DNA from: a virus
Strand: one strand, 5' to 3'
IMG/VR virus record: IMGVR_UViG_3300020477_001849
Location: 1-64,000 of that record
DNA: 64,000 nt
Position 1 is the stretch's first letter. The number at the start of each line of letters is the position of its first letter. Positions 1 through 64,000 of the stretch are shown one piece after another. The notes under the pieces are model-generated. The model saw only the letters and a list, made by a program, of their open reading frames with translations, had not been told where the DNA came from and ran no database searches. The position numbers were made by a program, and so were the translations under genes.

Positions 1-298
1 ACCCGCCATTATTATATTGTATATATGTATCGGATCCAGCTGGTGATCCTGAGCCACCGCTTGAAGCTATCGTAACCTGGCCATTCGACGCAGACGTTAT
101 TGTAACATTTGATCCTGCGACAAGATATGAAGCGCCGGCCTGCGTGTGGTGGATAGATCCAGACAAGGTACCAGTCAAAATTAGGGTACCAAAAAAATTA
201 TGAAGATCATCCGCTGAGTTCCCAAACCACGTTGAGCCGGTCGATGCCAGAACAGTTGCTCTCCTACCATTTGTTTGATCACCCACTATAATAGGCAT
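1..298 (-). CDS. Tail fibre/virion protein, N-terminal part (runs off window start; absent from the ORF track)
   Basis: ATG at 298 preceded by GGAGG; reads MPIIVGDQTNGRRATVLASTGSTWFGNSADDLHNFFGTLILTGTLSGSIHHTQAGASYLVAGSNVTITSASNGQVTIASSGGSGSPAGSDTYIQYNNGG with no stop; PAGSDTYIQYNNGG matches PAGGSNTQVQYNNGG in the neighbouring 780-aa gene. Confidence 0.8.
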   Translation of the reverse strand, partial: MPIIVGDQTNGRRATVLASTGSTWFGNSADDLHNFFGTLILTGTLSGSIHHTQAGASYLVAGSNVTITSASNGQVTIASSGGSGSPAGSDTYIQYNNGG

Positions 299-335
299 TG
301 CATTCCTCCCATTGATACCAGCATAAATAGTATAC

Positions 336-371
336 AAAAAAGAAAAGGAGGGCCAAAAGACCCTCCTTTTC
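336..371 (-). terminator. Rho-independent terminator after the 780-aa gene
   Basis: Minus strand GAAAAGGAGGGTC-TTTT-GGCCCTCCTTTTC followed by TTTTTT, about 30 nt past the stop at 401. Confidence 0.85.
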
Positions 372-400
372 CATCCCTTAAAGAAGGAATTAATTAGAGA

Positions 401-2743
401 TTATATCTCCCATTCAACGTCATCGTCGCCTGCACGAGGGGGGACACCCTTCATACCAGCGTCTCGACCTGTTGGGTCAATCTCTTCCATAACCATCCGG
501 AACCACTTACCAGTGTAGTTGTTCCTAAAAGTGATCATGGAATTTTCCTCGACGAGGGTCCAGTTTCCTCTGTCATTGCAGAGGTGGAGGTCGCCCGTAT
601 AGATGTTGCCAAAGCGGACGGAGTCACTACCCAGGTTAACACCTTCATCGGCCGATGGGATGATTGAACCAGCCGTCACAGTGATGTTATTGCTTCCAGC
701 ATCCAACGTCAAACCAGCCTCAGAACGAACCACAACACCAGAACTAGTATTACCATCTTCGCCGATGGTAATCGTCCTGTTACCGTTAGTACCGATATTG
801 ATTGCCTGAGCAACGTCATCATTACCGATGCTAATTGCACCAGCTGAAGAGTTAAGCTCCAGAACTCCATCGGCATCAAGAAGTAGCGTATCATCAGAAT
901 CAAGCGTAATATCGCCTGTACCTGTTGAAGCTAGAGCGATACCACCGGTACCGGCATTAAATGCTAATGCAGTTGCACCGGTCACGTTACCCATGGTGAT
1001 TGTACGAGCAGCAGCACCTGTACCAACGCTGATTGCTTGAGCAACAGCGTCAGCACCGATGCTAATTGTACCACCAGAAGACTCAATCGCGATCGCTCCA
1101 GAAGAATCTACCTGGATACCACCTGCGGTAGCATTAATATCAATCGCATCAGCACCAGTACCTGCAGAGTCAAGCTTCAACACTTGAGCACCACCTCCAG
1201 AAACGCCAATTGTCAGATCCTTTGCCGAAGCAGAAACAGTAATGTCAGAATCATCATTGGCATCAATTGAAAGAGCACCAGCAACGTCAACGTCCATGCC
1301 ACCAGCAGTAGCATTGATATCGATAGCATCAGTACCTGTACCTGCAGAGTTCAACTGAAGAACTTGGGCGCCACCACCAGAAACGGTAAGGGCAAGGTCT
1401 TTAGCTGCGGTACTGACTGTAACATCAGAATCATCAGCACCATTAATCGAGAATGCAGCAACAGCATCAATAGTGATACCGGCTGCAGAATCGATATCGA
1501 TACCACCAACTGCATTCATATCAATTGAATCTGTGCCCGTACCTTGAGATTCTAGAATCAAACTAGAAGCTGTTGCACCCGTTACTGAAATGGTGAGGTT
1601 CTCATCTGCCCCGTCAGAAGCAACCGTGATATTAGAAGCAGCTGCACCGTCTACAGAGAACGCCCCAGTTGTATCTACAGCAATACCGCCAGTTCCAGCA
1701 TCAACATCAATACCACCAGCAGCATTATCAGCTTGAATTCTAACGGCAGCAGCATCAGCTTCACCACCAGTTAAGTTCAATGAACCAGCAGTAGCATCTA
1801 CTGTAAGATCACCAGTACTAGCTGACCATGTTGAAGCAGCTCCAGCAGTAAGCGTAATAGCTCCTGAAGGTGTGACAGACAATGAAGTCATACCAGTCTC
1901 AGTAACTGCACCAGCACCATCAAACTCCCATGTACCAGTATCATCACCCAAAGATGCGCCACCATTACCTACAACAGTCATAGTACCTTCGGCGGTCAGG
2001 TTTGTAGCTAGTGCTGAATCAATATCGATACCACCCGCAGCGGCGTTGATTTTAATGGCCGAGGCATTGTTACCCTGGGTATTTGTGACAGTAATTCTCT
2101 CACTGGTGCCTGCATTTGTCATCATAGAAATTGCGCTGGCGTCGTTGAAACTAGACTCTAGTGTGATGGCGGCGGTGGCATCTGTTACAAGCTTGGTAAC
2201 ATTTGTACCATCAGTCGTCATGTTGGATACACCGCCCAATGAACCACCGTTGTTATACTGTACTTGAGTATTAGAACCTCCAGCAGGTGTATTACCATCA
2301 GATCCTGATAGTAGTGCATACTGCTTGCCATTTTTCATCATGACATGAAGTGAACCTGTTGCAGCATAAAAGAGAACGTCATCGAGATGCATTCCTGCGG
2401 TACTTAGACCTGCACCGAGGGATGCAGCTCCTCCGACCATCAGCTGAGTAGCTGCATAGCTGGTACCAGCACCTACATGTCTCTCACCGAGGAAAAATGC
2501 ACCAGAAACATTTAAGTCGCCGCCAAAGACAGCAAACTGCCTTTTGTTTAGCATACCATGTGTTGCACTTCCCTGCGCGCCCGAAACAAAGAATGTAGCG
2601 CCTTGCGGTGCTGAAGGGAGGTGGAGGTCACTACCTGCTGCTCCACCTGCGTAACCAGGATCACCAAATTTGACTGATCCTGTGACACCAATGAAATTAT
2701 CATCTACATTGGATCCTGTAATATTATTAACGAATAAAGCCAT
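401..2743 (-). CDS. Tail fibre-like virion protein with internal ~60-aa repeats
   Basis: G/A/S/T/D-rich beta repeats; C-terminal IYTGDLHLxNDRGNWT domain shared with the 1147-aa gene; GGAGA RBS. Confidence 0.7.
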   Translation of the reverse strand: MALFVNNITGSNVDDNFIGVTGSVKFGDPGYAGGAAGSDLHLPSAPQGATFFVSGAQGSATHGMLNKRQFAVFGGDLNVSGAFFLGERHVGAGTSYAATQLMVGGAASLGAGLSTAGMHLDDVLFYAATGSLHVMMKNGKQYALLSGSDGNTPAGGSNTQVQYNNGGSLGGVSNMTTDGTNVTKLVTDATAAITLESSFNDASAISMMTNAGTSERITVTNTQGNNASAIKINAAAGGIDIDSALATNLTAEGTMTVVGNGGASLGDDTGTWEFDGAGAVTETGMTSLSVTPSGAITLTAGAASTWSASTGDLTVDATAGSLNLTGGEADAAAVRIQADNAAGGIDVDAGTGGIAVDTTGAFSVDGAAASNITVASDGADENLTISVTGATASSLILESQGTGTDSIDMNAVGGIDIDSAAGITIDAVAAFSINGADDSDVTVSTAAKDLALTVSGGGAQVLQLNSAGTGTDAIDINATAGGMDVDVAGALSIDANDDSDITVSASAKDLTIGVSGGGAQVLKLDSAGTGADAIDINATAGGIQVDSSGAIAIESSGGTISIGADAVAQAISVGTGAAARTITMGNVTGATALAFNAGTGGIALASTGTGDITLDSDDTLLLDADGVLELNSSAGAISIGNDDVAQAINIGTNGNRTITIGEDGNTSSGVVVRSEAGLTLDAGSNNITVTAGSIIPSADEGVNLGSDSVRFGNIYTGDLHLCNDRGNWTLVEENSMITFRNNYTGKWFRMVMEEIDPTGRDAGMKGVPPRAGDDDVEWEI

Positions 2744-2928
2744 TATTTTCTCCCATTGTTTTTAGTATTTTGCTTTAAAGTTATGAAAAACTAAACTACA
2801 AAACCGAACAAATTCTACGTACAATTACATAACACACAACGGTGAACATAGTGACGTACAGGTAAATAATGAACGATACGATATGCTAACAAACAGACGA
2901 TATTAAATATATCGCCGGGGCTCAAACA

Positions 2929-3165
2929 TTATGAATTAGTTATCATTCCTCGCAGCATTCGAATAAAGCTGTCGTATAAAAAGCACTCAGACGATAGAAA
3001 TTCCAATGACAGAGATTTCGCATCTGCATCTTCGTCATCAAAAAGGAAAATATATTTACCAGAATGCTTATCGGTAGACGCATCTATTATTTTCTTTCCC
3101 TTCATCAACAAAAATGCAGCAATTGCCATATCATGTGTTTTGTAAGTGTTAACACTATTTTTCAT
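2929..3165 (-). CDS. Small DUF5659-like protein
   Basis: YKTHDMAIAAFLLMKG...GKYIFLF pattern resembles DUF5659 phage proteins (recognised by eye). Confidence 0.55.
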   Translation of the reverse strand: MKNSVNTYKTHDMAIAAFLLMKGKKIIDASTDKHSGKYIFLFDDEDADAKSLSLEFLSSECFLYDSFIRMLRGMITNS

Positions 3166-3238
3166 CGCTTAGCACCTTAAAAGTGACTTATTAATCCTTA
3201 AATCACTTGCTTGAATATTTAAAAAACCACCATGGAGC

Positions 3239-6200
3239 CTAATCATCATCTTCAAGGGGTTGTAGAACCATCTTGTATTTTTTTCCAGTTGTGTTATTTA
3301 CTACACATAAATATTCAAGTTCTTCGACTATAGTCCAATTACCGCGATCATTTTTAAGATGAAGGTCACCAGTATAGATATTTGCCCAGCGATTTGTATC
3401 GGACCCAAGATCATATGTCGTGTCAGCAGAGGGATATATACTACCTGCAACATTTAAATTACCTTTAAACTTTGAGCCACCAGCGGAGCCAGTAAAATAT
3501 AGCGTGCCTGGTGAATTTATCTCCACACTCCTGCTTGATACTCCTCCTGAGCCGGTTAAAACTAATTGTCCTGCGGCACCGTCTCCTAGATCCAATAGGT
3601 CTATTATCCCCACGTCTGAACCAAGCTTTAGTGCAGACCCTGCGAATATTTTTACAGGCCCATGGGGATTTCGCACAATTGCAACATCACCAGAAGCCGG
3701 CTTAAGCTCCATTGTTCCAGTAACCTCAATACCTCCGTCAACCTTAAGTGGTGACCCTCCGTAGAGTGTCCCTGATACAACAACATCACCAGCAAAAACA
3801 GATGTACCGACTGTGCTTGAGATACCACGAGATCCAGCTGTTCCTGAAACAAAGAAATTAACATCTGTTCCCATTCCGAGATGTTGTCCGTATACGTCTG
3901 ACTGGAATGGGTAAACTGCAACCTGGTTTGCCTTTATCGGTAATGCATTAACGGTACCGTACCACCGGCCACCATATAAAGATCCGGATATTAGTGTATC
4001 GCCACCGAAGACAGACGTTCCAGGACTTGATGTACCCCTTGAGCCAATAGCACCTGATATGAAGAAAGATATGTCAGACATCTCTCTTGGTTGCATAGCT
4101 CCCACATGCATTCCGGAACCTGATAATAATACTATACGCCTGTTATCCTGGGTGTAGTATCCCCCCAGACGTACAATCTCTTCTAGGGATGAACCACCAT
4201 TGCCAAAAGTCCTAAAGACTAAATCATTTGTTGATTCTTCATGTACGATAGAGCTACCGACCACGTTCGCGGCTCCGGCAAACTCTAGGGTCGAACTGTT
4301 TGTTTGTGCACTTCTCTGTAGCCTAATTGCAGGGCTTGAATCTTTTAAATGCACTAGCGAACTCGGGTTATTTAGGCCGATGCCAATCCTGTCAGAGCTA
4401 CCCTGAACATAAAGGGTATTATTACCGCCGCTTGTCTTAACTTGAAAATCGACATCTCCGCCGTCGCCGACCGTGACAATATCTTGGGTAGATTCTTGCA
4501 TAGTCAGTAAAGTCTCACCACCAGCCGCAAATGTTATCTTATCACCCTCAAAGCGCATATAAGTATTTGCATCATTTTTGTGGTAAAGATATTCCCCCAA
4601 ATCCATATTGCCGCCGACAGACAACTTATATGAAGGTGTGCTGGTGCCAATTCCGACCTTGCCGTCAGTAGTAACAACAAACTGACTACCGACAGAAGAA
4701 TCAGATAAATTAACAGCCAGGGTTCCAGATATTGCAACATCACCACCGAAGACAGATGTACCACGAACCGTAGTATCTCTAGAGTCAACCGCGCCTGATA
4801 CAAAGAAATTGGTGTCTGTAGCATCCCACTCATTCCCAGAAGATGGTGAAGAGCCTGCGCCTGACAATATGAAAAATTTGGGGGTATTTCTATCAATCCT
4901 TAGCTTGGGATAAACAGTAGTAGTTGCTGCAGCGTCTAGATTAAGCTCGTTAGCACTACCATCATATAAAAACCTAAAGCCATAAGCACCGGTACCACCG
5001 AATTCTTGACCCTGGCCAGGACTTAACTCTAGTAAGCTAAAAGAAGAATTTTTATTTAGGCCAGCCCTAATAGATGCTGTAACGTCATGGGCTGGTGAAG
5101 GTCCTCCAGGTCCTAGCCTTATATTATGGCCGTATGCTGTCAGGCTTTGAGAAACAATAAGCGATCCGGATACCATTAGTGAGCCAGTCACTGTCTCATT
5201 TACTTCTACTACATATTTTTCAGCATAAAGTGTACCGCTTACAACAACATCACCACCAAAGAGTGATGTCCCCTTGGTTGAACTTCCACGAGAACCGACG
5301 GATCCTGATACGAAAAAATTAATATCAGAAAATGAAGATTCATCCAGGCTTGACTTTGCCCCAGAACCTGATAGAATAAACACCTGGGATGTACTACCAT
5401 CTCCCTTAATGTCCAATGTACCGGATGGTGTTGATGTCCCTATTCCTACTCTATCTGTCGGCGTGGTTAACCTGACAACTGTACCGCTATCAGTCCATCC
5501 TCCCCCGAATGGCATGCCGAAAGAATTATATGCTGTGCCACTAACAAATATGTCTCCCCCGAAAACAGAAATACCCTTTGACGCGTCACCCGAAGTTACC
5601 CCTCGGCCTCCAATGGCACCTGACACGAAAAAGAATATGTCACCGCCGTCAGAGGTATCTTCATTTCCTTTTGAATATTGGGAGCCTAGCTTGAGTTGAT
5701 CTGCTGAGGAATCTACAAATACGCCGTACCCTTTATTTTGGGTCTTAGCTATGAAATCAACGTCTTGGTCACTGGAGGGATTTACAACTATGTCTGCTTC
5801 TGAGCCATCAAGCTGTATTAAATTTGTTGTAGAGCCCCCATGGTTTGCCCTAACATATATGTCTTTGTCTTGTGTCGTATTCTCAATGTAAACATCATCG
5901 GATGATAGTGATATCTTTAGGTCATCCCCAGCACCAGCCGTTATTCCTGCATCATTTCGAAATCGAACAATCGACTCGCTTCCATCGAGTTGTACAAGTT
6001 CAGTTGACCCTCCTCCATCGGAGTCATTAATAAAAAACTTTAAATCTTTGTCTGCGGTCCCATTTGCTATATTGACATTGCCTGATGATACTGAGACTCC
6101 AAAATCCGAGCTAGCTCCAACAGATAGGCCGGTATCAGAATTAATCTGCATTGCCTGGCCGTCGGTAGTGATTGTTGCATTTGCTTGCTGGATTGCTCTG

Positions 6201-6682
6201 CCACTAGTACCATTCGTTGTAACGACAACGTTGTCAGCGTCAATCTGGCTAGCCATTGTAACATTGCCAGTTCCCGCTCCACCAGATAATTCAATAGAGA
6301 CTGACTTATTCGAAGAATTTCCAGTTAATGTGACGGAATCGCTGGCCGTTAATGTCAGAAGTGTGTTATTTCCGGAAAATGTTATGCTGGTATCTCCAGC
6401 AACCGTGCCACCATCGGCGGCAAGGCCGATTGCCATGACCCCGCCAAAAAGTGGAACTCCCCCGAATTTAAGTGTACCTCCCTCATTGTACAGCCTATCA
6501 GATGTATTGGCAGGCTTGGTGTGGGGAGGCATAATCAAACCACGAGGACCCATGGCTGAGGAGCTTAAACCGATCTGTAGCTCTGGTACAGATATAATCC
6601 GGCGCACATTGCCAGATTGATCATCCTTAAGAGTTAGGAATGTATTTTTAAGAAGCTGGTCTTTATCTGCTTTTTTTGGCAT
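3239..6682 (-). CDS. Long tail fibre-like virion protein
   Basis: Repeated (R/K)(V/I)GIG motifs typical of phage fibres, five copies of an FFVSG...FGGD..VSGTL module, C-terminal IYTGDLHLKNDRGNWT domain. Confidence 0.75.
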   Translation of the reverse strand: MPKKADKDQLLKNTFLTLKDDQSGNVRRIISVPELQIGLSSSAMGPRGLIMPPHTKPANTSDRLYNEGGTLKFGGVPLFGGVMAIGLAADGGTVAGDTSITFSGNNTLLTLTASDSVTLTGNSSNKSVSIELSGGAGTGNVTMASQIDADNVVVTTNGTSGRAIQQANATITTDGQAMQINSDTGLSVGASSDFGVSVSSGNVNIANGTADKDLKFFINDSDGGGSTELVQLDGSESIVRFRNDAGITAGAGDDLKISLSSDDVYIENTTQDKDIYVRANHGGSTTNLIQLDGSEADIVVNPSSDQDVDFIAKTQNKGYGVFVDSSADQLKLGSQYSKGNEDTSDGGDIFFFVSGAIGGRGVTSGDASKGISVFGGDIFVSGTAYNSFGMPFGGGWTDSGTVVRLTTPTDRVGIGTSTPSGTLDIKGDGSTSQVFILSGSGAKSSLDESSFSDINFFVSGSVGSRGSSTKGTSLFGGDVVVSGTLYAEKYVVEVNETVTGSLMVSGSLIVSQSLTAYGHNIRLGPGGPSPAHDVTASIRAGLNKNSSFSLLELSPGQGQEFGGTGAYGFRFLYDGSANELNLDAAATTTVYPKLRIDRNTPKFFILSGAGSSPSSGNEWDATDTNFFVSGAVDSRDTTVRGTSVFGGDVAISGTLAVNLSDSSVGSQFVVTTDGKVGIGTSTPSYKLSVGGNMDLGEYLYHKNDANTYMRFEGDKITFAAGGETLLTMQESTQDIVTVGDGGDVDFQVKTSGGNNTLYVQGSSDRIGIGLNNPSSLVHLKDSSPAIRLQRSAQTNSSTLEFAGAANVVGSSIVHEESTNDLVFRTFGNGGSSLEEIVRLGGYYTQDNRRIVLLSGSGMHVGAMQPREMSDISFFISGAIGSRGTSSPGTSVFGGDTLISGSLYGGRWYGTVNALPIKANQVAVYPFQSDVYGQHLGMGTDVNFFVSGTAGSRGISSTVGTSVFAGDVVVSGTLYGGSPLKVDGGIEVTGTMELKPASGDVAIVRNPHGPVKIFAGSALKLGSDVGIIDLLDLGDGAAGQLVLTGSGGVSSRSVEINSPGTLYFTGSAGGSKFKGNLNVAGSIYPSADTTYDLGSDTNRWANIYTGDLHLKNDRGNWTIVEELEYLCVVNNTTGKKYKMVLQPLEDDD

Positions 6683-6699
6683 AAAAACTCATCTCCTTT

Positions 6700-9600
6700 C
6701 TAAGTTAGTCCTGGAATTCCTGTCCCTGGCGGAGACATATTAACTGGATCAAGTATTTCAGTAACAGTTACCTGCTGGATCTTATCTGGGTCATCCCCTC
6801 TTTCAACTGCTCTACCATCAAAATAAGGCACAGATGATGTTGCAAAATAGCTAAGATTTTGTGACATTGTCTGGCTAGGTGATATTGGAGAATCACTAGC
6901 TCTATCTACAAATATAATCTTGATTGGAGAGTCACCCTTCGGGGATACAACGTCAGGTGCTGCATTCCAGAACCTAGTGTCATGACGCTGCTCTAACATA
7001 TCTCTCAACTGGCCATACCGGTCGTATCTAAAAACCGCCTCTGAATATAGGGGTGAAGTAGAAACGATACCGTACCTGAACCCCGTGGCCCCTGACATAA
7101 ACTTTCCGTCTGATAGCCTTATGGTTACTGGCGTCGTTGAGTTAGTAGCCTTGTCTAGAATTGTTCCGGGATAGCTTCTATTCAAACCGTACCTAAACAT
7201 TGCTTCTTTTACTCGGCTATAACCCTTAATAAATGAAATTTTAGAATTGTCGGATGAAGCGCTAAAAACCATAACACTTCGAGCATCCCTATAATCACGC
7301 TCCGGATCTCCGAGATAAGGCCAAGGCAGGGATGCGTTACCTTTCCACTGGAAATTCCCAAATGATGTGCCAGGAGTACCATTTAGCTCCAGCGCTCCAG
7401 ATAAATAATAGGCCCTTTTTGAGCCCAGCCTCTTAAATCCCCCAGTAGAAGACCCCCCCATGTTCCTAGAATGGAAAACTGACCCAGAGATTGTTCTCTT
7501 ACTAAAATATTGGTTAATGTCTGGAAGAAGAGAGTCGTAATACCTCTCCGTTGAATCTCTAAGCTTAACACCCCTAAGTAAAGAACCCGTAACACCCTGA
7601 GTGCCCATTGATGTTCTACCAGCTACACGGCGAGTTGCGATGTAACCGCGCCCAGTGCCATATGGTTTTTTCGGCCTTAAGGTCCCCACATATACCTCAT
7701 CCAGATAACCACCGGCATATGATATATCCTTCTCTACCAAGAATTGGTCAAGTATCGGACCAGAATCATAATGTACATCCTCATGAACAGCTAAAGATGT
7801 TAGGGGCTGGTTTGATCCAAAATGAAATTCGCTACCTCCCTTAACTAATGAGCCGTACAAGGTTAACTTTATTTCACCAGTTGCAATCTTTGACGAAAAA
7901 TCCCGGCCTGTGATATGATCAGGAAAACCAGCGATATCTGATTCGGTGACTTGCATATACGAGACAGAGCCGGCGGAGGAGACATTGGTCGGTGTCATTT
8001 GCCTAATTACCCCCAGCACTAGATTGTCATTAGGGAACAGTAAATAAGGAGACACATCAACTACTTTATTAAAGATGGGATATCCTAACCCTGGTGTGCC
8101 GGCAACTGCAAACTGCTGTGCAACAGGTTGACCGCCTGCGACTGTCCTGCTTAACTTTCTAGGTGAAACTGATGAGAACAGAGAAGTACCTCCATAATAA
8201 TTACCGGGTAAAAACCAGTCGCCCTTATTCGGCGCAGAGGCGTATGTATTTCCATCCAGAACCCAGTTCCACCAGGACCTACCCGACAATGGTCTATTTG
8301 TAGCCGGGGCCACAGACATCATCCTACATGGCGCCTCCATGCGAACTGATCCGGTGAAAGATGATTTATCCCCAGCGGTACCGCCGTCAGTCGGGGCGGG
8401 GACCCATGTGTCTGCCATCTGGAAGGGAATAGGTGAAGATGCAGAGAATTCGGACACCGTATCCCACCCGTTTGTATCAGTTGAAAAGACACCAACCCTA
8501 TTATACCAGATTATATCTTGGTCTTGTGTTTGTTCAAACCTGGCCCAACGGTTACCTGTCCAGCCGGCACTGTAATTATTGCGGTCCAAAAACCTAATCG
8601 GTGTCGAGGCTGTTGACGAAAAATTAAGCCACGGGTCGGGTTGTGACGATCTCATGAGAATGAATGTCGTAGTGGATGCGGAATCCCTAGGGCGGTCACT
8701 TTGAAGCTCATAACCTGGACCGCCAAAAGCACCAGAGGCCTCTAAAACAACCTTTTCTAATAAGAAAGGTTGGGAAATGTAATTTTTCATCGACAAGTAA
8801 TGAGAAGCTGTTGCATTAAATTTACTAGCTAGCGGGAACCCACATGGAGATGATGATGGGGCCCCCTGGCCATCCCATTGCCTATTTAGATTTCCCGGGC
8901 CGCCTGTCGACGGATCCCATGTGTAGCTATAATAAGTGGCATTTTGAGGACACACAAGATAGCTACTAGTCACCTGGTGTGTTCGTCCACTCATATAGTC
9001 TACATTGCTACCCGTGGTTAGATCACCAATAATCTCAAATTTTCTAGAGTCCCATGCATAATACAGGATACCTGAATTAATTCCTGCCGCGGCACCTGCA
9101 TTGCTACTAGGGTATGAACTACCATTGGTAACAATCGTAGTACCTGTTGAAAAACATACCTTTGACTCGACTAGGGGTGTTGATTTAATTTCTATTATAG
9201 TCTTATCACGAAGGGGCATAGAGAATCCAGGTAGGATAGACTCTTCCGTACCTGTAGACCAAAAGTTGGGAAATGAGGGTGAATTTGAGGATGACAAATA
9301 TACTTTGCTCTCATCAAACGGTGATAGGCCAAATGATGAACCAAATTGACGCCGCATATCTATGCCGTAAAACGTTGATTGACCGATATAACTAGTCTGG
9401 GGAACCGAGCCAGCAATCCTTATGCTTGAACTAACATTCGGTGTTGCGACAAACCTATCAGACTGGTGCATATTAAAATATGGGGCGGTCGAAAATGAGG
9501 TCATATCATTGTAGTAAAATCCAGAGAGAGGCATCATCTCTGGGTATTGTATCAACCTGTCAGGTGTGGTTCCTGAAGATGCTGAAGTGAACATGACGGT

Positions 9601-10590
9601 TGCATTATCTGAAAATGGAGCCCTAGATATCCCTGCCCTCCAGTCCGCGTCCCCGGTCCGGTCTATAACAGGGTAATCGTATAACATCACATCGTCCATC
9701 TCCCTTCGCCTTAAACGCGGCGGGGTATCGAGAAAACCAGATGATAAATTATATGCGCCTAACCTATATGAATTATTTAACGCTTGGATCTCTGTGGGGG
9801 TGAGAACCCTTGAGAAAACTGCGAAGTCTGAAACCCTACCGTCAAGTTCATCGGTTCCATCTTGCTGGCCACCGACATACAGCCTACCGGCGTGGTATGG
9901 TACCATACCGACGTAACTAGAATTATTGATATACCCTGCAGATACATCAACCCCATTCATGTATATTTTCATGCCGTTTGCTGCAGAGGCGTCGGAGACA
10001 GCCGCTGCGGCATTACCGTCGTATGTAAATACCAAATGCATCCAATAACCAGGTGCAACAATGGCAGGTGACACAACGACAGCTGTGGCGGAGCTGGCGC
10101 TGCTGTCCTCTAGCTTAAAATATACTTTATTATCGAGATGACTAGCATATGCCCTATACTCATTGTCGTCCGATGCTCCACCGCTTTTACCAAAAAGATA
10201 TTGAATACCAGTGATATTGTCGAAGTTTACCCACATGCTGACGGAGAAAGGGCGGTCCGAAGTTACTGTGGGGGTACCCCCATTTCCCAAAGAGCTGAAT
10301 GACAGTAGGCCGGAGGCAGCAGTTGCATATGCACTCTGGGCCGATGAATCGTTACATCTCACAGCGCGATATATAAAACCTCGATGAGGTGCAAACTGGA
10401 CCTCAGATGTAGGTGCAGAATTTTCGTATGAAACAGTCGAGATCTTGTTGGGCCCTGCATCTGTTGGTGTTGTGGCTGTCATTCGTAACCACATTACCAA
10501 GTTGGAATATGCATCAACGCCATAAACGTTTCCGCGCCAGTCCTTAAATGCCCTATTAAGATCTATCGTTTTTGTACTAGTCGCCTTCAT
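6700..10590 (-). CDS. Virion structural protein with N-terminal LamG/concanavalin A-like domain
   Basis: FSVSMWVN...WMHLVFTYDG...KIYMNG...DGRVSDFAVFSRVLTPTEI is a LamG signature; lies in tail/baseplate module. Confidence 0.7.
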   Translation of the reverse strand: MKATSTKTIDLNRAFKDWRGNVYGVDAYSNLVMWLRMTATTPTDAGPNKISTVSYENSAPTSEVQFAPHRGFIYRAVRCNDSSAQSAYATAASGLLSFSSLGNGGTPTVTSDRPFSVSMWVNFDNITGIQYLFGKSGGASDDNEYRAYASHLDNKVYFKLEDSSASSATAVVVSPAIVAPGYWMHLVFTYDGNAAAAVSDASAANGMKIYMNGVDVSAGYINNSSYVGMVPYHAGRLYVGGQQDGTDELDGRVSDFAVFSRVLTPTEIQALNNSYRLGAYNLSSGFLDTPPRLRRREMDDVMLYDYPVIDRTGDADWRAGISRAPFSDNATVMFTSASSGTTPDRLIQYPEMMPLSGFYYNDMTSFSTAPYFNMHQSDRFVATPNVSSSIRIAGSVPQTSYIGQSTFYGIDMRRQFGSSFGLSPFDESKVYLSSSNSPSFPNFWSTGTEESILPGFSMPLRDKTIIEIKSTPLVESKVCFSTGTTIVTNGSSYPSSNAGAAAGINSGILYYAWDSRKFEIIGDLTTGSNVDYMSGRTHQVTSSYLVCPQNATYYSYTWDPSTGGPGNLNRQWDGQGAPSSSPCGFPLASKFNATASHYLSMKNYISQPFLLEKVVLEASGAFGGPGYELQSDRPRDSASTTTFILMRSSQPDPWLNFSSTASTPIRFLDRNNYSAGWTGNRWARFEQTQDQDIIWYNRVGVFSTDTNGWDTVSEFSASSPIPFQMADTWVPAPTDGGTAGDKSSFTGSVRMEAPCRMMSVAPATNRPLSGRSWWNWVLDGNTYASAPNKGDWFLPGNYYGGTSLFSSVSPRKLSRTVAGGQPVAQQFAVAGTPGLGYPIFNKVVDVSPYLLFPNDNLVLGVIRQMTPTNVSSAGSVSYMQVTESDIAGFPDHITGRDFSSKIATGEIKLTLYGSLVKGGSEFHFGSNQPLTSLAVHEDVHYDSGPILDQFLVEKDISYAGGYLDEVYVGTLRPKKPYGTGRGYIATRRVAGRTSMGTQGVTGSLLRGVKLRDSTERYYDSLLPDINQYFSKRTISGSVFHSRNMGGSSTGGFKRLGSKRAYYLSGALELNGTPGTSFGNFQWKGNASLPWPYLGDPERDYRDARSVMVFSASSDNSKISFIKGYSRVKEAMFRYGLNRSYPGTILDKATNSTTPVTIRLSDGKFMSGATGFRYGIVSTSPLYSEAVFRYDRYGQLRDMLEQRHDTRFWNAAPDVVSPKGDSPIKIIFVDRASDSPISPSQTMSQNLSYFATSSVPYFDGRAVERGDDPDKIQQVTVTEILDPVNMSPPGTGIPGLT

Positions 10591-11597
10591 TACTTCTTAA
10601 ATCCCCCGAAAGCTAAAGAGTCAGTACCCATTTTCCACCCTGGTGCATTGGATGTTGAGTATGTAAAACCTGCAGTTGTCGAAACACATTTCGAAGGCTG
10701 GCCGTAGAAACTCTCTATCTTTGATCCCGTCATTGCTGCAACTGCATTTGCTATCGGCGTTGTTCCCATAAATGTTGGCCCGAACCCATCCTTTGAATAT
10801 ACATACTCATACCTCCACCCTACATTGACGCTTGTCTCTACAAAATTACTTGTAGTTGAAGCAGCAGGTACCTTTACAACCACATCATTAAAGACGCTGC
10901 TTATCTTCTTTTTTGCCTCTATTGACTTAAGCGAAAATGAATTCATGTCATTATAAGGAGGAATATTTGCCTCCTTTAAATCTACGTACTGTGCAACTTC
11001 GCCGTCAGCATCGCCAGGGGTCATATAATATAACTCAGCCTTAACCCCCCTAAAAAATGCTGCCTTAAGCTTTCCTGATGGGAATGAAGGAGGTAGGTTA
11101 TTAAACGAAAAATCCACAAGTCTGCGGATGGGGAATGGCTCAATGACTCCATCCATCTGATCTAAGGAACGCAGGGAAGAATACCTAACAGCCAGTGGTA
11201 ATGTACCTGAATTTTCCGCGGAGGTGAGGGTGATCATCTTATCAAGGGTGCCACTAACTATTGCATTTTTTTCTACGAACGGAGTTCCTTCTTTAAAGCC
11301 TGTATCGGACTCGCCAAAAACGTCATGAACCCACAGATGATTAATAATTGTCTTGTATCCAGGGGGTGCATTCAAACGCTCACGGGGACTACCTGCAGCC
11401 TGATCGTCGAATGCTTTAAATGTTAGGGAATTATAGTCTGTGACAACAGGTTCGACAGATCCAGAAACCAATATTGCATAGGGCGTACCAACTGAGATTC
11501 TAGGAAATAGAGATCTATGCAGCTGGCCAAATGTCCTTATACTGACGCCTTGACGAAATTTGTCTATCGTTCCGCTTAATGTTCTGGTTGTTGGCAT
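10590..11597 (-). CDS. Hypothetical virion protein
   Basis: 335-aa ORF with GGGAG RBS, coupled (TAATG overlap) to the downstream structural gene. Confidence 0.55.
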   Translation of the reverse strand: MPTTRTLSGTIDKFRQGVSIRTFGQLHRSLFPRISVGTPYAILVSGSVEPVVTDYNSLTFKAFDDQAAGSPRERLNAPPGYKTIINHLWVHDVFGESDTGFKEGTPFVEKNAIVSGTLDKMITLTSAENSGTLPLAVRYSSLRSLDQMDGVIEPFPIRRLVDFSFNNLPPSFPSGKLKAAFFRGVKAELYYMTPGDADGEVAQYVDLKEANIPPYNDMNSFSLKSIEAKKKISSVFNDVVVKVPAASTTSNFVETSVNVGWRYEYVYSKDGFGPTFMGTTPIANAVAAMTGSKIESFYGQPSKCVSTTAGFTYSTSNAPGWKMGTDSLAFGGFKK

Positions 11598-11610
11598 ATT
11601 ATCTCCCTAT

Positions 11611-14600
11611 CTATGAACCTTCGACATCGGCGGTGAGTGTATCCAGGTCTAATAGTACCGCGGTTGGTAGAGGTATGGCACCTTGCGGTAAGTATGCTGG
11701 TGCAAAATTATATTGCATCTTGGCACGCTCAAGTATATGAGATTCAATAGTAAATTGTACCCCCAAGAATTCTGTCTTTTTTGGAAGTAATTGCTCTATC
11801 ATAATTCCTACAGAGTCGTCAAACCACCTAAAAAACTCAAAGAATTCTTTAATCTGGATCCTACCCGTTAGTCGATTGAAATAGATATCACGCAATCTCC
11901 TAAGATCTGGATAGCTAGATGCGAACAGTAGCTCTGGATTTCCTAGGGAATTCTCAAAATCTTCCAAGGTGCCAAAGATCTTAATAATATCTTCATTCAA
12001 TGCCTGGACAAATGAATTCTCAATTAAAAAACGTGTGTCGTCCCAAGGCTCTTCGTTCGGGGGAATTTGATATGCAGGGGCACCCTGTGTTCTTTGATCA
12101 TCAATATTCTCTTGATCCAGGAAGCCCCTCACCCTAATCTTATTAAATGAGCTTCTTTCATCAAATTTAGGATCAATCGTGCTGTAGTATGTTAACCACG
12201 GTTTAATAATTTCTCGTTGAGGCACAAAGCCTGCACCTAACATCATAAACCTCTGCCTCGACGGATAGACGGGGATACCTCTGCTACCAGTAAGGTTCCA
12301 TGGAGCACCGTATGTGCCCGTTAGGGATAAATTTTGAGTAAAATCAAAAAATGACAGCTCACCGTTAACAGAAGATTGCGTGACTATCTGGTCCATACTA
12401 ACGTCTAATCGTAATCTCTCAAATGAACCCGTGGGTGTATGAATAAAATTAAAGTGTTTATTTGGGTATACTGTACCCAAAGATTCAGGGTCCCTTATAT
12501 GTGCCTTAACCTCCTCGCTGGTTAATGCCTTTGACCAAAACCTTATTTTCCCTATCTTACCTGAGAAGTTTGTCGACCTTGCAGTCTCAGATGAATACCT
12601 AGAATCGTTTAAGCCGGGAACATAATATCTGATTGCATTACTTTCTATTCCATTCTGGAGGCTTTGAGATCCAATCGCCAAAAAACACCCGCGGTCGATC
12701 CCGAACGCACTCGCGAAACCATCACCTGCTGATGAACATGACCACCAATCCCACACGCTAACGCTAGTGCCATATTTTGGCACTGTTGAATTTACTGATT
12801 TTGTCTCACCAAAAAAAGAGCTTGTATGATAAAATGATAAAATAGAGCCGTTATTTTGCGAGCCGGCATTTATAAAATATGATGCCGTCGGTGCATGCTC
12901 GGCAGTGCGATTAGGCTGAATTTGTTGCGGTGCCACACGCCCGAAGGATATATGCCACTGTTGCCCATCAAATATATTGACGCCTGTCATAACTAGCTTA
13001 AATGAATTGTCAGGATCAGTCGCATTCTTGATAGACCGACCCCCAGGTCGTACATGCAACTGTAAAGATGATGTTATATTCTCGCTAATAGAGCCAGATA
13101 TAGCTACACAGTTTAATAGTGCATATTGCCCTTTATTGTATGCAAGCTTCGCAGAAGTCATTCCTAACATGCCACCTGTCATATGAATTCTCATCAAACT
13201 TTGGGTCGTATGATGCCGAACTCCTGGCAGCGGAGACTCTAAAAATTGATAAAGACCCTCGACGGTAAATGACCCGCTTGTAAACAGCCCGTCTTGAGGG
13301 TGAGTAGACCTCCCATGGGGGGGATAGAGCTTCTTATTTGCCATATTCTCAGGATTGATTGTTGGCATTCCTACCTCAAGCCTTGCACCTGATAGGAATG
13401 TTGACATTGCATGCGGAATTTTCTTATTAAAACCGGTGGGGTCATTCGACGCCGGTAAATGAGCCGTATTCGATATTATAGACCCAGAAAAGTCTGCCAT
13501 TCTTAGAATTGATCTCTTTGGCCTATACGTCTCTATTAACTCTCTAGACCGAGCACCGCCAAATTCCCTAAACTTGAAATTACTCTCAGGATCTATTCCG
13601 CATGAGCGTATAAGCGACTTAATGGAGTGTATTGTGCCCTTACTTTGTGTAATATTCCTAAGGTTTACAAGAACTCTTCGCCACATTTGGTTCTGGACAA
13701 ACCTCAAGCTATTTTTACTAAATTGGGCGTTTACTAGTAAGTCTTCTCCCTCTATGTACTGTTTAATTTGAGCATTTGTATAAAAGCTTGGAAGCGGAAA
13801 CCCATAGTATTGCCCTAAGAATGTCAAGAACTGGTTTGCGATCGTCCTATCTTCTTCATACTTAACAGTTAATAACTTGCCGAACTGGTCGGTGAACATC
13901 TTTAGTTCATCAAAATATGAAGACCACATCAACATCATCAATGTGATTATTTGAGGAGAACCTATCTTACCGCCACCGGGAAAATTAACAGATCCGGTTG
14001 CATAAGGTTTTCCTACATCACCCTCCTCAGTCTTAAATCCTTGAAATTCTTGAGACTCCAGAAGGTAATGCCTAGGAATTAACCTAGTAATTAAGTTGGG
14101 ATTATTAAAATCATAGTTGCTAGCAGAAAATAGAAGCCTTTGATTTAAGCTGGCGACTGCATTCTCAGTCGGAAACAAGATCGGATTAACATCTTTTCTC
14201 TCATTCTTTAGGGGCATTGTAAGCCCGACTGTAGCTGTCTCTGATCCTCCCTCACCTCTATTTCTTGCCCTAAGAGATGAAGTAAAATTAGATATTTTTG
14301 AATGCAGCGAATTCCCTGAACTGTCTAGGACAATAAAATTGTTCGTATACGACCCCGTGGGTTCATTGAACTTGAAATACAACCTAAGATCTTTCGAGGG
14401 AAAAACATTTTTAAATTGGAATTTTCTTTGTTGTCCCGGGGACCTAAATTCATGCCAAACCCTAAATTCGTCTATTGCTCCTGAAAATGTTTGGAGAGGT
14501 GTAAAGTATGAACTCGCTCCCGTTGATGATGTTAAAACAGTGGATCCTGACCCAATTATAAAGTCGGAGGATTCAAATGGCAATCCTTCAAATTTATATG

Positions 14601-15423
14601 ATGTTGCGGACTGCTCCTTGAACACGCCGCTTTGGTACATCTTTATCCTGTGTTGACCAGACCTCCTATCTAATGACAGACAAACATTATTGAATTTGCC
14701 TTTAGGCAGTGACATACTAGAAACTAGATTTGCTGTTCCTGACGAAACATGCATGAATAATGAAACATTCTCCTCGGCGATGTCACTACGCTCTATGCCT
14801 ACTGTCAATGCACCCTCTGAAGAAGACTTTTGTATAATGACCTGCTCATCATGTGTATGTAAAGGCACCCATACGGTCATCTCGAATGTTAACGTTTGTA
14901 TACCTGTTGGGCCTATTATTACCTGACCAGATTCATCTTTTGAGAGTGAAGGAATGAGAGATCCAGCAGCATCTTTAACTTTTATATACGTTCCTGACGA
15001 CCCACCTGGAACTTGTCCCGTGTTAGTTCCTGAAAAGTGGAGGAATCCGAGATGTTTTGGAAACTGCTTGTATACCCAATGCTCGAACCCTGATAGGTCG
15101 TCTAAAAATTTCTCTAAGTCCTTTCTGTCTCCGTCAAATGGAAACCGATTAATAACCTTGTCAAAAGCGATATTAACCTTAGACTCAGCTGAATTATAAA
15201 ATGTATGATTTTCAAATTTGGAGAAATCAATTGCCAGCTGTTGCGTCGACTTTATAGGCCCGGAGGGTGCATCATACCGAAATGACGAAGTGCTTGAAAT
15301 ATTAGAGGAAGACAACGACGCGCCAACCTGACCTCTAAGAATATTGGCATTATAGGTCATTCTTTTTAGGGTCTCGACTGAGAACAAGTCCCTCTGCTTA
15401 AATAACGGATTTGTCTTGGCCAT
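11611..15423 (-). CDS. Baseplate wedge/tail protein with LamG-like domains
   Basis: FSGAIDEFRVW and FSGKIGKIRFWSKAL LamG ends; central SKGTIHSIKSLIRSCGI resembles the P2 gpI/T4 gp7 wedge motif; downstream of baseplate J. Confidence 0.65.
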   Translation of the reverse strand: MAKTNPLFKQRDLFSVETLKRMTYNANILRGQVGASLSSSNISSTSSFRYDAPSGPIKSTQQLAIDFSKFENHTFYNSAESKVNIAFDKVINRFPFDGDRKDLEKFLDDLSGFEHWVYKQFPKHLGFLHFSGTNTGQVPGGSSGTYIKVKDAAGSLIPSLSKDESGQVIIGPTGIQTLTFEMTVWVPLHTHDEQVIIQKSSSEGALTVGIERSDIAEENVSLFMHVSSGTANLVSSMSLPKGKFNNVCLSLDRRSGQHRIKMYQSGVFKEQSATSYKFEGLPFESSDFIIGSGSTVLTSSTGASSYFTPLQTFSGAIDEFRVWHEFRSPGQQRKFQFKNVFPSKDLRLYFKFNEPTGSYTNNFIVLDSSGNSLHSKISNFTSSLRARNRGEGGSETATVGLTMPLKNERKDVNPILFPTENAVASLNQRLLFSASNYDFNNPNLITRLIPRHYLLESQEFQGFKTEEGDVGKPYATGSVNFPGGGKIGSPQIITLMMLMWSSYFDELKMFTDQFGKLLTVKYEEDRTIANQFLTFLGQYYGFPLPSFYTNAQIKQYIEGEDLLVNAQFSKNSLRFVQNQMWRRVLVNLRNITQSKGTIHSIKSLIRSCGIDPESNFKFREFGGARSRELIETYRPKRSILRMADFSGSIISNTAHLPASNDPTGFNKKIPHAMSTFLSGARLEVGMPTINPENMANKKLYPPHGRSTHPQDGLFTSGSFTVEGLYQFLESPLPGVRHHTTQSLMRIHMTGGMLGMTSAKLAYNKGQYALLNCVAISGSISENITSSLQLHVRPGGRSIKNATDPDNSFKLVMTGVNIFDGQQWHISFGRVAPQQIQPNRTAEHAPTASYFINAGSQNNGSILSFYHTSSFFGETKSVNSTVPKYGTSVSVWDWWSCSSAGDGFASAFGIDRGCFLAIGSQSLQNGIESNAIRYYVPGLNDSRYSSETARSTNFSGKIGKIRFWSKALTSEEVKAHIRDPESLGTVYPNKHFNFIHTPTGSFERLRLDVSMDQIVTQSSVNGELSFFDFTQNLSLTGTYGAPWNLTGSRGIPVYPSRQRFMMLGAGFVPQREIIKPWLTYYSTIDPKFDERSSFNKIRVRGFLDQENIDDQRTQGAPAYQIPPNEEPWDDTRFLIENSFVQALNEDIIKIFGTLEDFENSLGNPELLFASSYPDLRRLRDIYFNRLTGRIQIKEFFEFFRWFDDSVGIMIEQLLPKKTEFLGVQFTIESHILERAKMQYNFAPAYLPQGAIPLPTAVLLDLDTLTADVEGS

Positions 15424-15426
15424 GTC

Positions 15427-17034
15427 TTAATCCACCCTAAATCTCACATTTTTAGCTTCTTGGATTAATTCTAACCCAGCTTCCTTGATTAGAAAATCAA
15501 TTGTATATGTCCTACCCTTTGGTAGATAATCTACGTATGTCTCAAAAAACATGCCTTTGGAATCGCTAGATAGCCTAGTAGCATTATTTTTCTCCTCAAA
15601 TGGTACCCATACATAATCATCATCTATATCTCTAATTCTGTAATACACTTCTTCTAAAATAACACTCTTTAAATTGTAGGGTAACCTCGCAGCCTTTTGA
15701 TTCGCAGCAAAATCACGTACAAAAACCCTAAACATTACTTTTTCATTGGACTTATAGGAATTTTTTGCATTTGTGACTATCATATCAAGCCGCTTGGGTG
15801 CAATATTAAATGATGTAGGGTCATTTCTACCCACAGTTAAACTACCGGTATAGTAACCCACTTTCCCATCAACAGAACCCCATATTTCATCAAAGGTTAT
15901 TGATCCACTGGCTATAACAAAATCTATGACCCTTGTACTACCGAATATGACACCGGTGTCTTGGCTAGATATAGCAAATGATGCAGAGTATACACCTGTC
16001 ATGTAGTTGAATATCCTGGTATCAGCTCCAGCTGCAGATATAGAATTATTTAGAACCTTTGTTCCAGCCTGGTGCTGAGATGCTGAAATTTGCTTACTGT
16101 ATGAACCTGATTCTATTTTTAGAATCATGCAATCCGTACCAGTGACTTCAGAGGCAGCAGTACCAGACAATATGCTCGCAGGAATTCCTCTTTTAAAATT
16201 CTTAAGAAATACGGACCCGGTTAAATCAAAAAATAGATTTTGGTGTTGATCTTTTATGGTGTCATCGTACGTAACAACAAGTCTAGGAATTTTTGTCTTA
16301 TCTCTTACATGCCGACTTGCAAACCTCTTAACAAATCTAGTTTTTGCATCATTTTCTTCTGAGCCTGTGAATGACAATCTCCACCCGCAGTCAGGTAACA
16401 CCCCCGCAATGGTTGCTGAGACAATTGTCGTCACATCCATAGACAGGTTCTCGCTTCCCTGCTTAAATAACTGTGAAACCCCTAATCCTGTGGTACCGTT
16501 TCCATCATTTAAATTTCCGGAAACTATAATATCAATATCAGCAGGGTATCCGGTGCCGGATGTCTTGTCAATAGTGCCTTGCGCATTTGCCCCAGAAAGA
16601 TACCATGCAACATTTGATGCATTTTTATAAGATGCAGTAACAAAATTTGCAACGTCTAAATCAGAAAATGACACTACGTTCTTGCCAATCCCTTCGTCAA
16701 ATGATTGTGAGAGTGGAAAAAGCATTAATGTAAAATTAGTGGGGGTTACTTGGCCACCCATAATATCGAAAAGCTCTAATGTACACTTGAAGTCAGAGCC
16801 ATCTAGGTTCAAATTTTCCCTTGATAACTTTTCTATTCTCTCAAAATCAAATTTTATTAGCCCTCGTGATAACTCTACAGGATTATCCACACCGGTCAGA
16901 AATGATTCATCATAAAGCTTAAACAAATCGATGGTGGAAGCTTTTCCCGTATTAGCATCTGAGGCACTAAACGCATTCGATATAATCTTATTCGTGATAT
17001 ATGTGTCTTTGCTAGCAGTTAATGTAAGATACAA
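15427..17034 (-). CDS. Virion/baseplate-associated protein (DNRLRE-like N-terminal domain)
   Basis: ASKDTYI...SRGLIKFD...PRLVVTY pattern; between baseplate genes. Confidence 0.55.
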   Translation of the reverse strand: MYLTLTASKDTYITNKIISNAFSASDANTGKASTIDLFKLYDESFLTGVDNPVELSRGLIKFDFERIEKLSRENLNLDGSDFKCTLELFDIMGGQVTPTNFTLMLFPLSQSFDEGIGKNVVSFSDLDVANFVTASYKNASNVAWYLSGANAQGTIDKTSGTGYPADIDIIVSGNLNDGNGTTGLGVSQLFKQGSENLSMDVTTIVSATIAGVLPDCGWRLSFTGSEENDAKTRFVKRFASRHVRDKTKIPRLVVTYDDTIKDQHQNLFFDLTGSVFLKNFKRGIPASILSGTAASEVTGTDCMILKIESGSYSKQISASQHQAGTKVLNNSISAAGADTRIFNYMTGVYSASFAISSQDTGVIFGSTRVIDFVIASGSITFDEIWGSVDGKVGYYTGSLTVGRNDPTSFNIAPKRLDMIVTNAKNSYKSNEKVMFRVFVRDFAANQKAARLPYNLKSVILEEVYYRIRDIDDDYVWVPFEEKNNATRLSSDSKGMFFETYVDYLPKGRTYTIDFLIKEAGLELIQEAKNVRFRVD

Positions 17035-17043
17035 AATACCCTC

Positions 17044-18897
17044 CTATGAAGCAGTGCCAATTATGTCGAAATCCGGATATCTTAACTCGAATATCCCTCC
17101 CTCCATAGGAACAATCATTCCTTTTATATTCATCTTAGATGGTTCAAATCCTATTATAGAATATTCCCTACCGTTGACTATTCCCACACGAGGTATTATT
17201 TTTGGCATCTCTTGAATTGCTATAACCCCCTCGGTATTAACAATAATATTAACAATATCAGATGTCACTATTGGTTGGCCTATCTGGAAATTCTCTATAG
17301 TTAAGATATCCCTAATGTTAGCTATAACCTCCTGAACAACTGTTGACTTATTGGAGGATGGGTGCGTGACAATCGAAAACTCTACGCCGAAGTTTAGAAC
17401 CCGCGTATCCAAGATGTCCACTGCATCCGAAACTAGCCTAAATTCATTTAAGTACTTTCTTAAATTCTTTTTTAGTGCATCTGGAGATACAGTTAACCTA
17501 CCTTCCCTGTCTAGGCTAATAACATAAAGATTAGATGCAAGAGGGTTCATTGGATTATTTGTAGCCATGGCACGATACACCCTCCCAAACCTAGCAGGTA
17601 ATGTAAATATCCTGGCATATAAATCTGACCTTGTAACCATGCGGGCTTGTGAATTTCTCGTGGATGCTATTGCAGCCCTGAGATCGTCTAGGGTAGGGGG
17701 ATTTAATCCTCCCCCCGCCGGTTGTGTGTTTATAGCTGCGATAGACTGCTTGACACCGTCCGACATTGCTTTTGTTATGCTAGTGTTAGGAAACAATATC
17801 TGTAGAGTCTCTATAGTATTAATTGAATTTGCATTTACGTTATGTGATAACCCACCCCCAAAACGATACTTGATAGAAAGAGTAGTATTAACTGGTGCAA
17901 TTCCCAATGTTTTTGTCTCTAGTAATGAGTTGGGATCTATAACGAACCTAGAGAATGTTTTCTTTCCATATAGCTTTAAGGCTAACTCGCTAGGGTCGGG
18001 AATAATGTCATCGTTAAGAGACTTAGCTGTTCCACCACCGAACTGTAGGGTTGTTATTTTTGTCTTAGGGTCCACTATCTTTACGAACCTGCGAGGGGCA
18101 GGTATGATCTCCATATCCTGCTCTACAAGCGCGCCTTCGGCGTCCGGACGTAGCTTTCCGCCGTATACGACATCATCAACCAATGAAGAAACCTCATAAT
18201 ACTGGTTTCCGTTTGTGTCATAGACGGATATTACTTCAGTCACATTAACATTCCCTAAATCTATTTGCCTAAAGGGTTCATGTACATTAGGGATAAAAAA
18301 TGTCTCGGTTGTTTCTTGGCCTGAAACACAAATACCTTTTTGCGAAATATTATAGGCTGTAGGGGCTCCCTCATAGTCTACGCCGGCTATCGAAACATCT
18401 GCCCTAAGATCTCCGGACTTAAACTGGCTACCCATGTTAATGTCTTCTATCAGCGTAAATTTTATGCCACCAGGACCGACTAAAACTGTTCCCTGTTGTA
18501 TAATGGGCAATGCTGTCCTATTTGGACTACGTACACCATATGAATTTTCTTGATGTGGAACTTGAATAGAGAATGTAATCTCAGCAACCGCAGGAGAAGC
18601 TGTCACTATATCCACGCCGGCGTTCCTCAGGTGTGATATCACATTATCAGGTTCTATTGCAGTAAATGGATTTAGCTCATTAAATTGATGATCTAGATAA
18701 AAAGACAGGTTGTCACCAACCATTGCTGCAAAGTCTAGTAGCATTCCCCCTAATGACGACTCAGAAAAATCTTGTATCTTATCAGGAAAATAAGTCTTTG
18801 CATATCCCAATAAGTCTGCCCTTAGGCTATCAAAATCCTTTGCTAGGTATGTCCTACTACTTACATTCTTTAATTTATTCTTAATATCTTTTGGCAT
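17044..18897 (-). CDS. Baseplate wedge protein (T4 gp6/P2 gpJ-like)
   Basis: YLAKDFDSLRADLLGYAKTYFP..DFSESSLGGMLLD..AMVGDNLSFYLD N-terminus; QARMVTRSD motif. Confidence 0.9.
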   Translation of the reverse strand: MPKDIKNKLKNVSSRTYLAKDFDSLRADLLGYAKTYFPDKIQDFSESSLGGMLLDFAAMVGDNLSFYLDHQFNELNPFTAIEPDNVISHLRNAGVDIVTASPAVAEITFSIQVPHQENSYGVRSPNRTALPIIQQGTVLVGPGGIKFTLIEDINMGSQFKSGDLRADVSIAGVDYEGAPTAYNISQKGICVSGQETTETFFIPNVHEPFRQIDLGNVNVTEVISVYDTNGNQYYEVSSLVDDVVYGGKLRPDAEGALVEQDMEIIPAPRRFVKIVDPKTKITTLQFGGGTAKSLNDDIIPDPSELALKLYGKKTFSRFVIDPNSLLETKTLGIAPVNTTLSIKYRFGGGLSHNVNANSINTIETLQILFPNTSITKAMSDGVKQSIAAINTQPAGGGLNPPTLDDLRAAIASTRNSQARMVTRSDLYARIFTLPARFGRVYRAMATNNPMNPLASNLYVISLDREGRLTVSPDALKKNLRKYLNEFRLVSDAVDILDTRVLNFGVEFSIVTHPSSNKSTVVQEVIANIRDILTIENFQIGQPIVTSDIVNIIVNTEGVIAIQEMPKIIPRVGIVNGREYSIIGFEPSKMNIKGMIVPMEGGIFELRYPDFDIIGTAS

Positions 18898-18903
18898 AAA
18901 TTA

Positions 18904-19386
18904 TCATCCTGCTACATATAGCATTACCTGGACCTGTTTATCAAATGCATTTAAAAGAGGGATATCAAATGTTACCCTAATTCCAATCTTAGCAACATCT
19001 TTGTTGTCAAGGTGATCTGTAAAGGTTGTGAAGTCCTTTAAGGTTATAAATGGCATATATTTTGCAGATGTAGCAGATATTCTCTCCATTGCTACAGCAT
19101 CGATATCTTCACTGCCAAGTTCAAATGTTAATTCTCTTAAATTTGCACCAAAGTCATAATGAACCATCCTCTCACCATGATTTGTTAAGACCATATTTCG
19201 AAAATTATCTACCATCTGATCCCCAATGTCTTTATGCATCTTAAATAAACCGTCATCAGTTTCGCCATACTCTATGGGTGTTTTAATACCCAAGGGTAAT
19301 GCATCCTGTTGTGGTAACAGCTGCTGCTCATCTAAGCTGGAAAGACCTGAGCTGATGAAACTGTATGTCTTTTGGTTTTGTGGCAT
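18904..19386 (-). CDS. Baseplate wedge subunit (gp25/GPW family)
   Basis: NMVLTNHGERMVHYDFGANLRELTFE matches the gp25 LLTxxGER..P.FG motif; adjacent to gp6-like gene. Confidence 0.9.
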   Translation of the reverse strand: MPQNQKTYSFISSGLSSLDEQQLLPQQDALPLGIKTPIEYGETDDGLFKMHKDIGDQMVDNFRNMVLTNHGERMVHYDFGANLRELTFELGSEDIDAVAMERISATSAKYMPFITLKDFTTFTDHLDNKDVAKIGIRVTFDIPLLNAFDKQVQVMLYVAG

Positions 19387-19521
19387 TCTCTGCTCTATAG
19401 AGTTGTCGTTATGGATTAAATATGTACTCTAGCAAATCCTATAACGAATAGAGCTTAAATAAAACACGCGTAGTGATATATACGCTAAAAGATATACAAA
19501 TATCTTAAGATATGACGGCTA

Positions 19522-20739
19522 TTAGCTGTCTTTTGTAATAATCGGTGGGAGTGCTAGAATCCTCAAGTCACCGGGTGGTAGGCATGCTAGTAGGTGATGC
19601 ATATGTATCGCTTTCCAGTTAACGGTACCAATTTCTGGCATCTCTTGAACAGAGTATGGCTCCGTAACAGGTGGAATGGGCACAGCATTCAAATCATCTA
19701 AGTTGGCAGAGATTGCCGAAGTGCCTGGATCGGGGACGCTCAGTGATAATAATTTAGCGGATCCCTGGGTCAATGCCATCCCAATATCTGTATCTACTAC
19801 ATTGGCGGCACCCAATATAAGGCCGGTCCATGCGGCAAGCACATCACCAAGTACTTTACCCAGCAGGCCCTCGTCTTCTGAAGCTGCCAACTTCTCATAT
19901 GTCTCTTCACCTGCTGCTAATCCTAAGGACAACAAGACCTCATCAGGCTTTGTCGCCAAAAGTGCCATTACCGGAATTGCAGGAAGTGGAGGAATCATAT
20001 ATGCTGTTGCAACCTCGGGTGCAATAACCTCGTTAAATACCGTAAATAATACTGGAGCAACAGCATCAATTATCTTTTGTCCGTCCTCATCACCGTATAA
20101 TGCCTTCACAGAATCCTGAAGAAGTGCAGGGGCACCTGCTGATATTGCAGGAAGCGATCCACCTGCCTGTAGAATACTATCTTTTACAATCCAGTCAAGT
20201 GCATTAAATACTGTATCATCACCACCATTACCATGGGGATCAATGTTGAACCCCCCCGGGGCCCCGTCCCACTCTAAACCTAGGTCCGGTGGGGCAGGCT
20301 GGCCTGAATATGATGTTACAACGGCCATTAGCAGGTTTGCATACCCTAGCGGATCTTTAATGTCCATCGGGGCATCAAGTTGTGTCGTAGATCGTAAGAT
20401 AATTGCCTTCATCATCGCAAGCTTATCTCTGGCCCAGGAGGCATCTTTAAGAGTATTCTCATCCGGTATTGAATCATCATTAAAGCGTCCGACAATATAT
20501 GAAAATACAGGTTTTTTTGCGCCGAGCCGAACTGCGGGGTTGGGGTCGGTTGCAAGTGCCTCCATGTACACCTTTGACGCGCTCATTTTCACATTTGCTA
20601 GTGTCGGAGACATGTCACCGGCTTGAAGGACTGGGTTTTGAGGGGGAATAGTGGGTACGGTACCTGCCCCCGCATTTCCTGTAAACCCGGGCTTGTATAG
20701 GGGGTCATTATCTATAGTCTCTTCATATACTTCAGGCAT
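19522..20739 (-). CDS. Hypothetical proline-rich protein, probably virion-associated
   Basis: 405-aa ORF overlapping the stop of the upstream spike-like gene (TAATG). Confidence 0.5.
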   Translation of the reverse strand: MPEVYEETIDNDPLYKPGFTGNAGAGTVPTIPPQNPVLQAGDMSPTLANVKMSASKVYMEALATDPNPAVRLGAKKPVFSYIVGRFNDDSIPDENTLKDASWARDKLAMMKAIILRSTTQLDAPMDIKDPLGYANLLMAVVTSYSGQPAPPDLGLEWDGAPGGFNIDPHGNGGDDTVFNALDWIVKDSILQAGGSLPAISAGAPALLQDSVKALYGDEDGQKIIDAVAPVLFTVFNEVIAPEVATAYMIPPLPAIPVMALLATKPDEVLLSLGLAAGEETYEKLAASEDEGLLGKVLGDVLAAWTGLILGAANVVDTDIGMALTQGSAKLLSLSVPDPGTSAISANLDDLNAVPIPPVTEPYSVQEMPEIGTVNWKAIHMHHLLACLPPGDLRILALPPIITKDS

Positions 20740-22349
20740 TAGGCATCATTCTTCATGAAGATTGTTTTACTTTTCATCTGGGTCAGCTTGCCCTGTAACG
20801 TTGTGGCCGCCGTTACGACAGGACTGTCAGGGACACCTAGGTTGCATATTGACAATGTGAGGTTCGTACAGAATTCATCCAATAGTTCCACAAGTTTATC
20901 ACCCATCACTGCAGCCTGAGCCTTTGACTTTGCTGGATCCCCCAAAAATATCTGGTCTGCCTGCCCGTCGCCTATAAATACCTCTTTTGCATCAATAGCA
21001 ACTTTTCCACCTGGTAATAGTGAAACAGAACACCTGTTTGCAGGGTCGGCGCCTTCCCTAATTATTAGAATTGAACCATCCGCCGGTGGCTTTGTAGCAG
21101 GATCCTTCCTGGCAACTATTCGAACCTCATTGGATTTCATTATCACATAAGCATTATCATCAACGGCCTTGACCTTAAGGTCATTCTTAACAAAATCACC
21201 TAGAGAATCCAGCAGCTTAAAGTTGGTATCACCTGATGTTTTCATTGAGATATACACACGTGAAAGGTCGGACATGAAATCCGGATCACCCTCCTGTGGG
21301 TTTGCATACCAGTTATTTTTTACTAGAATTATCTCTTCATTATCTTCAGGTGTAGCATCAGTGCCGGCTGGTGAAAAATCTGATCCGAAATTAACAGGGT
21401 TCTTATTTGTCTCTTTCCAACTACGTGTATTTGCTATGGTGAAAGGCTTAGTCCCATCAACCTGACCTCTGCCTGCGACGATATCGATTGTCCCCTTAAG
21501 TGCCGGTTCTTTTGCAGCACTTATACTATCCCCCCTATTCCCAAATGGAAATCCCTTATCAACCTTAATATTTGCATTACTGACAGTTGTCCCATCACCC
21601 TTTGCGGGGTCGGTTGAGCTTTTGTCAGGGGTATTAGTGCCTGTGAAACCCCTATCTTCACCAAGGCATATCAGTGTATTATTCGACCCCTGCAGGGCTA
21701 AATCACCTGGACGCTTAGTAAACCTAGGAACTGCCTCAAAATTTACTGACTTATTCGATATCGAGCCAGTAAAAATCATATCATAATCATCTGGCATCGC
21801 TAGGGTAAATGTATCATCAGTGTCAGTGCCATTCATGAATGCCGGCTTATCGGGAGGTGTTTCTGACTTAATCTTCGTAGCAACCTCCATCAACGTTCGG
21901 TCCCAATGGGTAAAGTTGATATCATCGACGAAGTCAGCAGCTGGAATTCTACACAGCCAGAACATTAGATCTGATGTTGTTGTTGGATCGGGATCTATTA
22001 GAAAAACAGTCTCACCTGCCTTAACCGGTAGTCCTATGTGGGGAGGAAAAATAGGATAAGCAACAGACACCTTTTGTCCTTGCGCTGACTTAGCACGATC
22101 CAAGCCCCCTGTGACATCCCTAACCAGAATTGAATTACGGGGAGCCGATATCAGGTATGCACTATTCTGACATTCATCAAAGTATATATCCCTCTGCTTA
22201 GCAGGAATAGCACCTGGGTCATTTAGTACCTCTACAACGACACCAAACCTTAAGGTGGGTTGTGCCGGTGCTTCCGCCTCCGCAAATGCGGATGTAGGAT
22301 TTGAGTCGCTAGCCAGGTAATCGACATAGTCAAAATTGCGTCCGGCCAT
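20739..22349 (-). CDS. Baseplate hub/central spike-like protein (gp5/GpV-related)
   Basis: N-terminal OB-like AYPIFP..LPVKAGETVFL, RPGDLALQGSNNTLICLG and C-terminal AAVMGDKLVELL motifs; position just before gp25. Confidence 0.55.
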   Translation of the reverse strand: MAGRNFDYVDYLASDSNPTSAFAEAEAPAQPTLRFGVVVEVLNDPGAIPAKQRDIYFDECQNSAYLISAPRNSILVRDVTGGLDRAKSAQGQKVSVAYPIFPPHIGLPVKAGETVFLIDPDPTTTSDLMFWLCRIPAADFVDDINFTHWDRTLMEVATKIKSETPPDKPAFMNGTDTDDTFTLAMPDDYDMIFTGSISNKSVNFEAVPRFTKRPGDLALQGSNNTLICLGEDRGFTGTNTPDKSSTDPAKGDGTTVSNANIKVDKGFPFGNRGDSISAAKEPALKGTIDIVAGRGQVDGTKPFTIANTRSWKETNKNPVNFGSDFSPAGTDATPEDNEEIILVKNNWYANPQEGDPDFMSDLSRVYISMKTSGDTNFKLLDSLGDFVKNDLKVKAVDDNAYVIMKSNEVRIVARKDPATKPPADGSILIIREGADPANRCSVSLLPGGKVAIDAKEVFIGDGQADQIFLGDPAKSKAQAAVMGDKLVELLDEFCTNLTLSICNLGVPDSPVVTAATTLQGKLTQMKSKTIFMKNDA

Positions 22350-22352
22350 GAT

Positions 22353-22718
22353 TTAATCCTCTATTTGTGCAAAAATATCATCCGGATTAACACGGGCAGC
22401 TCTCTCTTCACATTTTGTTATCAGTTCGGCTAGCCGCAGTATCTGGTCATTCGATTTACACATTCGCTCGATATACTTCGACAATGTAGGCCCTAGGGTA
22501 ACATGCTCAGTAGTCCCTGATTGCATTTGTTGAAATGCATCAGTAAATAACATGCCTGCATTCTCCCTATCCATTACTGCATTATGGTATATCTCTTTCC
22601 ATAACAGCTTCTTTTTATCCTCTGATGCATCTATTGAATCAAGTAGCTCTGCAAAGTCTGCTACTTTTTGCTGGCTGTTCCTATACTTGTCAAACATCTT
22701 ATCGACATCATTACTCAT
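22353..22718 (-). CDS. Hypothetical helical protein
   Basis: 121-aa ORF with ATGA overlap to the sigma-like gene and GGAGG RBS. Confidence 0.6.
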   Translation of the reverse strand: MSNDVDKMFDKYRNSQQKVADFAELLDSIDASEDKKKLLWKEIYHNAVMDRENAGMLFTDAFQQMQSGTTEHVTLGPTLSKYIERMCKSNDQILRLAELITKCEERAARVNPDDIFAQIED

Positions 22719-23446
22719 AGCAATTCCTCCAATATCGTCTTTTGTTTAACTATATCTTTATAATGTTTTCTAATAGATGACATTGCAACAGACAGCTGTT
22801 TAGGATTGAGCCCTGATATATCTCTGACATATACAAAAATCGCCCTTTTGTTTAAAAAATCTAATTCATCTATATTCTTAAACACCGTAGTTATGGCCTC
22901 GATACATGCTATTTCTTTTTGGCCTTTCACCCTACTTCTAATTTTTACTAAAATTTCCAGTATCTCATTTCTGAGATTTCTCTTAATTAATATCTCGTCA
23001 GGAGCAGGGACAACATCATAGTTTGCTAGAAAACTTTTGTCAACCGCATTCATTGAACTATAGTCACTCAAGCTGACATGTCTCATTGCCCGCTTCTTTA
23101 GCTTTCTAGAATTCATTATAAGCCAATTTTTTGCAACAACATTAAAGTAAGAAAAAGCCTTAGTTCCTCGAGACCCATCCCATTTATGAATAGTCTCATA
23201 TAAAAAACTAACACAATCATTCTTTAAGCTAATATAAGGCTGCTGGGGATTTACAAAGCCGTAAACGAAGATTAAGTTCTCTGCCAGTTTATCGAATGCC
23301 GGCAATATTTCTTCTACGTATATTTTTTCTTTGTCGTCCATAGAATCAGTATCTTGATATTTTTGAATACTGGCCTGAGTATCTTTACTGAAGTATGGCT
23401 CTTGACCGGAGCGGCGGCGCCTCCTTGTTTTTTTCTTTCCTTGCAT
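22715..23446 (-). CDS. Putative phage RNA polymerase sigma factor (late, gp55-like)
   Basis: IHKWDGSRGTKAFSYFNVVAKNWL resembles sigma region 2.2-2.4 (FDP..G..FSTY); C-terminal HTH-like segment; heads the structural module. Confidence 0.6.
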   Translation of the reverse strand: MQGKKKTRRRRRSGQEPYFSKDTQASIQKYQDTDSMDDKEKIYVEEILPAFDKLAENLIFVYGFVNPQQPYISLKNDCVSFLYETIHKWDGSRGTKAFSYFNVVAKNWLIMNSRKLKKRAMRHVSLSDYSSMNAVDKSFLANYDVVPAPDEILIKRNLRNEILEILVKIRSRVKGQKEIACIEAITTVFKNIDELDFLNKRAIFVYVRDISGLNPKQLSVAMSSIRKHYKDIVKQKTILEELL

Positions 23447-23468
23447 GGTCGGGAATCTCCATTTTAAA

Positions 23469-23768
23469 TTATTCCTCAGTAGGTGGCGGCGCCTCGTCTA
23501 CACGGGTTATTGAATTTGCAACGTATAAAATTGCATCTCTACTTTTCTCTATATCAGTTAAAACTCTACGTATTTCTGGACTATCGTAAAAAAGAGGTGT
23601 TTGTAGCACATTGTACATGCTGCTATATCTCTCATCCAAAATATCAAGTGAGCTCTCTATTGCATCTTGAAACTTTAGAATCGTTAACCCAAATCTTATT
23701 GCGTAAAATGTAGAGATTATAGATAATAAAGATAAAAAAGCGACTATGAGGACAATAGGCCAGCTCAT
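23469..23768 (-). CDS. Hypothetical protein with N-terminal transmembrane helix
   Basis: WPIVLIVAFLSLLSIISTFYAI hydrophobic stretch followed by a helical soluble part. Confidence 0.6.
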   Translation of the reverse strand: MSWPIVLIVAFLSLLSIISTFYAIRFGLTILKFQDAIESSLDILDERYSSMYNVLQTPLFYDSPEIRRVLTDIEKSRDAILYVANSITRVDEAPPPTEE

Positions 23769-24928
23769 ACAAAATACTTCCCTATTGCACTATCGTATAG
23801 AGAATTTATGCTGCCTTGATTGAACGTAGTTAGTAACTTTTCCCTAAGCTCTTTTGCCCACTGTTTAGGAATTACGTTGGACTTTCTAAATTTCCGAAGC
23901 CTGGCACGTGCATGCTCACTAGAAGCCTCAGCCCACCTTGCATTTTGCATAAAAATTTGATTATCAACCCTCGTCTCATGAATAGGTGACAATTGATAAT
24001 CTACGCTGACATATTTTCCGAGGCGTAAAAAATCGACATGTCCGGACCATGCTGTTGCAATAACAGGTAGCCCGCTAGCTGCCGCCTCTAATATTGGAAG
24101 GCCAAAACCCTCGCCTCGTGTTAATGATACCAGTGCAGAAATTTGAGGATGCCTGTATAGAGAAGCTACCTCCTTAGTCGACATTGCACCGTGGATCATA
24201 TGAACCTTAGGATAAGGACCCTCTCTAATCTCGCTAACAAGCTGCTGTACAATGCCGCTAGTTATTTTTCTATCAATTTTTGTATTTTTTCCTGAGTTTG
24301 TTTTTAGCACTATTCCGACATCAGGATCATCTTTAAATTCATCACAAATCCACTTTATAGTATTGAATAAATTTTTCCTATCATTATAGGGATTATTTCC
24401 TGTTAATTGACCAAAAACAAGAAAATTGAAGTCCGTCTCAAACTTAATGTCGATAGGGTCTAAATCTTCTTTCTCAATATCCTCATAGAAGGACTCGGGG
24501 ACAACATGCACAGGCACATTACACTTTCCGGAATTCTCTATAACTCGCCTGACATGCTGAGATGGTACGACAATACAGTCCATCTTGTTACATGCATTTA
24601 TCCACTCAGGATTACATACATCTGTTTCCACAAATGCAGATACACCTATGTTGATATTTGCCAAATTAGGATCCCACTCATTTGGCAGCTGTACCTGTAT
24701 CGAAATGTCACATTTTGCTGGAGGATTATTGGATCTAGCCATTATTTCTCCAGCAAGGCCTGACTCTATATCCGGATTAACCATCCATGGTGTGATCCCC
24801 CAGGGTACACAACTCGTAAAAATATTGGACTCAGGATATCTATTCAGTAGCCACTTAAATATCTGCCTCGAGTGTGTACCATACCCAGAATACGTTAACA
24901 ATGGTGCCCTAATTATAATATTTTTCAT
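23765..24928 (-). CDS. Glycosyltransferase, GT4-like
   Basis: SGYG at N-terminus; RGEGFGLPILEAAASGLPVI EX7E motif. Confidence 0.9.
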   Translation of the reverse strand: MKNIIIRAPLLTYSGYGTHSRQIFKWLLNRYPESNIFTSCVPWGITPWMVNPDIESGLAGEIMARSNNPPAKCDISIQVQLPNEWDPNLANINIGVSAFVETDVCNPEWINACNKMDCIVVPSQHVRRVIENSGKCNVPVHVVPESFYEDIEKEDLDPIDIKFETDFNFLVFGQLTGNNPYNDRKNLFNTIKWICDEFKDDPDVGIVLKTNSGKNTKIDRKITSGIVQQLVSEIREGPYPKVHMIHGAMSTKEVASLYRHPQISALVSLTRGEGFGLPILEAAASGLPVIATAWSGHVDFLRLGKYVSVDYQLSPIHETRVDNQIFMQNARWAEASSEHARARLRKFRKSNVIPKQWAKELREKLLTTFNQGSINSLYDSAIGKYFV

Positions 24929-24930
24929 GC

Positions 24931-26184
24931 TTAAAATGTCCTACACACCCAGCTATTATGATTATCTTTCCAGTTATCAATAGTATGCATCAGCGTATCA
25001 TGCCATTTATCGATTGTATCCTGGTGTAAAAATTCAGATAAGACATACTTCCTAGCCTTTTCTCCCAGCTTTTTTCTACCCTCAGGACCCTCTTCAAACA
25101 TTTTCATTAATGCCGCAGCAATTGTCTCTGCCGACGTGTAGTCCTCAAAAATATAGGGTACCGATTGTGAACCCACAAGCGATTTGAGCTCGATCGGTAA
25201 TGCAACACCGTTCTCAGTTCCATCCCTGTGGTCTACAACCTGCCTGGTCAAGCCTCCTGTTGTAGTGGCTATAATCGGGGTACCTGTCTGCATTGCCTCC
25301 AGTGTCGACAAACCAAAACCCTCAGCATAGCTCACCTGTATACATGCGTCAGAAATATTGTGTAAGACATTCATATGATTAAAATCAACTCTTTCAGTTG
25401 AAAAGACAACGCTTTGTTTTACATCGAATAGCTCAACGACGCTGAATAGGTTTGGGCCTTCGTGATCCCCGGGGTCAGTATGCATAAGCAAAGTGACTTT
25501 ATCATGCCCATATTTTTCCTTGACTTCCTTGACAAACATAGACCACGCCCACACAAGGTCTGCGGGTCGCTTCCTGCGTGCATTTCTGTTTATCCATAAA
25601 ACCACGAAATGATCTTCTCTCTCTTTTCCCAATAGAGAAACCCTACACGTATCTATGTCTTTCTTACTCATAGGAAAGAAGATGCCTTCGGGAAGCGAGT
25701 GAGGAATAAAATTTGTCTTTTCCGGAAAATTTTCACTAACAACTTCATATGTTAAGTGAGAATGACAATTGATTAGATCTGTTGATTCATAAAGAACATC
25801 ATTAAACCTGGGTGTCGGCCGATTATCCCATACATGCCACCACACTATAGGGCACACTTGATGAATTTCATCTTCCATCTCAAACAACCACGTAAAAAAT
25901 CGGGGATCTGTGAATAGAAAAACTGCATCAGGTTTCTCTGTTGCTAGTGTGACCCTTAGCATCTCAGGTGTGCCGAAACCATCAACAGGCTTAATAATAA
26001 AGTCGTCATTAACAACTACTGTCTCATAGTCCCCATGTTTAATCGCTGCGCCGAACTGACGAAAAGACCAACAGCCTTTCTTGATCAAGCCCTCGATTAA
26101 ATGGCGACTTTGCACACCGACGCCTGACGTACATAAAGCATGATCAGATAACATTAATACTTTTTTCTTATTTGCCATATGCAA
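24931..26184 (-). CDS. Glycosyltransferase, GT4-like
   Basis: NRNARRK; SYAEGFGLSTLEAMQTGTPII; true start may be the second Met at 26178. Confidence 0.9.
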   Translation of the reverse strand: MHMANKKKVLMLSDHALCTSGVGVQSRHLIEGLIKKGCWSFRQFGAAIKHGDYETVVVNDDFIIKPVDGFGTPEMLRVTLATEKPDAVFLFTDPRFFTWLFEMEDEIHQVCPIVWWHVWDNRPTPRFNDVLYESTDLINCHSHLTYEVVSENFPEKTNFIPHSLPEGIFFPMSKKDIDTCRVSLLGKEREDHFVVLWINRNARRKRPADLVWAWSMFVKEVKEKYGHDKVTLLMHTDPGDHEGPNLFSVVELFDVKQSVVFSTERVDFNHMNVLHNISDACIQVSYAEGFGLSTLEAMQTGTPIIATTTGGLTRQVVDHRDGTENGVALPIELKSLVGSQSVPYIFEDYTSAETIAAALMKMFEEGPEGRKKLGEKARKYVLSEFLHQDTIDKWHDTLMHTIDNWKDNHNSWVCRTF

Positions 26185-26214
26185 AACCTATCCCTTATTG
26201 AGAAACAGTTAATA

Positions 26215-27084
26215 TCAATCTTTTTCTATCACTGCCCTACCATTCATAAGCTCCCAATCCCTATATTCTCTCACCTCATCATTTTTTTCTTTTACTGCGT
26301 TGAGAACGCTGGGGGAAATATCAAAATTACTCATTACATTAATCATTGCAGACAAATCCTTCGGAAAACAGTGGCCGCCATAGCCAAAATGCCCATCAGG
26401 ACCAGGAACAGAAAAGTGTGACTTGCCTAATCTATCATCATACAATGCATATTCTGCAACTTTATCATAATCAACCCCTAGCTTTTCACAGACCTGGTAT
26501 ATTTCATTTGCAAATGAAACCTTTGTGGATAGAAAACAATTTATAAAATACTTCACCATCTCAGCATGGGTTGAGCTGGTCTTAATAATTGGTATTGTAG
26601 GAAACGCTTTTCGAAACATCGTCTTCACCATCGATGATGAAGGGCGCGGCCCTCCGACGATAATCCTTGACTGATTTTTAAAATCATCAAATGAATTTGC
26701 CTCTGTTAAAAACTCGGGGCTAAAAACTATCGATACACTTGAATACTTCTCATCCAGATAAGCAGTTGTCCCCGGAGGAACTGTCGATTTTATGATCAGT
26801 ATCTTGTTATCTAGATTATTGGCTGAACATAATTCATTTATATCGCTTATTGCCTTCTCAACAATACCGGTATGACAGCTGCCATCTTTATGCATCGGCG
26901 TTGGCAGGCATACAAAGACAAAATCAGACTTTGAAACAAGGTGATATAAAGACTCGCAGTTTCTTAGTTCAGGCTTAATATCATATGTTAATACGCTATA
27001 AAAATCTTTTAGGCCTTCGCGGATTGCGGACCCCACGAAGCCCTGGCCGACTATTCCTACTTGGTATTCTTGATTATTTTTCAC
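26215..27084 (-). CDS. ugd: UDP-glucose/GDP-mannose dehydrogenase family, short form
   Basis: GQGFVG, KSTVPPG, PEFLTE, GYGGHCFPKD; lacks C-terminal UDP-binding domain. Confidence 0.85.
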   Translation of the reverse strand: MKNNQEYQVGIVGQGFVGSAIREGLKDFYSVLTYDIKPELRNCESLYHLVSKSDFVFVCLPTPMHKDGSCHTGIVEKAISDINELCSANNLDNKILIIKSTVPPGTTAYLDEKYSSVSIVFSPEFLTEANSFDDFKNQSRIIVGGPRPSSSMVKTMFRKAFPTIPIIKTSSTHAEMVKYFINCFLSTKVSFANEIYQVCEKLGVDYDKVAEYALYDDRLGKSHFSVPGPDGHFGYGGHCFPKDLSAMINVMSNFDISPSVLNAVKEKNDEVREYRDWELMNGRAVIEKD

Positions 27085-27094
27085 TTATTTCTCC

Positions 27095-27919
27095 TTAGGT
27101 ACAATGCTCAGTTTGATGATAATCACAATATGTGCATGAATTTCTATTTTTTACATAAAATCCCTTTCTAACAGCCGATATCATGCTATCGACCATTTTT
27201 CTGGATTTTGCTATTGTCTTTGGCCCGGCTGAGATGGGGAAAAACTCGCATGTGTTCCCCGGCTTTCCTCCTCTCTTTAAAAGAATAAACCCACACCCTA
27301 CATCCTTGAGGGGTATGCCATTCTTTCTAGACCAAAAATCTTTATACAAAATAATTTGAGCCTGTGTCAAAAAATCCTGCTTTTTTCTTCTATCCCACCC
27401 ATAAGACTTTGCAGTCTTCCAGTCTAGGATCCAATATTTGTACGTTCCATTTTTCCTAGGAACCTTTATGATTGCGTCGATAAATCCCTTGAAGTTTAAA
27501 TCCTTCGCCTCTATAAACTCGTATAGCTCTTCTTCAGCACGAACAGGTTCCCATCCAGGAAAGGTCTTATCTAAAAATTGCGGAACATCATCCCACATGT
27601 TAGATGCCCATTGGCACCACTCACCTACTGGGTGGTACTTATACCACCCTGGCTGAACCTTGACCCAATCAGGATTATCAAATCCATTTTTCTCCCAAGC
27701 GTCCTTAATATTTTGTAACAGTTTATCCTTGGGAATATCTCCTGTATTAAGAAAACTCTCGCAGCCCTCATGAACATTAGTACCAAAATCTAGGTACGGT
27801 GAGGGCTCGAACTTATCAATCTTATCAATATGCTGTAGCTTATGACGGTAAGGGCACTCTTTCCAACACCTCACCTCTGAGTATGACACATGTTTCTTTC
27901 CTGTCGGGAAATCACTCAT
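27095..27919 (-). CDS. PD-(D/E)XK nuclease, Cas4/AddB-like
   Basis: SYS..CP, FGTNVHE, KGFIDAI, ILDWKT, QIILY, C-terminal CTYC....HC iron-sulfur staple. Confidence 0.85.
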   Translation of the reverse strand: MSDFPTGKKHVSYSEVRCWKECPYRHKLQHIDKIDKFEPSPYLDFGTNVHEGCESFLNTGDIPKDKLLQNIKDAWEKNGFDNPDWVKVQPGWYKYHPVGEWCQWASNMWDDVPQFLDKTFPGWEPVRAEEELYEFIEAKDLNFKGFIDAIIKVPRKNGTYKYWILDWKTAKSYGWDRRKKQDFLTQAQIILYKDFWSRKNGIPLKDVGCGFILLKRGGKPGNTCEFFPISAGPKTIAKSRKMVDSMISAVRKGFYVKNRNSCTYCDYHQTEHCT

Positions 27920-28769
27920 TATTGTCTCCTAATATGCTAACTGCACCTTCTATACTAGTCCAGTCATGATTTTTTCTAACTTCTAGATTCTTATCCCATG
28001 CAGCCTTAAGAATCTTTGGGTCTACACCGACATCTTTACATTTATGAATAATGGCATTAATGTCTTTTGGAAAACATTTTCCACCAAACCCTAGGTCACC
28101 ATCATGTCCAGGTACATCTAAGTGTGAATTACCAACCCTACCATCTAAGACTAGCCCATTAACTACATCATCCCAATCTGCATTTACGGCATCAGATAAT
28201 TGCCTTATCTCATTCATGAATGAAACCTTCACAGCAAAAAAGCAGTTTGCAATATATTTGATTAATTGTGCAGATGCAAAATCTGTCTTTAAGATAGGCG
28301 TTGCTGAAAATCTACTTCTGTATAGAATTTCCACCCTACTGTTATTCACGTTATCTCCGCCTAGCACTATTCTAGACGAATTGATAAAATCTAGGCGCGC
28401 CCGACGCTCAGTTAGAAATTCAGGGTTAAAAACAAGATTCAGGCCTGGAAATTGTTCTGCATATCTTTCCATTGTGCCTGGAACAACTGTCGACTTAACT
28501 ATTATTACATTATCACGTGTATTAATATTCGAGATATCTAACATGAGATTATCTAGAATACTAGTGTCAATCTCCCCTCCCAGGACATCTTTCATAGGTG
28601 TGGGTACACTTAAGAATACAAAGTCTGAATTTAGTAGGACATCCTCTAAGCTATGCGTAGACTTTGTGGGGTCAATGTCATGGATGAAAATATCATCAAC
28701 ATGTAACACAAAGCCCGCTGCTATAGCGGACCCCACAAACCCATTCCCTATAATTCCTATCTTTTTCAT
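27912..28769 (-). CDS. ugd: UDP-glucose/GDP-mannose dehydrogenase family, short form (second paralogue)
   Basis: GNGFVG, KSTVVPG, NPEFLTE, GFGGKCFPKD. Confidence 0.85.
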   Translation of the reverse strand: MKKIGIIGNGFVGSAIAAGFVLHVDDIFIHDIDPTKSTHSLEDVLLNSDFVFLSVPTPMKDVLGGEIDTSILDNLMLDISNINTRDNVIIVKSTVVPGTMERYAEQFPGLNLVFNPEFLTERRARLDFINSSRIVLGGDNVNNSRVEILYRSRFSATPILKTDFASAQLIKYIANCFFAVKVSFMNEIRQLSDAVNADWDDVVNGLVLDGRVGNSHLDVPGHDGDLGFGGKCFPKDINAIIHKCKDVGVDPKILKAAWDKNLEVRKNHDWTSIEGAVSILGDNNE

Positions 28770-29405
28770 TTAGCCTATCCCTTTCCACGTTGCACCCCCA
28801 GGCGTCCAGTGATGATTACACTCCATGGCAGGCTCATAAAGATACGTCATCCCAGAAGACACTGCGTCGGCAGCCCAGTACCGATCTTCTTTTGACACTA
28901 CACCTTCATTAAACGGTAGCTCAATAAGTGCCTTCTTATCATAAAAACAAAATGCATTATGTAAGAAATTTCTGCTCTCTAATTCAGACCACATGTTCTC
29001 AACTTTTTCATCAACAAAGTGTGACCAAATATACCGCTTATTAATTTTCTTTCCGCGGTATACAGGGGTCTGCTTTCCAAAGACTGCGGAATATGACTTT
29101 AATGCATCATTAATCTCTGACATATCAGGCATCTTCATTATCTGGCTGTGCGCTGACAATATTAGGACTACATTATATGATGCTTTTGATATGCCAAAAT
29201 TTAATGCCTTACCTGGCGTATATTGATCTATAGCATGTACTTTGATATTTGAAAAACAGAACTCGTTAACAACACTTAAAGAATCATCAGAAGACTCATT
29301 ATCAATAATGATAATCTCGGGGTCACTAAAAAAATCTAAACATGACTGTATTGCATGCCCAATCCATCTAGCTTCATTCTTATTTCTAATAATGACACTA
29401 ATCAT
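28770..29405 (-). CDS. Glycosyltransferase, GT2
   Basis: SVIIRNKNE, IIDNESSD, ALNFG, EDRYWA; SAH in place of DxD. Confidence 0.85.
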   Translation of the reverse strand: MISVIIRNKNEARWIGHAIQSCLDFFSDPEIIIIDNESSDDSLSVVNEFCFSNIKVHAIDQYTPGKALNFGISKASYNVVLILSAHSQIMKMPDMSEINDALKSYSAVFGKQTPVYRGKKINKRYIWSHFVDEKVENMWSELESRNFLHNAFCFYDKKALIELPFNEGVVSKEDRYWAADAVSSGMTYLYEPAMECNHHWTPGGATWKGIG

Positions 29406-30202
29406 TTATTAAATCTTCCAGTATAAAATTCTCTAGAGCTTCTCTCTTGCTCTAAGAAATCCAAGCCATGCCATATGTGCATTTGTTCATGCATATGAAT
29501 ATAGTCACATAAATTCTTCAACTCGTGAGGTAAAATAGCAAATTTATTATCTCTACCTGGTAGGTTGTGATCAATGGTAAAATGTTTTTCTATAGCACAG
29601 ACATCATATTTCATGGCAACCTTTGCTGACTCTACCCCGAAGATATGGTCACTGTACCCTATATTTTTAGTAATAGTCTTTAGGTTTTCTAGCTTTCGTA
29701 TATTCGCAATGGCTGGATCGCAAGGGTATGACGAGACGCAATGCATTAAAACTAGATTAACATCACATAAAAGCTTACAAGAACTAGAGATCTCATCCCA
29801 TGTTGAAGTACCTGTAGACATAAAAATTTTGTCGAAACTCTTATTGCAATAAGACAAGAGTGCGCTATTTCTGCATTCAAAGCTAGGGATCTTAACCTCT
29901 TTAATGCCCAAAGAAACCAACAGCTTTGCATCGTCGATGCTAAAAACCGATGACAGAAACTTTATGTTATGCTTTTTGCATATCCCTATTAGGTGCCTAT
30001 GATCGTCTACCGTAAGTTCAGCATTCTCGTATATTTGTCGTCGGCCGTCGGCGTCCCAATCACCAGCCTTAAGCCTATCAACGGACCATGTTTGAAATTT
30101 TGCATATGCAGCCCCACTCTCCGAAGCCGCCTTAATCATTTTCTCAGCTAAAGCCATATCACCCATGTGATTCCAGCCAATTTCTGCAATTACTTCAATC
30201 AT
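29402..30202 (-). CDS. neuB: N-acetylneuraminate synthase family (no C-terminal SAF domain)
   Basis: IAEIGWNHMGD, KFQT, KIPS, MSTG, MHCVSSYP, GYSDH, IEKHFT. Confidence 0.9.
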   Translation of the reverse strand: MIEVIAEIGWNHMGDMALAEKMIKAASESGAAYAKFQTWSVDRLKAGDWDADGRRQIYENAELTVDDHRHLIGICKKHNIKFLSSVFSIDDAKLLVSLGIKEVKIPSFECRNSALLSYCNKSFDKIFMSTGTSTWDEISSSCKLLCDVNLVLMHCVSSYPCDPAIANIRKLENLKTITKNIGYSDHIFGVESAKVAMKYDVCAIEKHFTIDHNLPGRDNKFAILPHELKNLCDYIHMHEQMHIWHGLDFLEQERSSREFYTGRFNK

Positions 30203-30232
30203 CTCAGAGACCTCTTGCCTAATGATTTATTA

Positions 30233-30260
30233 ATTTTAAGCACTTTCAAGTATTTTTACA
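30233..30260 (-). promoter_or_regulatory. Putative promoter TGTAAA-N16-TAAAAT upstream of neuB
   Basis: Same architecture as four other intergenic sites. Confidence 0.4.
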
Positions 30261-31186
30261 AGCTTTTGTGCTGCAAACTGGTAGGCTAGGTTTTGTGCAT
30301 CTATTGTTGAGCCGCCTACATGGGGTGTCACCGTAACATATTCGTCAGGCATTGACAGAAGCCTACTGGCTCTATTATCGTCAAATTCCCCCTCTATAAC
30401 ATCTGTTGCATAATGAGATACTAGTTTTTTCTCTATGGCTCTAAGGATATCATCTTCACAAACTATTTCTCCCCTTGATGTGTTAACCACAACTAGGCCA
30501 GGGCGTGCAAGGCACAAAACATCATTATTTATCATATGCACCGTTTCTTTATTAACATGTACGTGTATAGAAAGTGCATCTATTATTGGCATCATTTCAT
30601 GGATGCTGTTAACGCGTGTATATCTTTTGTCATCAACGTGAGGATCAACATAAAAAACCTCTGCACCGAAAGATGAGCAATATTCAGCCATCATAATGCC
30701 TAGCCTACCTAATCCTAAAATACCAACTGACATCTGATTTAACTGTCGTCCTAAAAATGGCCTCCAATCCCACCCTACATTCTTAGCATAAAAATTAGCT
30801 GGAACTGTCTTTCTAATACTAGACAATAATAACCCAAACGCATGCTCTGCAGTTGATGTAATCTCTTTAAGTAACTCATAATCTCTCGTTATAGAGATTA
30901 CCTGTATGTTATTGTTATCACAGTACTCCATCTCAATATGATTTAGGCCAGTAGATGCAGTACAGATTGTGGAGACGTTTGACCCATGAAGGAGGTGTTT
31001 ATTAAGCTTAAAGCCTTGCATATTGGGATTTGTGAAAATAACAGTAATATTTTTAGTCCTTAAAACGTCATAAAGATCCTCACTTGAGATGAGAGGCATC
31101 TGGAATAAATTTCCAGCATTACCTAGGATATTTGAAACATTTTCTAGGTGGTCAATTGGTGTAATACATAAGATATTGTTGTTCAT
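30236..31186 (-). CDS. D-isomer-specific 2-hydroxyacid dehydrogenase
   Basis: STAEHAFGL, GILGLGRLG, VNTSRG, ATDV, TPHVGG. Confidence 0.9.
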   Translation of the reverse strand: MNNNILCITPIDHLENVSNILGNAGNLFQMPLISSEDLYDVLRTKNITVIFTNPNMQGFKLNKHLLHGSNVSTICTASTGLNHIEMEYCDNNNIQVISITRDYELLKEITSTAEHAFGLLLSSIRKTVPANFYAKNVGWDWRPFLGRQLNQMSVGILGLGRLGIMMAEYCSSFGAEVFYVDPHVDDKRYTRVNSIHEMMPIIDALSIHVHVNKETVHMINNDVLCLARPGLVVVNTSRGEIVCEDDILRAIEKKLVSHYATDVIEGEFDDNRASRLLSMPDEYVTVTPHVGGSTIDAQNLAYQFAAQKLVKILESA

Positions 31187-31190
31187 ATTC

Positions 31191-31877
31191 CTACCTTTTC
31201 TTTACCATAATTCTTGCTAGCTCTAAATCTATAGGTTCATCAATATTAATCGTCCTTGACTCCGGCATTATGTAGGGCCTTGTGACATCCCCTAGTCTTG
31301 ATCCATATTCCTTTATTGTTTTAACCCTAAATGCATATATCGACCCATTCCTAATGTATGCAGGTGGTGTAAGATCTTGTCTCCTAGACTCCGGCACTTC
31401 AGGGTAAACATCAACAAGCGTATCATTCTCTATAAACTTAATTCTGCTAGGATGATAATCCCACACCCTGCATACAGAAACTGCACTGTCACCCCCTAGG
31501 TCATCTAGCTTTTTTATCACACCGTCGATATCACATGCTAGCTTTAAGGGATTTGTGCACATAACCTCGACTATATAATCATAATCGCCAGGAACAATAG
31601 ACAATACATGAAGTATTGCATCTGACGATTTTGAGGTATCTTTTGCTAAGCCCGTGGGCCTTAAGACCGTTGAAATACCTAGCGACTTAACAAAAGATAT
31701 AATTTCTTGATCATCACTTGACACTACATAATCATCGATAAACTCACTCTTCTTAACTTCATCAATTGTGTATTTCAGTAATGGTTGACCACATATGTCA
31801 ACCATGTTCTTTTTGGGTACACGTTTTGAACCTCCCCTCGCAAGAGTAATAGCCAAAACCCGCTTATCATTAATCAT
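31191..31877 (-). CDS. neuA: Acylneuraminate cytidylyltransferase (CMP-ulosonate synthetase)
   Basis: ARGGSKRVPKKN, VSSDD, TNPL, RRQDL, RNGSIY, NIDEPID. Confidence 0.9.
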   Translation of the reverse strand: MINDKRVLAITLARGGSKRVPKKNMVDICGQPLLKYTIDEVKKSEFIDDYVVSSDDQEIISFVKSLGISTVLRPTGLAKDTSKSSDAILHVLSIVPGDYDYIVEVMCTNPLKLACDIDGVIKKLDDLGGDSAVSVCRVWDYHPSRIKFIENDTLVDVYPEVPESRRQDLTPPAYIRNGSIYAFRVKTIKEYGSRLGDVTRPYIMPESRTINIDEPIDLELARIMVKKR

Positions 31878-31935
31878 ATTATCACCAACTACCCAAAATA
31901 AAGTTTAACACCATATTATAAAAAGAACAAGGGCA

Positions 31936-32664
31936 TCATATGTAGATTTTTTTAACGAGATAACACCCGCTAGCTATTGAGTCTTGTACCTGAATATCAG
32001 ATAAGCATGCATCATTAACGATCATCACTGATCCGGGCTCTTGCTTAAATCGTATAACTGGAGAAGAAAAAGATATTTCAGCATTGACATCTAATGATCT
32101 GCATATGCATGGGTTTAATTCACAGCTACATAACCTATGAGATCCTAGGACATATGAGTATAGGTCAAGATTATTGACATCAGGCTCTATAAAAAGTATG
32201 ACCGTGTAACTATTTTTCGAGCCAAAGCTTGAGGTCCTATGAATTTTTTTGGCAACAATATCTCGACCTGGAGGCAAAAGAAAACTATACTCCCTCTTTA
32301 TCATCCCACAAAAAATAGTATTTGAAATTGCATCAACTGCTGCATGCAAGGCACTGATTAATTCGCCTGTGAGATTTTGGGAGTTCCATATCCTTTGTAC
32401 CTTACCCCCATCTATCTCTAGCATTACCTCAGGTATAAGAGGGGTACCATTATTTTCATCAAATAATAAGTATGAGTCTACAGAGTTATTTTTGAATGAC
32501 CTAATTTTGCCTGTGTGCATTACAGGACTAGTTATCTTAGAGATATCATTCAAGACATTGGAGAAAATAGAGTGATCGACAAACACGTTTGACAAATATG
32601 CAACACCATCCTCTAACAGTATTGATATTGCATCTTCAAATAATTCTTGTATTACTGGATTCAC
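31936..32664 (-). CDS. Degenerate PhyH-like (double-stranded beta helix) protein
   Basis: LLEDGVAYLSNVF, YSYVLGSHR, PGSVMIVND resemble the PhyH scaffold but the metal ligands look missing. Confidence 0.4.
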   Translation of the reverse strand: MNPVIQELFEDAISILLEDGVAYLSNVFVDHSIFSNVLNDISKITSPVMHTGKIRSFKNNSVDSYLLFDENNGTPLIPEVMLEIDGGKVQRIWNSQNLTGELISALHAAVDAISNTIFCGMIKREYSFLLPPGRDIVAKKIHRTSSFGSKNSYTVILFIEPDVNNLDLYSYVLGSHRLCSCELNPCICRSLDVNAEISFSSPVIRFKQEPGSVMIVNDACLSDIQVQDSIASGCYLVKKIYI

Positions 32665-33403
32665 TTTTTAGTTTATGACTTTCCCTAAAGGGTATTAGAT
32701 CGACCCTGGAAGTATATTCGCTTAACCTTACAATCTCAATTTGCTTAATGTTTTCTTGAAATATAGAGAATACGATGTGATGATTATCTAGCCCGTTACG
32801 ATGAGGACGCGGGTTCAAGACGGATGGGGCCCGGTTCAACATTCTATTATCTAGATTTTTCTTGGCATCATTTGAAAAAAAATCAAATATGTCACCTTTT
32901 TTACCTATGATAAAATCATCAGCCAATCTTTTTGAGTCGTCATACAAAGTATTCCACTCAGGATTATCTCCGGGGAAATACACACGGGCTTTTTGAGAAT
33001 TTTCAGCTATTATATCATTGATCTTTAATTGCTTATTGTAGAACATGTCGAACCTGCAAGATAGTATTATGTCGTCATTGCAGTATTTTTCGCACATGTT
33101 TATGCTCTTATAGAGGCTATAAAATTTACTAAACCTACGCTGATCTTCTTGAGATACACCCTCAAAAACAATTTGATTCTCTATAACATGTGATGTTGGA
33201 TCGTATAGACTCAATATACTGTCTTTCTGATCAACGCTCCAGCTATGTATAAAAACATCAATCTTTTCGAAATCGCCTTCATTTGCTGCAATTACATTAT
33301 CCCTGAAATGTGAGAATAACTCATGAATATCCAGTGCACCGCCGGCATTATCTTTACCTTTCTTTCCTCCGACAATACCATGTATACAAACAGCTAGCCT
33401 CAT
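32636..33403 (-). CDS. Hypothetical glycosyltransferase-like protein
   Basis: Likely start MRLAVCIHG at 33403 (ORF-track extension overlaps the upstream gene); DVFIHSW, CRFD, DDFIIG motifs seen in phage GT-like proteins. Confidence 0.5.
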   Translation of the reverse strand: MRLAVCIHGIVGGKKGKDNAGGALDIHELFSHFRDNVIAANEGDFEKIDVFIHSWSVDQKDSILSLYDPTSHVIENQIVFEGVSQEDQRRFSKFYSLYKSINMCEKYCNDDIILSCRFDMFYNKQLKINDIIAENSQKARVYFPGDNPEWNTLYDDSKRLADDFIIGKKGDIFDFFSNDAKKNLDNRMLNRAPSVLNPRPHRNGLDNHHIVFSIFQENIKQIEIVRLSEYTSRVDLIPFRESHKLKSESSNTRII

Positions 33404-33407
33404 ACAA

Positions 33408-34214
33408 CTAACGACCCTCACGGTGTGAGTCAGAATAGAGTGCGCGCTTCGCTTCTTGTTTTTCCAATTCAGCACGCAGGACACCTACGGTATAGTTTGT
33501 GCGATATGCGGTTTCTTCCTCAAATTCAATATCTGATTTTTTCTTTATATCTGACCTGGCCTGTAAGACGATTGCCCGGCGATCGAAGGGGCCGTTGTTT
33601 GATGTTGAACCATGAAGAAGTAGGTGGTTAAATATTACAACATCACCAGGCTCCAGTTCCAAATTTAATATTCCATATTTCTGGTAGGCTCTTTCAACAT
33701 CTGTGTACGTCGTTATTCTCTTATGTCCCATGTTTGGACCAATGAAATCGATATGCTCCAATACACCCATCTTATGTGACTGCGGTATTATCTTTAAGCA
33801 TCCATTTTCTAAATTTTGAGGATCTAGTGGTACATATACTTGAGCAAAACAGTCCCAATCTTCTTTATTAAATCCGGGTGCAAATGTCTTAATATTATAC
33901 ACTTCCTGATGCCAGTTCTCCAACAAGCCATACCACCTAACTTTATTATGGACGTACAGGTGATTATAAACGTAATTTCCCAAAACTTTAGAAAGTACCT
34001 CATTTGTCGCCTTGTTGTTAACGATAAAGCCTAGGTTATTATCATCTACGAGATTACCCCACCCCCATGGTATTTCAGTGAACGGTATGAAGACTTTGGG
34101 AGGCATACTGTCTAGATAATTCTTTAAGTTATTGCACTCCTCCCTAGAAAAATTTGATTTTAATATTACGTACCCATTTTCATGATAACTCTTTATGATA
34201 TCTTTATTATCCAT
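33408..34214 (-). CDS. PhyH-family Fe(II)/2-oxoglutarate dioxygenase
   Basis: YHENGY, WHQE, PLD...ENGCLKIIPQSHK, PGDVVIFNHLLLHGS..N..DRRA. Confidence 0.85.
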   Translation of the reverse strand: MDNKDIIKSYHENGYVILKSNFSREECNNLKNYLDSMPPKVFIPFTEIPWGWGNLVDDNNLGFIVNNKATNEVLSKVLGNYVYNHLYVHNKVRWYGLLENWHQEVYNIKTFAPGFNKEDWDCFAQVYVPLDPQNLENGCLKIIPQSHKMGVLEHIDFIGPNMGHKRITTYTDVERAYQKYGILNLELEPGDVVIFNHLLLHGSTSNNGPFDRRAIVLQARSDIKKKSDIEFEEETAYRTNYTVGVLRAELEKQEAKRALYSDSHREGR

Positions 34215-35796
34215 GATGACCCCCTATTTTTCTCAATGTATTATACAGTTTTAGCTTTCCAAAATAGAACAAGAATTGATCAAATGGTGCATGGTGAAGG
34301 CTAGCCATATTTAGCCAAACGATGGCAGTCAATAAATCCATTTTCGCAGTATCAAATCCCATTTTTTCCACCTTTTCTCTAAATGTAGATTGACACTCAA
34401 CTAGATTATTGGATCTCAATATATCACACTTAATTTTATCAACACCAATCTCTAATTTAAACATGTCTCTATTAATAATGTCATGATTAACAACCAGGTT
34501 ATGATTCATCTTTGCAAGATCATAATAGATGTCGCCCCACTTAAGTTGGCCGCCAAAATCTTGCCTCCAGTCAATCGCTGTAAATGATCCATCACTAGTC
34601 ATTAATATATTTTCTAAAATAAAATCTCCATGAAACCAACATGGTATATCGGTGACTAAGTAGTCCCAATCAATACTGGCTATTAATTCTGATATAGGTG
34701 GAACAGCAATTCCATTTATGGGCAAGATGATTTCATTATATTTTTCAAGATAATCAGTAATTCTACCAGAGGTTTTTTCCTTATAGAACTTCATACACAC
34801 ATTACGGACTTCATCCCTAGAGACGCTGACGGGTACCCAGAGATTATCGTTTGCCCAGTCGATCAGGTCATTAATGATAGCAGCATTTATGTTAGAAGAT
34901 AGTACGTTCCCACTTATAAACTCGTAACAGTAAAAGTTCTTAGAGCTAGAAATGATATTAGGAAATACAGGGCTATTCTTTGCACGTGAGACCCGTCCGG
35001 AAACTACAGATTCATCATGAAAAAATTTTATAACCCGATCGCCAGAAGATGATATGGATTCTTTCTCTTTTCTTAAAACAGGAAAATTCTTCTTTTTAGT
35101 AGCATCAATATCGACTAATATCTCAAAACTACCTACATCATACCACTGGCTAAATTCATGAATATGACTAGCATATCCCTCTTTGATACACTCCTCCAGG
35201 CATTTTACGTCATTATTTTCTGGGTTACTTACGTCAGCATTATAAATTTGCCTCATCTTATCCCAAAATACCGAATAGTCAAAAACGCCTATTAAGCCTA
35301 TGTGTGCGTAGTCTCCCCTGTCTAAAGAATTCTTTAAGTGAAGCTTAACTACATTTCCTGATGTGTCTGCAGAGACGGTGCTGTATAGAGATGTGTTTTC
35401 TAGTTTCTTGACTACCCCTATCCAGTTTGTTGCATCAACTGCTGGTATAGGTCCATCAACTATAGTGTCACATGCATTAAAAATAAATGGGCATTGTAGA
35501 TGTTCATGGGCACAAAGCATTGAGTAAGCTAAGCTGCTACCATCATTTTCGTAATTATCTACATCAACAAAGATAAAATCCCTATCAGGATATGCTATTT
35601 TACAGTACTGCCTAACATGATCACCATAATAACCTAACGTAATTACTATAGTCATGCCCTTTGGGTAATTATCTATTATTCTTCCAATAGCTAGTTTATC
35701 GCCCACGCTTACAAGCGACTTATTGGTATATTTTGTTAAGTTACCTAGCCTTTCCCCTTTTCCTGTGCATGTTATTAAAACCCGTGTTTTCATCAT
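34207..35796 (-). CDS. Fused sugar nucleotidyltransferase + choline/aminoglycoside kinase-like domain
   Basis: GKGERL..LT....KSL and WYDVG (NTP transferase); HGDFILENI, IDWRQDFGG, YYDLAK (kinase). Confidence 0.85.
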   Translation of the reverse strand: MMKTRVLITCTGKGERLGNLTKYTNKSLVSVGDKLAIGRIIDNYPKGMTIVITLGYYGDHVRQYCKIAYPDRDFIFVDVDNYENDGSSLAYSMLCAHEHLQCPFIFNACDTIVDGPIPAVDATNWIGVVKKLENTSLYSTVSADTSGNVVKLHLKNSLDRGDYAHIGLIGVFDYSVFWDKMRQIYNADVSNPENNDVKCLEECIKEGYASHIHEFSQWYDVGSFEILVDIDATKKKNFPVLRKEKESISSSGDRVIKFFHDESVVSGRVSRAKNSPVFPNIISSSKNFYCYEFISGNVLSSNINAAIINDLIDWANDNLWVPVSVSRDEVRNVCMKFYKEKTSGRITDYLEKYNEIILPINGIAVPPISELIASIDWDYLVTDIPCWFHGDFILENILMTSDGSFTAIDWRQDFGGQLKWGDIYYDLAKMNHNLVVNHDIINRDMFKLEIGVDKIKCDILRSNNLVECQSTFREKVEKMGFDTAKMDLLTAIVWLNMASLHHAPFDQFLFYFGKLKLYNTLRKIGGHHG

Positions 35797-36488
35797 GGAA
35801 CCAGCTTTTTCTCTATCTCAGATACAAATGAATTGATAGTATCATTTAAAGGACCGTCTTGAGGCCTGAAGATAGTACTTGAACCGCACACCAATATAGA
35901 TGCTCCAGCCTTAATTAAATCTGCTGAATTATCTTTTTTCACTGACCCATCAATCTGTATTTCTATATCTTGACGACCTGCTGAATCTAGGTACGCACGA
36001 GTCATTTCTATCTTTTCATAGAGTGGAGGCCAAATTCCCTGGTTTAAAACACCGGGATTAATTCCCATTAGTAGTACCAGCTTTACAGCTGGATTATCTA
36101 TGATCCACTTAAGCGTAGATTCATTTGTAGCTGTATTTAATATAATTCCTGCATCCATTCCTGAAGCTTGAATTTTTTTTACAGTACGATTAACGTCATT
36201 ATTTCCCTCTACATGAACAGACATTAATGATAGGCCTGCTTGTGCAAATACATTGATATACGGCTCGGGGTTAGTGACCATCATATGAGCATCTATTTTT
36301 TTATCCGTATATCTTCTAATAGCAGCTACCTGTTCCGGAAACATCCCCAGCCTAGGTACAAAAATACCGTCCATTACATCAATATGCAACCAATCAACTT
36401 GAGACTTATGTAGTGTCTCAGTCTCGCTACCTATGTTGGCTTGATCTGCACAGATCATCGATGCACTTATTTTCCACTCTCTATTCAT
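35793..36488 (-). CDS. rpe: Ribulose-phosphate 3-epimerase family
   Basis: LHIDVMDGIFVP, DAHMMV, VHVE, NPG, QIDG, LVCGSS. Confidence 0.9.
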   Translation of the reverse strand: MNREWKISASMICADQANIGSETETLHKSQVDWLHIDVMDGIFVPRLGMFPEQVAAIRRYTDKKIDAHMMVTNPEPYINVFAQAGLSLMSVHVEGNNDVNRTVKKIQASGMDAGIILNTATNESTLKWIIDNPAVKLVLLMGINPGVLNQGIWPPLYEKIEMTRAYLDSAGRQDIEIQIDGSVKKDNSADLIKAGASILVCGSSTIFRPQDGPLNDTINSFVSEIEKKLVP

Positions 36489-36492
36489 ATTA

Positions 36493-37056
36493 CTACTCTA
36501 AATTTGAATGTCTTTCCCACATCGACTCATGTGACTCGCCCATATGATCCATCATAAGTAAGACAATCGAATCGTACAACACCATTAATGATTGCTCATT
36601 CAATGTTGTCATGGGCTGAACTGATTTCCTATTGACATCATGTTTTGAACTAGCCCCCATTACAACCACATGATCAGCTAGTTTTCCTATTCTGGAATCT
36701 GGATTGCACGTTAAAAGGCATATCCTACACCCATTCTCATTAGCTCTTTTTACGATATCATAAATTGTTTGAGTTTCTCCTGACCCTGATGCAACTATTA
36801 GTAAGTCATTTTTTCCAATACACGGTACAGTTGAATCACCCAAGAACCATGAATTTAACCCTAGGTGCCCTAGCCTCATTGCAAATGCCTTAGATGCAAG
36901 GCCGACCCGGCCTGCGCCACATACCACGACCTTTTCTGCATTGAGTATATTTTCTACCAACCCATGAGACTCATCATGTGAAATATCCTTAAGCGCATTA
37001 GTAATCTCGGTCACGACGACCTGTATCTTGTCACCAATATTATACATCAATATCAC
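36493..37056 (-). CDS. hxlB: SIS-domain sugar-phosphate isomerase (6-phospho-3-hexuloisomerase-like)
   Basis: GAGRVG, FAMRLGHLG, SGSGET, QPMTTLNEQ, terminal RHSNLE. Confidence 0.85.
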   Translation of the reverse strand: MILMYNIGDKIQVVVTEITNALKDISHDESHGLVENILNAEKVVVCGAGRVGLASKAFAMRLGHLGLNSWFLGDSTVPCIGKNDLLIVASGSGETQTIYDIVKRANENGCRICLLTCNPDSRIGKLADHVVVMGASSKHDVNRKSVQPMTTLNEQSLMVLYDSIVLLMMDHMGESHESMWERHSNLE

Positions 37057-37399
37057 CTATACCCTTATTTCGAACCAAGTTAACCGCTACAGCAGTAGGT
37101 TCATTACTATTTGTTTTAAGGTCGTTAATCAACACACGAGGGCCACCGCCTACACCCATAATTAGTTGATCATAAAATATCCCAAGATTTTTTAATTGTA
37201 ATTCAGTTAAATCTCGCAATGATTCTCTCCGACCGGTGATCAGGATTATATTATACCCCTTAATATCCCATTCATTAAATTTCTCCCTAACACCGGGCAG
37301 TAATTCAGGTTCTTTGAATATCTGTGCATCTAGGCTACCATTGTGCCTGATGAGTGTGCCGTCTATGTCCGATATTATCGTTGTGGGTCTCTTCATCAT
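37040..37399 (-). CDS. Small HAD-superfamily phosphatase
   Basis: DIDGTL, LITGR, INDLK. Confidence 0.8.
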   Translation of the reverse strand: MMKRPTTIISDIDGTLIRHNGSLDAQIFKEPELLPGVREKFNEWDIKGYNIILITGRRESLRDLTELQLKNLGIFYDQLIMGVGGGPRVLINDLKTNSNEPTAVAVNLVRNKGIGDIDV

Positions 37400-38535
37400 A
37401 TTACTCCATTTGTCCTTAGGCCATTCAATATTTTAACAACGTTTTTTGAAAAAAGTTCTACGCAAAAATACTCTGCTGCTTTCTCTTTTCTGGGGTGAGC
37501 TAAACCTTTATCTAGATCATCTATGTTCTCAATTTCTACATTCATAAACTCATCCGGAAATTTTATAAAATCCGGTAAATATGGCAGGGAACCGAAATAC
37601 GGTTGGCTAGAGTAGTTCATAGAAATAGATTTACAGTTTGTGAAAAATGTTTCCCATGCGATGTGACTTCCTGACATATTAAATAGAAGATCTGAATAGA
37701 GTATGGCAGCATGGTGATCTTGGCTGTGTATTATCTTTACGTTCCCAAAACCAATCTCTAAAAATTCATATTGAGATGTACCTAAAGCACCAGGATAAGT
37801 TCTCTTGTATATCCCTGTATACTTACCTGAATTCTCATGAAAAATATAGTCATGAGGGTAGGTCTTTACTAGTATTTCATAGTCATTTTTACTAAAGTGG
37901 CTTATAATAGAGTCAAGAATTTCAACATTTTTATTAAACTGTTGTACATGACTAGCAGGATTAGATGGTGCAATAACAACCTTCTTTTTTGATACATCCA
38001 ACCCATATTTTAGGCAAAAATCTTCATAACCTATGGGAGGACCATACCCTGTAAAGCCAGGCATGTAGTAGTCATAATGTGGTGTACCTGCTACATAGAC
38101 ATTTTTCATGCCCATTTTATCTAACCATATTTTCCATGAGGGACCCTTTACCAAGTATACATCTGCCCTATAGTCAGTGAGTATATCAGATCCCCCTATA
38201 TCCCAAAGTCCATGAAGGCACTTTAGGTCTCCAGGGCTTAAGACTCGCCTATTTTTTGGAGCTATCTTAGGGCTTGACATAAGAAAATCATAGTCAGAAG
38301 AAACCTTTTTCAGGTCGTCCCAAGTGTCGATGACCTTGAGCCCTGGGCAGTCAACAAAATGTGGCTTATGAAAATGATATTTTTCGTTACCTGTAAATTG
38401 TTTATTGAGGCGGATATCTTTTGAAAACATTAAAAAATCAACATCAAAACTATCGCTTAAAGCATTATAGACATTTAGCGAATCGTAGGGTATGCTGCTC
38501 CAAAATAGATCTCCTGCAAATACTGCTACTTTCAT
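37396..38535 (-). CDS. Putative GT-B fold transferase (glycerophosphate/ulosonate transferase-like)
   Basis: GTPHYD, IAPS, VKTYPHD, SDLL..SGSHIAWE pattern. Confidence 0.5.
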   Translation of the reverse strand: MKVAVFAGDLFWSSIPYDSLNVYNALSDSFDVDFLMFSKDIRLNKQFTGNEKYHFHKPHFVDCPGLKVIDTWDDLKKVSSDYDFLMSSPKIAPKNRRVLSPGDLKCLHGLWDIGGSDILTDYRADVYLVKGPSWKIWLDKMGMKNVYVAGTPHYDYYMPGFTGYGPPIGYEDFCLKYGLDVSKKKVVIAPSNPASHVQQFNKNVEILDSIISHFSKNDYEILVKTYPHDYIFHENSGKYTGIYKRTYPGALGTSQYEFLEIGFGNVKIIHSQDHHAAILYSDLLFNMSGSHIAWETFFTNCKSISMNYSSQPYFGSLPYLPDFIKFPDEFMNVEIENIDDLDKGLAHPRKEKAAEYFCVELFSKNVVKILNGLRTNGVI

Positions 38536-39470
38536 TTCTTTGTTTTACCTATTATGTGACGAGCAATATCCACATACCCTATCGACATGTCATGTGGAAC
38601 CCTATTATATTTTTTTACCGCATCGGTATAGACATGGTATTTTAATATAAGCTGATCTAAACTTTTAATTAGCGAATCAAAGCATGAATAAGATAATCCA
38701 TACCCGCTACAATACTCGTTAATGCTTCCTCCTCCCTCATGAAACAGAACAGGGAGCCCACATGCCATGGCTTCTAAAACATGATTTGCGCCTGCTTCCT
38801 CTAGGCTAGCAGTTATATAAACGTCGTGCAAAGGAAGTTCGGCTGAAATCTGGCCAGTATCCATAGGCTCAAAGTATGTCATCCCATAATCTGGCAATGG
38901 GTGTCTAAACCTGCCAATATACGAAAATTGATATTTATCAGGATTTGCTTGACAAAAAGATGCTAATTCCCTGTAAGTCTCAAAGCCTTTTTTTTCGTTA
39001 TCAGACCAGTGATGAGTTACTATCCGAATAGGCTCTGATAGTGTATGGCCTAGTTTTCTGTGTTTATAGAAATCCTCTAGGGGTGAATTATTAATAATAC
39101 TGCAGTTATTTCCAGAAAAACCCACATATTCCTTAGCCCACTTGCTGGGGAAAATAACAAAGTCAGAATAAGCAGTGCTGGCCCTCACTAGTTCTGTGAG
39201 ATCTTTTTTCCCGTGGCTACCGGTATCACCTACCCGCTGCAGTATGGGTATACCATACTTCAGTTTTGCATTAATAAAATCCTGAAACCATACACCTTCA
39301 TCATTTGGCCGCGGGTCATGACAATAAATTAAATCCGCAGAAGCAATATCTTTCCAGCTATAGGATATCTCAAAACCAGAAGAGGCTAATTCTCTCTCTA
39401 AAGAAAGAAGAAATTTAGAACCGCCGCCCCATGGGCCTTGTACGGGTTTTCTATTTATATAAATTTTCAT
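38532..39470 (-). CDS. Glycosyltransferase, GT4-like
   Basis: GPWGGG, IFPS, ASLEEAGANHVLEAMACGLPV. Confidence 0.85.
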   Translation of the reverse strand: MKIYINRKPVQGPWGGGSKFLLSLERELASSGFEISYSWKDIASADLIYCHDPRPNDEGVWFQDFINAKLKYGIPILQRVGDTGSHGKKDLTELVRASTAYSDFVIFPSKWAKEYVGFSGNNCSIINNSPLEDFYKHRKLGHTLSEPIRIVTHHWSDNEKKGFETYRELASFCQANPDKYQFSYIGRFRHPLPDYGMTYFEPMDTGQISAELPLHDVYITASLEEAGANHVLEAMACGLPVLFHEGGGSINEYCSGYGLSYSCFDSLIKSLDQLILKYHVYTDAVKKYNRVPHDMSIGYVDIARHIIGKTKK

Positions 39471-40525
39471 TCTATACCAAAGTTGACTAGCTGGTTTTTA
39501 TGTGATGAATACTTTATCCCCTGTATCACTAGATTGTCTATGTAGCTATCTGTTACGCTATAGGTGTTTCCAGCGGCGGCAGCCAAAATTACAGATGCTA
39601 TAGCAATATCTTGATCACGGAGGTTGTACTCCGGAAATGGATTAGTCCACTTAACCCTAAATTCCTCGGCATCTATTGAGATGATACTATTATTAGATCT
39701 GGTAATTTTCGGTGACAAGCTAATCGTCTCATTCCCCATTAGAAACCGAATATCAATAATTTCATAATCGTTACTCTTATCCAGGCGGCGACCTGTGATT
39801 ATTGAACCATTCCTAGAATATCCCCTTAGCGTCTGTAATCCACGAGTCGGTGATATCTTGCATGGATAAGAGAAAGTGTGATTTATTACTGCACCTGATC
39901 TCATTTTCACTATCCCAATATCAAATATGTCATTTAATAACCTTTCCTGTATTGGAATTCCTTCCATGTTATTATGAGGAGGTAATAGAGCGCCGGTACT
40001 CATTGCATATGCAGAAACTGGAATGGTATTACTGCCTAGATAACTACGAAGTTGAGCTATAGCATGATAATCATACGACCTACAATCATTCTGTACCAGG
40101 AAGGGACGCTCTATAATTGATAAATCATACAATTTCTTTTTAAATTGCTCAAGAGGTAAAAATGGCCATTGTTCCATAACACCTACCGGTGAACTACATT
40201 CCCTTGATGCATTTACGACATTGATATCAACAATTGGTGTATCTAATAGAATAGTACCTGAAAATCCTTTAAGCGCATGAAGAGCGCTTAACTGAGCATC
40301 AACTGGAACTGATACTATTATTATGTCGGGAGAAGCTAGTACTAGGGAGTCTGGAGTGCGAAAATACTCAATCCCAAATTCTTTAGCATTTTTCTCGGCA
40401 GCATCATTATTTCTCCTATAGAATCCCGTTACGCTAAAATACTTCTCAAGCTTTTTGAGCAGAGGAACATAGACGTTTATGGCCCTTTTACCAAATCCAA
40501 AAAATGCGACCGTATGATTACTCAT
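39467..40525 (-). CDS. Gfo/Idh/MocA-family oxidoreductase
   Basis: GFGKRA Rossmann start, DIIIVSVP, LLDTP, YDYHAI. Confidence 0.7.
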   Translation of the reverse strand: MSNHTVAFFGFGKRAINVYVPLLKKLEKYFSVTGFYRRNNDAAEKNAKEFGIEYFRTPDSLVLASPDIIIVSVPVDAQLSALHALKGFSGTILLDTPIVDINVVNASRECSSPVGVMEQWPFLPLEQFKKKLYDLSIIERPFLVQNDCRSYDYHAIAQLRSYLGSNTIPVSAYAMSTGALLPPHNNMEGIPIQERLLNDIFDIGIVKMRSGAVINHTFSYPCKISPTRGLQTLRGYSRNGSIITGRRLDKSNDYEIIDIRFLMGNETISLSPKITRSNNSIISIDAEEFRVKWTNPFPEYNLRDQDIAIASVILAAAAGNTYSVTDSYIDNLVIQGIKYSSHKNQLVNFGIE

Positions 40526-41183
40526 TTAAAAATGCCTCTGTCTGCTTTTGAATTAAGAAAATCATGTATAGCTGGGGTAAGTCTTCCCATAATGTTAATA
40601 ATTCATACGTAATTCCTAGCCCAAGTGACCACTGGTGTTGTTCCCCTAAGTCTAAAACGCTAGGTACCTCTTCAAAGATTGCTTTTTTAACGTCATCATA
40701 TCCAAACTTTTTAACATATTCTTCGAATTGCTTGTATGCTGGGCGGTCTATGAAAGAGTCGTGCCAAATTGCTGACCATAGGAAATTCTCTTCTTCGTAT
40801 GCAAATTCATGCTCATCATTTTTTACCCACCCAACCTTATAGTCATTAAACCTCCAGTGATCGCCTACTCCCCAGTCGACCAGTATAAGCCCTCCAGGAA
40901 CAACAATGTCAAGACACTTCTTAAGAAATGCAGAAGGATCTTTGGAAAAATATGCACACCTTGTGCATACAACTAAATCATAGTTTTCCCCGATATCCCA
41001 TTCATCATCATTAATAAACCAATTGTCAAGCTGCATATCAAAATAGTGTCCAACACCATGCGATATCGAGTTAGTGAAATCAGACGGGCCCGTAAATCCT
41101 AAAAATGCAACCTTAGAATATTTTTTATTACCACCCAACATTCCGAGATAGGATGAAAAAACGTGTGGGTCAGACTTTCCCAT
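40518..41183 (-). CDS. Putative SAM-dependent methyltransferase-like protein
   Basis: YDLVVC...LKKCLDIVVPGGLILVD; glycine motif I atypical. Confidence 0.5.
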   Translation of the reverse strand: MGKSDPHVFSSYLGMLGGNKKYSKVAFLGFTGPSDFTNSISHGVGHYFDMQLDNWFINDDEWDIGENYDLVVCTRCAYFSKDPSAFLKKCLDIVVPGGLILVDWGVGDHWRFNDYKVGWVKNDEHEFAYEEENFLWSAIWHDSFIDRPAYKQFEEYVKKFGYDDVKKAIFEEVPSVLDLGEQHQWSLGLGITYELLTLWEDLPQLYMIFLIQKQTEAFLNE

Positions 41184-41899
41184 TATTTACTCCTTAAGTC
41201 ATGCATGAATAAAAACTCAACTTCATCCTTATGATTATATAAAAAAGCAATTAGCTCGTCAAGTAACTGTTGGGAAAAATAGTTTTTGTCCCACTCACAT
41301 GCATGATAAACTATCTTACATTCTTCTTGTCTCTTAAGGGCCTTAAACGGGGGTGCAAAGTCGTATAATACAATGTCATCGCCTATATCTTCTGCATCAT
41401 AGAATACTTTTGCGTAGTCATCTGGTGAAAGAGCCAAAACTTCAATACCTCTACTCCTTGCAACACGAATGGCGTCAGGGCTCATCCTCCATGCCGGTGG
41501 CCTAAAAATGGGCTTAAAAATATCACCCATGCCAGAATTGCTTATCTCATTTTCTATTAGCGAAAACTTATTTTCTGCATCTTCCCTCGATAACCTAGCA
41601 AATTCATCATTATTTGACTTACCTGGTATACCGTGAAAGTGGCCATGGATACCAATTTCAAAATTTTTTTGAGGTAACTTTTTAAGATATTCACAGAACG
41701 TAGGAAAACTGGATAAACTATATGGTGTATTAGACGCCACATGGGGAGGTCTTGGTACGGTTCTCCAATAAGCAGATGGGACGAACAAGGTAAATTTTGC
41801 GTCAGGAAACTCGTCTATAAGAGAAAAACATCTAGAGAGCACCTTTATACTAGAATATGGATGTGGTGAAATATCATCTATGCTAATATTAATTTTCAT
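41183..41899 (-). CDS. Polysaccharide deacetylase family (DUF2334-like)
   Basis: SIDD, TLFVP, EIGIHGHFH, FRPPAW. Confidence 0.8.
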   Translation of the reverse strand: MKINISIDDISPHPYSSIKVLSRCFSLIDEFPDAKFTLFVPSAYWRTVPRPPHVASNTPYSLSSFPTFCEYLKKLPQKNFEIGIHGHFHGIPGKSNNDEFARLSREDAENKFSLIENEISNSGMGDIFKPIFRPPAWRMSPDAIRVARSRGIEVLALSPDDYAKVFYDAEDIGDDIVLYDFAPPFKALKRQEECKIVYHACEWDKNYFSQQLLDELIAFLYNHKDEVEFLFMHDLRSK

Positions 41900-42674
41900 T
41901 TGATAAATACCTCAGATAAAATTCATTCCACCCAGGAAGATATACCCTGTTGGGCTTATTGTAGGCGTTGAATGATTTTGGTACGCCCCTGCCTAAATGC
42001 ATGAACATAACATTTCCGCTTGAATCTATGCACCTGTCTACATGAAAAGATTTCCATGGTTCATCTAATGTGTCAACAAGGGACGGCATATTAAATGTAT
42101 TTTTAAAACATAATATAGGCCGAGAGTTATCTCGGCAATATTTTGTAATTGAGTCGCAAGCGTCTAAAATAGTTTGACCCTGGTGCAGTTGAGGCATTAA
42201 GTCAACTTTTGATATTAGGTCTGTTTTGACGTAGAATCCGGATTGATGAATTGCATTAATCCTACTATTGTCTATAGACGTGCCAATTAAATCATACCCT
42301 TTATCCCTAGCATTGAATATTTCATCATAAAATGATTGTGATGTTATACAAACATCGCAGTGAGCGATAAAGACAAAGTCATCATCTATATACTCAAGGC
42401 CTGCCATTATTCCCATGACATTTGCTGTTGAACCTGGGCTACCGATAAATGTACCTGCATTCATCTTGGACGCATCAGCTTTAGGATTTTGTACCCATGT
42501 AACAGACTCTGCGAGGGATAAGGTATGGTCCTTATAGGAGCTATCATTTGAATTTTCAACAATTACATAATGGTTTTCTACATTATTAGGCCTAAATTTC
42601 TCAAATGTCTTAATCAAGACATGCACCAAGTCTGGTGTATGATATGCTGGAACTATTATAGAAAATTTTCTCAT
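41889..42674 (-). CDS. Glycosyltransferase, GT2-like
   Basis: FSIIVPAY, IVENS, FIAHCDV, MHLGRG. Confidence 0.75.
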   Translation of the reverse strand: MRKFSIIVPAYHTPDLVHVLIKTFEKFRPNNVENHYVIVENSNDSSYKDHTLSLAESVTWVQNPKADASKMNAGTFIGSPGSTANVMGIMAGLEYIDDDFVFIAHCDVCITSQSFYDEIFNARDKGYDLIGTSIDNSRINAIHQSGFYVKTDLISKVDLMPQLHQGQTILDACDSITKYCRDNSRPILCFKNTFNMPSLVDTLDEPWKSFHVDRCIDSSGNVMFMHLGRGVPKSFNAYNKPNRVYLPGWNEFYLRYLSNEN

Positions 42675-42677
42675 TCT

Positions 42678-43625
42678 TCATCTACCTATTATTGCATCGA
42701 TGGTGCATTGCAGTGACTGTGTAAAATCTGATGGACTGCTTATCCCTAGGGCTTTAATTTTCTCATTTGATATTGAGTAACGAAAATCATGACCTGGACG
42801 ATCTTTAACAAAAGTAATCACACTGCTAGCATCTACACCCATAATTTCGCATATTTTTTGGACAACAACCAAATTATTAACTTCTTGATTATGTGATAGA
42901 TTATATGTCTCATTATATTTTCCTTTATCTAGTACATCATATATCATTCTTACACAATCTTTTACATAAAACCAGTCACGAACATTAGTTCCATCCCCGT
43001 ATATTGGGACCGGCCGGTTTGAGAGGATGCAATTGACAACTGTTGGTATAAGCTTTTCAGCATGCTGCCTAGGGCCAAAATTATTACTCATCCTGACCAT
43101 CTTGAATGTAGTGTTGTATGTGTTGTGATATGATGTCACTAAATGCTCTGCAGCAGCTTTGCTAGCAGAGTAGGGATTTCGTGGATTAAGCTTATCTTCC
43201 TCACTAAAAGACCCGGCATGCGCAGACCCATATACCTCATCTGTAGATATGTGTAGCATTTTTATCTCAGGTAAGTCCTTACAGACATTCAATAATGATG
43301 CAACACCTTCTACATTCGATTTTAAGAATGGGATAATACTATTAATAGAATTATCCACATGTGTTTCGGCCGCAAAATTAATAATCCAATCTATATTCCT
43401 TAAGTCGCAGAGCTCGCCGATGCTGTGAGTAGAACGTATATCATTATTGTATAGCTTAAACTTATCATTGTCGTAATTGTGTTGAATATTTCCAGCTGAA
43501 CCGGCATATGTAAAGCAATCCACGCCGATAACGGTATGTCCCTTCTCAAGCAATAGATCAACCATATGACTTCCTATAAATCCGGCGCATCCAGTCACCA
43601 GTATATTCATACCCTCAACATTCAT
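42678..43625 (-). CDS. rfbB: dTDP-glucose 4,6-dehydratase
   Basis: GCAGFIG, FAAETHVDNSI, ISTDEVYG, YSASK, NNFGP.Q..EKLIP, DRPGHDFRY. Confidence 0.95.
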   Translation of the reverse strand: MNVEGMNILVTGCAGFIGSHMVDLLLEKGHTVIGVDCFTYAGSAGNIQHNYDNDKFKLYNNDIRSTHSIGELCDLRNIDWIINFAAETHVDNSINSIIPFLKSNVEGVASLLNVCKDLPEIKMLHISTDEVYGSAHAGSFSEEDKLNPRNPYSASKAAAEHLVTSYHNTYNTTFKMVRMSNNFGPRQHAEKLIPTVVNCILSNRPVPIYGDGTNVRDWFYVKDCVRMIYDVLDKGKYNETYNLSHNQEVNNLVVVQKICEIMGVDASSVITFVKDRPGHDFRYSISNEKIKALGISSPSDFTQSLQCTIDAIIGR

Positions 43626-44937
43626 TTAAACCACCATACCCCTCTATCATTTTGCATATATAAGAAATCATTTCTTTTGACAGCGTGGGTGAGCAACCTA
43701 TAAAGAACACATTGTCTAAAACCTTGTTTGAGTTAGGGTAATTCCTATAGTCTTCTATATGGCTATACGCTGGGTGTAATAAAATATTTCCTGCAAAATA
43801 ATTTCGTGTCTGAATTTTATTATCCTCGAGGTACTTAACGAAGTCTTGTTTGAGCCCTTTAGTATTACAGACAATAGGTACACCAAACCAACTGGTCTCA
43901 GAATGAACTAGTTCATCCACCACCCTCACGCCCTTTATCTTTTCAACTGACTCGTGTATTCTATCCTTATTTTCCCTGCGGATCTGGTGTATTTTGTCAA
44001 ACTTTTTTAATTGTATTGAGCCTATCGCACCCTGAAAATCTAGGGGCTTTAAGTTATACCCTATATTGGAAAAAACATACTTGTGGTCAACAATCTCATC
44101 ATATCCACTGATCCACTTGTCAAATCTCTTACCACATGTACCACAAGAAAGTAAATTTGCAGACCCCACGCAATAACAGTCCCTACCCCACCATGCAAAA
44201 CTTCTTGCTAGCGAAATAACCTCAGGTATATTAGATGAAACCATCCCACCCTCACATGTCGTAATGTGGTGGGCAGGATAAAATGAACAAGAAGCAGCTA
44301 CGGCATACTCAGTTAGAAATTTATCACGCCATTTTGACCCTAAGCTATCACAGTTATCAGCTATTATTTTTACATTATTTTTCTCACAAATATTTACTAA
44401 CCTATCTAAGTCATATGGATTTCCCAAAACAGGGGAAGAAAAAACTGCGACGGTCTTGGCTGAGATTTTTCTTTCAACTTCATCCAAATTCCAGTTTAGG
44501 TCATCAAAATTTATATCAACGAATACAGGTTTAAGGCCGTTTTGGATAATAGGGTTTAGGGTAGTCGGAAATCCCACACAGGAAACAATGATCTCGTCCC
44601 CATCTGACCACCCAAAATATTTCTTTAAGGCTGCGATGAGTACCAGGTTCGCGGAGCTACCGGAGTTCACCATAACAGAAGATTTAAACCCAAACTTTTT
44701 AGAAAAAGCTACCTCAAATTTTCTGACATGTTCTCCTGATGATAGCCACTTTCCTGATATTAACGAATCAAAAATTGCAGCAATCTCTTCTTCATCCCAA
44801 TATGGGCCTGAGTAATATACCGGCGTCTTTCCAGGAACAAAGTTATTAGAATTTTTAACATTAGCAAGGTACTTGAAAATGTTATCTTCTGATTTGCTCT
44901 CTAGTAGGCCGATCAGCCTTTCTTTAATTCCTTGCAT
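43615..44937 (-). CDS. rfbH: NDP-4-keto-6-deoxyglucose 3-dehydratase (E1/RfbH type)
   Basis: NSGSSAN, FPTT.NP, DNCD.LG, SFYPAHHITT.EGG (His at the Lys position), WGRDCYC...TC, YDHKY-like VDHKY. Confidence 0.9.
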   Translation of the reverse strand: MQGIKERLIGLLESKSEDNIFKYLANVKNSNNFVPGKTPVYYSGPYWDEEEIAAIFDSLISGKWLSSGEHVRKFEVAFSKKFGFKSSVMVNSGSSANLVLIAALKKYFGWSDGDEIIVSCVGFPTTLNPIIQNGLKPVFVDINFDDLNWNLDEVERKISAKTVAVFSSPVLGNPYDLDRLVNICEKNNVKIIADNCDSLGSKWRDKFLTEYAVAASCSFYPAHHITTCEGGMVSSNIPEVISLARSFAWWGRDCYCVGSANLLSCGTCGKRFDKWISGYDEIVDHKYVFSNIGYNLKPLDFQGAIGSIQLKKFDKIHQIRRENKDRIHESVEKIKGVRVVDELVHSETSWFGVPIVCNTKGLKQDFVKYLEDNKIQTRNYFAGNILLHPAYSHIEDYRNYPNSNKVLDNVFFIGCSPTLSKEMISYICKMIEGYGGLNEC

Positions 44938-45773
44938 AATCTCTTGATCCCTAGTTCAATATCATTTTTTTTCTTGTACCCCAAAGATAGAAGCTTACTG
45001 TTGTCTAGGTACATGTCCTTTACCTGGACTACTTTATGAAATTCAGGTATTTCTATATGATTAATTTTACTAGTACTTTTTGTAATTTTCATTGAAAAAT
45101 CTATAATATCTCTTATTTTTATTGGTTCTCCGTTTCCAATATTGAATATTTCATTTACACCCCCTTTCTTTAGAACCAGGTCTATCGCTTCACATGTGTC
45201 ATTAATATGCATATAGTCCCTTATAACATTACCACCGTCATACAAATTAACCTCTTCGTTATTTATTACTCTTTCCACCATATAGTGAAGGGCATTTTTT
45301 TTTGCTGAAGCTTTGAGGTCAGTTTTTCCGTAGACATTACACAACCGTATTATTCTGTAGTTAATGCCAAATGTCTTACAATAACTGATGAGTAAATCCT
45401 CTGCACATTTCTTGGTTATAGAATAAAAGCCAGTTGGAAAACAATGGCTGTCTTCCCTGGCAGGTAAATCTGTATTTCCGTAGACAAACCATGAGCTTAT
45501 AAAGTTAAAGACATCTAGGTGTTCCCTGTTGGCTTCAAGTACTGATATCATGTGACTCAAATTTGTATTAATATCGACATGAGGATTATCAAACACATTG
45601 TAATTGTTGTTAGTGCTAATGAAATATAGAAAATTGCCGTTAGTAGACTTTAAAGAATTTCTGGGAATCGTGACATACGAATCACCAATAGCATCCTTAT
45701 ATTCACAAAAATTTGAACCGACATAGCCGGTAGATCCAAATATCGACAGCACCTTATTCCTCATCACATGCAT
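44913..45773 (-). CDS. NAD-dependent epimerase/dehydratase (SDR)
   Basis: GSTGYVG, ISSWFVYG, YSITK, RLCNVYG, RDYMH. Confidence 0.9.
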   Translation of the reverse strand: MHVMRNKVLSIFGSTGYVGSNFCEYKDAIGDSYVTIPRNSLKSTNGNFLYFISTNNNYNVFDNPHVDINTNLSHMISVLEANREHLDVFNFISSWFVYGNTDLPAREDSHCFPTGFYSITKKCAEDLLISYCKTFGINYRIIRLCNVYGKTDLKASAKKNALHYMVERVINNEEVNLYDGGNVIRDYMHINDTCEAIDLVLKKGGVNEIFNIGNGEPIKIRDIIDFSMKITKSTSKINHIEIPEFHKVVQVKDMYLDNSKLLSLGYKKKNDIELGIKRLCKELKKG

Positions 45774-46473
45774 GCATCAACATATTTGCTTTATGGTACG
45801 ATGTGAAAGTTCCAGCATCTGTCCACCACCCTTCTAGAAATGTGAATCCAGCTAAACCATCCTCAATGTACCCATGGTTAAGCTCTGTAATTTCATACTC
45901 TCCTCTACTCGAGGGTTTAAGCGATCTAATTCGATCAAAAACTGAATTATCATACATGTATATTCCAGTAATACACAAGTCAGAAATGAACTCTTGAGGT
46001 TTTTCAATTGCTGCAACGACCTTTCCTTCTTTAATAACTGCGACTCCATACCTTTCAGGGTCCGGCACTTTCTTTAGGAATAAAGAACATGGCATATCTG
46101 AGTTTTTATACTCATTAACGTGGGTCGCGAGATCATCTTCAAAGATATTATCCCCTAATAGGACTATAAATTTCTCGTCTTTAACAAAGCTCTCTGCTAA
46201 CCTAAGTGCATCTGCAATTCCTGCAGAACCGTCCTGGACTTTAAACGTAAAACTACAGCCGTGATTATTTCCGCTCCCAAGTAAGCTAATCATGTCTCCC
46301 ATATGCTCAGTACCTGTAATCACCATTATATCTGAGATACCGGCAGTCGTTAGCTTAGAGACCAAGTGGAGTATCATCGGCTTTTTCCCTACGGGTAATA
46401 AATGCTTATTTGTAACATGAGTAAGAGGATGTAAACGACTTCCGGTACCCCCTGCTAGAATTACACCTTTCAT
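45754..46473 (-). CDS. rfbA: Glucose-1-phosphate thymidylyltransferase (short form)
   Basis: LAGGTGSRLHPLT....KHLLPV, LGDN, EKP, SRGEYEIT, WTDAGT. Confidence 0.9.
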   Translation of the reverse strand: MKGVILAGGTGSRLHPLTHVTNKHLLPVGKKPMILHLVSKLTTAGISDIMVITGTEHMGDMISLLGSGNNHGCSFTFKVQDGSAGIADALRLAESFVKDEKFIVLLGDNIFEDDLATHVNEYKNSDMPCSLFLKKVPDPERYGVAVIKEGKVVAAIEKPQEFISDLCITGIYMYDNSVFDRIRSLKPSSRGEYEITELNHGYIEDGLAGFTFLEGWWTDAGTFTSYHKANMLMHACDEE

Positions 46474-47237
46474 TACTTAGTATCCTCACTTTCTCTAATA
46501 CTCGTTAGTCTATCACTATAGGCTTTCCTAACTTTTGCATGTGTGGGATCAGATAACATCTCTTCCGTGAATTGATTATCTTCTATAAAAGAAAAAATCA
46601 ACCTTATAGATCCGGGCCCTGAATCACCGATAACGTTGTGGAGCATAGATGTGTTAAAGAGAAGTGCCTTATTGTTGTCTGCGCTAATAACCCTCTTTTT
46701 AAGAACCCTAAAGATCTCTTTATCATATCCACTAAACCCAGGAGACAAAAAGCTACTTGACTCTTGGTTTAAAAACCACATTAACTGGCTACCCTCAAGT
46801 ATTTCCAGCATTGGATATAATTTTTCGCTAACCTCAGGATAGTATATAATCTTATGGGCGGGTGGTACCATCCCGACCGACTTGCCGGAACTATAGTAGG
46901 CATCTCTATGCCATGGCATATAACTGCTAGTGCTAGAAGACTTTCTTATTTGAATATGTGATAGTACTAAGTCATGACCAACTAAGCTATGAATTGCATT
47001 ATGGAAATTATTTTCAAATAAAAATTCTACAAAGCAATCATCATACCCAAAAACATTAGGCCTGAGATCTTTTGTGCCACGGTATTTCTCTTCCCATGTA
47101 AAGCCATTTTTTAAAGAGTCATTTAAAAAAAAATTCTTTAAATTTTCATTAACAGCAGTTGTACTAGTACACTCCTTGATATCAAGGAGTGAATATCCCT
47201 TAACAAAAAAAGATGATCTTGAACTATGAATATTCAT
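46473..47237 (-). CDS. PhyH-like Fe(II)/2-oxoglutarate dioxygenase
   Basis: PWHRD, LEGSQ, LFNTSMLH, distal R. Confidence 0.7.
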   Translation of the reverse strand: MNIHSSRSSFFVKGYSLLDIKECTSTTAVNENLKNFFLNDSLKNGFTWEEKYRGTKDLRPNVFGYDDCFVEFLFENNFHNAIHSLVGHDLVLSHIQIRKSSSTSSYMPWHRDAYYSSGKSVGMVPPAHKIIYYPEVSEKLYPMLEILEGSQLMWFLNQESSSFLSPGFSGYDKEIFRVLKKRVISADNNKALLFNTSMLHNVIGDSGPGSIRLIFSFIEDNQFTEEMLSDPTHAKVRKAYSDRLTSIRESEDTK

Positions 47238-47242
47238 ATTTG

Positions 47243-47983
47243 CTACCAGTCCATGATATAGTCTTCCAGCTTAATAGAGGGATGTGTTAGAAGTACCTGT
47301 CCGTAGTCTATTTCATCATCTGCTAACCTTCTATCATCGAAGAATATTCTCCTATCCATAATAATCAACTCTTTACTATCATCTTGTATTTCGTCAATTA
47401 CTGTTGCACAGTCTATGTCAAGTTGCTTTTTAGATGGAAGGTGATAATCATCAAAAAGCAAAAACTTCGTATATCGATCTTTAGATAGGTTCCAATCCTG
47501 TAAAACGGCATCATACCTGTGGTCACCATCTATGTATATCAATTCATAATTATCGGAGGTATCGCCTAAGAAATCTTGTGACTTACCTTTCACAAAATCT
47601 ATCTTATTCCACCATGGCTGAGGTATAACCCTAGCTAGGTTTTGAAAAAGTTCTTCATCCAAATTTGGATCAACAGTAGTAATGTTTCCATCGATACCTA
47701 GGTCGGCCATGGCCTTTGCCATACAGATAGCTGAGTACCCTCTTCCGGTACCAATTTCTAAAATGCTACTTATATTAAAGGTTGCAATAAGCGAGTGAAG
47801 CAAAATACCTCTCTCATAATTAGGCCTAAAAAAACACCCAACAGACTTGTATAAGTCTTTTGAGGGATCCCTAGCTTTCTTTGCAGTCATTTCTCCTATC
47901 TGGTCAAAATCGCCTAGCGAAATGCGATCTAGAGAAAACCCTATCTCTTCTAACTTATCCTTAATAAAAACTTTTTTAATCAT
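47243..47983 (-). CDS. Class I SAM-dependent methyltransferase (Methyltransf_24-like)
   Basis: LEIGTGRGYS, TVDP, YIDGDHRY, FDDY. Confidence 0.9.
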   Translation of the reverse strand: MIKKVFIKDKLEEIGFSLDRISLGDFDQIGEMTAKKARDPSKDLYKSVGCFFRPNYERGILLHSLIATFNISSILEIGTGRGYSAICMAKAMADLGIDGNITTVDPNLDEELFQNLARVIPQPWWNKIDFVKGKSQDFLGDTSDNYELIYIDGDHRYDAVLQDWNLSKDRYTKFLLFDDYHLPSKKQLDIDCATVIDEIQDDSKELIIMDRRIFFDDRRLADDEIDYGQVLLTHPSIKLEDYIMDW

Positions 47984-48004
47984 ATTATACCTCGTCGTAT
48001 TTTA

Positions 48005-48367
48005 TTAATCACCTTTTAAAAGGCGATAACTATCTTCATCAAAATGCTGGGTGGAAAACTCAAATAATTCAGTGTCCTCGAGAGCTATCATTTGATGACG
48101 AAGCCCTCTATAGACATGAAAATTGTCTCCAGGAACCAACACCGCCTCCTCTGCAAGGGTAATATCATCCTTGTCAGAGTATTTTACTAACAACTTTCCT
48201 GATTGGACATAAAAAACTTCATCTTTTATTTTGTGGTAATGCCAAGAACATCGCTTATCTTTAACGAAGTAAAGTAACTTTCCGCAATATTCTTCGCAGT
48301 TAACAATCCACTTCTCAAATCCCCACCCTTTCGGCACAAACTTAATTGGTAACGCGTTCTGCATCAT
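48005..48367 (-). CDS. Cupin sugar isomerase-like protein
   Basis: KGWGFE, CSWHYHKIKDEVFYVQSG, RH, EFST.H. Confidence 0.8.
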   Translation of the reverse strand: MMQNALPIKFVPKGWGFEKWIVNCEEYCGKLLYFVKDKRCSWHYHKIKDEVFYVQSGKLLVKYSDKDDITLAEEAVLVPGDNFHVYRGLRHQMIALEDTELFEFSTQHFDEDSYRLLKGD

Positions 48368-49140
48368 ACATCATCCCTATTAACGACGTATGTACCAAAG
48401 CTCTTTACCGATATTGCAGCAATCTTATTTGCGAACTTTATGGATTTCTCGATATCCCTATCAAGCATATATGAATTTATAAAGCCGGCAAAAAACGAAT
48501 CACCTGCCCCGCAAACATCAAAAACCTGTACATCATCTGTGGGGAAAGTCTTATTGTTCCACACCGCGCCAGACTTTCCCAGTGTTACGATAAGCTCATA
48601 TTCATTAGGTAGTTTTTTAAGTTTCTTACTTTCTTTCTCATTTATTTTTATAAAAGAGTTATGAAAACAAGACAAGTCACTTTTTTTGCTGTCAACGAAT
48701 ACGGGGATATCAGCTTCATTAGCTATCCTGGTAATCTTTCTCGCTACAGCATGACTAACAAATCCCTTATCATAGTCTGATATAACGACACATGAATATA
48801 GAGAAATATTTATCTCATCTATTGACCGCAAGGACATTTGAGATACTTTTTGCTCTTCGCCATGATCAACACGTAGCATATGCTGCATGAAGGTATTTTC
48901 AACAAATCTCTCTTTAACTATATTTTCTTTATTGGTGTAGATGTCGACATTAAAACAAAAATTCTCCAAGTGCCGCAAGACATTTAGCGCCATCCCTGGA
49001 CGATTCTCTACCCTTATAGTTTTCAGTATAGGAACAGGAGCCTCTGGGCTCATTCTTTCGCATATACCAAAATTATATTTGTCGGTGCAAGAATCACCTA
49101 TCAATAATATTCTTGATGATTTTTGTTGTTGAGTATTCAT
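48364..49140 (-). CDS. rfaE1: D-glycero-D-manno-heptose-7-phosphate kinase-like (RfaE domain I, PfkB)
   Basis: ILLIGD, RMSPEAPVP, ISDYDKG, VDSK, DVCGAGD; ATG at 49140 more plausible than TTG at 49161. Confidence 0.85.
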   Translation of the reverse strand: MNTQQQKSSRILLIGDSCTDKYNFGICERMSPEAPVPILKTIRVENRPGMALNVLRHLENFCFNVDIYTNKENIVKERFVENTFMQHMLRVDHGEEQKVSQMSLRSIDEINISLYSCVVISDYDKGFVSHAVARKITRIANEADIPVFVDSKKSDLSCFHNSFIKINEKESKKLKKLPNEYELIVTLGKSGAVWNNKTFPTDDVQVFDVCGAGDSFFAGFINSYMLDRDIEKSIKFANKIAAISVKSFGTYVVNRDDV

Positions 49141-49486
49141 TGATGTAATTAAAAATGACAACCTTAGCTATGTCGTTGCCAATAACCTCTGAGTGTTTGT
49201 AGTCGCCGCCTTTAACGATTATATCAGGTTTTAACTGTTTGATTAAGCTGTAAGGCGTATCCTCATCAAAAATGATAACCTCATCAACATACCTTAAAGC
49301 CCTCAACAATTCAGCCCTATCATCTTGATTATTAATAGGACGATGAGACCCTTTGATACGACGAATACTATCATCCGAATTTAGCCCTAGGATAATTCGG
49401 TCACCTAATGTACTACAAAACCTTAATAATTCTATATGCCCACGGTGTAAAATATCAAAACACCCATTAGTAAAAATGGTAGTCAA
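49094..49486 (-). CDS. rfaE2: Heptose-1-phosphate adenylyltransferase-like (RfaE domain II)
   Basis: FTNGCFDILHRGH, GLNSD.S..RIKG..RP, KGGDY, YSTT. Confidence 0.9.
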   Translation of the reverse strand: MTTIFTNGCFDILHRGHIELLRFCSTLGDRIILGLNSDDSIRRIKGSHRPINNQDDRAELLRALRYVDEVIIFDEDTPYSLIKQLKPDIIVKGGDYKHSEVIGNDIAKVVIFNYINEYSTTKIIKNIIDR

Positions 49487-50319
49487 ATCTTAAGATTCTC
49501 CAGTATTGCAGTGGATATCTCTGTTGGGTCGTGCATTGATGCATCTTTTTCACAGTCAGCACACTTAATTTTCATCCCGCAGGGTCCATGAGTAGATATA
49601 TCAATATTGATATTCTGGGGATATGCTACCATTTTAGAAGACTGGTATCCGGTAATGACAACAACTGCTGGGGTATCTACTGCTGTTGCTGCGTGAACAA
49701 GGCCGCCCTCAGACCCAACAAACATTAATGACCTCTTGATAACAGCAGAAGCTTCTCTAAACGTTGTTTTTCCGGTGAGATCTATGACAGAATCTAGGAC
49801 AGGTGACCCTTCTACACCCACTTGCACAACGCTAACGCTCGTAGAAATTTTATTGACGACCTGTTGCCACTTAGGTAGGGGGTATGCTCTGTTAGGTGTA
49901 TAATTGTCCTTTGAGTACGGCTCTATAACAATAAAGTTATTCAGGTTAGAAACTAATTCATCAGCATATTTCTCTTCACTGTCATCTAGAAATAGCTCAC
50001 ATTTAAGTTGGGGATGATCGATTCCATATGCTTTACAGATTGTTTCTATGATGTGATTATCACATTTATGCAGTGCATGTCCAGGAGTGTCCTTAATACA
50101 ATAATTTGTCTTAGGATTATTCATCTCTACTGGAAATGAGTTATTCGATAGATCGCTAAGCTCTTGTGATATTATGGGATTGTTCTTAAACGCATCTGAG
50201 AAAACTAGTTTGATGAATGAACCGTGGCGTTCTATAGGCAAAATGCGGATTGGAAAGCTCACAGTTTTTTGGATTTCCCTAGCAAGTGCAGTCCATGTTA
50301 AATATCCTCCAAGTCCCAT
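49483..50319 (-). CDS. Glycosyltransferase, GT9 (heptosyltransferase-like)
   Basis: GLGG, DLTGKT, FVGSEGGLVHAATAVDTPAV. Confidence 0.85.
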   Translation of the reverse strand: MGLGGYLTWTALAREIQKTVSFPIRILPIERHGSFIKLVFSDAFKNNPIISQELSDLSNNSFPVEMNNPKTNYCIKDTPGHALHKCDNHIIETICKAYGIDHPQLKCELFLDDSEEKYADELVSNLNNFIVIEPYSKDNYTPNRAYPLPKWQQVVNKISTSVSVVQVGVEGSPVLDSVIDLTGKTTFREASAVIKRSLMFVGSEGGLVHAATAVDTPAVVVITGYQSSKMVAYPQNINIDISTHGPCGMKIKCADCEKDASMHDPTEISTAILENLKI

Positions 50320-50335
50320 AATAAAAATTCCTACG

Positions 50336-51238
50336 CTATCCAGCTGCGATTGTTTCTAAAACAGTTAAGTACTTTTTTGCACACGATAAAATATCAAGGC
50401 TGGAGTCATTTCCAGTATGCACAATTTTCGAAAAGTCCATTTTAGGGGGTTCATAAAGTTTTGTCGGGTTTAAGTCCCATTCATCTTCTTGAATTATAAT
50501 TGCATTTTTTCCTGCAATCTCTTTTGTGCCCCCGGTAGAAGAACAAATAATCTGGCAACCACTAGCTCTGGCATCCACCACTACATTGGGACAATGATCT
50601 AACCATGACATATGTACAAATTTATCGGCCCTTTTACATAATCCTATTAGTTGTGTCCAAACAACATCACCCACAAAAAATATCCTGTCATCTCCTAGCT
50701 TCTTCATTGTGGCATCATCTACGGTACCTGCAACAATCATGCATGCATCGCTAGGGGCGCATTCATGGAAATACCTAATATTCTCGTCTAGCCTCTTATG
50801 AGGCCTCCAGTGGGATGCACAAAGCCATACCTCTGATCTATTATCTAATTTGTGATCATTAATTGGATTAATATTATCAATATTTTTAGTGTATGTACCA
50901 TTATGAATGACGTGTAAATTATCTCTATTACCGAAATATTTCTTAACAAGCCCTAAGTCAAACTCAGACTGAATTATAATTGCTGCTGCATCATCATATG
51001 ATGCCTTGATGGGCTCATTCATTCTTTCCCACTCTTGAGCACTGTTAAAATAGATTCCGTCTAACCTTAAGGCAACAGGAGCATATTTCCTAGTGGTTGA
51101 AATAAAGCTCAACTGTACATCTCCGCCACGTGTCGTTATAGCGTGGCCCATGTCATGAAAACCATGCGCTAGTTTACCAGCAAATTGATTAGGGCCTGAA
51201 TTACTATAGAAGTCTACATTATTAAAACATATTCTCAT
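50336..51238 (-). CDS. Glycosyltransferase, GT4-like
   Basis: SGP..F, RLDG, IHNG, WRPHKR, DHCPNVVVDA (DX7D variant). Confidence 0.8.
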   Translation of the reverse strand: MRICFNNVDFYSNSGPNQFAGKLAHGFHDMGHAITTRGGDVQLSFISTTRKYAPVALRLDGIYFNSAQEWERMNEPIKASYDDAAAIIIQSEFDLGLVKKYFGNRDNLHVIHNGTYTKNIDNINPINDHKLDNRSEVWLCASHWRPHKRLDENIRYFHECAPSDACMIVAGTVDDATMKKLGDDRIFFVGDVVWTQLIGLCKRADKFVHMSWLDHCPNVVVDARASGCQIICSSTGGTKEIAGKNAIIIQEDEWDLNPTKLYEPPKMDFSKIVHTGNDSSLDILSCAKKYLTVLETIAAG

Positions 51239-51981
51239 ATAATGAATCCTCTTTCCCTTATCTTCTCAGCAGATTGTTTTTGATTGAGGGACCTATCACA
51301 TGTAAAAAGGTGGGGATCTTTTAAGTCTATACTGTAGTGGTAGCACACCATAGGTAAAAACATCCTATGCCGTTTCTCGACCCTTGCTTTGTGTAGTATA
51401 GGCAAGAAAACAGCTTGATCACACGCAATCATGATCCAATTACCATCTTCATCTTTAAAATTATTAATGTTAATATCATCAATCGATTTTTTTCGAAACG
51501 TCTTTAGGTGACTACTAACCCATGGGTACTGGTATTCATTAGCATCAGGTGGCAGCGGTGCAGATATATTTTTATTGGTAAAAGACCAGCGGTGTTTTGT
51601 CCATACTAGTGCAGGGTCCTTTGAACGATATACATCATCCAGTATTCTGAGTGTATCTAGATCAGTTAACCAATCACCACCATCTAATCTACAAACTACC
51701 TCATCGTCCTCTATCGTTTGGACAGCATCAATGGTATTTCTTACCTCGCCAAATTTCTCTTCCCTTTTTATAACCGTTAATTTATTGCCTAAATTAAAAT
51801 GCCTAGACATTGCCTCAACAACTTCTGCTGTATTATCCGTTGACATATCATCATACACAACCATCCTCCAGTCTTGATATGATTGTGCTATGACCGAGAT
51901 ACATGTCTGAACTATATTGTTTGCACAGTTAAATGCAGGTGTAACAATTACAAACTTAGTCTTGTCTTGATAACCACTCAT
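51235..51981 (-). CDS. Glycosyltransferase, GT2
   Basis: IVTPAFN, QSY.DW, DDMSTD, LDGGDW. Confidence 0.85.
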   Translation of the reverse strand: MSGYQDKTKFVIVTPAFNCANNIVQTCISVIAQSYQDWRMVVYDDMSTDNTAEVVEAMSRHFNLGNKLTVIKREEKFGEVRNTIDAVQTIEDDEVVCRLDGGDWLTDLDTLRILDDVYRSKDPALVWTKHRWSFTNKNISAPLPPDANEYQYPWVSSHLKTFRKKSIDDININNFKDEDGNWIMIACDQAVFLPILHKARVEKRHRMFLPMVCYHYSIDLKDPHLFTCDRSLNQKQSAEKIRERGFII

Positions 51982-53890
51982 TCATAACCTCCGGGTGATT
52001 ACATGCTAGCTCTATATGAGGTGTCGGCTTATCAAAATCGACCTTTTCATGAAATACCCATCCACCCATCTTTTCTTTAAGCTCTAGGGCTAATGCATCT
52101 ATCTCTTCCTCTTTTACTGAACTCCATGACTTTTCGAAAAACATATTATTCTCAGGTGTGTCATCTTGCTCTATATCATAGAGGCTTTGCCAGTGCTTAC
52201 TCCAGTAATCCCTATATGTCCGTATCTTTCTTCCTAGGTCAAACCACGAATAATGATGGACTGATGGTAATAATTCTATGTTTCTAGAAAACCATTCTTG
52301 ATACATCTTGAGGGCATCTTCATTTTTCATTAGGGCATGTGCCCTTAAATTATGTGCTTCCGAATTATAGAAATTAGCATGAGCTATGATATCATAATTT
52401 TCATTATGTATGTAGTCGCACCCATCAGTACCAGGCATTGCGTATAATGATCCATTATCATCAAATTTTCGTAATGAACCTGGTATGCCATGTGTAATAA
52501 ATTGGGAATTCTTTGATAGTCTCCACTTCCATGGGTTGACGTCAATCCGAACCTTTTCTTCACCACCCCAGTACTCAACGACAGGTAATGAAACTAGGTC
52601 GACCACACCTGGAAATGATTTAATCAAGTCTCTAATTTTCTTATAGTCATTCTCATGCACAATCTCGTCTGCATCTTGCTGCCAACAAAAATTACCAGTG
52701 CATAAAGATCTAGCATATGCCTTTTGTTCACCATCATAAACTGCAAACCTGGGATTATCCCAATCCCTAACATTTTGTACTGCCCTAATTTTTTCATTAC
52801 CAGCAGCCATTGTTTGTAGCTCACTCCAGGTGCTATCAGAAGAACCCCCATCAACTACAATGACCTCATCACAAAAACCTAGCATCGAGATAATGGATTC
52901 ACGCCATGGATACATTTGCTCTTCTGCGTTCAACAGTGTTGTGTATCCGGATATTGTAGGGTACCAATTCATAGAATGCTTAATGGAATTCCAGAATCTT
53001 TCTCTGGCTGCATAAAGATAAGCTTCCGTATCAAACTCATCATCAGTATTAAACCAGATTTCATCTTTGTGCTGAACATTATCATTAAGTTCAAGTTTGC
53101 AACCCAGCATCTTTGCTTCAATAACCAGCCTAGGACACGTGTCTCCTCCTCTAGGGAGATATACCAAACCTTCAGCTGTAGCTAGTCTGTTAAGGACGTC
53201 TTCATATTTCCAACCCCACACAATGTCATACTCTTTTCCGTTATTCTCACACCACTCTTTCGCATTCTCGAATCCCTTGACCCAGCTATTTGATCCTAGG
53301 ACGACCCATCCTTTCCGAACAGCGTTTTCATACTTTTCCTTTAGCACCTTCACTGACATGAAAAAAGACTCATCAAATACAGAGGATAGGATGACGTTTT
53401 CTCTTTCATTTAAGAATGGAAATAATTCATGGTAATGGTCCATTTGCTTTTCGGACATCCACCATAGGGATTTTGCGCCATAGAGAAATGCAGATACCAT
53501 CTTTCCCTGAACGTCATTTTCACAGCTACATTCTTCCCCCTCCGCTTCTTTATGCTTTTCCGGGGAACGCCACTTACAGTACTTGTAATCATACTCGAGT
53601 ACAGAATAATCTAGGTTACCTATGATTGAAGGAATAAGTTCTGGACTCATTAAAGAAAAATTACCAAATATCCAGTATTTTTCCACACCCTCTTCTAAAA
53701 GGGCCATAGTGAGATCTGATGATTTTATTTTTTGAACCTTAAATGGGCTCGAGTCTATTAGCGCATGCGTAGTCATCTCTGCGCCACCACTATATTCTTC
53801 AGCAAACATATCAGAAACAAATATGATATCAGAATCTGCTATAGTGATATCTGGACCTTGATTGGTTACAAAAGGACTGTTGGCAAACAT
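51956..53890 (-). CDS. Two-domain glycosyltransferase (GT-B-like N-terminus + GT2 C-terminus)
   Basis: GGAE, DTCPRLVIEAKMLGC; then DEVIVVDGGSSDST, WQQDADE. Confidence 0.8.
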   Translation of the reverse strand: MFANSPFVTNQGPDITIADSDIIFVSDMFAEEYSGGAEMTTHALIDSSPFKVQKIKSSDLTMALLEEGVEKYWIFGNFSLMSPELIPSIIGNLDYSVLEYDYKYCKWRSPEKHKEAEGEECSCENDVQGKMVSAFLYGAKSLWWMSEKQMDHYHELFPFLNERENVILSSVFDESFFMSVKVLKEKYENAVRKGWVVLGSNSWVKGFENAKEWCENNGKEYDIVWGWKYEDVLNRLATAEGLVYLPRGGDTCPRLVIEAKMLGCKLELNDNVQHKDEIWFNTDDEFDTEAYLYAARERFWNSIKHSMNWYPTISGYTTLLNAEEQMYPWRESIISMLGFCDEVIVVDGGSSDSTWSELQTMAAGNEKIRAVQNVRDWDNPRFAVYDGEQKAYARSLCTGNFCWQQDADEIVHENDYKKIRDLIKSFPGVVDLVSLPVVEYWGGEEKVRIDVNPWKWRLSKNSQFITHGIPGSLRKFDDNGSLYAMPGTDGCDYIHNENYDIIAHANFYNSEAHNLRAHALMKNEDALKMYQEWFSRNIELLPSVHHYSWFDLGRKIRTYRDYWSKHWQSLYDIEQDDTPENNMFFEKSWSSVKEEEIDALALELKEKMGGWVFHEKVDFDKPTPHIELACNHPEVMNEWLSRQD

Positions 53891-53954
53891 ATTCGAATTC
53901 TCCGTATCTACATACCAGTAGTCTAAACAAACATATTTTTTTTTAGATGTTTAA

Positions 53955-53982
53955 ATTATACATCCTATTAAATGTAGGTTTA
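53955..53982 (-). promoter_or_regulatory. Putative promoter TAAACC-N16-TATAAT heading the glycan island
   Basis: Perfect -10 hexamer 65 nt upstream of ATG 53890; architecture shared with other sites. Confidence 0.5.
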
Positions 53983-54075
53983 TTCTAGAATCTATAGATC
54001 AGAATTCCCAGTTTTCAGCATTCAGTAATTATAGAAACTTAATTCTAGAATTTAAGTACCTAATTTAATAGAATT
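53982..54075. repeat. AT-rich cluster of short palindromes and TAGAA iterations
   Basis: ATTCTAGAAT (53982-53991), ATCTATAGAT (53990-53999), AATTCTAGAATT (54041-54052). Confidence 0.5.
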
Positions 54076-54086
54076 TAGATTACTGA

Positions 54087-55391
54087 TTACAGTATATTAG
54101 AAGCCATGGCAGCAATTGCTGATCTCTGGCTATCTTTTAAATGAGCATGCGCAGCCAATTCAGTATTTTTTAATTTTTCGATTGCTATCGATAGCCCATT
54201 TGATTTTTTATCGATATAGGGTGTGTCGACCTGATCGGTATCACCCATCAGTACAATCTTCGAGCCATGTCCAATTCGAGTAATTATTGTTTTTAGTTCG
54301 TGAATAGTTGCATTTTGTGCTTCATCAACTATTACATAGGAATCATTAAAGGTTCTTCCTCTTATATACGCTAATGGGGCTATTTCTATTTCACCCTTTT
54401 GTTTCATCATGTCAAAATATGTTAGATCCTTAAAGGCATGCCTAAAATTATCCATAATGGGTGCCATCCATGGTGCCATTTTTTCGCCCATATCACCGGG
54501 TAAATAACCTAAATCTCTCCCAACAGGCTGTATTGACCTGGTCACAATAATTCTTTTATATTTTCTAGTCATAAGCCCAGCTAGCCCGCACATTAGGGCA
54601 AGATATGTTTTACCTGAGCCGGCTATACCTGTTAATGATACTAACTGAATTGTGGCATCACACAGAATATTCATAGCATATGCTTGCTCTTTTCCTCGGG
54701 GCTCTATATTAACTGTTGAACCCAGTTCAGTCTTTCCAATTTTATGTATCTGATTTTTCTTAAAAATACCGATTAGCGATTTTCCTGAATAGCTTTTTGC
54801 TATAACAAACTGGTTTGGGTATAATTCATGATCCAACCTGGTCAGGTCGATATATCCATCTTCATAAAATTTATCAACATCAGAATCGTCTAGACTTAGG
54901 ATACTAGGCTCTTCAGGCCCTTCCGAATCCGTCGACGGAATATGATCCTTCCAGTAGTCCTCTCCTACCAACCCTAGGGCATCACATTTAACTCGAAGGT
55001 TAATATCCTTGGTTACGAGCTTAACTGTCCTCTGGGGATGAATCCTAGCCAGTCCTAGGGCTGTGGCAACAATCTGGTTATCAGCATAATCAGGTAATAA
55101 GCCGGCGGGGATATCTTCAGGTTTTGAATAGCTGGTTTCTATCCTGATTGTTTGATCAGAATTAGGCAACTGGACTTCCTTATCCAACCGGCCGATTTCC
55201 CTAAGGCCGTCGAGATACCGGTTAACATACCTAGCAGACTCGCCCAATAGCCCGGATTTATCTTTAAACCTATCTAGTTCATCTAAAACCGGAAGAGGTA
55301 TAATAACGTCGTTTCCTGGAAATGAATGAATTGCGCTTTTATCATATAACAGCACGCTGGTATCTAGTACCAGTAATTTTCTGTTGCTCAT
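54087..55391 (-). CDS. phoH: PIN-PhoH fusion (PhoH2/YlaK-like)
   Basis: VLDTSVLL, ELD, DNQI, TKDINLR (PIN); GIAGSGKT, GYLPG, RGRT, DEAQN, TRIG, GD..Q (PhoH). Confidence 0.95.
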   Translation of the reverse strand: MSNRKLLVLDTSVLLYDKSAIHSFPGNDVIIPLPVLDELDRFKDKSGLLGESARYVNRYLDGLREIGRLDKEVQLPNSDQTIRIETSYSKPEDIPAGLLPDYADNQIVATALGLARIHPQRTVKLVTKDINLRVKCDALGLVGEDYWKDHIPSTDSEGPEEPSILSLDDSDVDKFYEDGYIDLTRLDHELYPNQFVIAKSYSGKSLIGIFKKNQIHKIGKTELGSTVNIEPRGKEQAYAMNILCDATIQLVSLTGIAGSGKTYLALMCGLAGLMTRKYKRIIVTRSIQPVGRDLGYLPGDMGEKMAPWMAPIMDNFRHAFKDLTYFDMMKQKGEIEIAPLAYIRGRTFNDSYVIVDEAQNATIHELKTIITRIGHGSKIVLMGDTDQVDTPYIDKKSNGLSIAIEKLKNTELAAHAHLKDSQRSAIAAMASNIL

Positions 55392-55407
55392 CTAGTATAT
55401 TCCCTCA

Positions 55408-55435
55408 TGTACAATCTTGAAAAAACCTATATGAT
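55408..55435 (+). promoter_or_regulatory. Putative promoter TGTACA-N16-TATGAT for the plus-strand gene
   Basis: Same spacing and upstream hexamer as the site at 56780-56807. Confidence 0.45.
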
Positions 55436-55468
55436 GTCTTATTACTAAATATGCACAACTTATAACTT

Positions 55469-55744
55469 ATGGATCATAATAAATCAAGTGAGATAGTCAA
55501 AGGCACTACATGTTTTAAGGAACATGAAAAAAGATCTTTAGCATGTGAAAAAACAGAATGCCGGCATTGGATTCATTACGAAGACTGTTATAACTGTACG
55601 ATACTTGCTAGCGATAAACAAAAGCATACACTTCAAGAAATAGGCGATCTATTTGGTATTACTAGAATGAGAATATGTCAAATAGAAAAATCAATACTGC
55701 AAAAGCTACTAAAGAATCGTGATGTAAAAAGCACTAAGCAGTAA
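55469..55744 (+). CDS. Stand-alone sigma-70 region 4 HTH protein with Cys-rich N-terminus
   Basis: HTLQEIGDLFGITRMRICQIEKSILQKL matches TLEEVG..F.VTRERIRQIE.KAL.KL; fills an otherwise empty gap. Confidence 0.85.
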   Translation: MDHNKSSEIVKGTTCFKEHEKRSLACEKTECRHWIHYEDCYNCTILASDKQKHTLQEIGDLFGITRMRICQIEKSILQKLLKNRDVKSTKQ

Positions 55745-55778
55745 TTCTAGATGACTAGCCACATTTTTTTAGATTAAT

Positions 55779-56136
55779 TGGTGGAGATGCCGGGAGTCGA
55801 ACCCGGGTCCAAAATAAGTCTATAATCAGGTCATTCACAAGTTTAGCTAATTTATTCCCGAACTAGCAAGGTATCTCGAAAAATCAACATTCCTATCGAG
55901 AATCGGAACCCACCTATTTCTAGGGACCATTCTTAATCTTTTTTATGTCGGTGAGATTAACCACTTATCCAGCTTTGATAACAAGGTTGCTGGAAACCCC
56001 GGATTAAGCAGCTAAGGCGTAATCATACTCAACATTATCGTTGGCATTTAAAGTTTATGACACTGTCAATCCATGTGTCACAGTTGGATACTTGCACCCT
56101 CGAACTTTCTTACCTTGTCGATACCAATTCACCCCC
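55779..56136 (-). ncRNA. ssrA: tmRNA (one-piece), tag peptide ANDNVEYDYALAA
   Basis: 5' GGGGGTGAATTGGTATCGAC; 3' GGACCCGGGTTCGACTCCCGGCATCTCCACCA with encoded CCA; acceptor stem has G3-U70; tag ORF 56045-56004 after TAAAT, ending ALAA-TAA; 358 nt. Confidence 0.97.
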
Positions 56137-56149
56137 ATATTAGTAGGTA

Positions 56150-56752
56150 TTATGGTTTGGCAATATTTTTCTTACGTGTCTTACGATGAATATCATCATT
56201 ATTATCTATCCACTTGATAATGGGATCCCCGCTATAGCAGTTTTCAAATACATACCATGCATAGACCATCATCCCTGTACGGTATTTTCCATCGTCTCGT
56301 AGTTTTTCGCCTAACATAGGATACCTGGTAAATACATGTACATGTTTAAGACCGTAATTGCGATCGCTGTATACATGATCATACCGCCGTTTTCCATGTA
56401 GGTATGATAAAGGAAGTAGCAGCGCAAACTTATTGACTGCTACTTCCTTTGCTTTTTCAATAAATTCCATTGCTAGCGAAAAAGGTGGATTCGTAACAAC
56501 GTAATCATACTGTTTAGTCTCTGTTAAGAAGTCAACATCTGCATCATATGATGTAATATTGCCATTCCAGAATTTATTCAATACCCTTACAATCGCACCG
56601 TTACCACATGCAGGTTCGCATATATTAAGGTCAATATTGAAATTTTCATTTGCAAATAAATGTTCTGTTATTGAGTAGGGCGTTTCATAAAAATCAGACC
56701 TTTTTCTCTGCCCTCGATTGTTACGACTAAAATTTTTCCCTTTTTGTGACAT
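56150..56752 (-). CDS. Amino (N6-adenine) DNA methyltransferase
   Basis: DFYETP, EPACGNG, TNPPF. Confidence 0.85.
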   Translation of the reverse strand: MSQKGKNFSRNNRGQRKRSDFYETPYSITEHLFANENFNIDLNICEPACGNGAIVRVLNKFWNGNITSYDADVDFLTETKQYDYVVTNPPFSLAMEFIEKAKEVAVNKFALLLPLSYLHGKRRYDHVYSDRNYGLKHVHVFTRYPMLGEKLRDDGKYRTGMMVYAWYVFENCYSGDPIIKWIDNNDDIHRKTRKKNIAKP

Positions 56753-56779
56753 ACCATACTCCAGTGCTAATATAGTTTG

Positions 56780-56807
56780 ATTATATTAAAACATTGATAT
56801 GTGTACA
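56780..56807 (-). promoter_or_regulatory. Putative promoter TGTACA-N16-TATAAT upstream of methyltransferase-tmRNA
   Basis: Perfect -10 hexamer; GGAG RBS downstream. Confidence 0.5.
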
Positions 56808-56875
56808 GATTGTCCTCGTTAAAGGGTGTATACCCATCAATACATCATACTTTTTGCTAGGGTAGATTTATTTAC

Positions 56876-57058
56876 CTACTTTTTTTCTGTGCTTAGGGTG
56901 ATCTTAACTAGGTCTGCTGCTTCCTTCTTAAGTAGCCTCAGGCCTTTCCTTGCACGTACCCCGGCTGAAGCATTTCCTCCTGCATTTTTGTGTACGTCTA
57001 GATCTAAACTCTCAACTAAGACCTTAATCTCATTCCATTTTTCTAAAATACCTGACAT
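56876..57058 (-). CDS. Histone H1-like Hc1-family small basic protein
   Basis: K..GGNASAGVRARKGL..LKK resembles the Hc1 GNKAAA.R.R motif; AGGAG RBS. Confidence 0.75.
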   Translation of the reverse strand: MSGILEKWNEIKVLVESLDLDVHKNAGGNASAGVRARKGLRLLKKEAADLVKITLSTEKK

Positions 57059-57071
57059 TTTAAAACTCCTT

Positions 57072-57302
57072 TTATACTATAACGTCATTATTAGAGCTAG
57101 ATGTAATATCATCTAGATAATCCTTAATACAACTAGAGATATTTGACATTGCAAATGTATCTTCTAACTCTAGTGATAAAAGATAAGATATTCTTAAAAT
57201 TTGCTGTTGGCTAACGCCATACTCTAGAATTCTTTGCACTATTTCTCTACACTCCAGCAATTCTTTTGCTTTTGATTCGCTGTCTGTTGTTCCTAACTTC
57301 AA
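57072..57302 (-). CDS. Hypothetical protein
   Basis: 76-aa ORF with TTG start and upstream GAGGA; fits the gap. Confidence 0.55.
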   Translation of the reverse strand: MKLGTTDSESKAKELLECREIVQRILEYGVSQQQILRISYLLSLELEDTFAMSNISSCIKDYLDDITSSSNNDVIV

Positions 57303-57326
57303 AATATCATCCTCACCTACATGTAA

Positions 57327-57788
57327 CTATACTGTTGTTCGATATACGAAAGGCTCAATCTTAAATTTATCTTTTCTCTCAAATACCAATCTTTTACCGC
57401 TTATCTCATCATCAATAGTCTCTTTTGATATGACTATGCTTTCTCCCCACAATTCATTCTGCATAATAAATGAGGCATTCTCAAATGTAGCAACATCAGA
57501 TTGATAACTCTCCAATACATCACAAACATCTTTTTCAAGTGATAGCTTAATGTCATCTATAGTAGCTATTGATCTAATCTCATCTCTTCCTGCTACAATT
57601 TCTGATTTACATAAGTCATGAACCTTATGTACTACATCACAATTATTACACTGTGCATACTTCGGGACTACGGTATTACTATCATCAATTATTGAGAAAA
57701 CAATAAATTTATGATATACAGGATTCTTGGCATTACGATACTGAGGTAGAATGCAGTGGCACTCTACTATGTGCTTAATTCCCTGCAT
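57327..57788 (-). CDS. Hypothetical protein with putative Zn site
   Basis: ECHC, H, CNNC, H residues. Confidence 0.65.
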   Translation of the reverse strand: MQGIKHIVECHCILPQYRNAKNPVYHKFIVFSIIDDSNTVVPKYAQCNNCDVVHKVHDLCKSEIVAGRDEIRSIATIDDIKLSLEKDVCDVLESYQSDVATFENASFIMQNELWGESIVISKETIDDEISGKRLVFERKDKFKIEPFVYRTTV

Positions 57789-58008
57789 CCTTACTATTTT
57801 TCACAGTAGATAGCACACCGTTCATGCCAACAGTAAATGACTTTTCAACCGAGCCATGTGTTTGATCAATAATCCATTGAACATCAGATATATCAAGGCC
57901 GGCATCCAAGAATTTTCCCTTAAGACCTCCGAGGTGCACAGTTAATTGCCCCTTGACATAGTCCTTAAGATCTATTAATGATTTTCCTACATTTGCTTCT
58001 AGGCTCAT
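57775..58008 (-). CDS. Hypothetical protein
   Basis: 77-aa ORF with AGGAG RBS. Confidence 0.55.
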   Translation of the reverse strand: MSLEANVGKSLIDLKDYVKGQLTVHLGGLKGKFLDAGLDISDVQWIIDQTHGSVEKSFTVGMNGVLSTVKNSKDAGN

Positions 58009-58068
58009 AGTATTCTCCTATGAAAAAAAATACATATATCTCTCTAGAAGTAAATAAATTCATTATGA

Positions 58069-58533
58069 TTACTTCGTATGCCTATCCGCGATTGAGAATG
58101 AAGCCCATGAATCCGGCTTGACAAAACAGCTGTATCCCATGGATTTAACATAGTTGACTAAAGGGCTTAAAAATTTAGAGCTAGCAAATTTAGGATTTTG
58201 GTTTATATCAATATGAATTGATATTCTAGAAGCATCGATGTGCTTTTGAATTTCTTGTGCTACATCAATTGAATGTGTTACTTCTTTTTGTAACCTAGAA
58301 CCTAGGGCGGCGTTTAAGTATTTTTTTTCCCAAATTCTTCTATAGAAATACCTGCCGCCCTTTTTTGGCTGGACAACACAAATTGCTATAGCAAAGTTAA
58401 CTTTTTCTTTTTTGACCTGTGAGTCTGTACCGATATGAATTTGGCTTCCTGGATGATTCCTTACAACAGTTAACATTTCATTGAATGAAATCCTATCACC
58501 TGATCCGGTATTCCAGAAACTATTTTGGTTCAT
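58069..58533 (-). CDS. RNase H-like YkuK (DUF458) family protein
   Basis: IGTDSQ, RL.KEV..S, IHIDIN, KPDSWAS..IADRH. Confidence 0.85.
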   Translation of the reverse strand: MNQNSFWNTGSGDRISFNEMLTVVRNHPGSQIHIGTDSQVKKEKVNFAIAICVVQPKKGGRYFYRRIWEKKYLNAALGSRLQKEVTHSIDVAQEIQKHIDASRISIHIDINQNPKFASSKFLSPLVNYVKSMGYSCFVKPDSWASFSIADRHTK

Positions 58534-59936
58534 TTATTTTCACACAAGATCATGGTAGAACAATTTCCGAGTGTTCGTGTAATAGAAATACAACTTTTCA
58601 AAGCTTCACACATCGCAATAAAGCTTAAACTATCAAACCCATATTTTTCAAGCTTTATTAATGATAAATATAACCACCTAACATCCAGTGGTATTTTTTT
58701 AATATCCACCAACCCGAACCTAGACAGGTCCCTAGTTAATTTAATACCGGTCTCTAATCTATCAAGGTCAATTCCCTTTTTTTCCATTAGCGAGTCCCTT
58801 AGCTTTATGTGTACGCATCTAGAGACTAGCCCATTTAATCTTCTAGACAGAAATTCCCGCTTTTCTATAGATTCGCATGCCTCTATGTCTTCCTTGATAT
58901 TCCTCACATGAAGACTAACTGACCGTGATGTATTATCATTCTCTATGACAACATGGCCATTATCTAATGTTACTTTAGGAATATCTAAGATATCTTCAAA
59001 CGTAATAGATGATATTAACTCGCCCTTAAGCGACGAAACCACGTCAGTCCCACAGATAACTGCAATATCCTTCAAGAGGTTTGCACCCTCTAGGTCATAA
59101 GGTACCGATACTGGAATAACCTCCAGCGTCTTTCTCATCCAATTGGTCGCAAGAGTAGCTAGTACTTCTTCACCATAACCTCTCGCAAAGATAATGCCTG
59201 CCTGTTTTTCTTCATGAAATTTCTCTAATAAAAGGTTAACCTCAGACACTTTCTCTATTATACCGTCAATTATAATTGGCTTTACATCGTGTAAGGTAAT
59301 TGATTTAAGCTTCGTCATTAACCGAAATTCTTGTGGGGGTGGCAAATAATATGAGTACCCACAGACTAGCTCTATAGAGCTTTCTTTAGAATTTTTCTTA
59401 TCGATAAAGATATTTCCGTTTGCACCAGCTAGCGATATCGCAGATTCTAGAATATGTGATATTTCATTATCCCTAAAGAGCATGTCGTAATAGTGACATA
59501 GGTCATCTTTATTGGCAGGTAAAATTGAAGCGTGTATTTTCTTTAATAACCCCTCAATCTCGCTTACTATGTTATTAATATCTTGGGGTCTTCTACATAG
59601 TTCTAAAAGACTACTGGATACTAAAAACAAAAATAGTATTCCTGCTGTGGCATGCTTTCTCTCACACCGCACAGCGGCATTTCGCAATATTTGTAGAATA
59701 AGATTTTCTTCTTGTTCACTAAAGGAGTGATTTGTAACGAGTCTCAAAGACTCAGATAAAGATAGGGGAATAAATCTAGATTCGTACGACTGATGTATGT
59801 TACCCTTAGAAATGTTTTCCAGCATTTCTGATAGGAATACAGCTATCTTTTTTTTAGCGCCCCTAGTCTTGTTACTAAAGACCGGTACGCTGAAGCTTGG
59901 TTCCATATCTTTAGTGCCTGACCGGTGGTTCACCAC
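58530..59936 (-). CDS. Divergent GroEL/Cpn60-like chaperonin
   Basis: IIFARGYGEEVLATLATN and LKDIAVICGTDVVS align with the GroEL apical domain; EKREFLSRRL parallels YDREKLQERV; ATG at 59906 is an alternative start. Confidence 0.7.
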   Translation of the reverse strand: MVNHRSGTKDMEPSFSVPVFSNKTRGAKKKIAVFLSEMLENISKGNIHQSYESRFIPLSLSESLRLVTNHSFSEQEENLILQILRNAAVRCERKHATAGILFLFLVSSSLLELCRRPQDINNIVSEIEGLLKKIHASILPANKDDLCHYYDMLFRDNEISHILESAISLAGANGNIFIDKKNSKESSIELVCGYSYYLPPPQEFRLMTKLKSITLHDVKPIIIDGIIEKVSEVNLLLEKFHEEKQAGIIFARGYGEEVLATLATNWMRKTLEVIPVSVPYDLEGANLLKDIAVICGTDVVSSLKGELISSITFEDILDIPKVTLDNGHVVIENDNTSRSVSLHVRNIKEDIEACESIEKREFLSRRLNGLVSRCVHIKLRDSLMEKKGIDLDRLETGIKLTRDLSRFGLVDIKKIPLDVRWLYLSLIKLEKYGFDSLSFIAMCEALKSCISITRTLGNCSTMILCENK

Positions 59937-60162
59937 CGTGACCCGACGTTGCTAGGTTCAACAGCGTATCTCTTACTTTTAGCAATGCACTGTCGATTGC
60001 CTGACTTTCCTGTTGGGCTTTTTGATTTGCCAACCCCAACCTCCCCATCCCTAACACTAGTGATAAAGCAAATAGAATCCATGCAAACACAGAATGGTTA
60101 GTGGTATAGAGTAAAACTGATAACAGTAAACACAGTTCAGGATATTCAAAGGTAATTTTCAT
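59911..60162 (-). CDS. Small membrane protein
   Basis: Two hydrophobic segments; AAGGAGG RBS. Confidence 0.6.
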   Translation of the reverse strand: MKITFEYPELCLLLSVLLYTTNHSVFAWILFALSLVLGMGRLGLANQKAQQESQAIDSALLKVRDTLLNLATSGHGGEPPVRH

Positions 60163-60180
60163 AAAGAGCCTCCTTTGAAA

Positions 60181-60208
60181 ATTATAAGTTACTGAACGCT
60201 ATTGTTTA
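60181..60208 (-). promoter_or_regulatory. Putative promoter TAAACA-N16-TATAAT
   Basis: Perfect -10 hexamer directly upstream of AAGGAGG RBS. Confidence 0.5.
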
Positions 60209-62134
60209 GCTGTCTCTCCATAAGTTATTACTAGCGAATGTCAAAACCTCTTCAGCAGAATCTTCAGTGTATCCATACTCATGAATCATTACTGATATCA
60301 TGTCACCATATTTCTTTTGCTGTTCATCATCTCTTGTTTTTGACTTAGTAACAATCCTCGCCATATCCTTGACAGAAGATATGAGATACGATTCAATCGC
60401 TTCCTTTAGGGGTTCATAGCTAGAGTAGTTAACTTTCTCGCCCCTTCTCATCTTAGCAAACATGTATGCAGTAACATCACTTCGGAACCCATCCCTAGAT
60501 GATCCTACAATTCCTATTTGCTCTTCTATAGTCCTCATGAAAGTCTCGTCAGGCTCCATCTCTTCTTTGGTTATTCTATCTTTCAGTTTTTGCCTTGTAG
60601 TTGCAGCTTCGGCATTGTCTAGGTAGTTATCAAATAACGATTGAGCCTGCTCTTCATAAGCAGTGATAAATGCTTTTGCAATTTCTGTTTCTAATATTTT
60701 TAGGTACTCTTCTCTTACAACCTTCTGTATAAGCTCAAGACAGTTATTACGAAATTCTTCATCCACTATTTGCTCTTTGACCTGCCTAGTCAACGAGTCC
60801 ATTACCGATATCGGTGTAATCATAGACTTATCACTATCCGATAGTGCACTATCAAGTGCCTTCATTATAAACCTAGTAGAAATACCTGTCATTCCTTCTT
60901 TTCTAGATTCATCCCTCAGGTCTTTGATGTCTATCTTTTTAACCCTGCCTTTCTCTATAACATCATCGCCATTGTAAATTTTCATTTTAGTTAATAGGTC
61001 ACATTTGCTTGAGGGCTTAAGTCTGGACATAACACTAAACATTGATGCAATTTTTATAGTGTGAGGAGCGATGTGGTCGTTAAATTCAGATCTACCTAAT
61101 TGCTTTTCATAGATTTTTATTTCTTGATCTAATTCTAAAACATATGGCACGTTAATCTTAACAACACGATCAAGAATTGCTTCATTTGTATGCGACGACT
61201 GGAATCGATTCCACTCCGCTTCGTTACAATGTGCGACTATTACTCCATCGAAATAAATCATGTCATTCTTACCAGGAGAAGGTACTCTTTTTTCCTGAGT
61301 TGCAGTTATAACAGTGTGAAGAAATTCAATTTCATTCTTAAATATCTCGACAAATTCTACTATCCCTCTATTTCCAACGTTAAATGCACCATTAAGGGAA
61401 AGGACCCGCGGGTCATCTTCAGGGTATTTATCAAGCTTCGAGATATCCTCAGAGCCTACTAGCACCGATACATCTTGGCTATTTGCATCCATCGGAGGTA
61501 CGGATGCAACCCCACGCCTACCCCTCTGAGAAAAGGTAGACTGTGTTACTGGAAAGTTCTCGTATTCCCCACCAAGATCAGAAAAAAGCATATGCCTTGC
61601 TATAGGACTAATATCACCCTCTATTTTAACACCCAGCATTTTTTCAAATTTACCACGAAGGCTGCGAGGTAAAAGCTGTAAAGGTTCCCCACGCTGTGGG
61701 TCTCCGCTTAAGTGATAATACACATGTCCCTCTAGAACAGATTTTATATGCTCAGTAAGGGCTGATTTTCCAGCACCAACAGGTCCCATCAGCAATAGTA
61801 CCTGGCGACTTTCCTCCCCCTTAAGGGCAGCCGACTTTAAGAATCTCATAATTTTTGCAATTACTCTTTCCATTCCGAAAAAGTCTTCTTGGAAATATTC
61901 GTAAATTTTAATATTGCTGGAATCAAATAGTTTGTGGTGCCTAGGGTCAGATGTGTCCATTGCACTAACACCATGATCCTCTATAGCATCACACAATCTT
62001 TTATGAGATAGTTTCACTACACCTGGATTTTTTGATACTAAATCTAGGTAATCCAAAAAAGTCCCATCAAACTTTTCTTCTTTTTTAGAACTTCTTTGTT
62101 TTTCAATTAGCTTTCGAAAATTTGCCTTAGCCAT
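60206..62134 (-). CDS. prkA: PrkA/YeaG AAA+ protein
   Basis: GPVGAGKS Walker A, DPR...LNG..N.GNRG..EFVEIFK, HCNEAEW, EAILDR, EGM.GISTRF. Confidence 0.95.
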   Translation of the reverse strand: MAKANFRKLIEKQRSSKKEEKFDGTFLDYLDLVSKNPGVVKLSHKRLCDAIEDHGVSAMDTSDPRHHKLFDSSNIKIYEYFQEDFFGMERVIAKIMRFLKSAALKGEESRQVLLLMGPVGAGKSALTEHIKSVLEGHVYYHLSGDPQRGEPLQLLPRSLRGKFEKMLGVKIEGDISPIARHMLFSDLGGEYENFPVTQSTFSQRGRRGVASVPPMDANSQDVSVLVGSEDISKLDKYPEDDPRVLSLNGAFNVGNRGIVEFVEIFKNEIEFLHTVITATQEKRVPSPGKNDMIYFDGVIVAHCNEAEWNRFQSSHTNEAILDRVVKINVPYVLELDQEIKIYEKQLGRSEFNDHIAPHTIKIASMFSVMSRLKPSSKCDLLTKMKIYNGDDVIEKGRVKKIDIKDLRDESRKEGMTGISTRFIMKALDSALSDSDKSMITPISVMDSLTRQVKEQIVDEEFRNNCLELIQKVVREEYLKILETEIAKAFITAYEEQAQSLFDNYLDNAEAATTRQKLKDRITKEEMEPDETFMRTIEEQIGIVGSSRDGFRSDVTAYMFAKMRRGEKVNYSSYEPLKEAIESYLISSVKDMARIVTKSKTRDDEQQKKYGDMISVMIHEYGYTEDSAEEVLTFASNNLWRDS

Positions 62135-62152
62135 TAAGCACCCCGAATATAA

Positions 62153-63460
62153 TTAGATTTCCCATGGTTCTTCTTCAATAATAGTTATTAATTTTGCAAG
62201 ATCACCCCACAATGTACTGACATGTAGTATAACCTCGTCTGCATATGTGAGCTCTAAATCTCTGCCATCGTGATCATGCCTCAAGCATAAAATATTGCCG
62301 TCCTCTATCTTATCTACATAAATCTTAGGTATGGAATTAATACCTACATTTTTTAACAACGACTCTTTTACTAGTTTCCATCCATCGTCATCTGATATTT
62401 CTGACACACTATACGTACCTTTCTGGTTTTTAAATGAAAACAGGTTTAACTCTTCACAATCATCCCTTGTTAGGTATTGCCTAAGAAATGCTTCGTCATG
62501 TGAAACTTCTCTAGCCACAAAACACTCCTCAAGGCCGTGACGTTCCTCTATTTTATTAAACAGATAAAATCCCAAATGATAAGGATTAATTCCTCCTATG
62601 TGAGGCCTAATAACTTGGTTGTGACTTTTTATAAATGGTAGGTGTAAATTTTGGGGCAGGTCAAGTTCATTCATCATCCTATAATGCCAAAAGCATGCCC
62701 AACCTTCATTCATAATTTTCGTTTGTATTTGTGGAATGAAATACCTAGCGTGATCTCTAACTATTTCCATTAGGTCAACCTGCCAATCTTCGAGATTTCT
62801 AGCATGTTCTAAAATGAACCCCAGCAAATCGCGGTCAGGTTCTAGTGGAATTTTCTCAAGATCAAAATCTTCATACATTCCGGATGCATCATTTTTTACT
62901 AACGATGTATATTTTTTCTTTAGTTCCTTATGGGATTCTCTTTCATACGGAAAGCTAGGCACCTGAAATTCTATTGCATGGGCAGAATCCAATATTTGTT
63001 CTACCGCTGCAATTCCTATGCTGGGATCTTCTATGTACCCCTGTATCCTTTTTTTTGCATTTCTAAACCTAGAAACAACAGTCTCAGCACGTGTATTTTG
63101 AAACATTCGATTATTTTTAAAAAAGTCTGAATGCCCTACGCAGTGACACATAATCAGTATTTGTAGATAGAGAGGGTTTTCTCTCATTAAGTACGATATC
63201 GAAGGGTCAGAGTTAATAATAAGCTCGTATGGAAGTCCCTCAGCTCCAGCATTGTACATCTGGTGTGTTCTTTCAAAGCTTTTCCCAAATGACCAGTGAG
63301 AATAATGGCTAGGCATACCATGATAGGCCATATTACCAATCATCTCGAAATAATCACATGTCTCATAAACAATAGGGTACCAGTCTAGGTCATGTGATTT
63401 TGCCAATTCACAAATTTTTTCATCCCATTCAGATAGGTCATCTAAATTCCAATCATTCAT
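62153..63460 (-). CDS. spoVR: SpoVR/YcgB family protein
   Basis: GMP..Y.HWSFGK, LPYELIINSDP, HCVGHSDFFKNN, QTKIMNEGWA.FWH, NPYHLG, HDGRDL. Confidence 0.95.
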   Translation of the reverse strand: MNDWNLDDLSEWDEKICELAKSHDLDWYPIVYETCDYFEMIGNMAYHGMPSHYSHWSFGKSFERTHQMYNAGAEGLPYELIINSDPSISYLMRENPLYLQILIMCHCVGHSDFFKNNRMFQNTRAETVVSRFRNAKKRIQGYIEDPSIGIAAVEQILDSAHAIEFQVPSFPYERESHKELKKKYTSLVKNDASGMYEDFDLEKIPLEPDRDLLGFILEHARNLEDWQVDLMEIVRDHARYFIPQIQTKIMNEGWACFWHYRMMNELDLPQNLHLPFIKSHNQVIRPHIGGINPYHLGFYLFNKIEERHGLEECFVAREVSHDEAFLRQYLTRDDCEELNLFSFKNQKGTYSVSEISDDDGWKLVKESLLKNVGINSIPKIYVDKIEDGNILCLRHDHDGRDLELTYADEVILHVSTLWGDLAKLITIIEEEPWEI

Positions 63461-64000
63461 CTAATTTCCCCCCAAAGATCTTTCTAAATGATGGCCAGAT
63501 GTCCTCTTTAGAGAATATCTTTACTATCTTAAAGTTCTTATCAACCAGGTTTGCAAATGCATTAGAAAGCCTAGAATCTCTATCTTCAAGCCATTGTACT
63601 CGATCACGCTCAGGTTCAATTTCGCAATAACAATAGAGCTGGCAGACATCCTTTAAGGCAACTGCTGCTTCATTGCAACTAGAAGTATCATCAGGCCAGT
63701 TATCACCATCTGAACACTGGAACGTATACACGTTCCATGACTCGGGATGATATCTTTCATTAACTACTTCAAGTGCCCTCTTAAGTGCACTTGAGACTAT
63801 AGTTCCACCCCCGCTTCCTCTAGTGAAAAATTGTTTCTCATTAACTTCATAAGCGGATGTATCATGAGAGATAAATACAATGTCGACATTTTCATAGCGG
63901 TGGCGAATAAACTGGTATATTAGAAAATAAAAGCTTCTTGCTATGAATTTCTTATCCTTGGTCATCGATCCGGAGATATCCATTATAAAAAAGATTACGG
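63453..64000 (-). CDS. yeaH: YeaH/YhbH (DUF444) vWA protein, C-terminal part (starts outside window)
   Basis: Frame is open to the window edge (..VIFFIMDISGSM); MIDAS DISGS, GGT..SS, SDGDNW. Confidence 0.9.
   Translation of the reverse strand, partial: VIFFIMDISGSMTKDKKFIARSFYFLIYQFIRHRYENVDIVFISHDTSAYEVNEKQFFTRGSGGGTIVSSALKRALEVVNERYHPESWNVYTFQCSDGDNWPDDTSSCNEAAVALKDVCQLYCYCEIEPERDRVQWLEDRDSRLSNAFANLVDKNFKIVKIFSKEDIWPSFRKIFGGKLDE

What the first reader, a model, noticed from the sequence alone, without database searches (positions are those of the whole stretch)
1..17034. Candidate glycosylation sequon: hydrophobic-[ST]-[GA]-[ST] is strewn through unrelated outer virion proteins
Seen: the 535-aa protein has about 14 [ST][GA][ST] triplets by manual count (LTAS, FSAS, VTAS, TSGT, VSAT, FTGS, LTGS, LSGT, VTGT, ESGS, ISAS, YSAS, ASGS, YTGS), all in its first ~400 aa, where a rough composition estimate gives about 3. 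The non-homologous 1147, 1296, 1270 and 335-aa proteins show the same motif many times (VSGS, LSGS, FTGS, PTGS, FSAS), whereas I find only about 2 in baseplate J and about 1 in PrkA. Inference: one short Ser/Thr motif in different folds looks like a selected modification site rather than a structural repeat; next to a 30 kb export-less glycan island, the simplest model is an O-glycosylation sequon that coats the virion.
Basis: partly seen in the sequence, partly recalled or inferred. Interest (0 to 1): 0.8.

Follow-up and report, generated by a model that had tools for sequence, protein, structure and literature searches.

The report
Selected Ser/Thr motif on phage tail proteins
The outer tail proteins of this uncultured marine jumbo phage and its relatives carry several times too many copies of a short hydrophobic-Ser/Thr-Gly/Ala-Ser/Thr motif; the motif is conserved as a unit and is found in phages that encode a particular pair of sugar-transferring enzymes, so it may be a sugar-attachment tag, but no chemistry shows this.

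Summary
The counts are exact: 14, 16, 16, 18 and 5 triplets in the 535-, 1270-, 1296-, 1147- and 335-aa proteins. The excess over shuffles is strong in the 535-aa protein (5.9x, z 7.8) and the 1270-aa protein (3.3x, z 5.3). For the bare triplet the other proteins fall within control range. With the hydrophobic prefix the other four, pooled, reach 3.7x.

The excess depends on residue order and on a small middle residue. It is not a DNA-level signal. It is absent from the rest of the genome and from T4, Syn9, HTVC008M, T5, phiKZ and Ma-LMM01.

It holds across more than 140 relatives, starting at the first gene after baseplate J. Sites are conserved, the three positions are kept or lost together, and they lie in strand, turn, helix and loop of a confident model.

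Every relative with enough flank has the GT4 pair. Cultured phages with that pair (immuto, Mel-JY01, probably RM378) show the excess. LR756508 lacks GT4a and has no motif in its 535-aa homologue.

Not supported: a coat over the whole virion, and dependence on the 30-kb island, most of which is missing from a relative that keeps the motif. In the 1147-aa protein the motif is a structural repeat.

Glycosylation is plausible (about 0.4) but unproven. This scan has noted other sequon-like motifs on other phages; those forms are not enriched here.

The parts
15427..17034 (-). p535: first protein after baseplate J. It has a CBM96/DNRLRE-like N-terminal beta-sandwich, an inserted central domain (about residues 255-400, 8 motifs) and a C-terminal beta-sandwich with no motif. 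14 motif copies in all.
   Evidence: Counts and shuffles. AF2 model pLDDT 93.7. Fold matches. Family of 808 representatives. Site conservation. Unit covariation.
11611..15423 (-). p1270: Laminin_G_3-containing tail protein with 16 motif copies. Several sites are nearly invariant in relatives, e.g. T-S-G-S-[WF] at residue 716 in 41 of 41 sequences.
10590..11597 (-). p335: small tail-module protein with 5 copies (expected 1.8).
6700..10590 (-). p1296: Laminin_G_3-containing fibre protein with 16 copies (expected 8.4). This is within control range for the bare triplet, and permuted triplets are raised to a similar degree.
3239..6682 (-). p1147: fibre protein with 18 copies. Most lie in repeats of the form FF[VI]SG[ST]xGSRG...GTS[VL]F[GA]GDxx[VI]SG[ST]LY, so here the motif is part of a structural repeat.
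401..2743 (-). p780: fibre-like protein with 12 copies (expected 8.8, not significant). It shares a 66-residue C-terminal end with p1147.
17044..18897 (-). Baseplate J/gp6-like wedge protein. It marks the boundary: it is not enriched (2 copies; ratio 0.63 pooled over 80 relatives).
23765..24928 (-). GT4a: family-4 glycosyltransferase with an intact E-x7-E motif; candidate reader of the motif. Good homologues among cultured phages occur only in immuto and Mel-JY01. None is found in LR756508.
24931..26184 (-). GT4b: family-4 glycosyltransferase with an intact E-x7-E motif. It is 58-72% identical in the 80 closest viral loci. Homologues occur in immuto, Mel-JY01, LR756508 and RM378, with a weak one in TJE1.
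27095..27919 (-). PD-(D/E)XK nuclease. It travels with the GT4 pair as a cassette in immuto and Mel-JY01.

Best explanation
Hydrophobic-[ST]-[GA]-[ST] is a linear motif under selection in the distal tail proteins of a broad phage lineage. That lineage comprises an abundant uncultured marine jumbo-phage clade, Immutovirus and Microcystis phage Mel-JY01. The most likely mechanism is that a trans-acting enzyme reads the motif: the conserved soluble GT4a/GT4b pair would O-glycosylate one or both hydroxyls in the cytoplasm before or during tail assembly, with the small middle residue giving access. Further glycosyltransferases and the variable sugar-supply genes of the island would then extend or vary the glycan.

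Shown: the enrichment, its specificity, its conservation, its restriction to the distal tail, and its co-occurrence with the GT4 pair.
Inferred: that a glycosyltransferase reads the motif, and that any sugar is attached at all.
For: 1. The excess is specific to residue order and residue class and is not a nucleotide signal: 65 distinct 9-mers among 69 copies, and Ser codon families as in the background.
2. It is a family trait. 111 full-length p535 homologues at 32-64% identity average 9.3 copies vs 2.4 expected. Over 80 loci the observed/expected ratio is 0.96 for upstream genes, 0.63 for baseplate J, 4.9 for p535 homologues, 3.6 for p1270 homologues and 2.3 for further downstream proteins.
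3. The hydroxyls are conserved. At the sites S and T exchange freely, with few V, A or N replacements. Motif S/T are conserved 0.63 vs 0.43 for other S/T (p 3e-4), and 0.65 vs 0.44 in the p1270 family.
4. The three positions are kept or lost together. The median log2 of joint frequency over the product of marginals is 0.63, against 0.08 for other triples (p 9e-5). The effect is weaker in p1270 (p 0.04).
5. In the pLDDT-93.7 model the 14 sites lie in mid-strand, strand ends, a hairpin turn, a helix interior, a helix N-cap, a helix C-cap and loops. No single structural role fits all of them.
6. Analogous proteins of T4, Syn9, HTVC008M, T5, phiKZ and Ma-LMM01 lack the excess.
7. Co-occurrence with the GT4 pair. 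All 48 viral and 25 metagenome loci with at least 9 kb upstream carry GT4a and GT4b. For the prefixed motif the genome-wide ratio is 2.2-3.0 in G001, immuto, Mel-JY01 and RM378, against 0.7-2.0 in seven controls.
8. LR756508 shares the tail module but lacks GT4a. Its p535 homologue has no motif and its genome-wide ratio is 1.33.
9. Of the contig's ORFs, only baseplate J, p243, GT4a, GT4b and the PD-(D/E)XK nuclease are shared with both immuto and Mel-JY01 and absent from all controls.
10. Remote p535 and p1270 homologues keep the excess largely at other positions.
Against: - No chemical evidence for any modification exists.
- The co-occurrence is confounded by descent. G001, immuto and Mel-JY01 share a homologous tail module, so the GT4 pair and the motif may both simply be lineage traits. 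The two dissociating cases, RM378 and LR756508, are single genomes.
- In immuto, Mel-JY01 and LR756508 the GT cassette lies 30-200 kb from the tail genes, beside a nuclease and replication or nucleotide-metabolism genes. That placement suits DNA or another acceptor equally well.
- The GT4 proteins show only generic GT4 similarity. They lack the marks of known protein O-glycosyltransferases.
- High positional conservation (up to 100%) is also what a structural role predicts.
- In p1147 and immuto gp214 the motif sits in plain sequence repeats.
- Marine T4-like phages without the pair show a mild excess of the prefixed motif (1.5-2.0).
- Solvent exposure of the sites was not measured.
Confidence: 0.4

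Rival explanations
1. Lineage-specific structural idiom with no modification. A small residue flanked by two hydroxyl residues and hydrophobic neighbours is a favoured building block of the beta-rich tail proteins of this lineage: tight turns, strand ends, helix caps, close sheet packing. It would have spread by descent and by module exchange within the lineage's fibre gene pool. The glycosyltransferases would then serve another acceptor.
For: - Sites are positionally conserved at 29-72% in p535 and up to 100% in p1270.
- Several sites have ordinary local explanations: a capping box T-G-S-E-E at 223, Gly at a helix C-cap at 377, a hairpin S-G-S at 309.
- p1147, immuto gp214 and RM378 p078 carry the motif inside sequence repeats.
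- Collagen-like Gly-X-Y repeats produce it in Mel-JY01 and P-SSM2 fibres.
- All strongly enriched genomes except RM378 share a homologous tail module.
- The GT cassette is not tail-linked outside the marine clade.
Against: - One tripeptide is favoured in strand, turn, helix and loop alike.
- The excess is absent from beta-sandwich and fibre proteins of seven other phages, including T4 Hoc, gp12, gp34 and gp37.
- The three positions are lost together more often than neighbouring triples.
- T is rarely replaced by V or I, and S rarely by A or G.
- The excess persists at new positions in remote homologues.
- LR756508 shares the fold, but its p535 homologue has no motif.
Confidence: 0.35
2. The motif is read by another trans-acting factor. 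Candidates are a Ser/Thr kinase (the phage encodes PrkA/YeaG), a different hydroxyl modification, or a fibre chaperone or assembly factor that binds the peptide.
For: The arguments for a reader of a linear motif do not specify glycosylation. That set is well conserved in G001. The contig also encodes a GroEL-like protein.
Against: PrkA, YeaH and SpoVR have no homologue in immuto, Mel-JY01 or LR756508, although immuto and Mel-JY01 show the excess. The GroEL-like protein matches only immuto. No other enzyme shared with both immuto and Mel-JY01 and absent from the controls was found apart from the two GT4 proteins and a nuclease.
Confidence: 0.1
3. The paired hydroxyls form flat polar patches that bind host surface polysaccharide or ordered water. 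The motif would then be a ligand-binding feature of receptor-binding proteins.
For: - The motif is restricted to distal, host-facing tail proteins.
- In strands flanked by hydrophobic residues, both hydroxyls would point to one face (inference from the pattern).
- The p535 N-terminal domain resembles carbohydrate-binding modules.
Against: About half of the p535 sites are not in strands. Sites are scattered over several domains, not arrayed. High conservation across phages that must have different hosts is not expected for receptor-contact residues.
Confidence: 0.1
4. Chance or composition: Ser-, Thr- and Gly-rich fibre proteins give many such triplets.
For: The fibre proteins are rich in S/T (17-21%) and G/A (13-30%). 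p780, p1296 and p1147 lie within control range for the bare triplet.
Against: p535 z 7.8 and p1270 z 5.3 against global and local shuffles. Family-level z above 20. Replicated in more than 140 homologues.
Confidence: 0.03

Closest known systems
Virion O-glycosylation of mycobacteriophages (Freeman et al. 2023; known here only through its citation in PMC12619734, since the paper itself is not held)
   Same: Phage-encoded soluble glycosyltransferases are proposed to modify the phage's own structural proteins in the cytoplasm.
   Different: There the glycans sit on C-terminal ends of capsid and tail-tube subunits and were shown chemically. Here the candidate sites are a dispersed, internal, conserved tripeptide on distal tail proteins only; nothing is shown chemically; and no ORF outside the tail region is enriched in the 267-kb relative.
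GtfA/GtfB two-protein O-GlcNAc transferase acting on serine-rich repeat adhesins of Gram-positive bacteria (PMC6973325, PMC7948813)
   Same: A pair of adjacent GT-B-type proteins; cytoplasmic O-glycosylation of Ser/Thr; acceptor stretches in which Ser alternates with small residues such as Ala (the acceptor pattern is my own knowledge).
   Different: Neither phage GT4 has the DUF1975-type domain. Both keep E-x7-E, so neither looks like an inactive partner. The acceptors are folded globular or fibrous proteins with single dispersed sites, not long low-complexity repeats.
Autotransporter heptosyltransferases TibC/Aah acting on TibA and AIDA-I (my own knowledge, not read here)
   Same: Cytoplasmic O-glycosylation of Ser/Thr at short strand-loop-strand elements of beta-rich adhesins, recognised partly by local structure. 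The window also encodes a GT9-type (heptosyltransferase family) protein and heptose-like supply genes.
   Different: The GT9-like gene is absent from immuto and Mel-JY01, which share the motif excess. Membership of the TibC family was not tested.
Chlorovirus PBCV-1 capsid glycosylation by virus-encoded cytoplasmic enzymes at non-canonical sites (my own knowledge)
   Same: A virus carries its own glycan-building genes without export machinery and decorates a structural protein at an unusual short motif. PBCV-1 B736L is among the weak GT4b matches (3oy2, E 0.0011).
   Different: The chlorovirus glycans are N-linked, on the capsid of a eukaryotic virus. Here the motif is O-type and on the tail.
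General protein O-glycosylation of Bacteroidota, sequon D-[ST]-[AILVMT] (my own knowledge)
   Same: A short Ser/Thr sequon followed by a small or aliphatic residue. The nearest cultured relative, immuto, has a Flavobacterium host.
   Different: That system works outside the cytoplasm, and its sequon is not enriched here (ratio 0.36-0.82).

Membership tests
Glycosyltransferase family 4 (Pfam Glycos_transf_1, retaining GT-B) for GT4a and GT4b | Match to PF00534 above the curated cut-off | tested here: met
   GT4a 39.0 bits and GT4b 52.4 bits against a cut-off of 26.4. Both also match phrog_2170, glycosyltransferase.
Glycosyltransferase family 4 (Pfam Glycos_transf_1, retaining GT-B) for GT4a and GT4b | E-x7-E catalytic or sugar-nucleotide-binding motif | tested here: met
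   EGFGLPILE at residue 273 of GT4a and EGFGLSTLE at residue 288 of GT4b.
GtfA/GtfB protein O-GlcNAc transferase pair | DUF1975-type N-terminal or inserted domain in both subunits | tested here: not met
   Pfam scan lists only GT4-type families for both proteins.
GtfA/GtfB protein O-GlcNAc transferase pair | One catalytic subunit plus one inactive substrate-binding subunit | tested here: not met
   Both proteins keep E-x7-E.
Protein glycosylation sequon (any system) | A glycan shown to be attached to the Ser/Thr of the motif | not testable with these tools
   Needs mass spectrometry of virions or co-expression products.
Protein glycosylation sequon (any system) | Motif enriched in substrates over composition and over non-substrates | tested here: met
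   Not enriched in the rest of the genome or in control phages.
Protein glycosylation sequon (any system) | Motif tracks presence of the transferase across genomes | tested here: inconclusive
   Co-occurrence is perfect in 73 loci and 3 lineages. RM378 is positive, and LR756508 (no GT4a) has a motif-free p535 homologue. But most positives are related by descent, and no close relative lacks the pair.
Protein glycosylation sequon (any system) | Acceptor hydroxyls are solvent-exposed | not tested
Bacteroidota general O-glycosylation substrates | Enrichment of D-[ST]-[AILVMT] | tested here: not met
   Ratio 0.36 in p535, 0.62 in p1270 and 0.80 in both families.
Mycobacteriophage-type virion glycosylation | Acceptors on capsid and tail-tube subunits | tested here: inconclusive
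   Capsid and tube genes are not in the window. In G001 no ORF outside the 25-90 kb tail region reaches z 4 for the bare triplet, but capsid and tube were not identified.
Other sequon-like motifs noted by this scan on other phages (S-[GA]-x-T, [ST]-G-x-T, S-G-hydrophobic) | Enrichment of those motif forms | tested here: not met
   Ratios 0-1.5 in p535, p1270 and their families; S-G-hydrophobic is depleted.

The most novel reading that the evidence does not exclude
An abundant, almost wholly uncultured lineage of large marine and freshwater myoviruses O-glycosylates its own distal tail proteins in the cytoplasm. The proposed sequon, hydrophobic-[ST]-[GA]-[ST], is not previously described, and the proposed enzymes are a conserved GT4a/GT4b pair. 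A hypervariable sugar-supply island would then diversify the glycan, much as O-antigen loci do. This would be the first sequon-directed glycosylation of phage receptor-binding machinery. It can be tested directly in three cultured phages: Flavobacterium phage immuto, Microcystis phage Mel-JY01 and Rhodothermus phage RM378.
Probability: 0.35. Interest if true: 0.8.

Novelty: new variant of a known kind. Interest (0 to 1): 0.6.

Why it matters
Tail fibres and outer baseplate proteins decide host range and are the main targets of host defences and grazers. Glycan-decorated tail proteins, in a lineage with more than 1,800 protein clusters in ocean metagenomes, would change how adsorption, host-range evolution and the many phage 'auxiliary' sugar genes are read. 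It would also give the export-less glycan islands of large phages an acceptor.

Even if no sugar is attached, a tripeptide kept as a unit in unrelated folds is a rare sign of a lineage-specific constraint and needs a structural explanation.

The practical gain of this work is that the question moves from uncultured contigs to three cultured phages, where one mass-spectrometry experiment can decide it.

Tried and rejected
- **Composition and local composition as the cause:** rejected for p535 and p1270.
- **General amphipathic-strand pattern [ST]-x-[ST]:** rejected, since only G or A in the middle is enriched.
- **Nucleotide-level motif or codon bias:** rejected.
- **Shared ancestry of the window's fibre proteins:** no BLAST similarity except a 66-residue C-terminal end shared by p1147 and p780. 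p1270 and p1296 both carry a Laminin_G_3 domain.
unlikely, because it is absent from immuto and Mel-JY01.
- **GtfA/GtfB membership:** rejected.
- **GT4 pair as an integral part of the tail module:** rejected. The adjacency holds only in the marine clade.
- **Dependence on the NeuB / heptose-like part of the island:** rejected.
- **Contexts of low-count p535 homologues (P0110, P0079, P0049):** A viral-contig scan with P0110 found nothing. The only low-count locus (L226) ends before the expected GT position.
- **Moraphage paper (PMC12619734):** it reports four core glycosyltransferase groups in another aquatic jumbo lineage, but I could not tie it to this clade.
- **Freeman et al. 2023:** not held.
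- **RM378's enriched ORFs:** could not be named.

Full report
**Setting.** The window is the first 64 kb of a 75.6-kb viral contig. CheckV rates it about 21% complete; a 267-kb relative (G001) is rated 78% complete. The contig is therefore a fragment of a jumbo myovirus. All genes lie on the minus strand. The transcription order is:
- a glycan island, about 54 to 28 kb
- a PD-(D/E)XK nuclease flanked by two truncated UDP-glucose-dehydrogenase-like genes
- GT4b, GT4a
- small ORFs, then p243, p121, p536, p405, p160
- a baseplate J/gp6-like protein (617 aa)
- p535, p1270, p335, p1296, p1147, p78, p780

Against composition shuffles, p535 has 14 [ST][GA][ST] where 2.4 are expected (z 7.8), and p1270 has 16 against 4.9 (z 5.3). 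The others are weaker: p1296 16 vs 8.4, p1147 18 vs 10.3, p335 5 vs 1.8, and p780 12 vs 8.8 (not significant). All remaining ORFs together have 35 against 31.7.

The excess has four specific properties:
- It depends on residue order. The seven other arrangements of [ST] and [GA] are not enriched in p535 or p1270.
- It needs a small middle residue. [ST]-aliphatic-[ST] has ratio 0.8-1.1.
- It is not a DNA signal. There are 65 distinct 9-mers among 69 copies, and Ser codon families match the background.

**Controls.** T4 baseplate, fibre, sheath, capsid and Hoc proteins have ratios near 1. Across Syn9, HTVC008M, T5, P-SSM2 and phiKZ, 74 proteins with an expectation of at least 2 have a median ratio of 1.39 and a 95th percentile of 2.23. 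The few outliers are low-complexity or collagen-like repeats, or capsid loops. For the bare triplet, then, only p535 and p1270 are exceptional.

**It is a clade-wide, conserved trait.**
- p535 belongs to a large uncharacterised family: 808 representatives at 50% clustering and more than 1,800 clusters at 90%, mostly from marine samples.
- 111 full-length homologues at 32-64% identity average 9.3 copies against 2.4 expected.
- Twelve of the 14 sites are occupied by the motif in 29-72% of homologues. Where residues change, S and T exchange, the middle residue stays G, A or S, and the flanks stay hydrophobic.
- In 41 p1270 homologues (median 41% identity) several sites are 80-100% conserved.
- Over 80 related loci the observed/expected ratio is 0.96 for upstream genes, 0.63 for baseplate J, 4.9 for p535 homologues, 3.6 for p1270 homologues and 2.3 for later proteins.
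- In the 267-kb relative the most enriched ORFs of the whole genome are these same genes and their downstream neighbours. This does not support a coat over the whole virion.

**Is it merely structural?** p535 folds with high confidence (pLDDT 93.7, pTM 0.90) into a CBM96-like N-terminal sandwich followed by Ig/FN3-like sandwiches. Its 14 sites lie in mid-strand (about 6), strand ends, a hairpin turn, a helix interior, a helix N-cap (T-G-S-E-E), a helix C-cap and loops. There is no single structural role.

Two further results point to selection on the motif as a unit:
- Motif S/T are more conserved than other S/T (0.63 vs 0.43, p 3e-4).
- The three positions are retained or lost together far more than other adjacent triples (median log2 joint/product 0.63 vs 0.08, p 9e-5). 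The p1270 family shows the same direction more weakly.

On the other side, p1147 carries the motif inside a clear ~45-residue repeat. The same is true of immuto gp214 and RM378 p078. In fibrous segments, therefore, the motif is also a structural repeat unit.

**Link to glycosyltransferases.** All 48 viral-contig loci and all 25 metagenome loci with at least 9 kb upstream carry both GT4 genes. Some contigs may be in both collections.

Most of the island is dispensable for the motif. Window 28.7-48 kb (NeuB, cytidylyltransferase, Rpe, SIS, dTDP-sugar genes and others) has no counterpart in G001, whose homologues keep the motif.

Among 50,697 phage records, good GT4b homologues occur in Flavobacterium phage immuto, Microcystis phage Mel-JY01 and the uncultured 484-kb phage LR756508. 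Weaker ones occur in RM378 and TJE1. Good GT4a homologues occur only in immuto and Mel-JY01.

In immuto and Mel-JY01 the cassette is nuclease, GT4b, GT4a, then further sugar genes. It lies among replication and nucleotide-metabolism genes, far from the tail genes. The adjacency to the baseplate is therefore peculiar to the marine clade.

Profile searches show that immuto, Mel-JY01 and LR756508 have remote p535 and p1270 homologues. They are distant kin of this clade, not independent lineages.

**Motif against transferase across genomes.** For the prefixed motif, genome-wide ratios are as follows:

| Genome | Ratio |
|---|---|
| This contig | 3.26 |
| G001 | 2.21 |
| immuto | 2.95 |
| Mel-JY01 | 2.26 |
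| RM378 | 2.65 |
| LR756508 | 1.33 |
| TJE1 | 1.0 |
| T4 (75-125 kb; 148-164 kb) | 1.01; 0.45 |
| Syn9 | 1.5 |
| HTVC008M | 1.97 |
| T5 | 1.4 |
| P-SSM2 | 1.75 |
| phiKZ | 0.7 |
| Ma-LMM01 | 1.35 |

In immuto the enriched proteins are tail spikes, tail fibres and the proteins after the baseplate wedge. In Mel-JY01 they are the genes after baseplate J.

Two cases separate tail ancestry from the transferase:
- RM378 has a GT4b-like gene followed by a weakly GT4a-like one, has no detectable p535 or p1270 homologue, and is enriched.
- LR756508 shares the tail module but has no GT4a. Its p535 homologue has no motif at all.

Each is a single genome. Remote homologues keep the excess mostly at different positions, with one shared site (T-G-S-L at residue 396).

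Of all ORFs of the contig, only baseplate J, p243, GT4a, GT4b and the nuclease are shared with both immuto and Mel-JY01 and absent from all controls. PrkA-YeaH-SpoVR, the GT9 gene and the GT2 genes are not shared.

**Verdict.** The motif is real, specific and selected, and it is probably read as a unit. O-glycosylation by the GT4 pair is the best single explanation (about 0.4). A lineage-specific structural idiom is nearly as likely (about 0.35). The transferases might instead serve DNA or another acceptor. Both GT4 proteins look catalytically intact, but they show only generic family similarity and are not GtfA/GtfB-like.

Earlier notes of this scan describe other sequon-like motifs on other phages. 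Those forms (S-[GA]-x-T, [ST]-G-x-T, S-G-hydrophobic, D-[ST]-aliphatic) are not enriched here.

Noticed in passing
window 3239-3436 and 401-670 (C-terminal ends of p1147 and p780): The last ~66 residues of the 1147-aa and 780-aa fibre proteins are 59% identical, while the rest of the two proteins is unrelated. This may be a shared C-terminal assembly or chaperone-type end domain.
   Followed up: no
window 3239-6682 (p1147 residues about 370-510 and 870-990): There are ~45-residue repeats of the form FF[VI]SG[ST]xGSRG...GTS[VL]F[GA]GDxx[VI]SG[ST]LYGG. Short strings of the same [ST]-G-S-hydrophobic type recur in immuto gp214 and RM378 p078.
   Followed up: partly
window 28770-48000 compared with G001 98.7-114 kb: The middle ~20 kb of the glycan island (GT2, NeuB, dehydrogenase, cytidylyltransferase, PhyH, nucleotidyltransferase-kinase, Rpe, SIS, HAD, dTDP-sugar genes, methyltransferases) has no counterpart in the 267-kb relative. 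Both edges are conserved: GT4b, GT4a, the UGDH-like gene and the nuclease on one side, and cupin, PfkB, GT9, GT4, GT2 and GT2(644 aa) on the other. This looks like a hypervariable cassette between constant ends.
   Followed up: partly
window 26215-27084 and 27912-28769: Two paralogous UDP-glucose/GDP-mannose dehydrogenase-like genes of only 285-289 aa (N-terminal and central domains, no C-terminal domain matched) flank the PD-(D/E)XK nuclease.
   Followed up: no
L286 (immuto 47.9-60 kb), L287 (Mel-JY01 81-90 kb): The cassette PD-(D/E)XK nuclease + GT4b + GT4a + further GT, methyltransferase and aminotransferase genes is conserved in two cultured phages. It sits beside replication and nucleotide-metabolism genes; in immuto it is near 7-deazaguanine DNA-modification genes. 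DNA or another non-protein acceptor for these transferases is therefore a live alternative. In Mel-JY01 the GT4b homologue is annotated as two ORFs.
   Followed up: partly
G001:C1:251395-253345: A thymidylate-synthase-family gene (330-aa frame) lies next to a sugar 4,6-dehydratase/epimerase-like gene in the 267-kb relative. Whether it is a ThyA or a pyrimidine hydroxymethylase, which would bear on DNA glycosylation, was not examined.
   Followed up: no
window 34207-37399, 48364-50319: SIS isomerase, a HAD phosphatase, a nucleotidyltransferase-kinase fusion, a PfkB-type kinase and a GT9 (heptosyltransferase-family) protein together look like an NDP-heptose-type supply with its transferase, in a phage with no LPS core to build on.
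   Followed up: no
window 15850-16270 (p535 residues about 255-395): The central domain of p535, which holds 8 of its 14 motifs, is an insertion. It is absent from the remote homologues in immuto, Mel-JY01 and LR756508, which keep only the N- and C-terminal domains.
   Followed up: partly
L122 (P-SSM2 18953-20746), L296 (Mel-JY01 635-3052): Tail-fibre-like proteins have long collagen-like Gly-X-Y tracts (G-P-x in P-SSM2, G-T-S/G-S-S in Mel-JY01). P-SSM2 also has HSFSGSGS-type repeats. These account for the highest raw motif counts among all phages scanned.
   Followed up: partly
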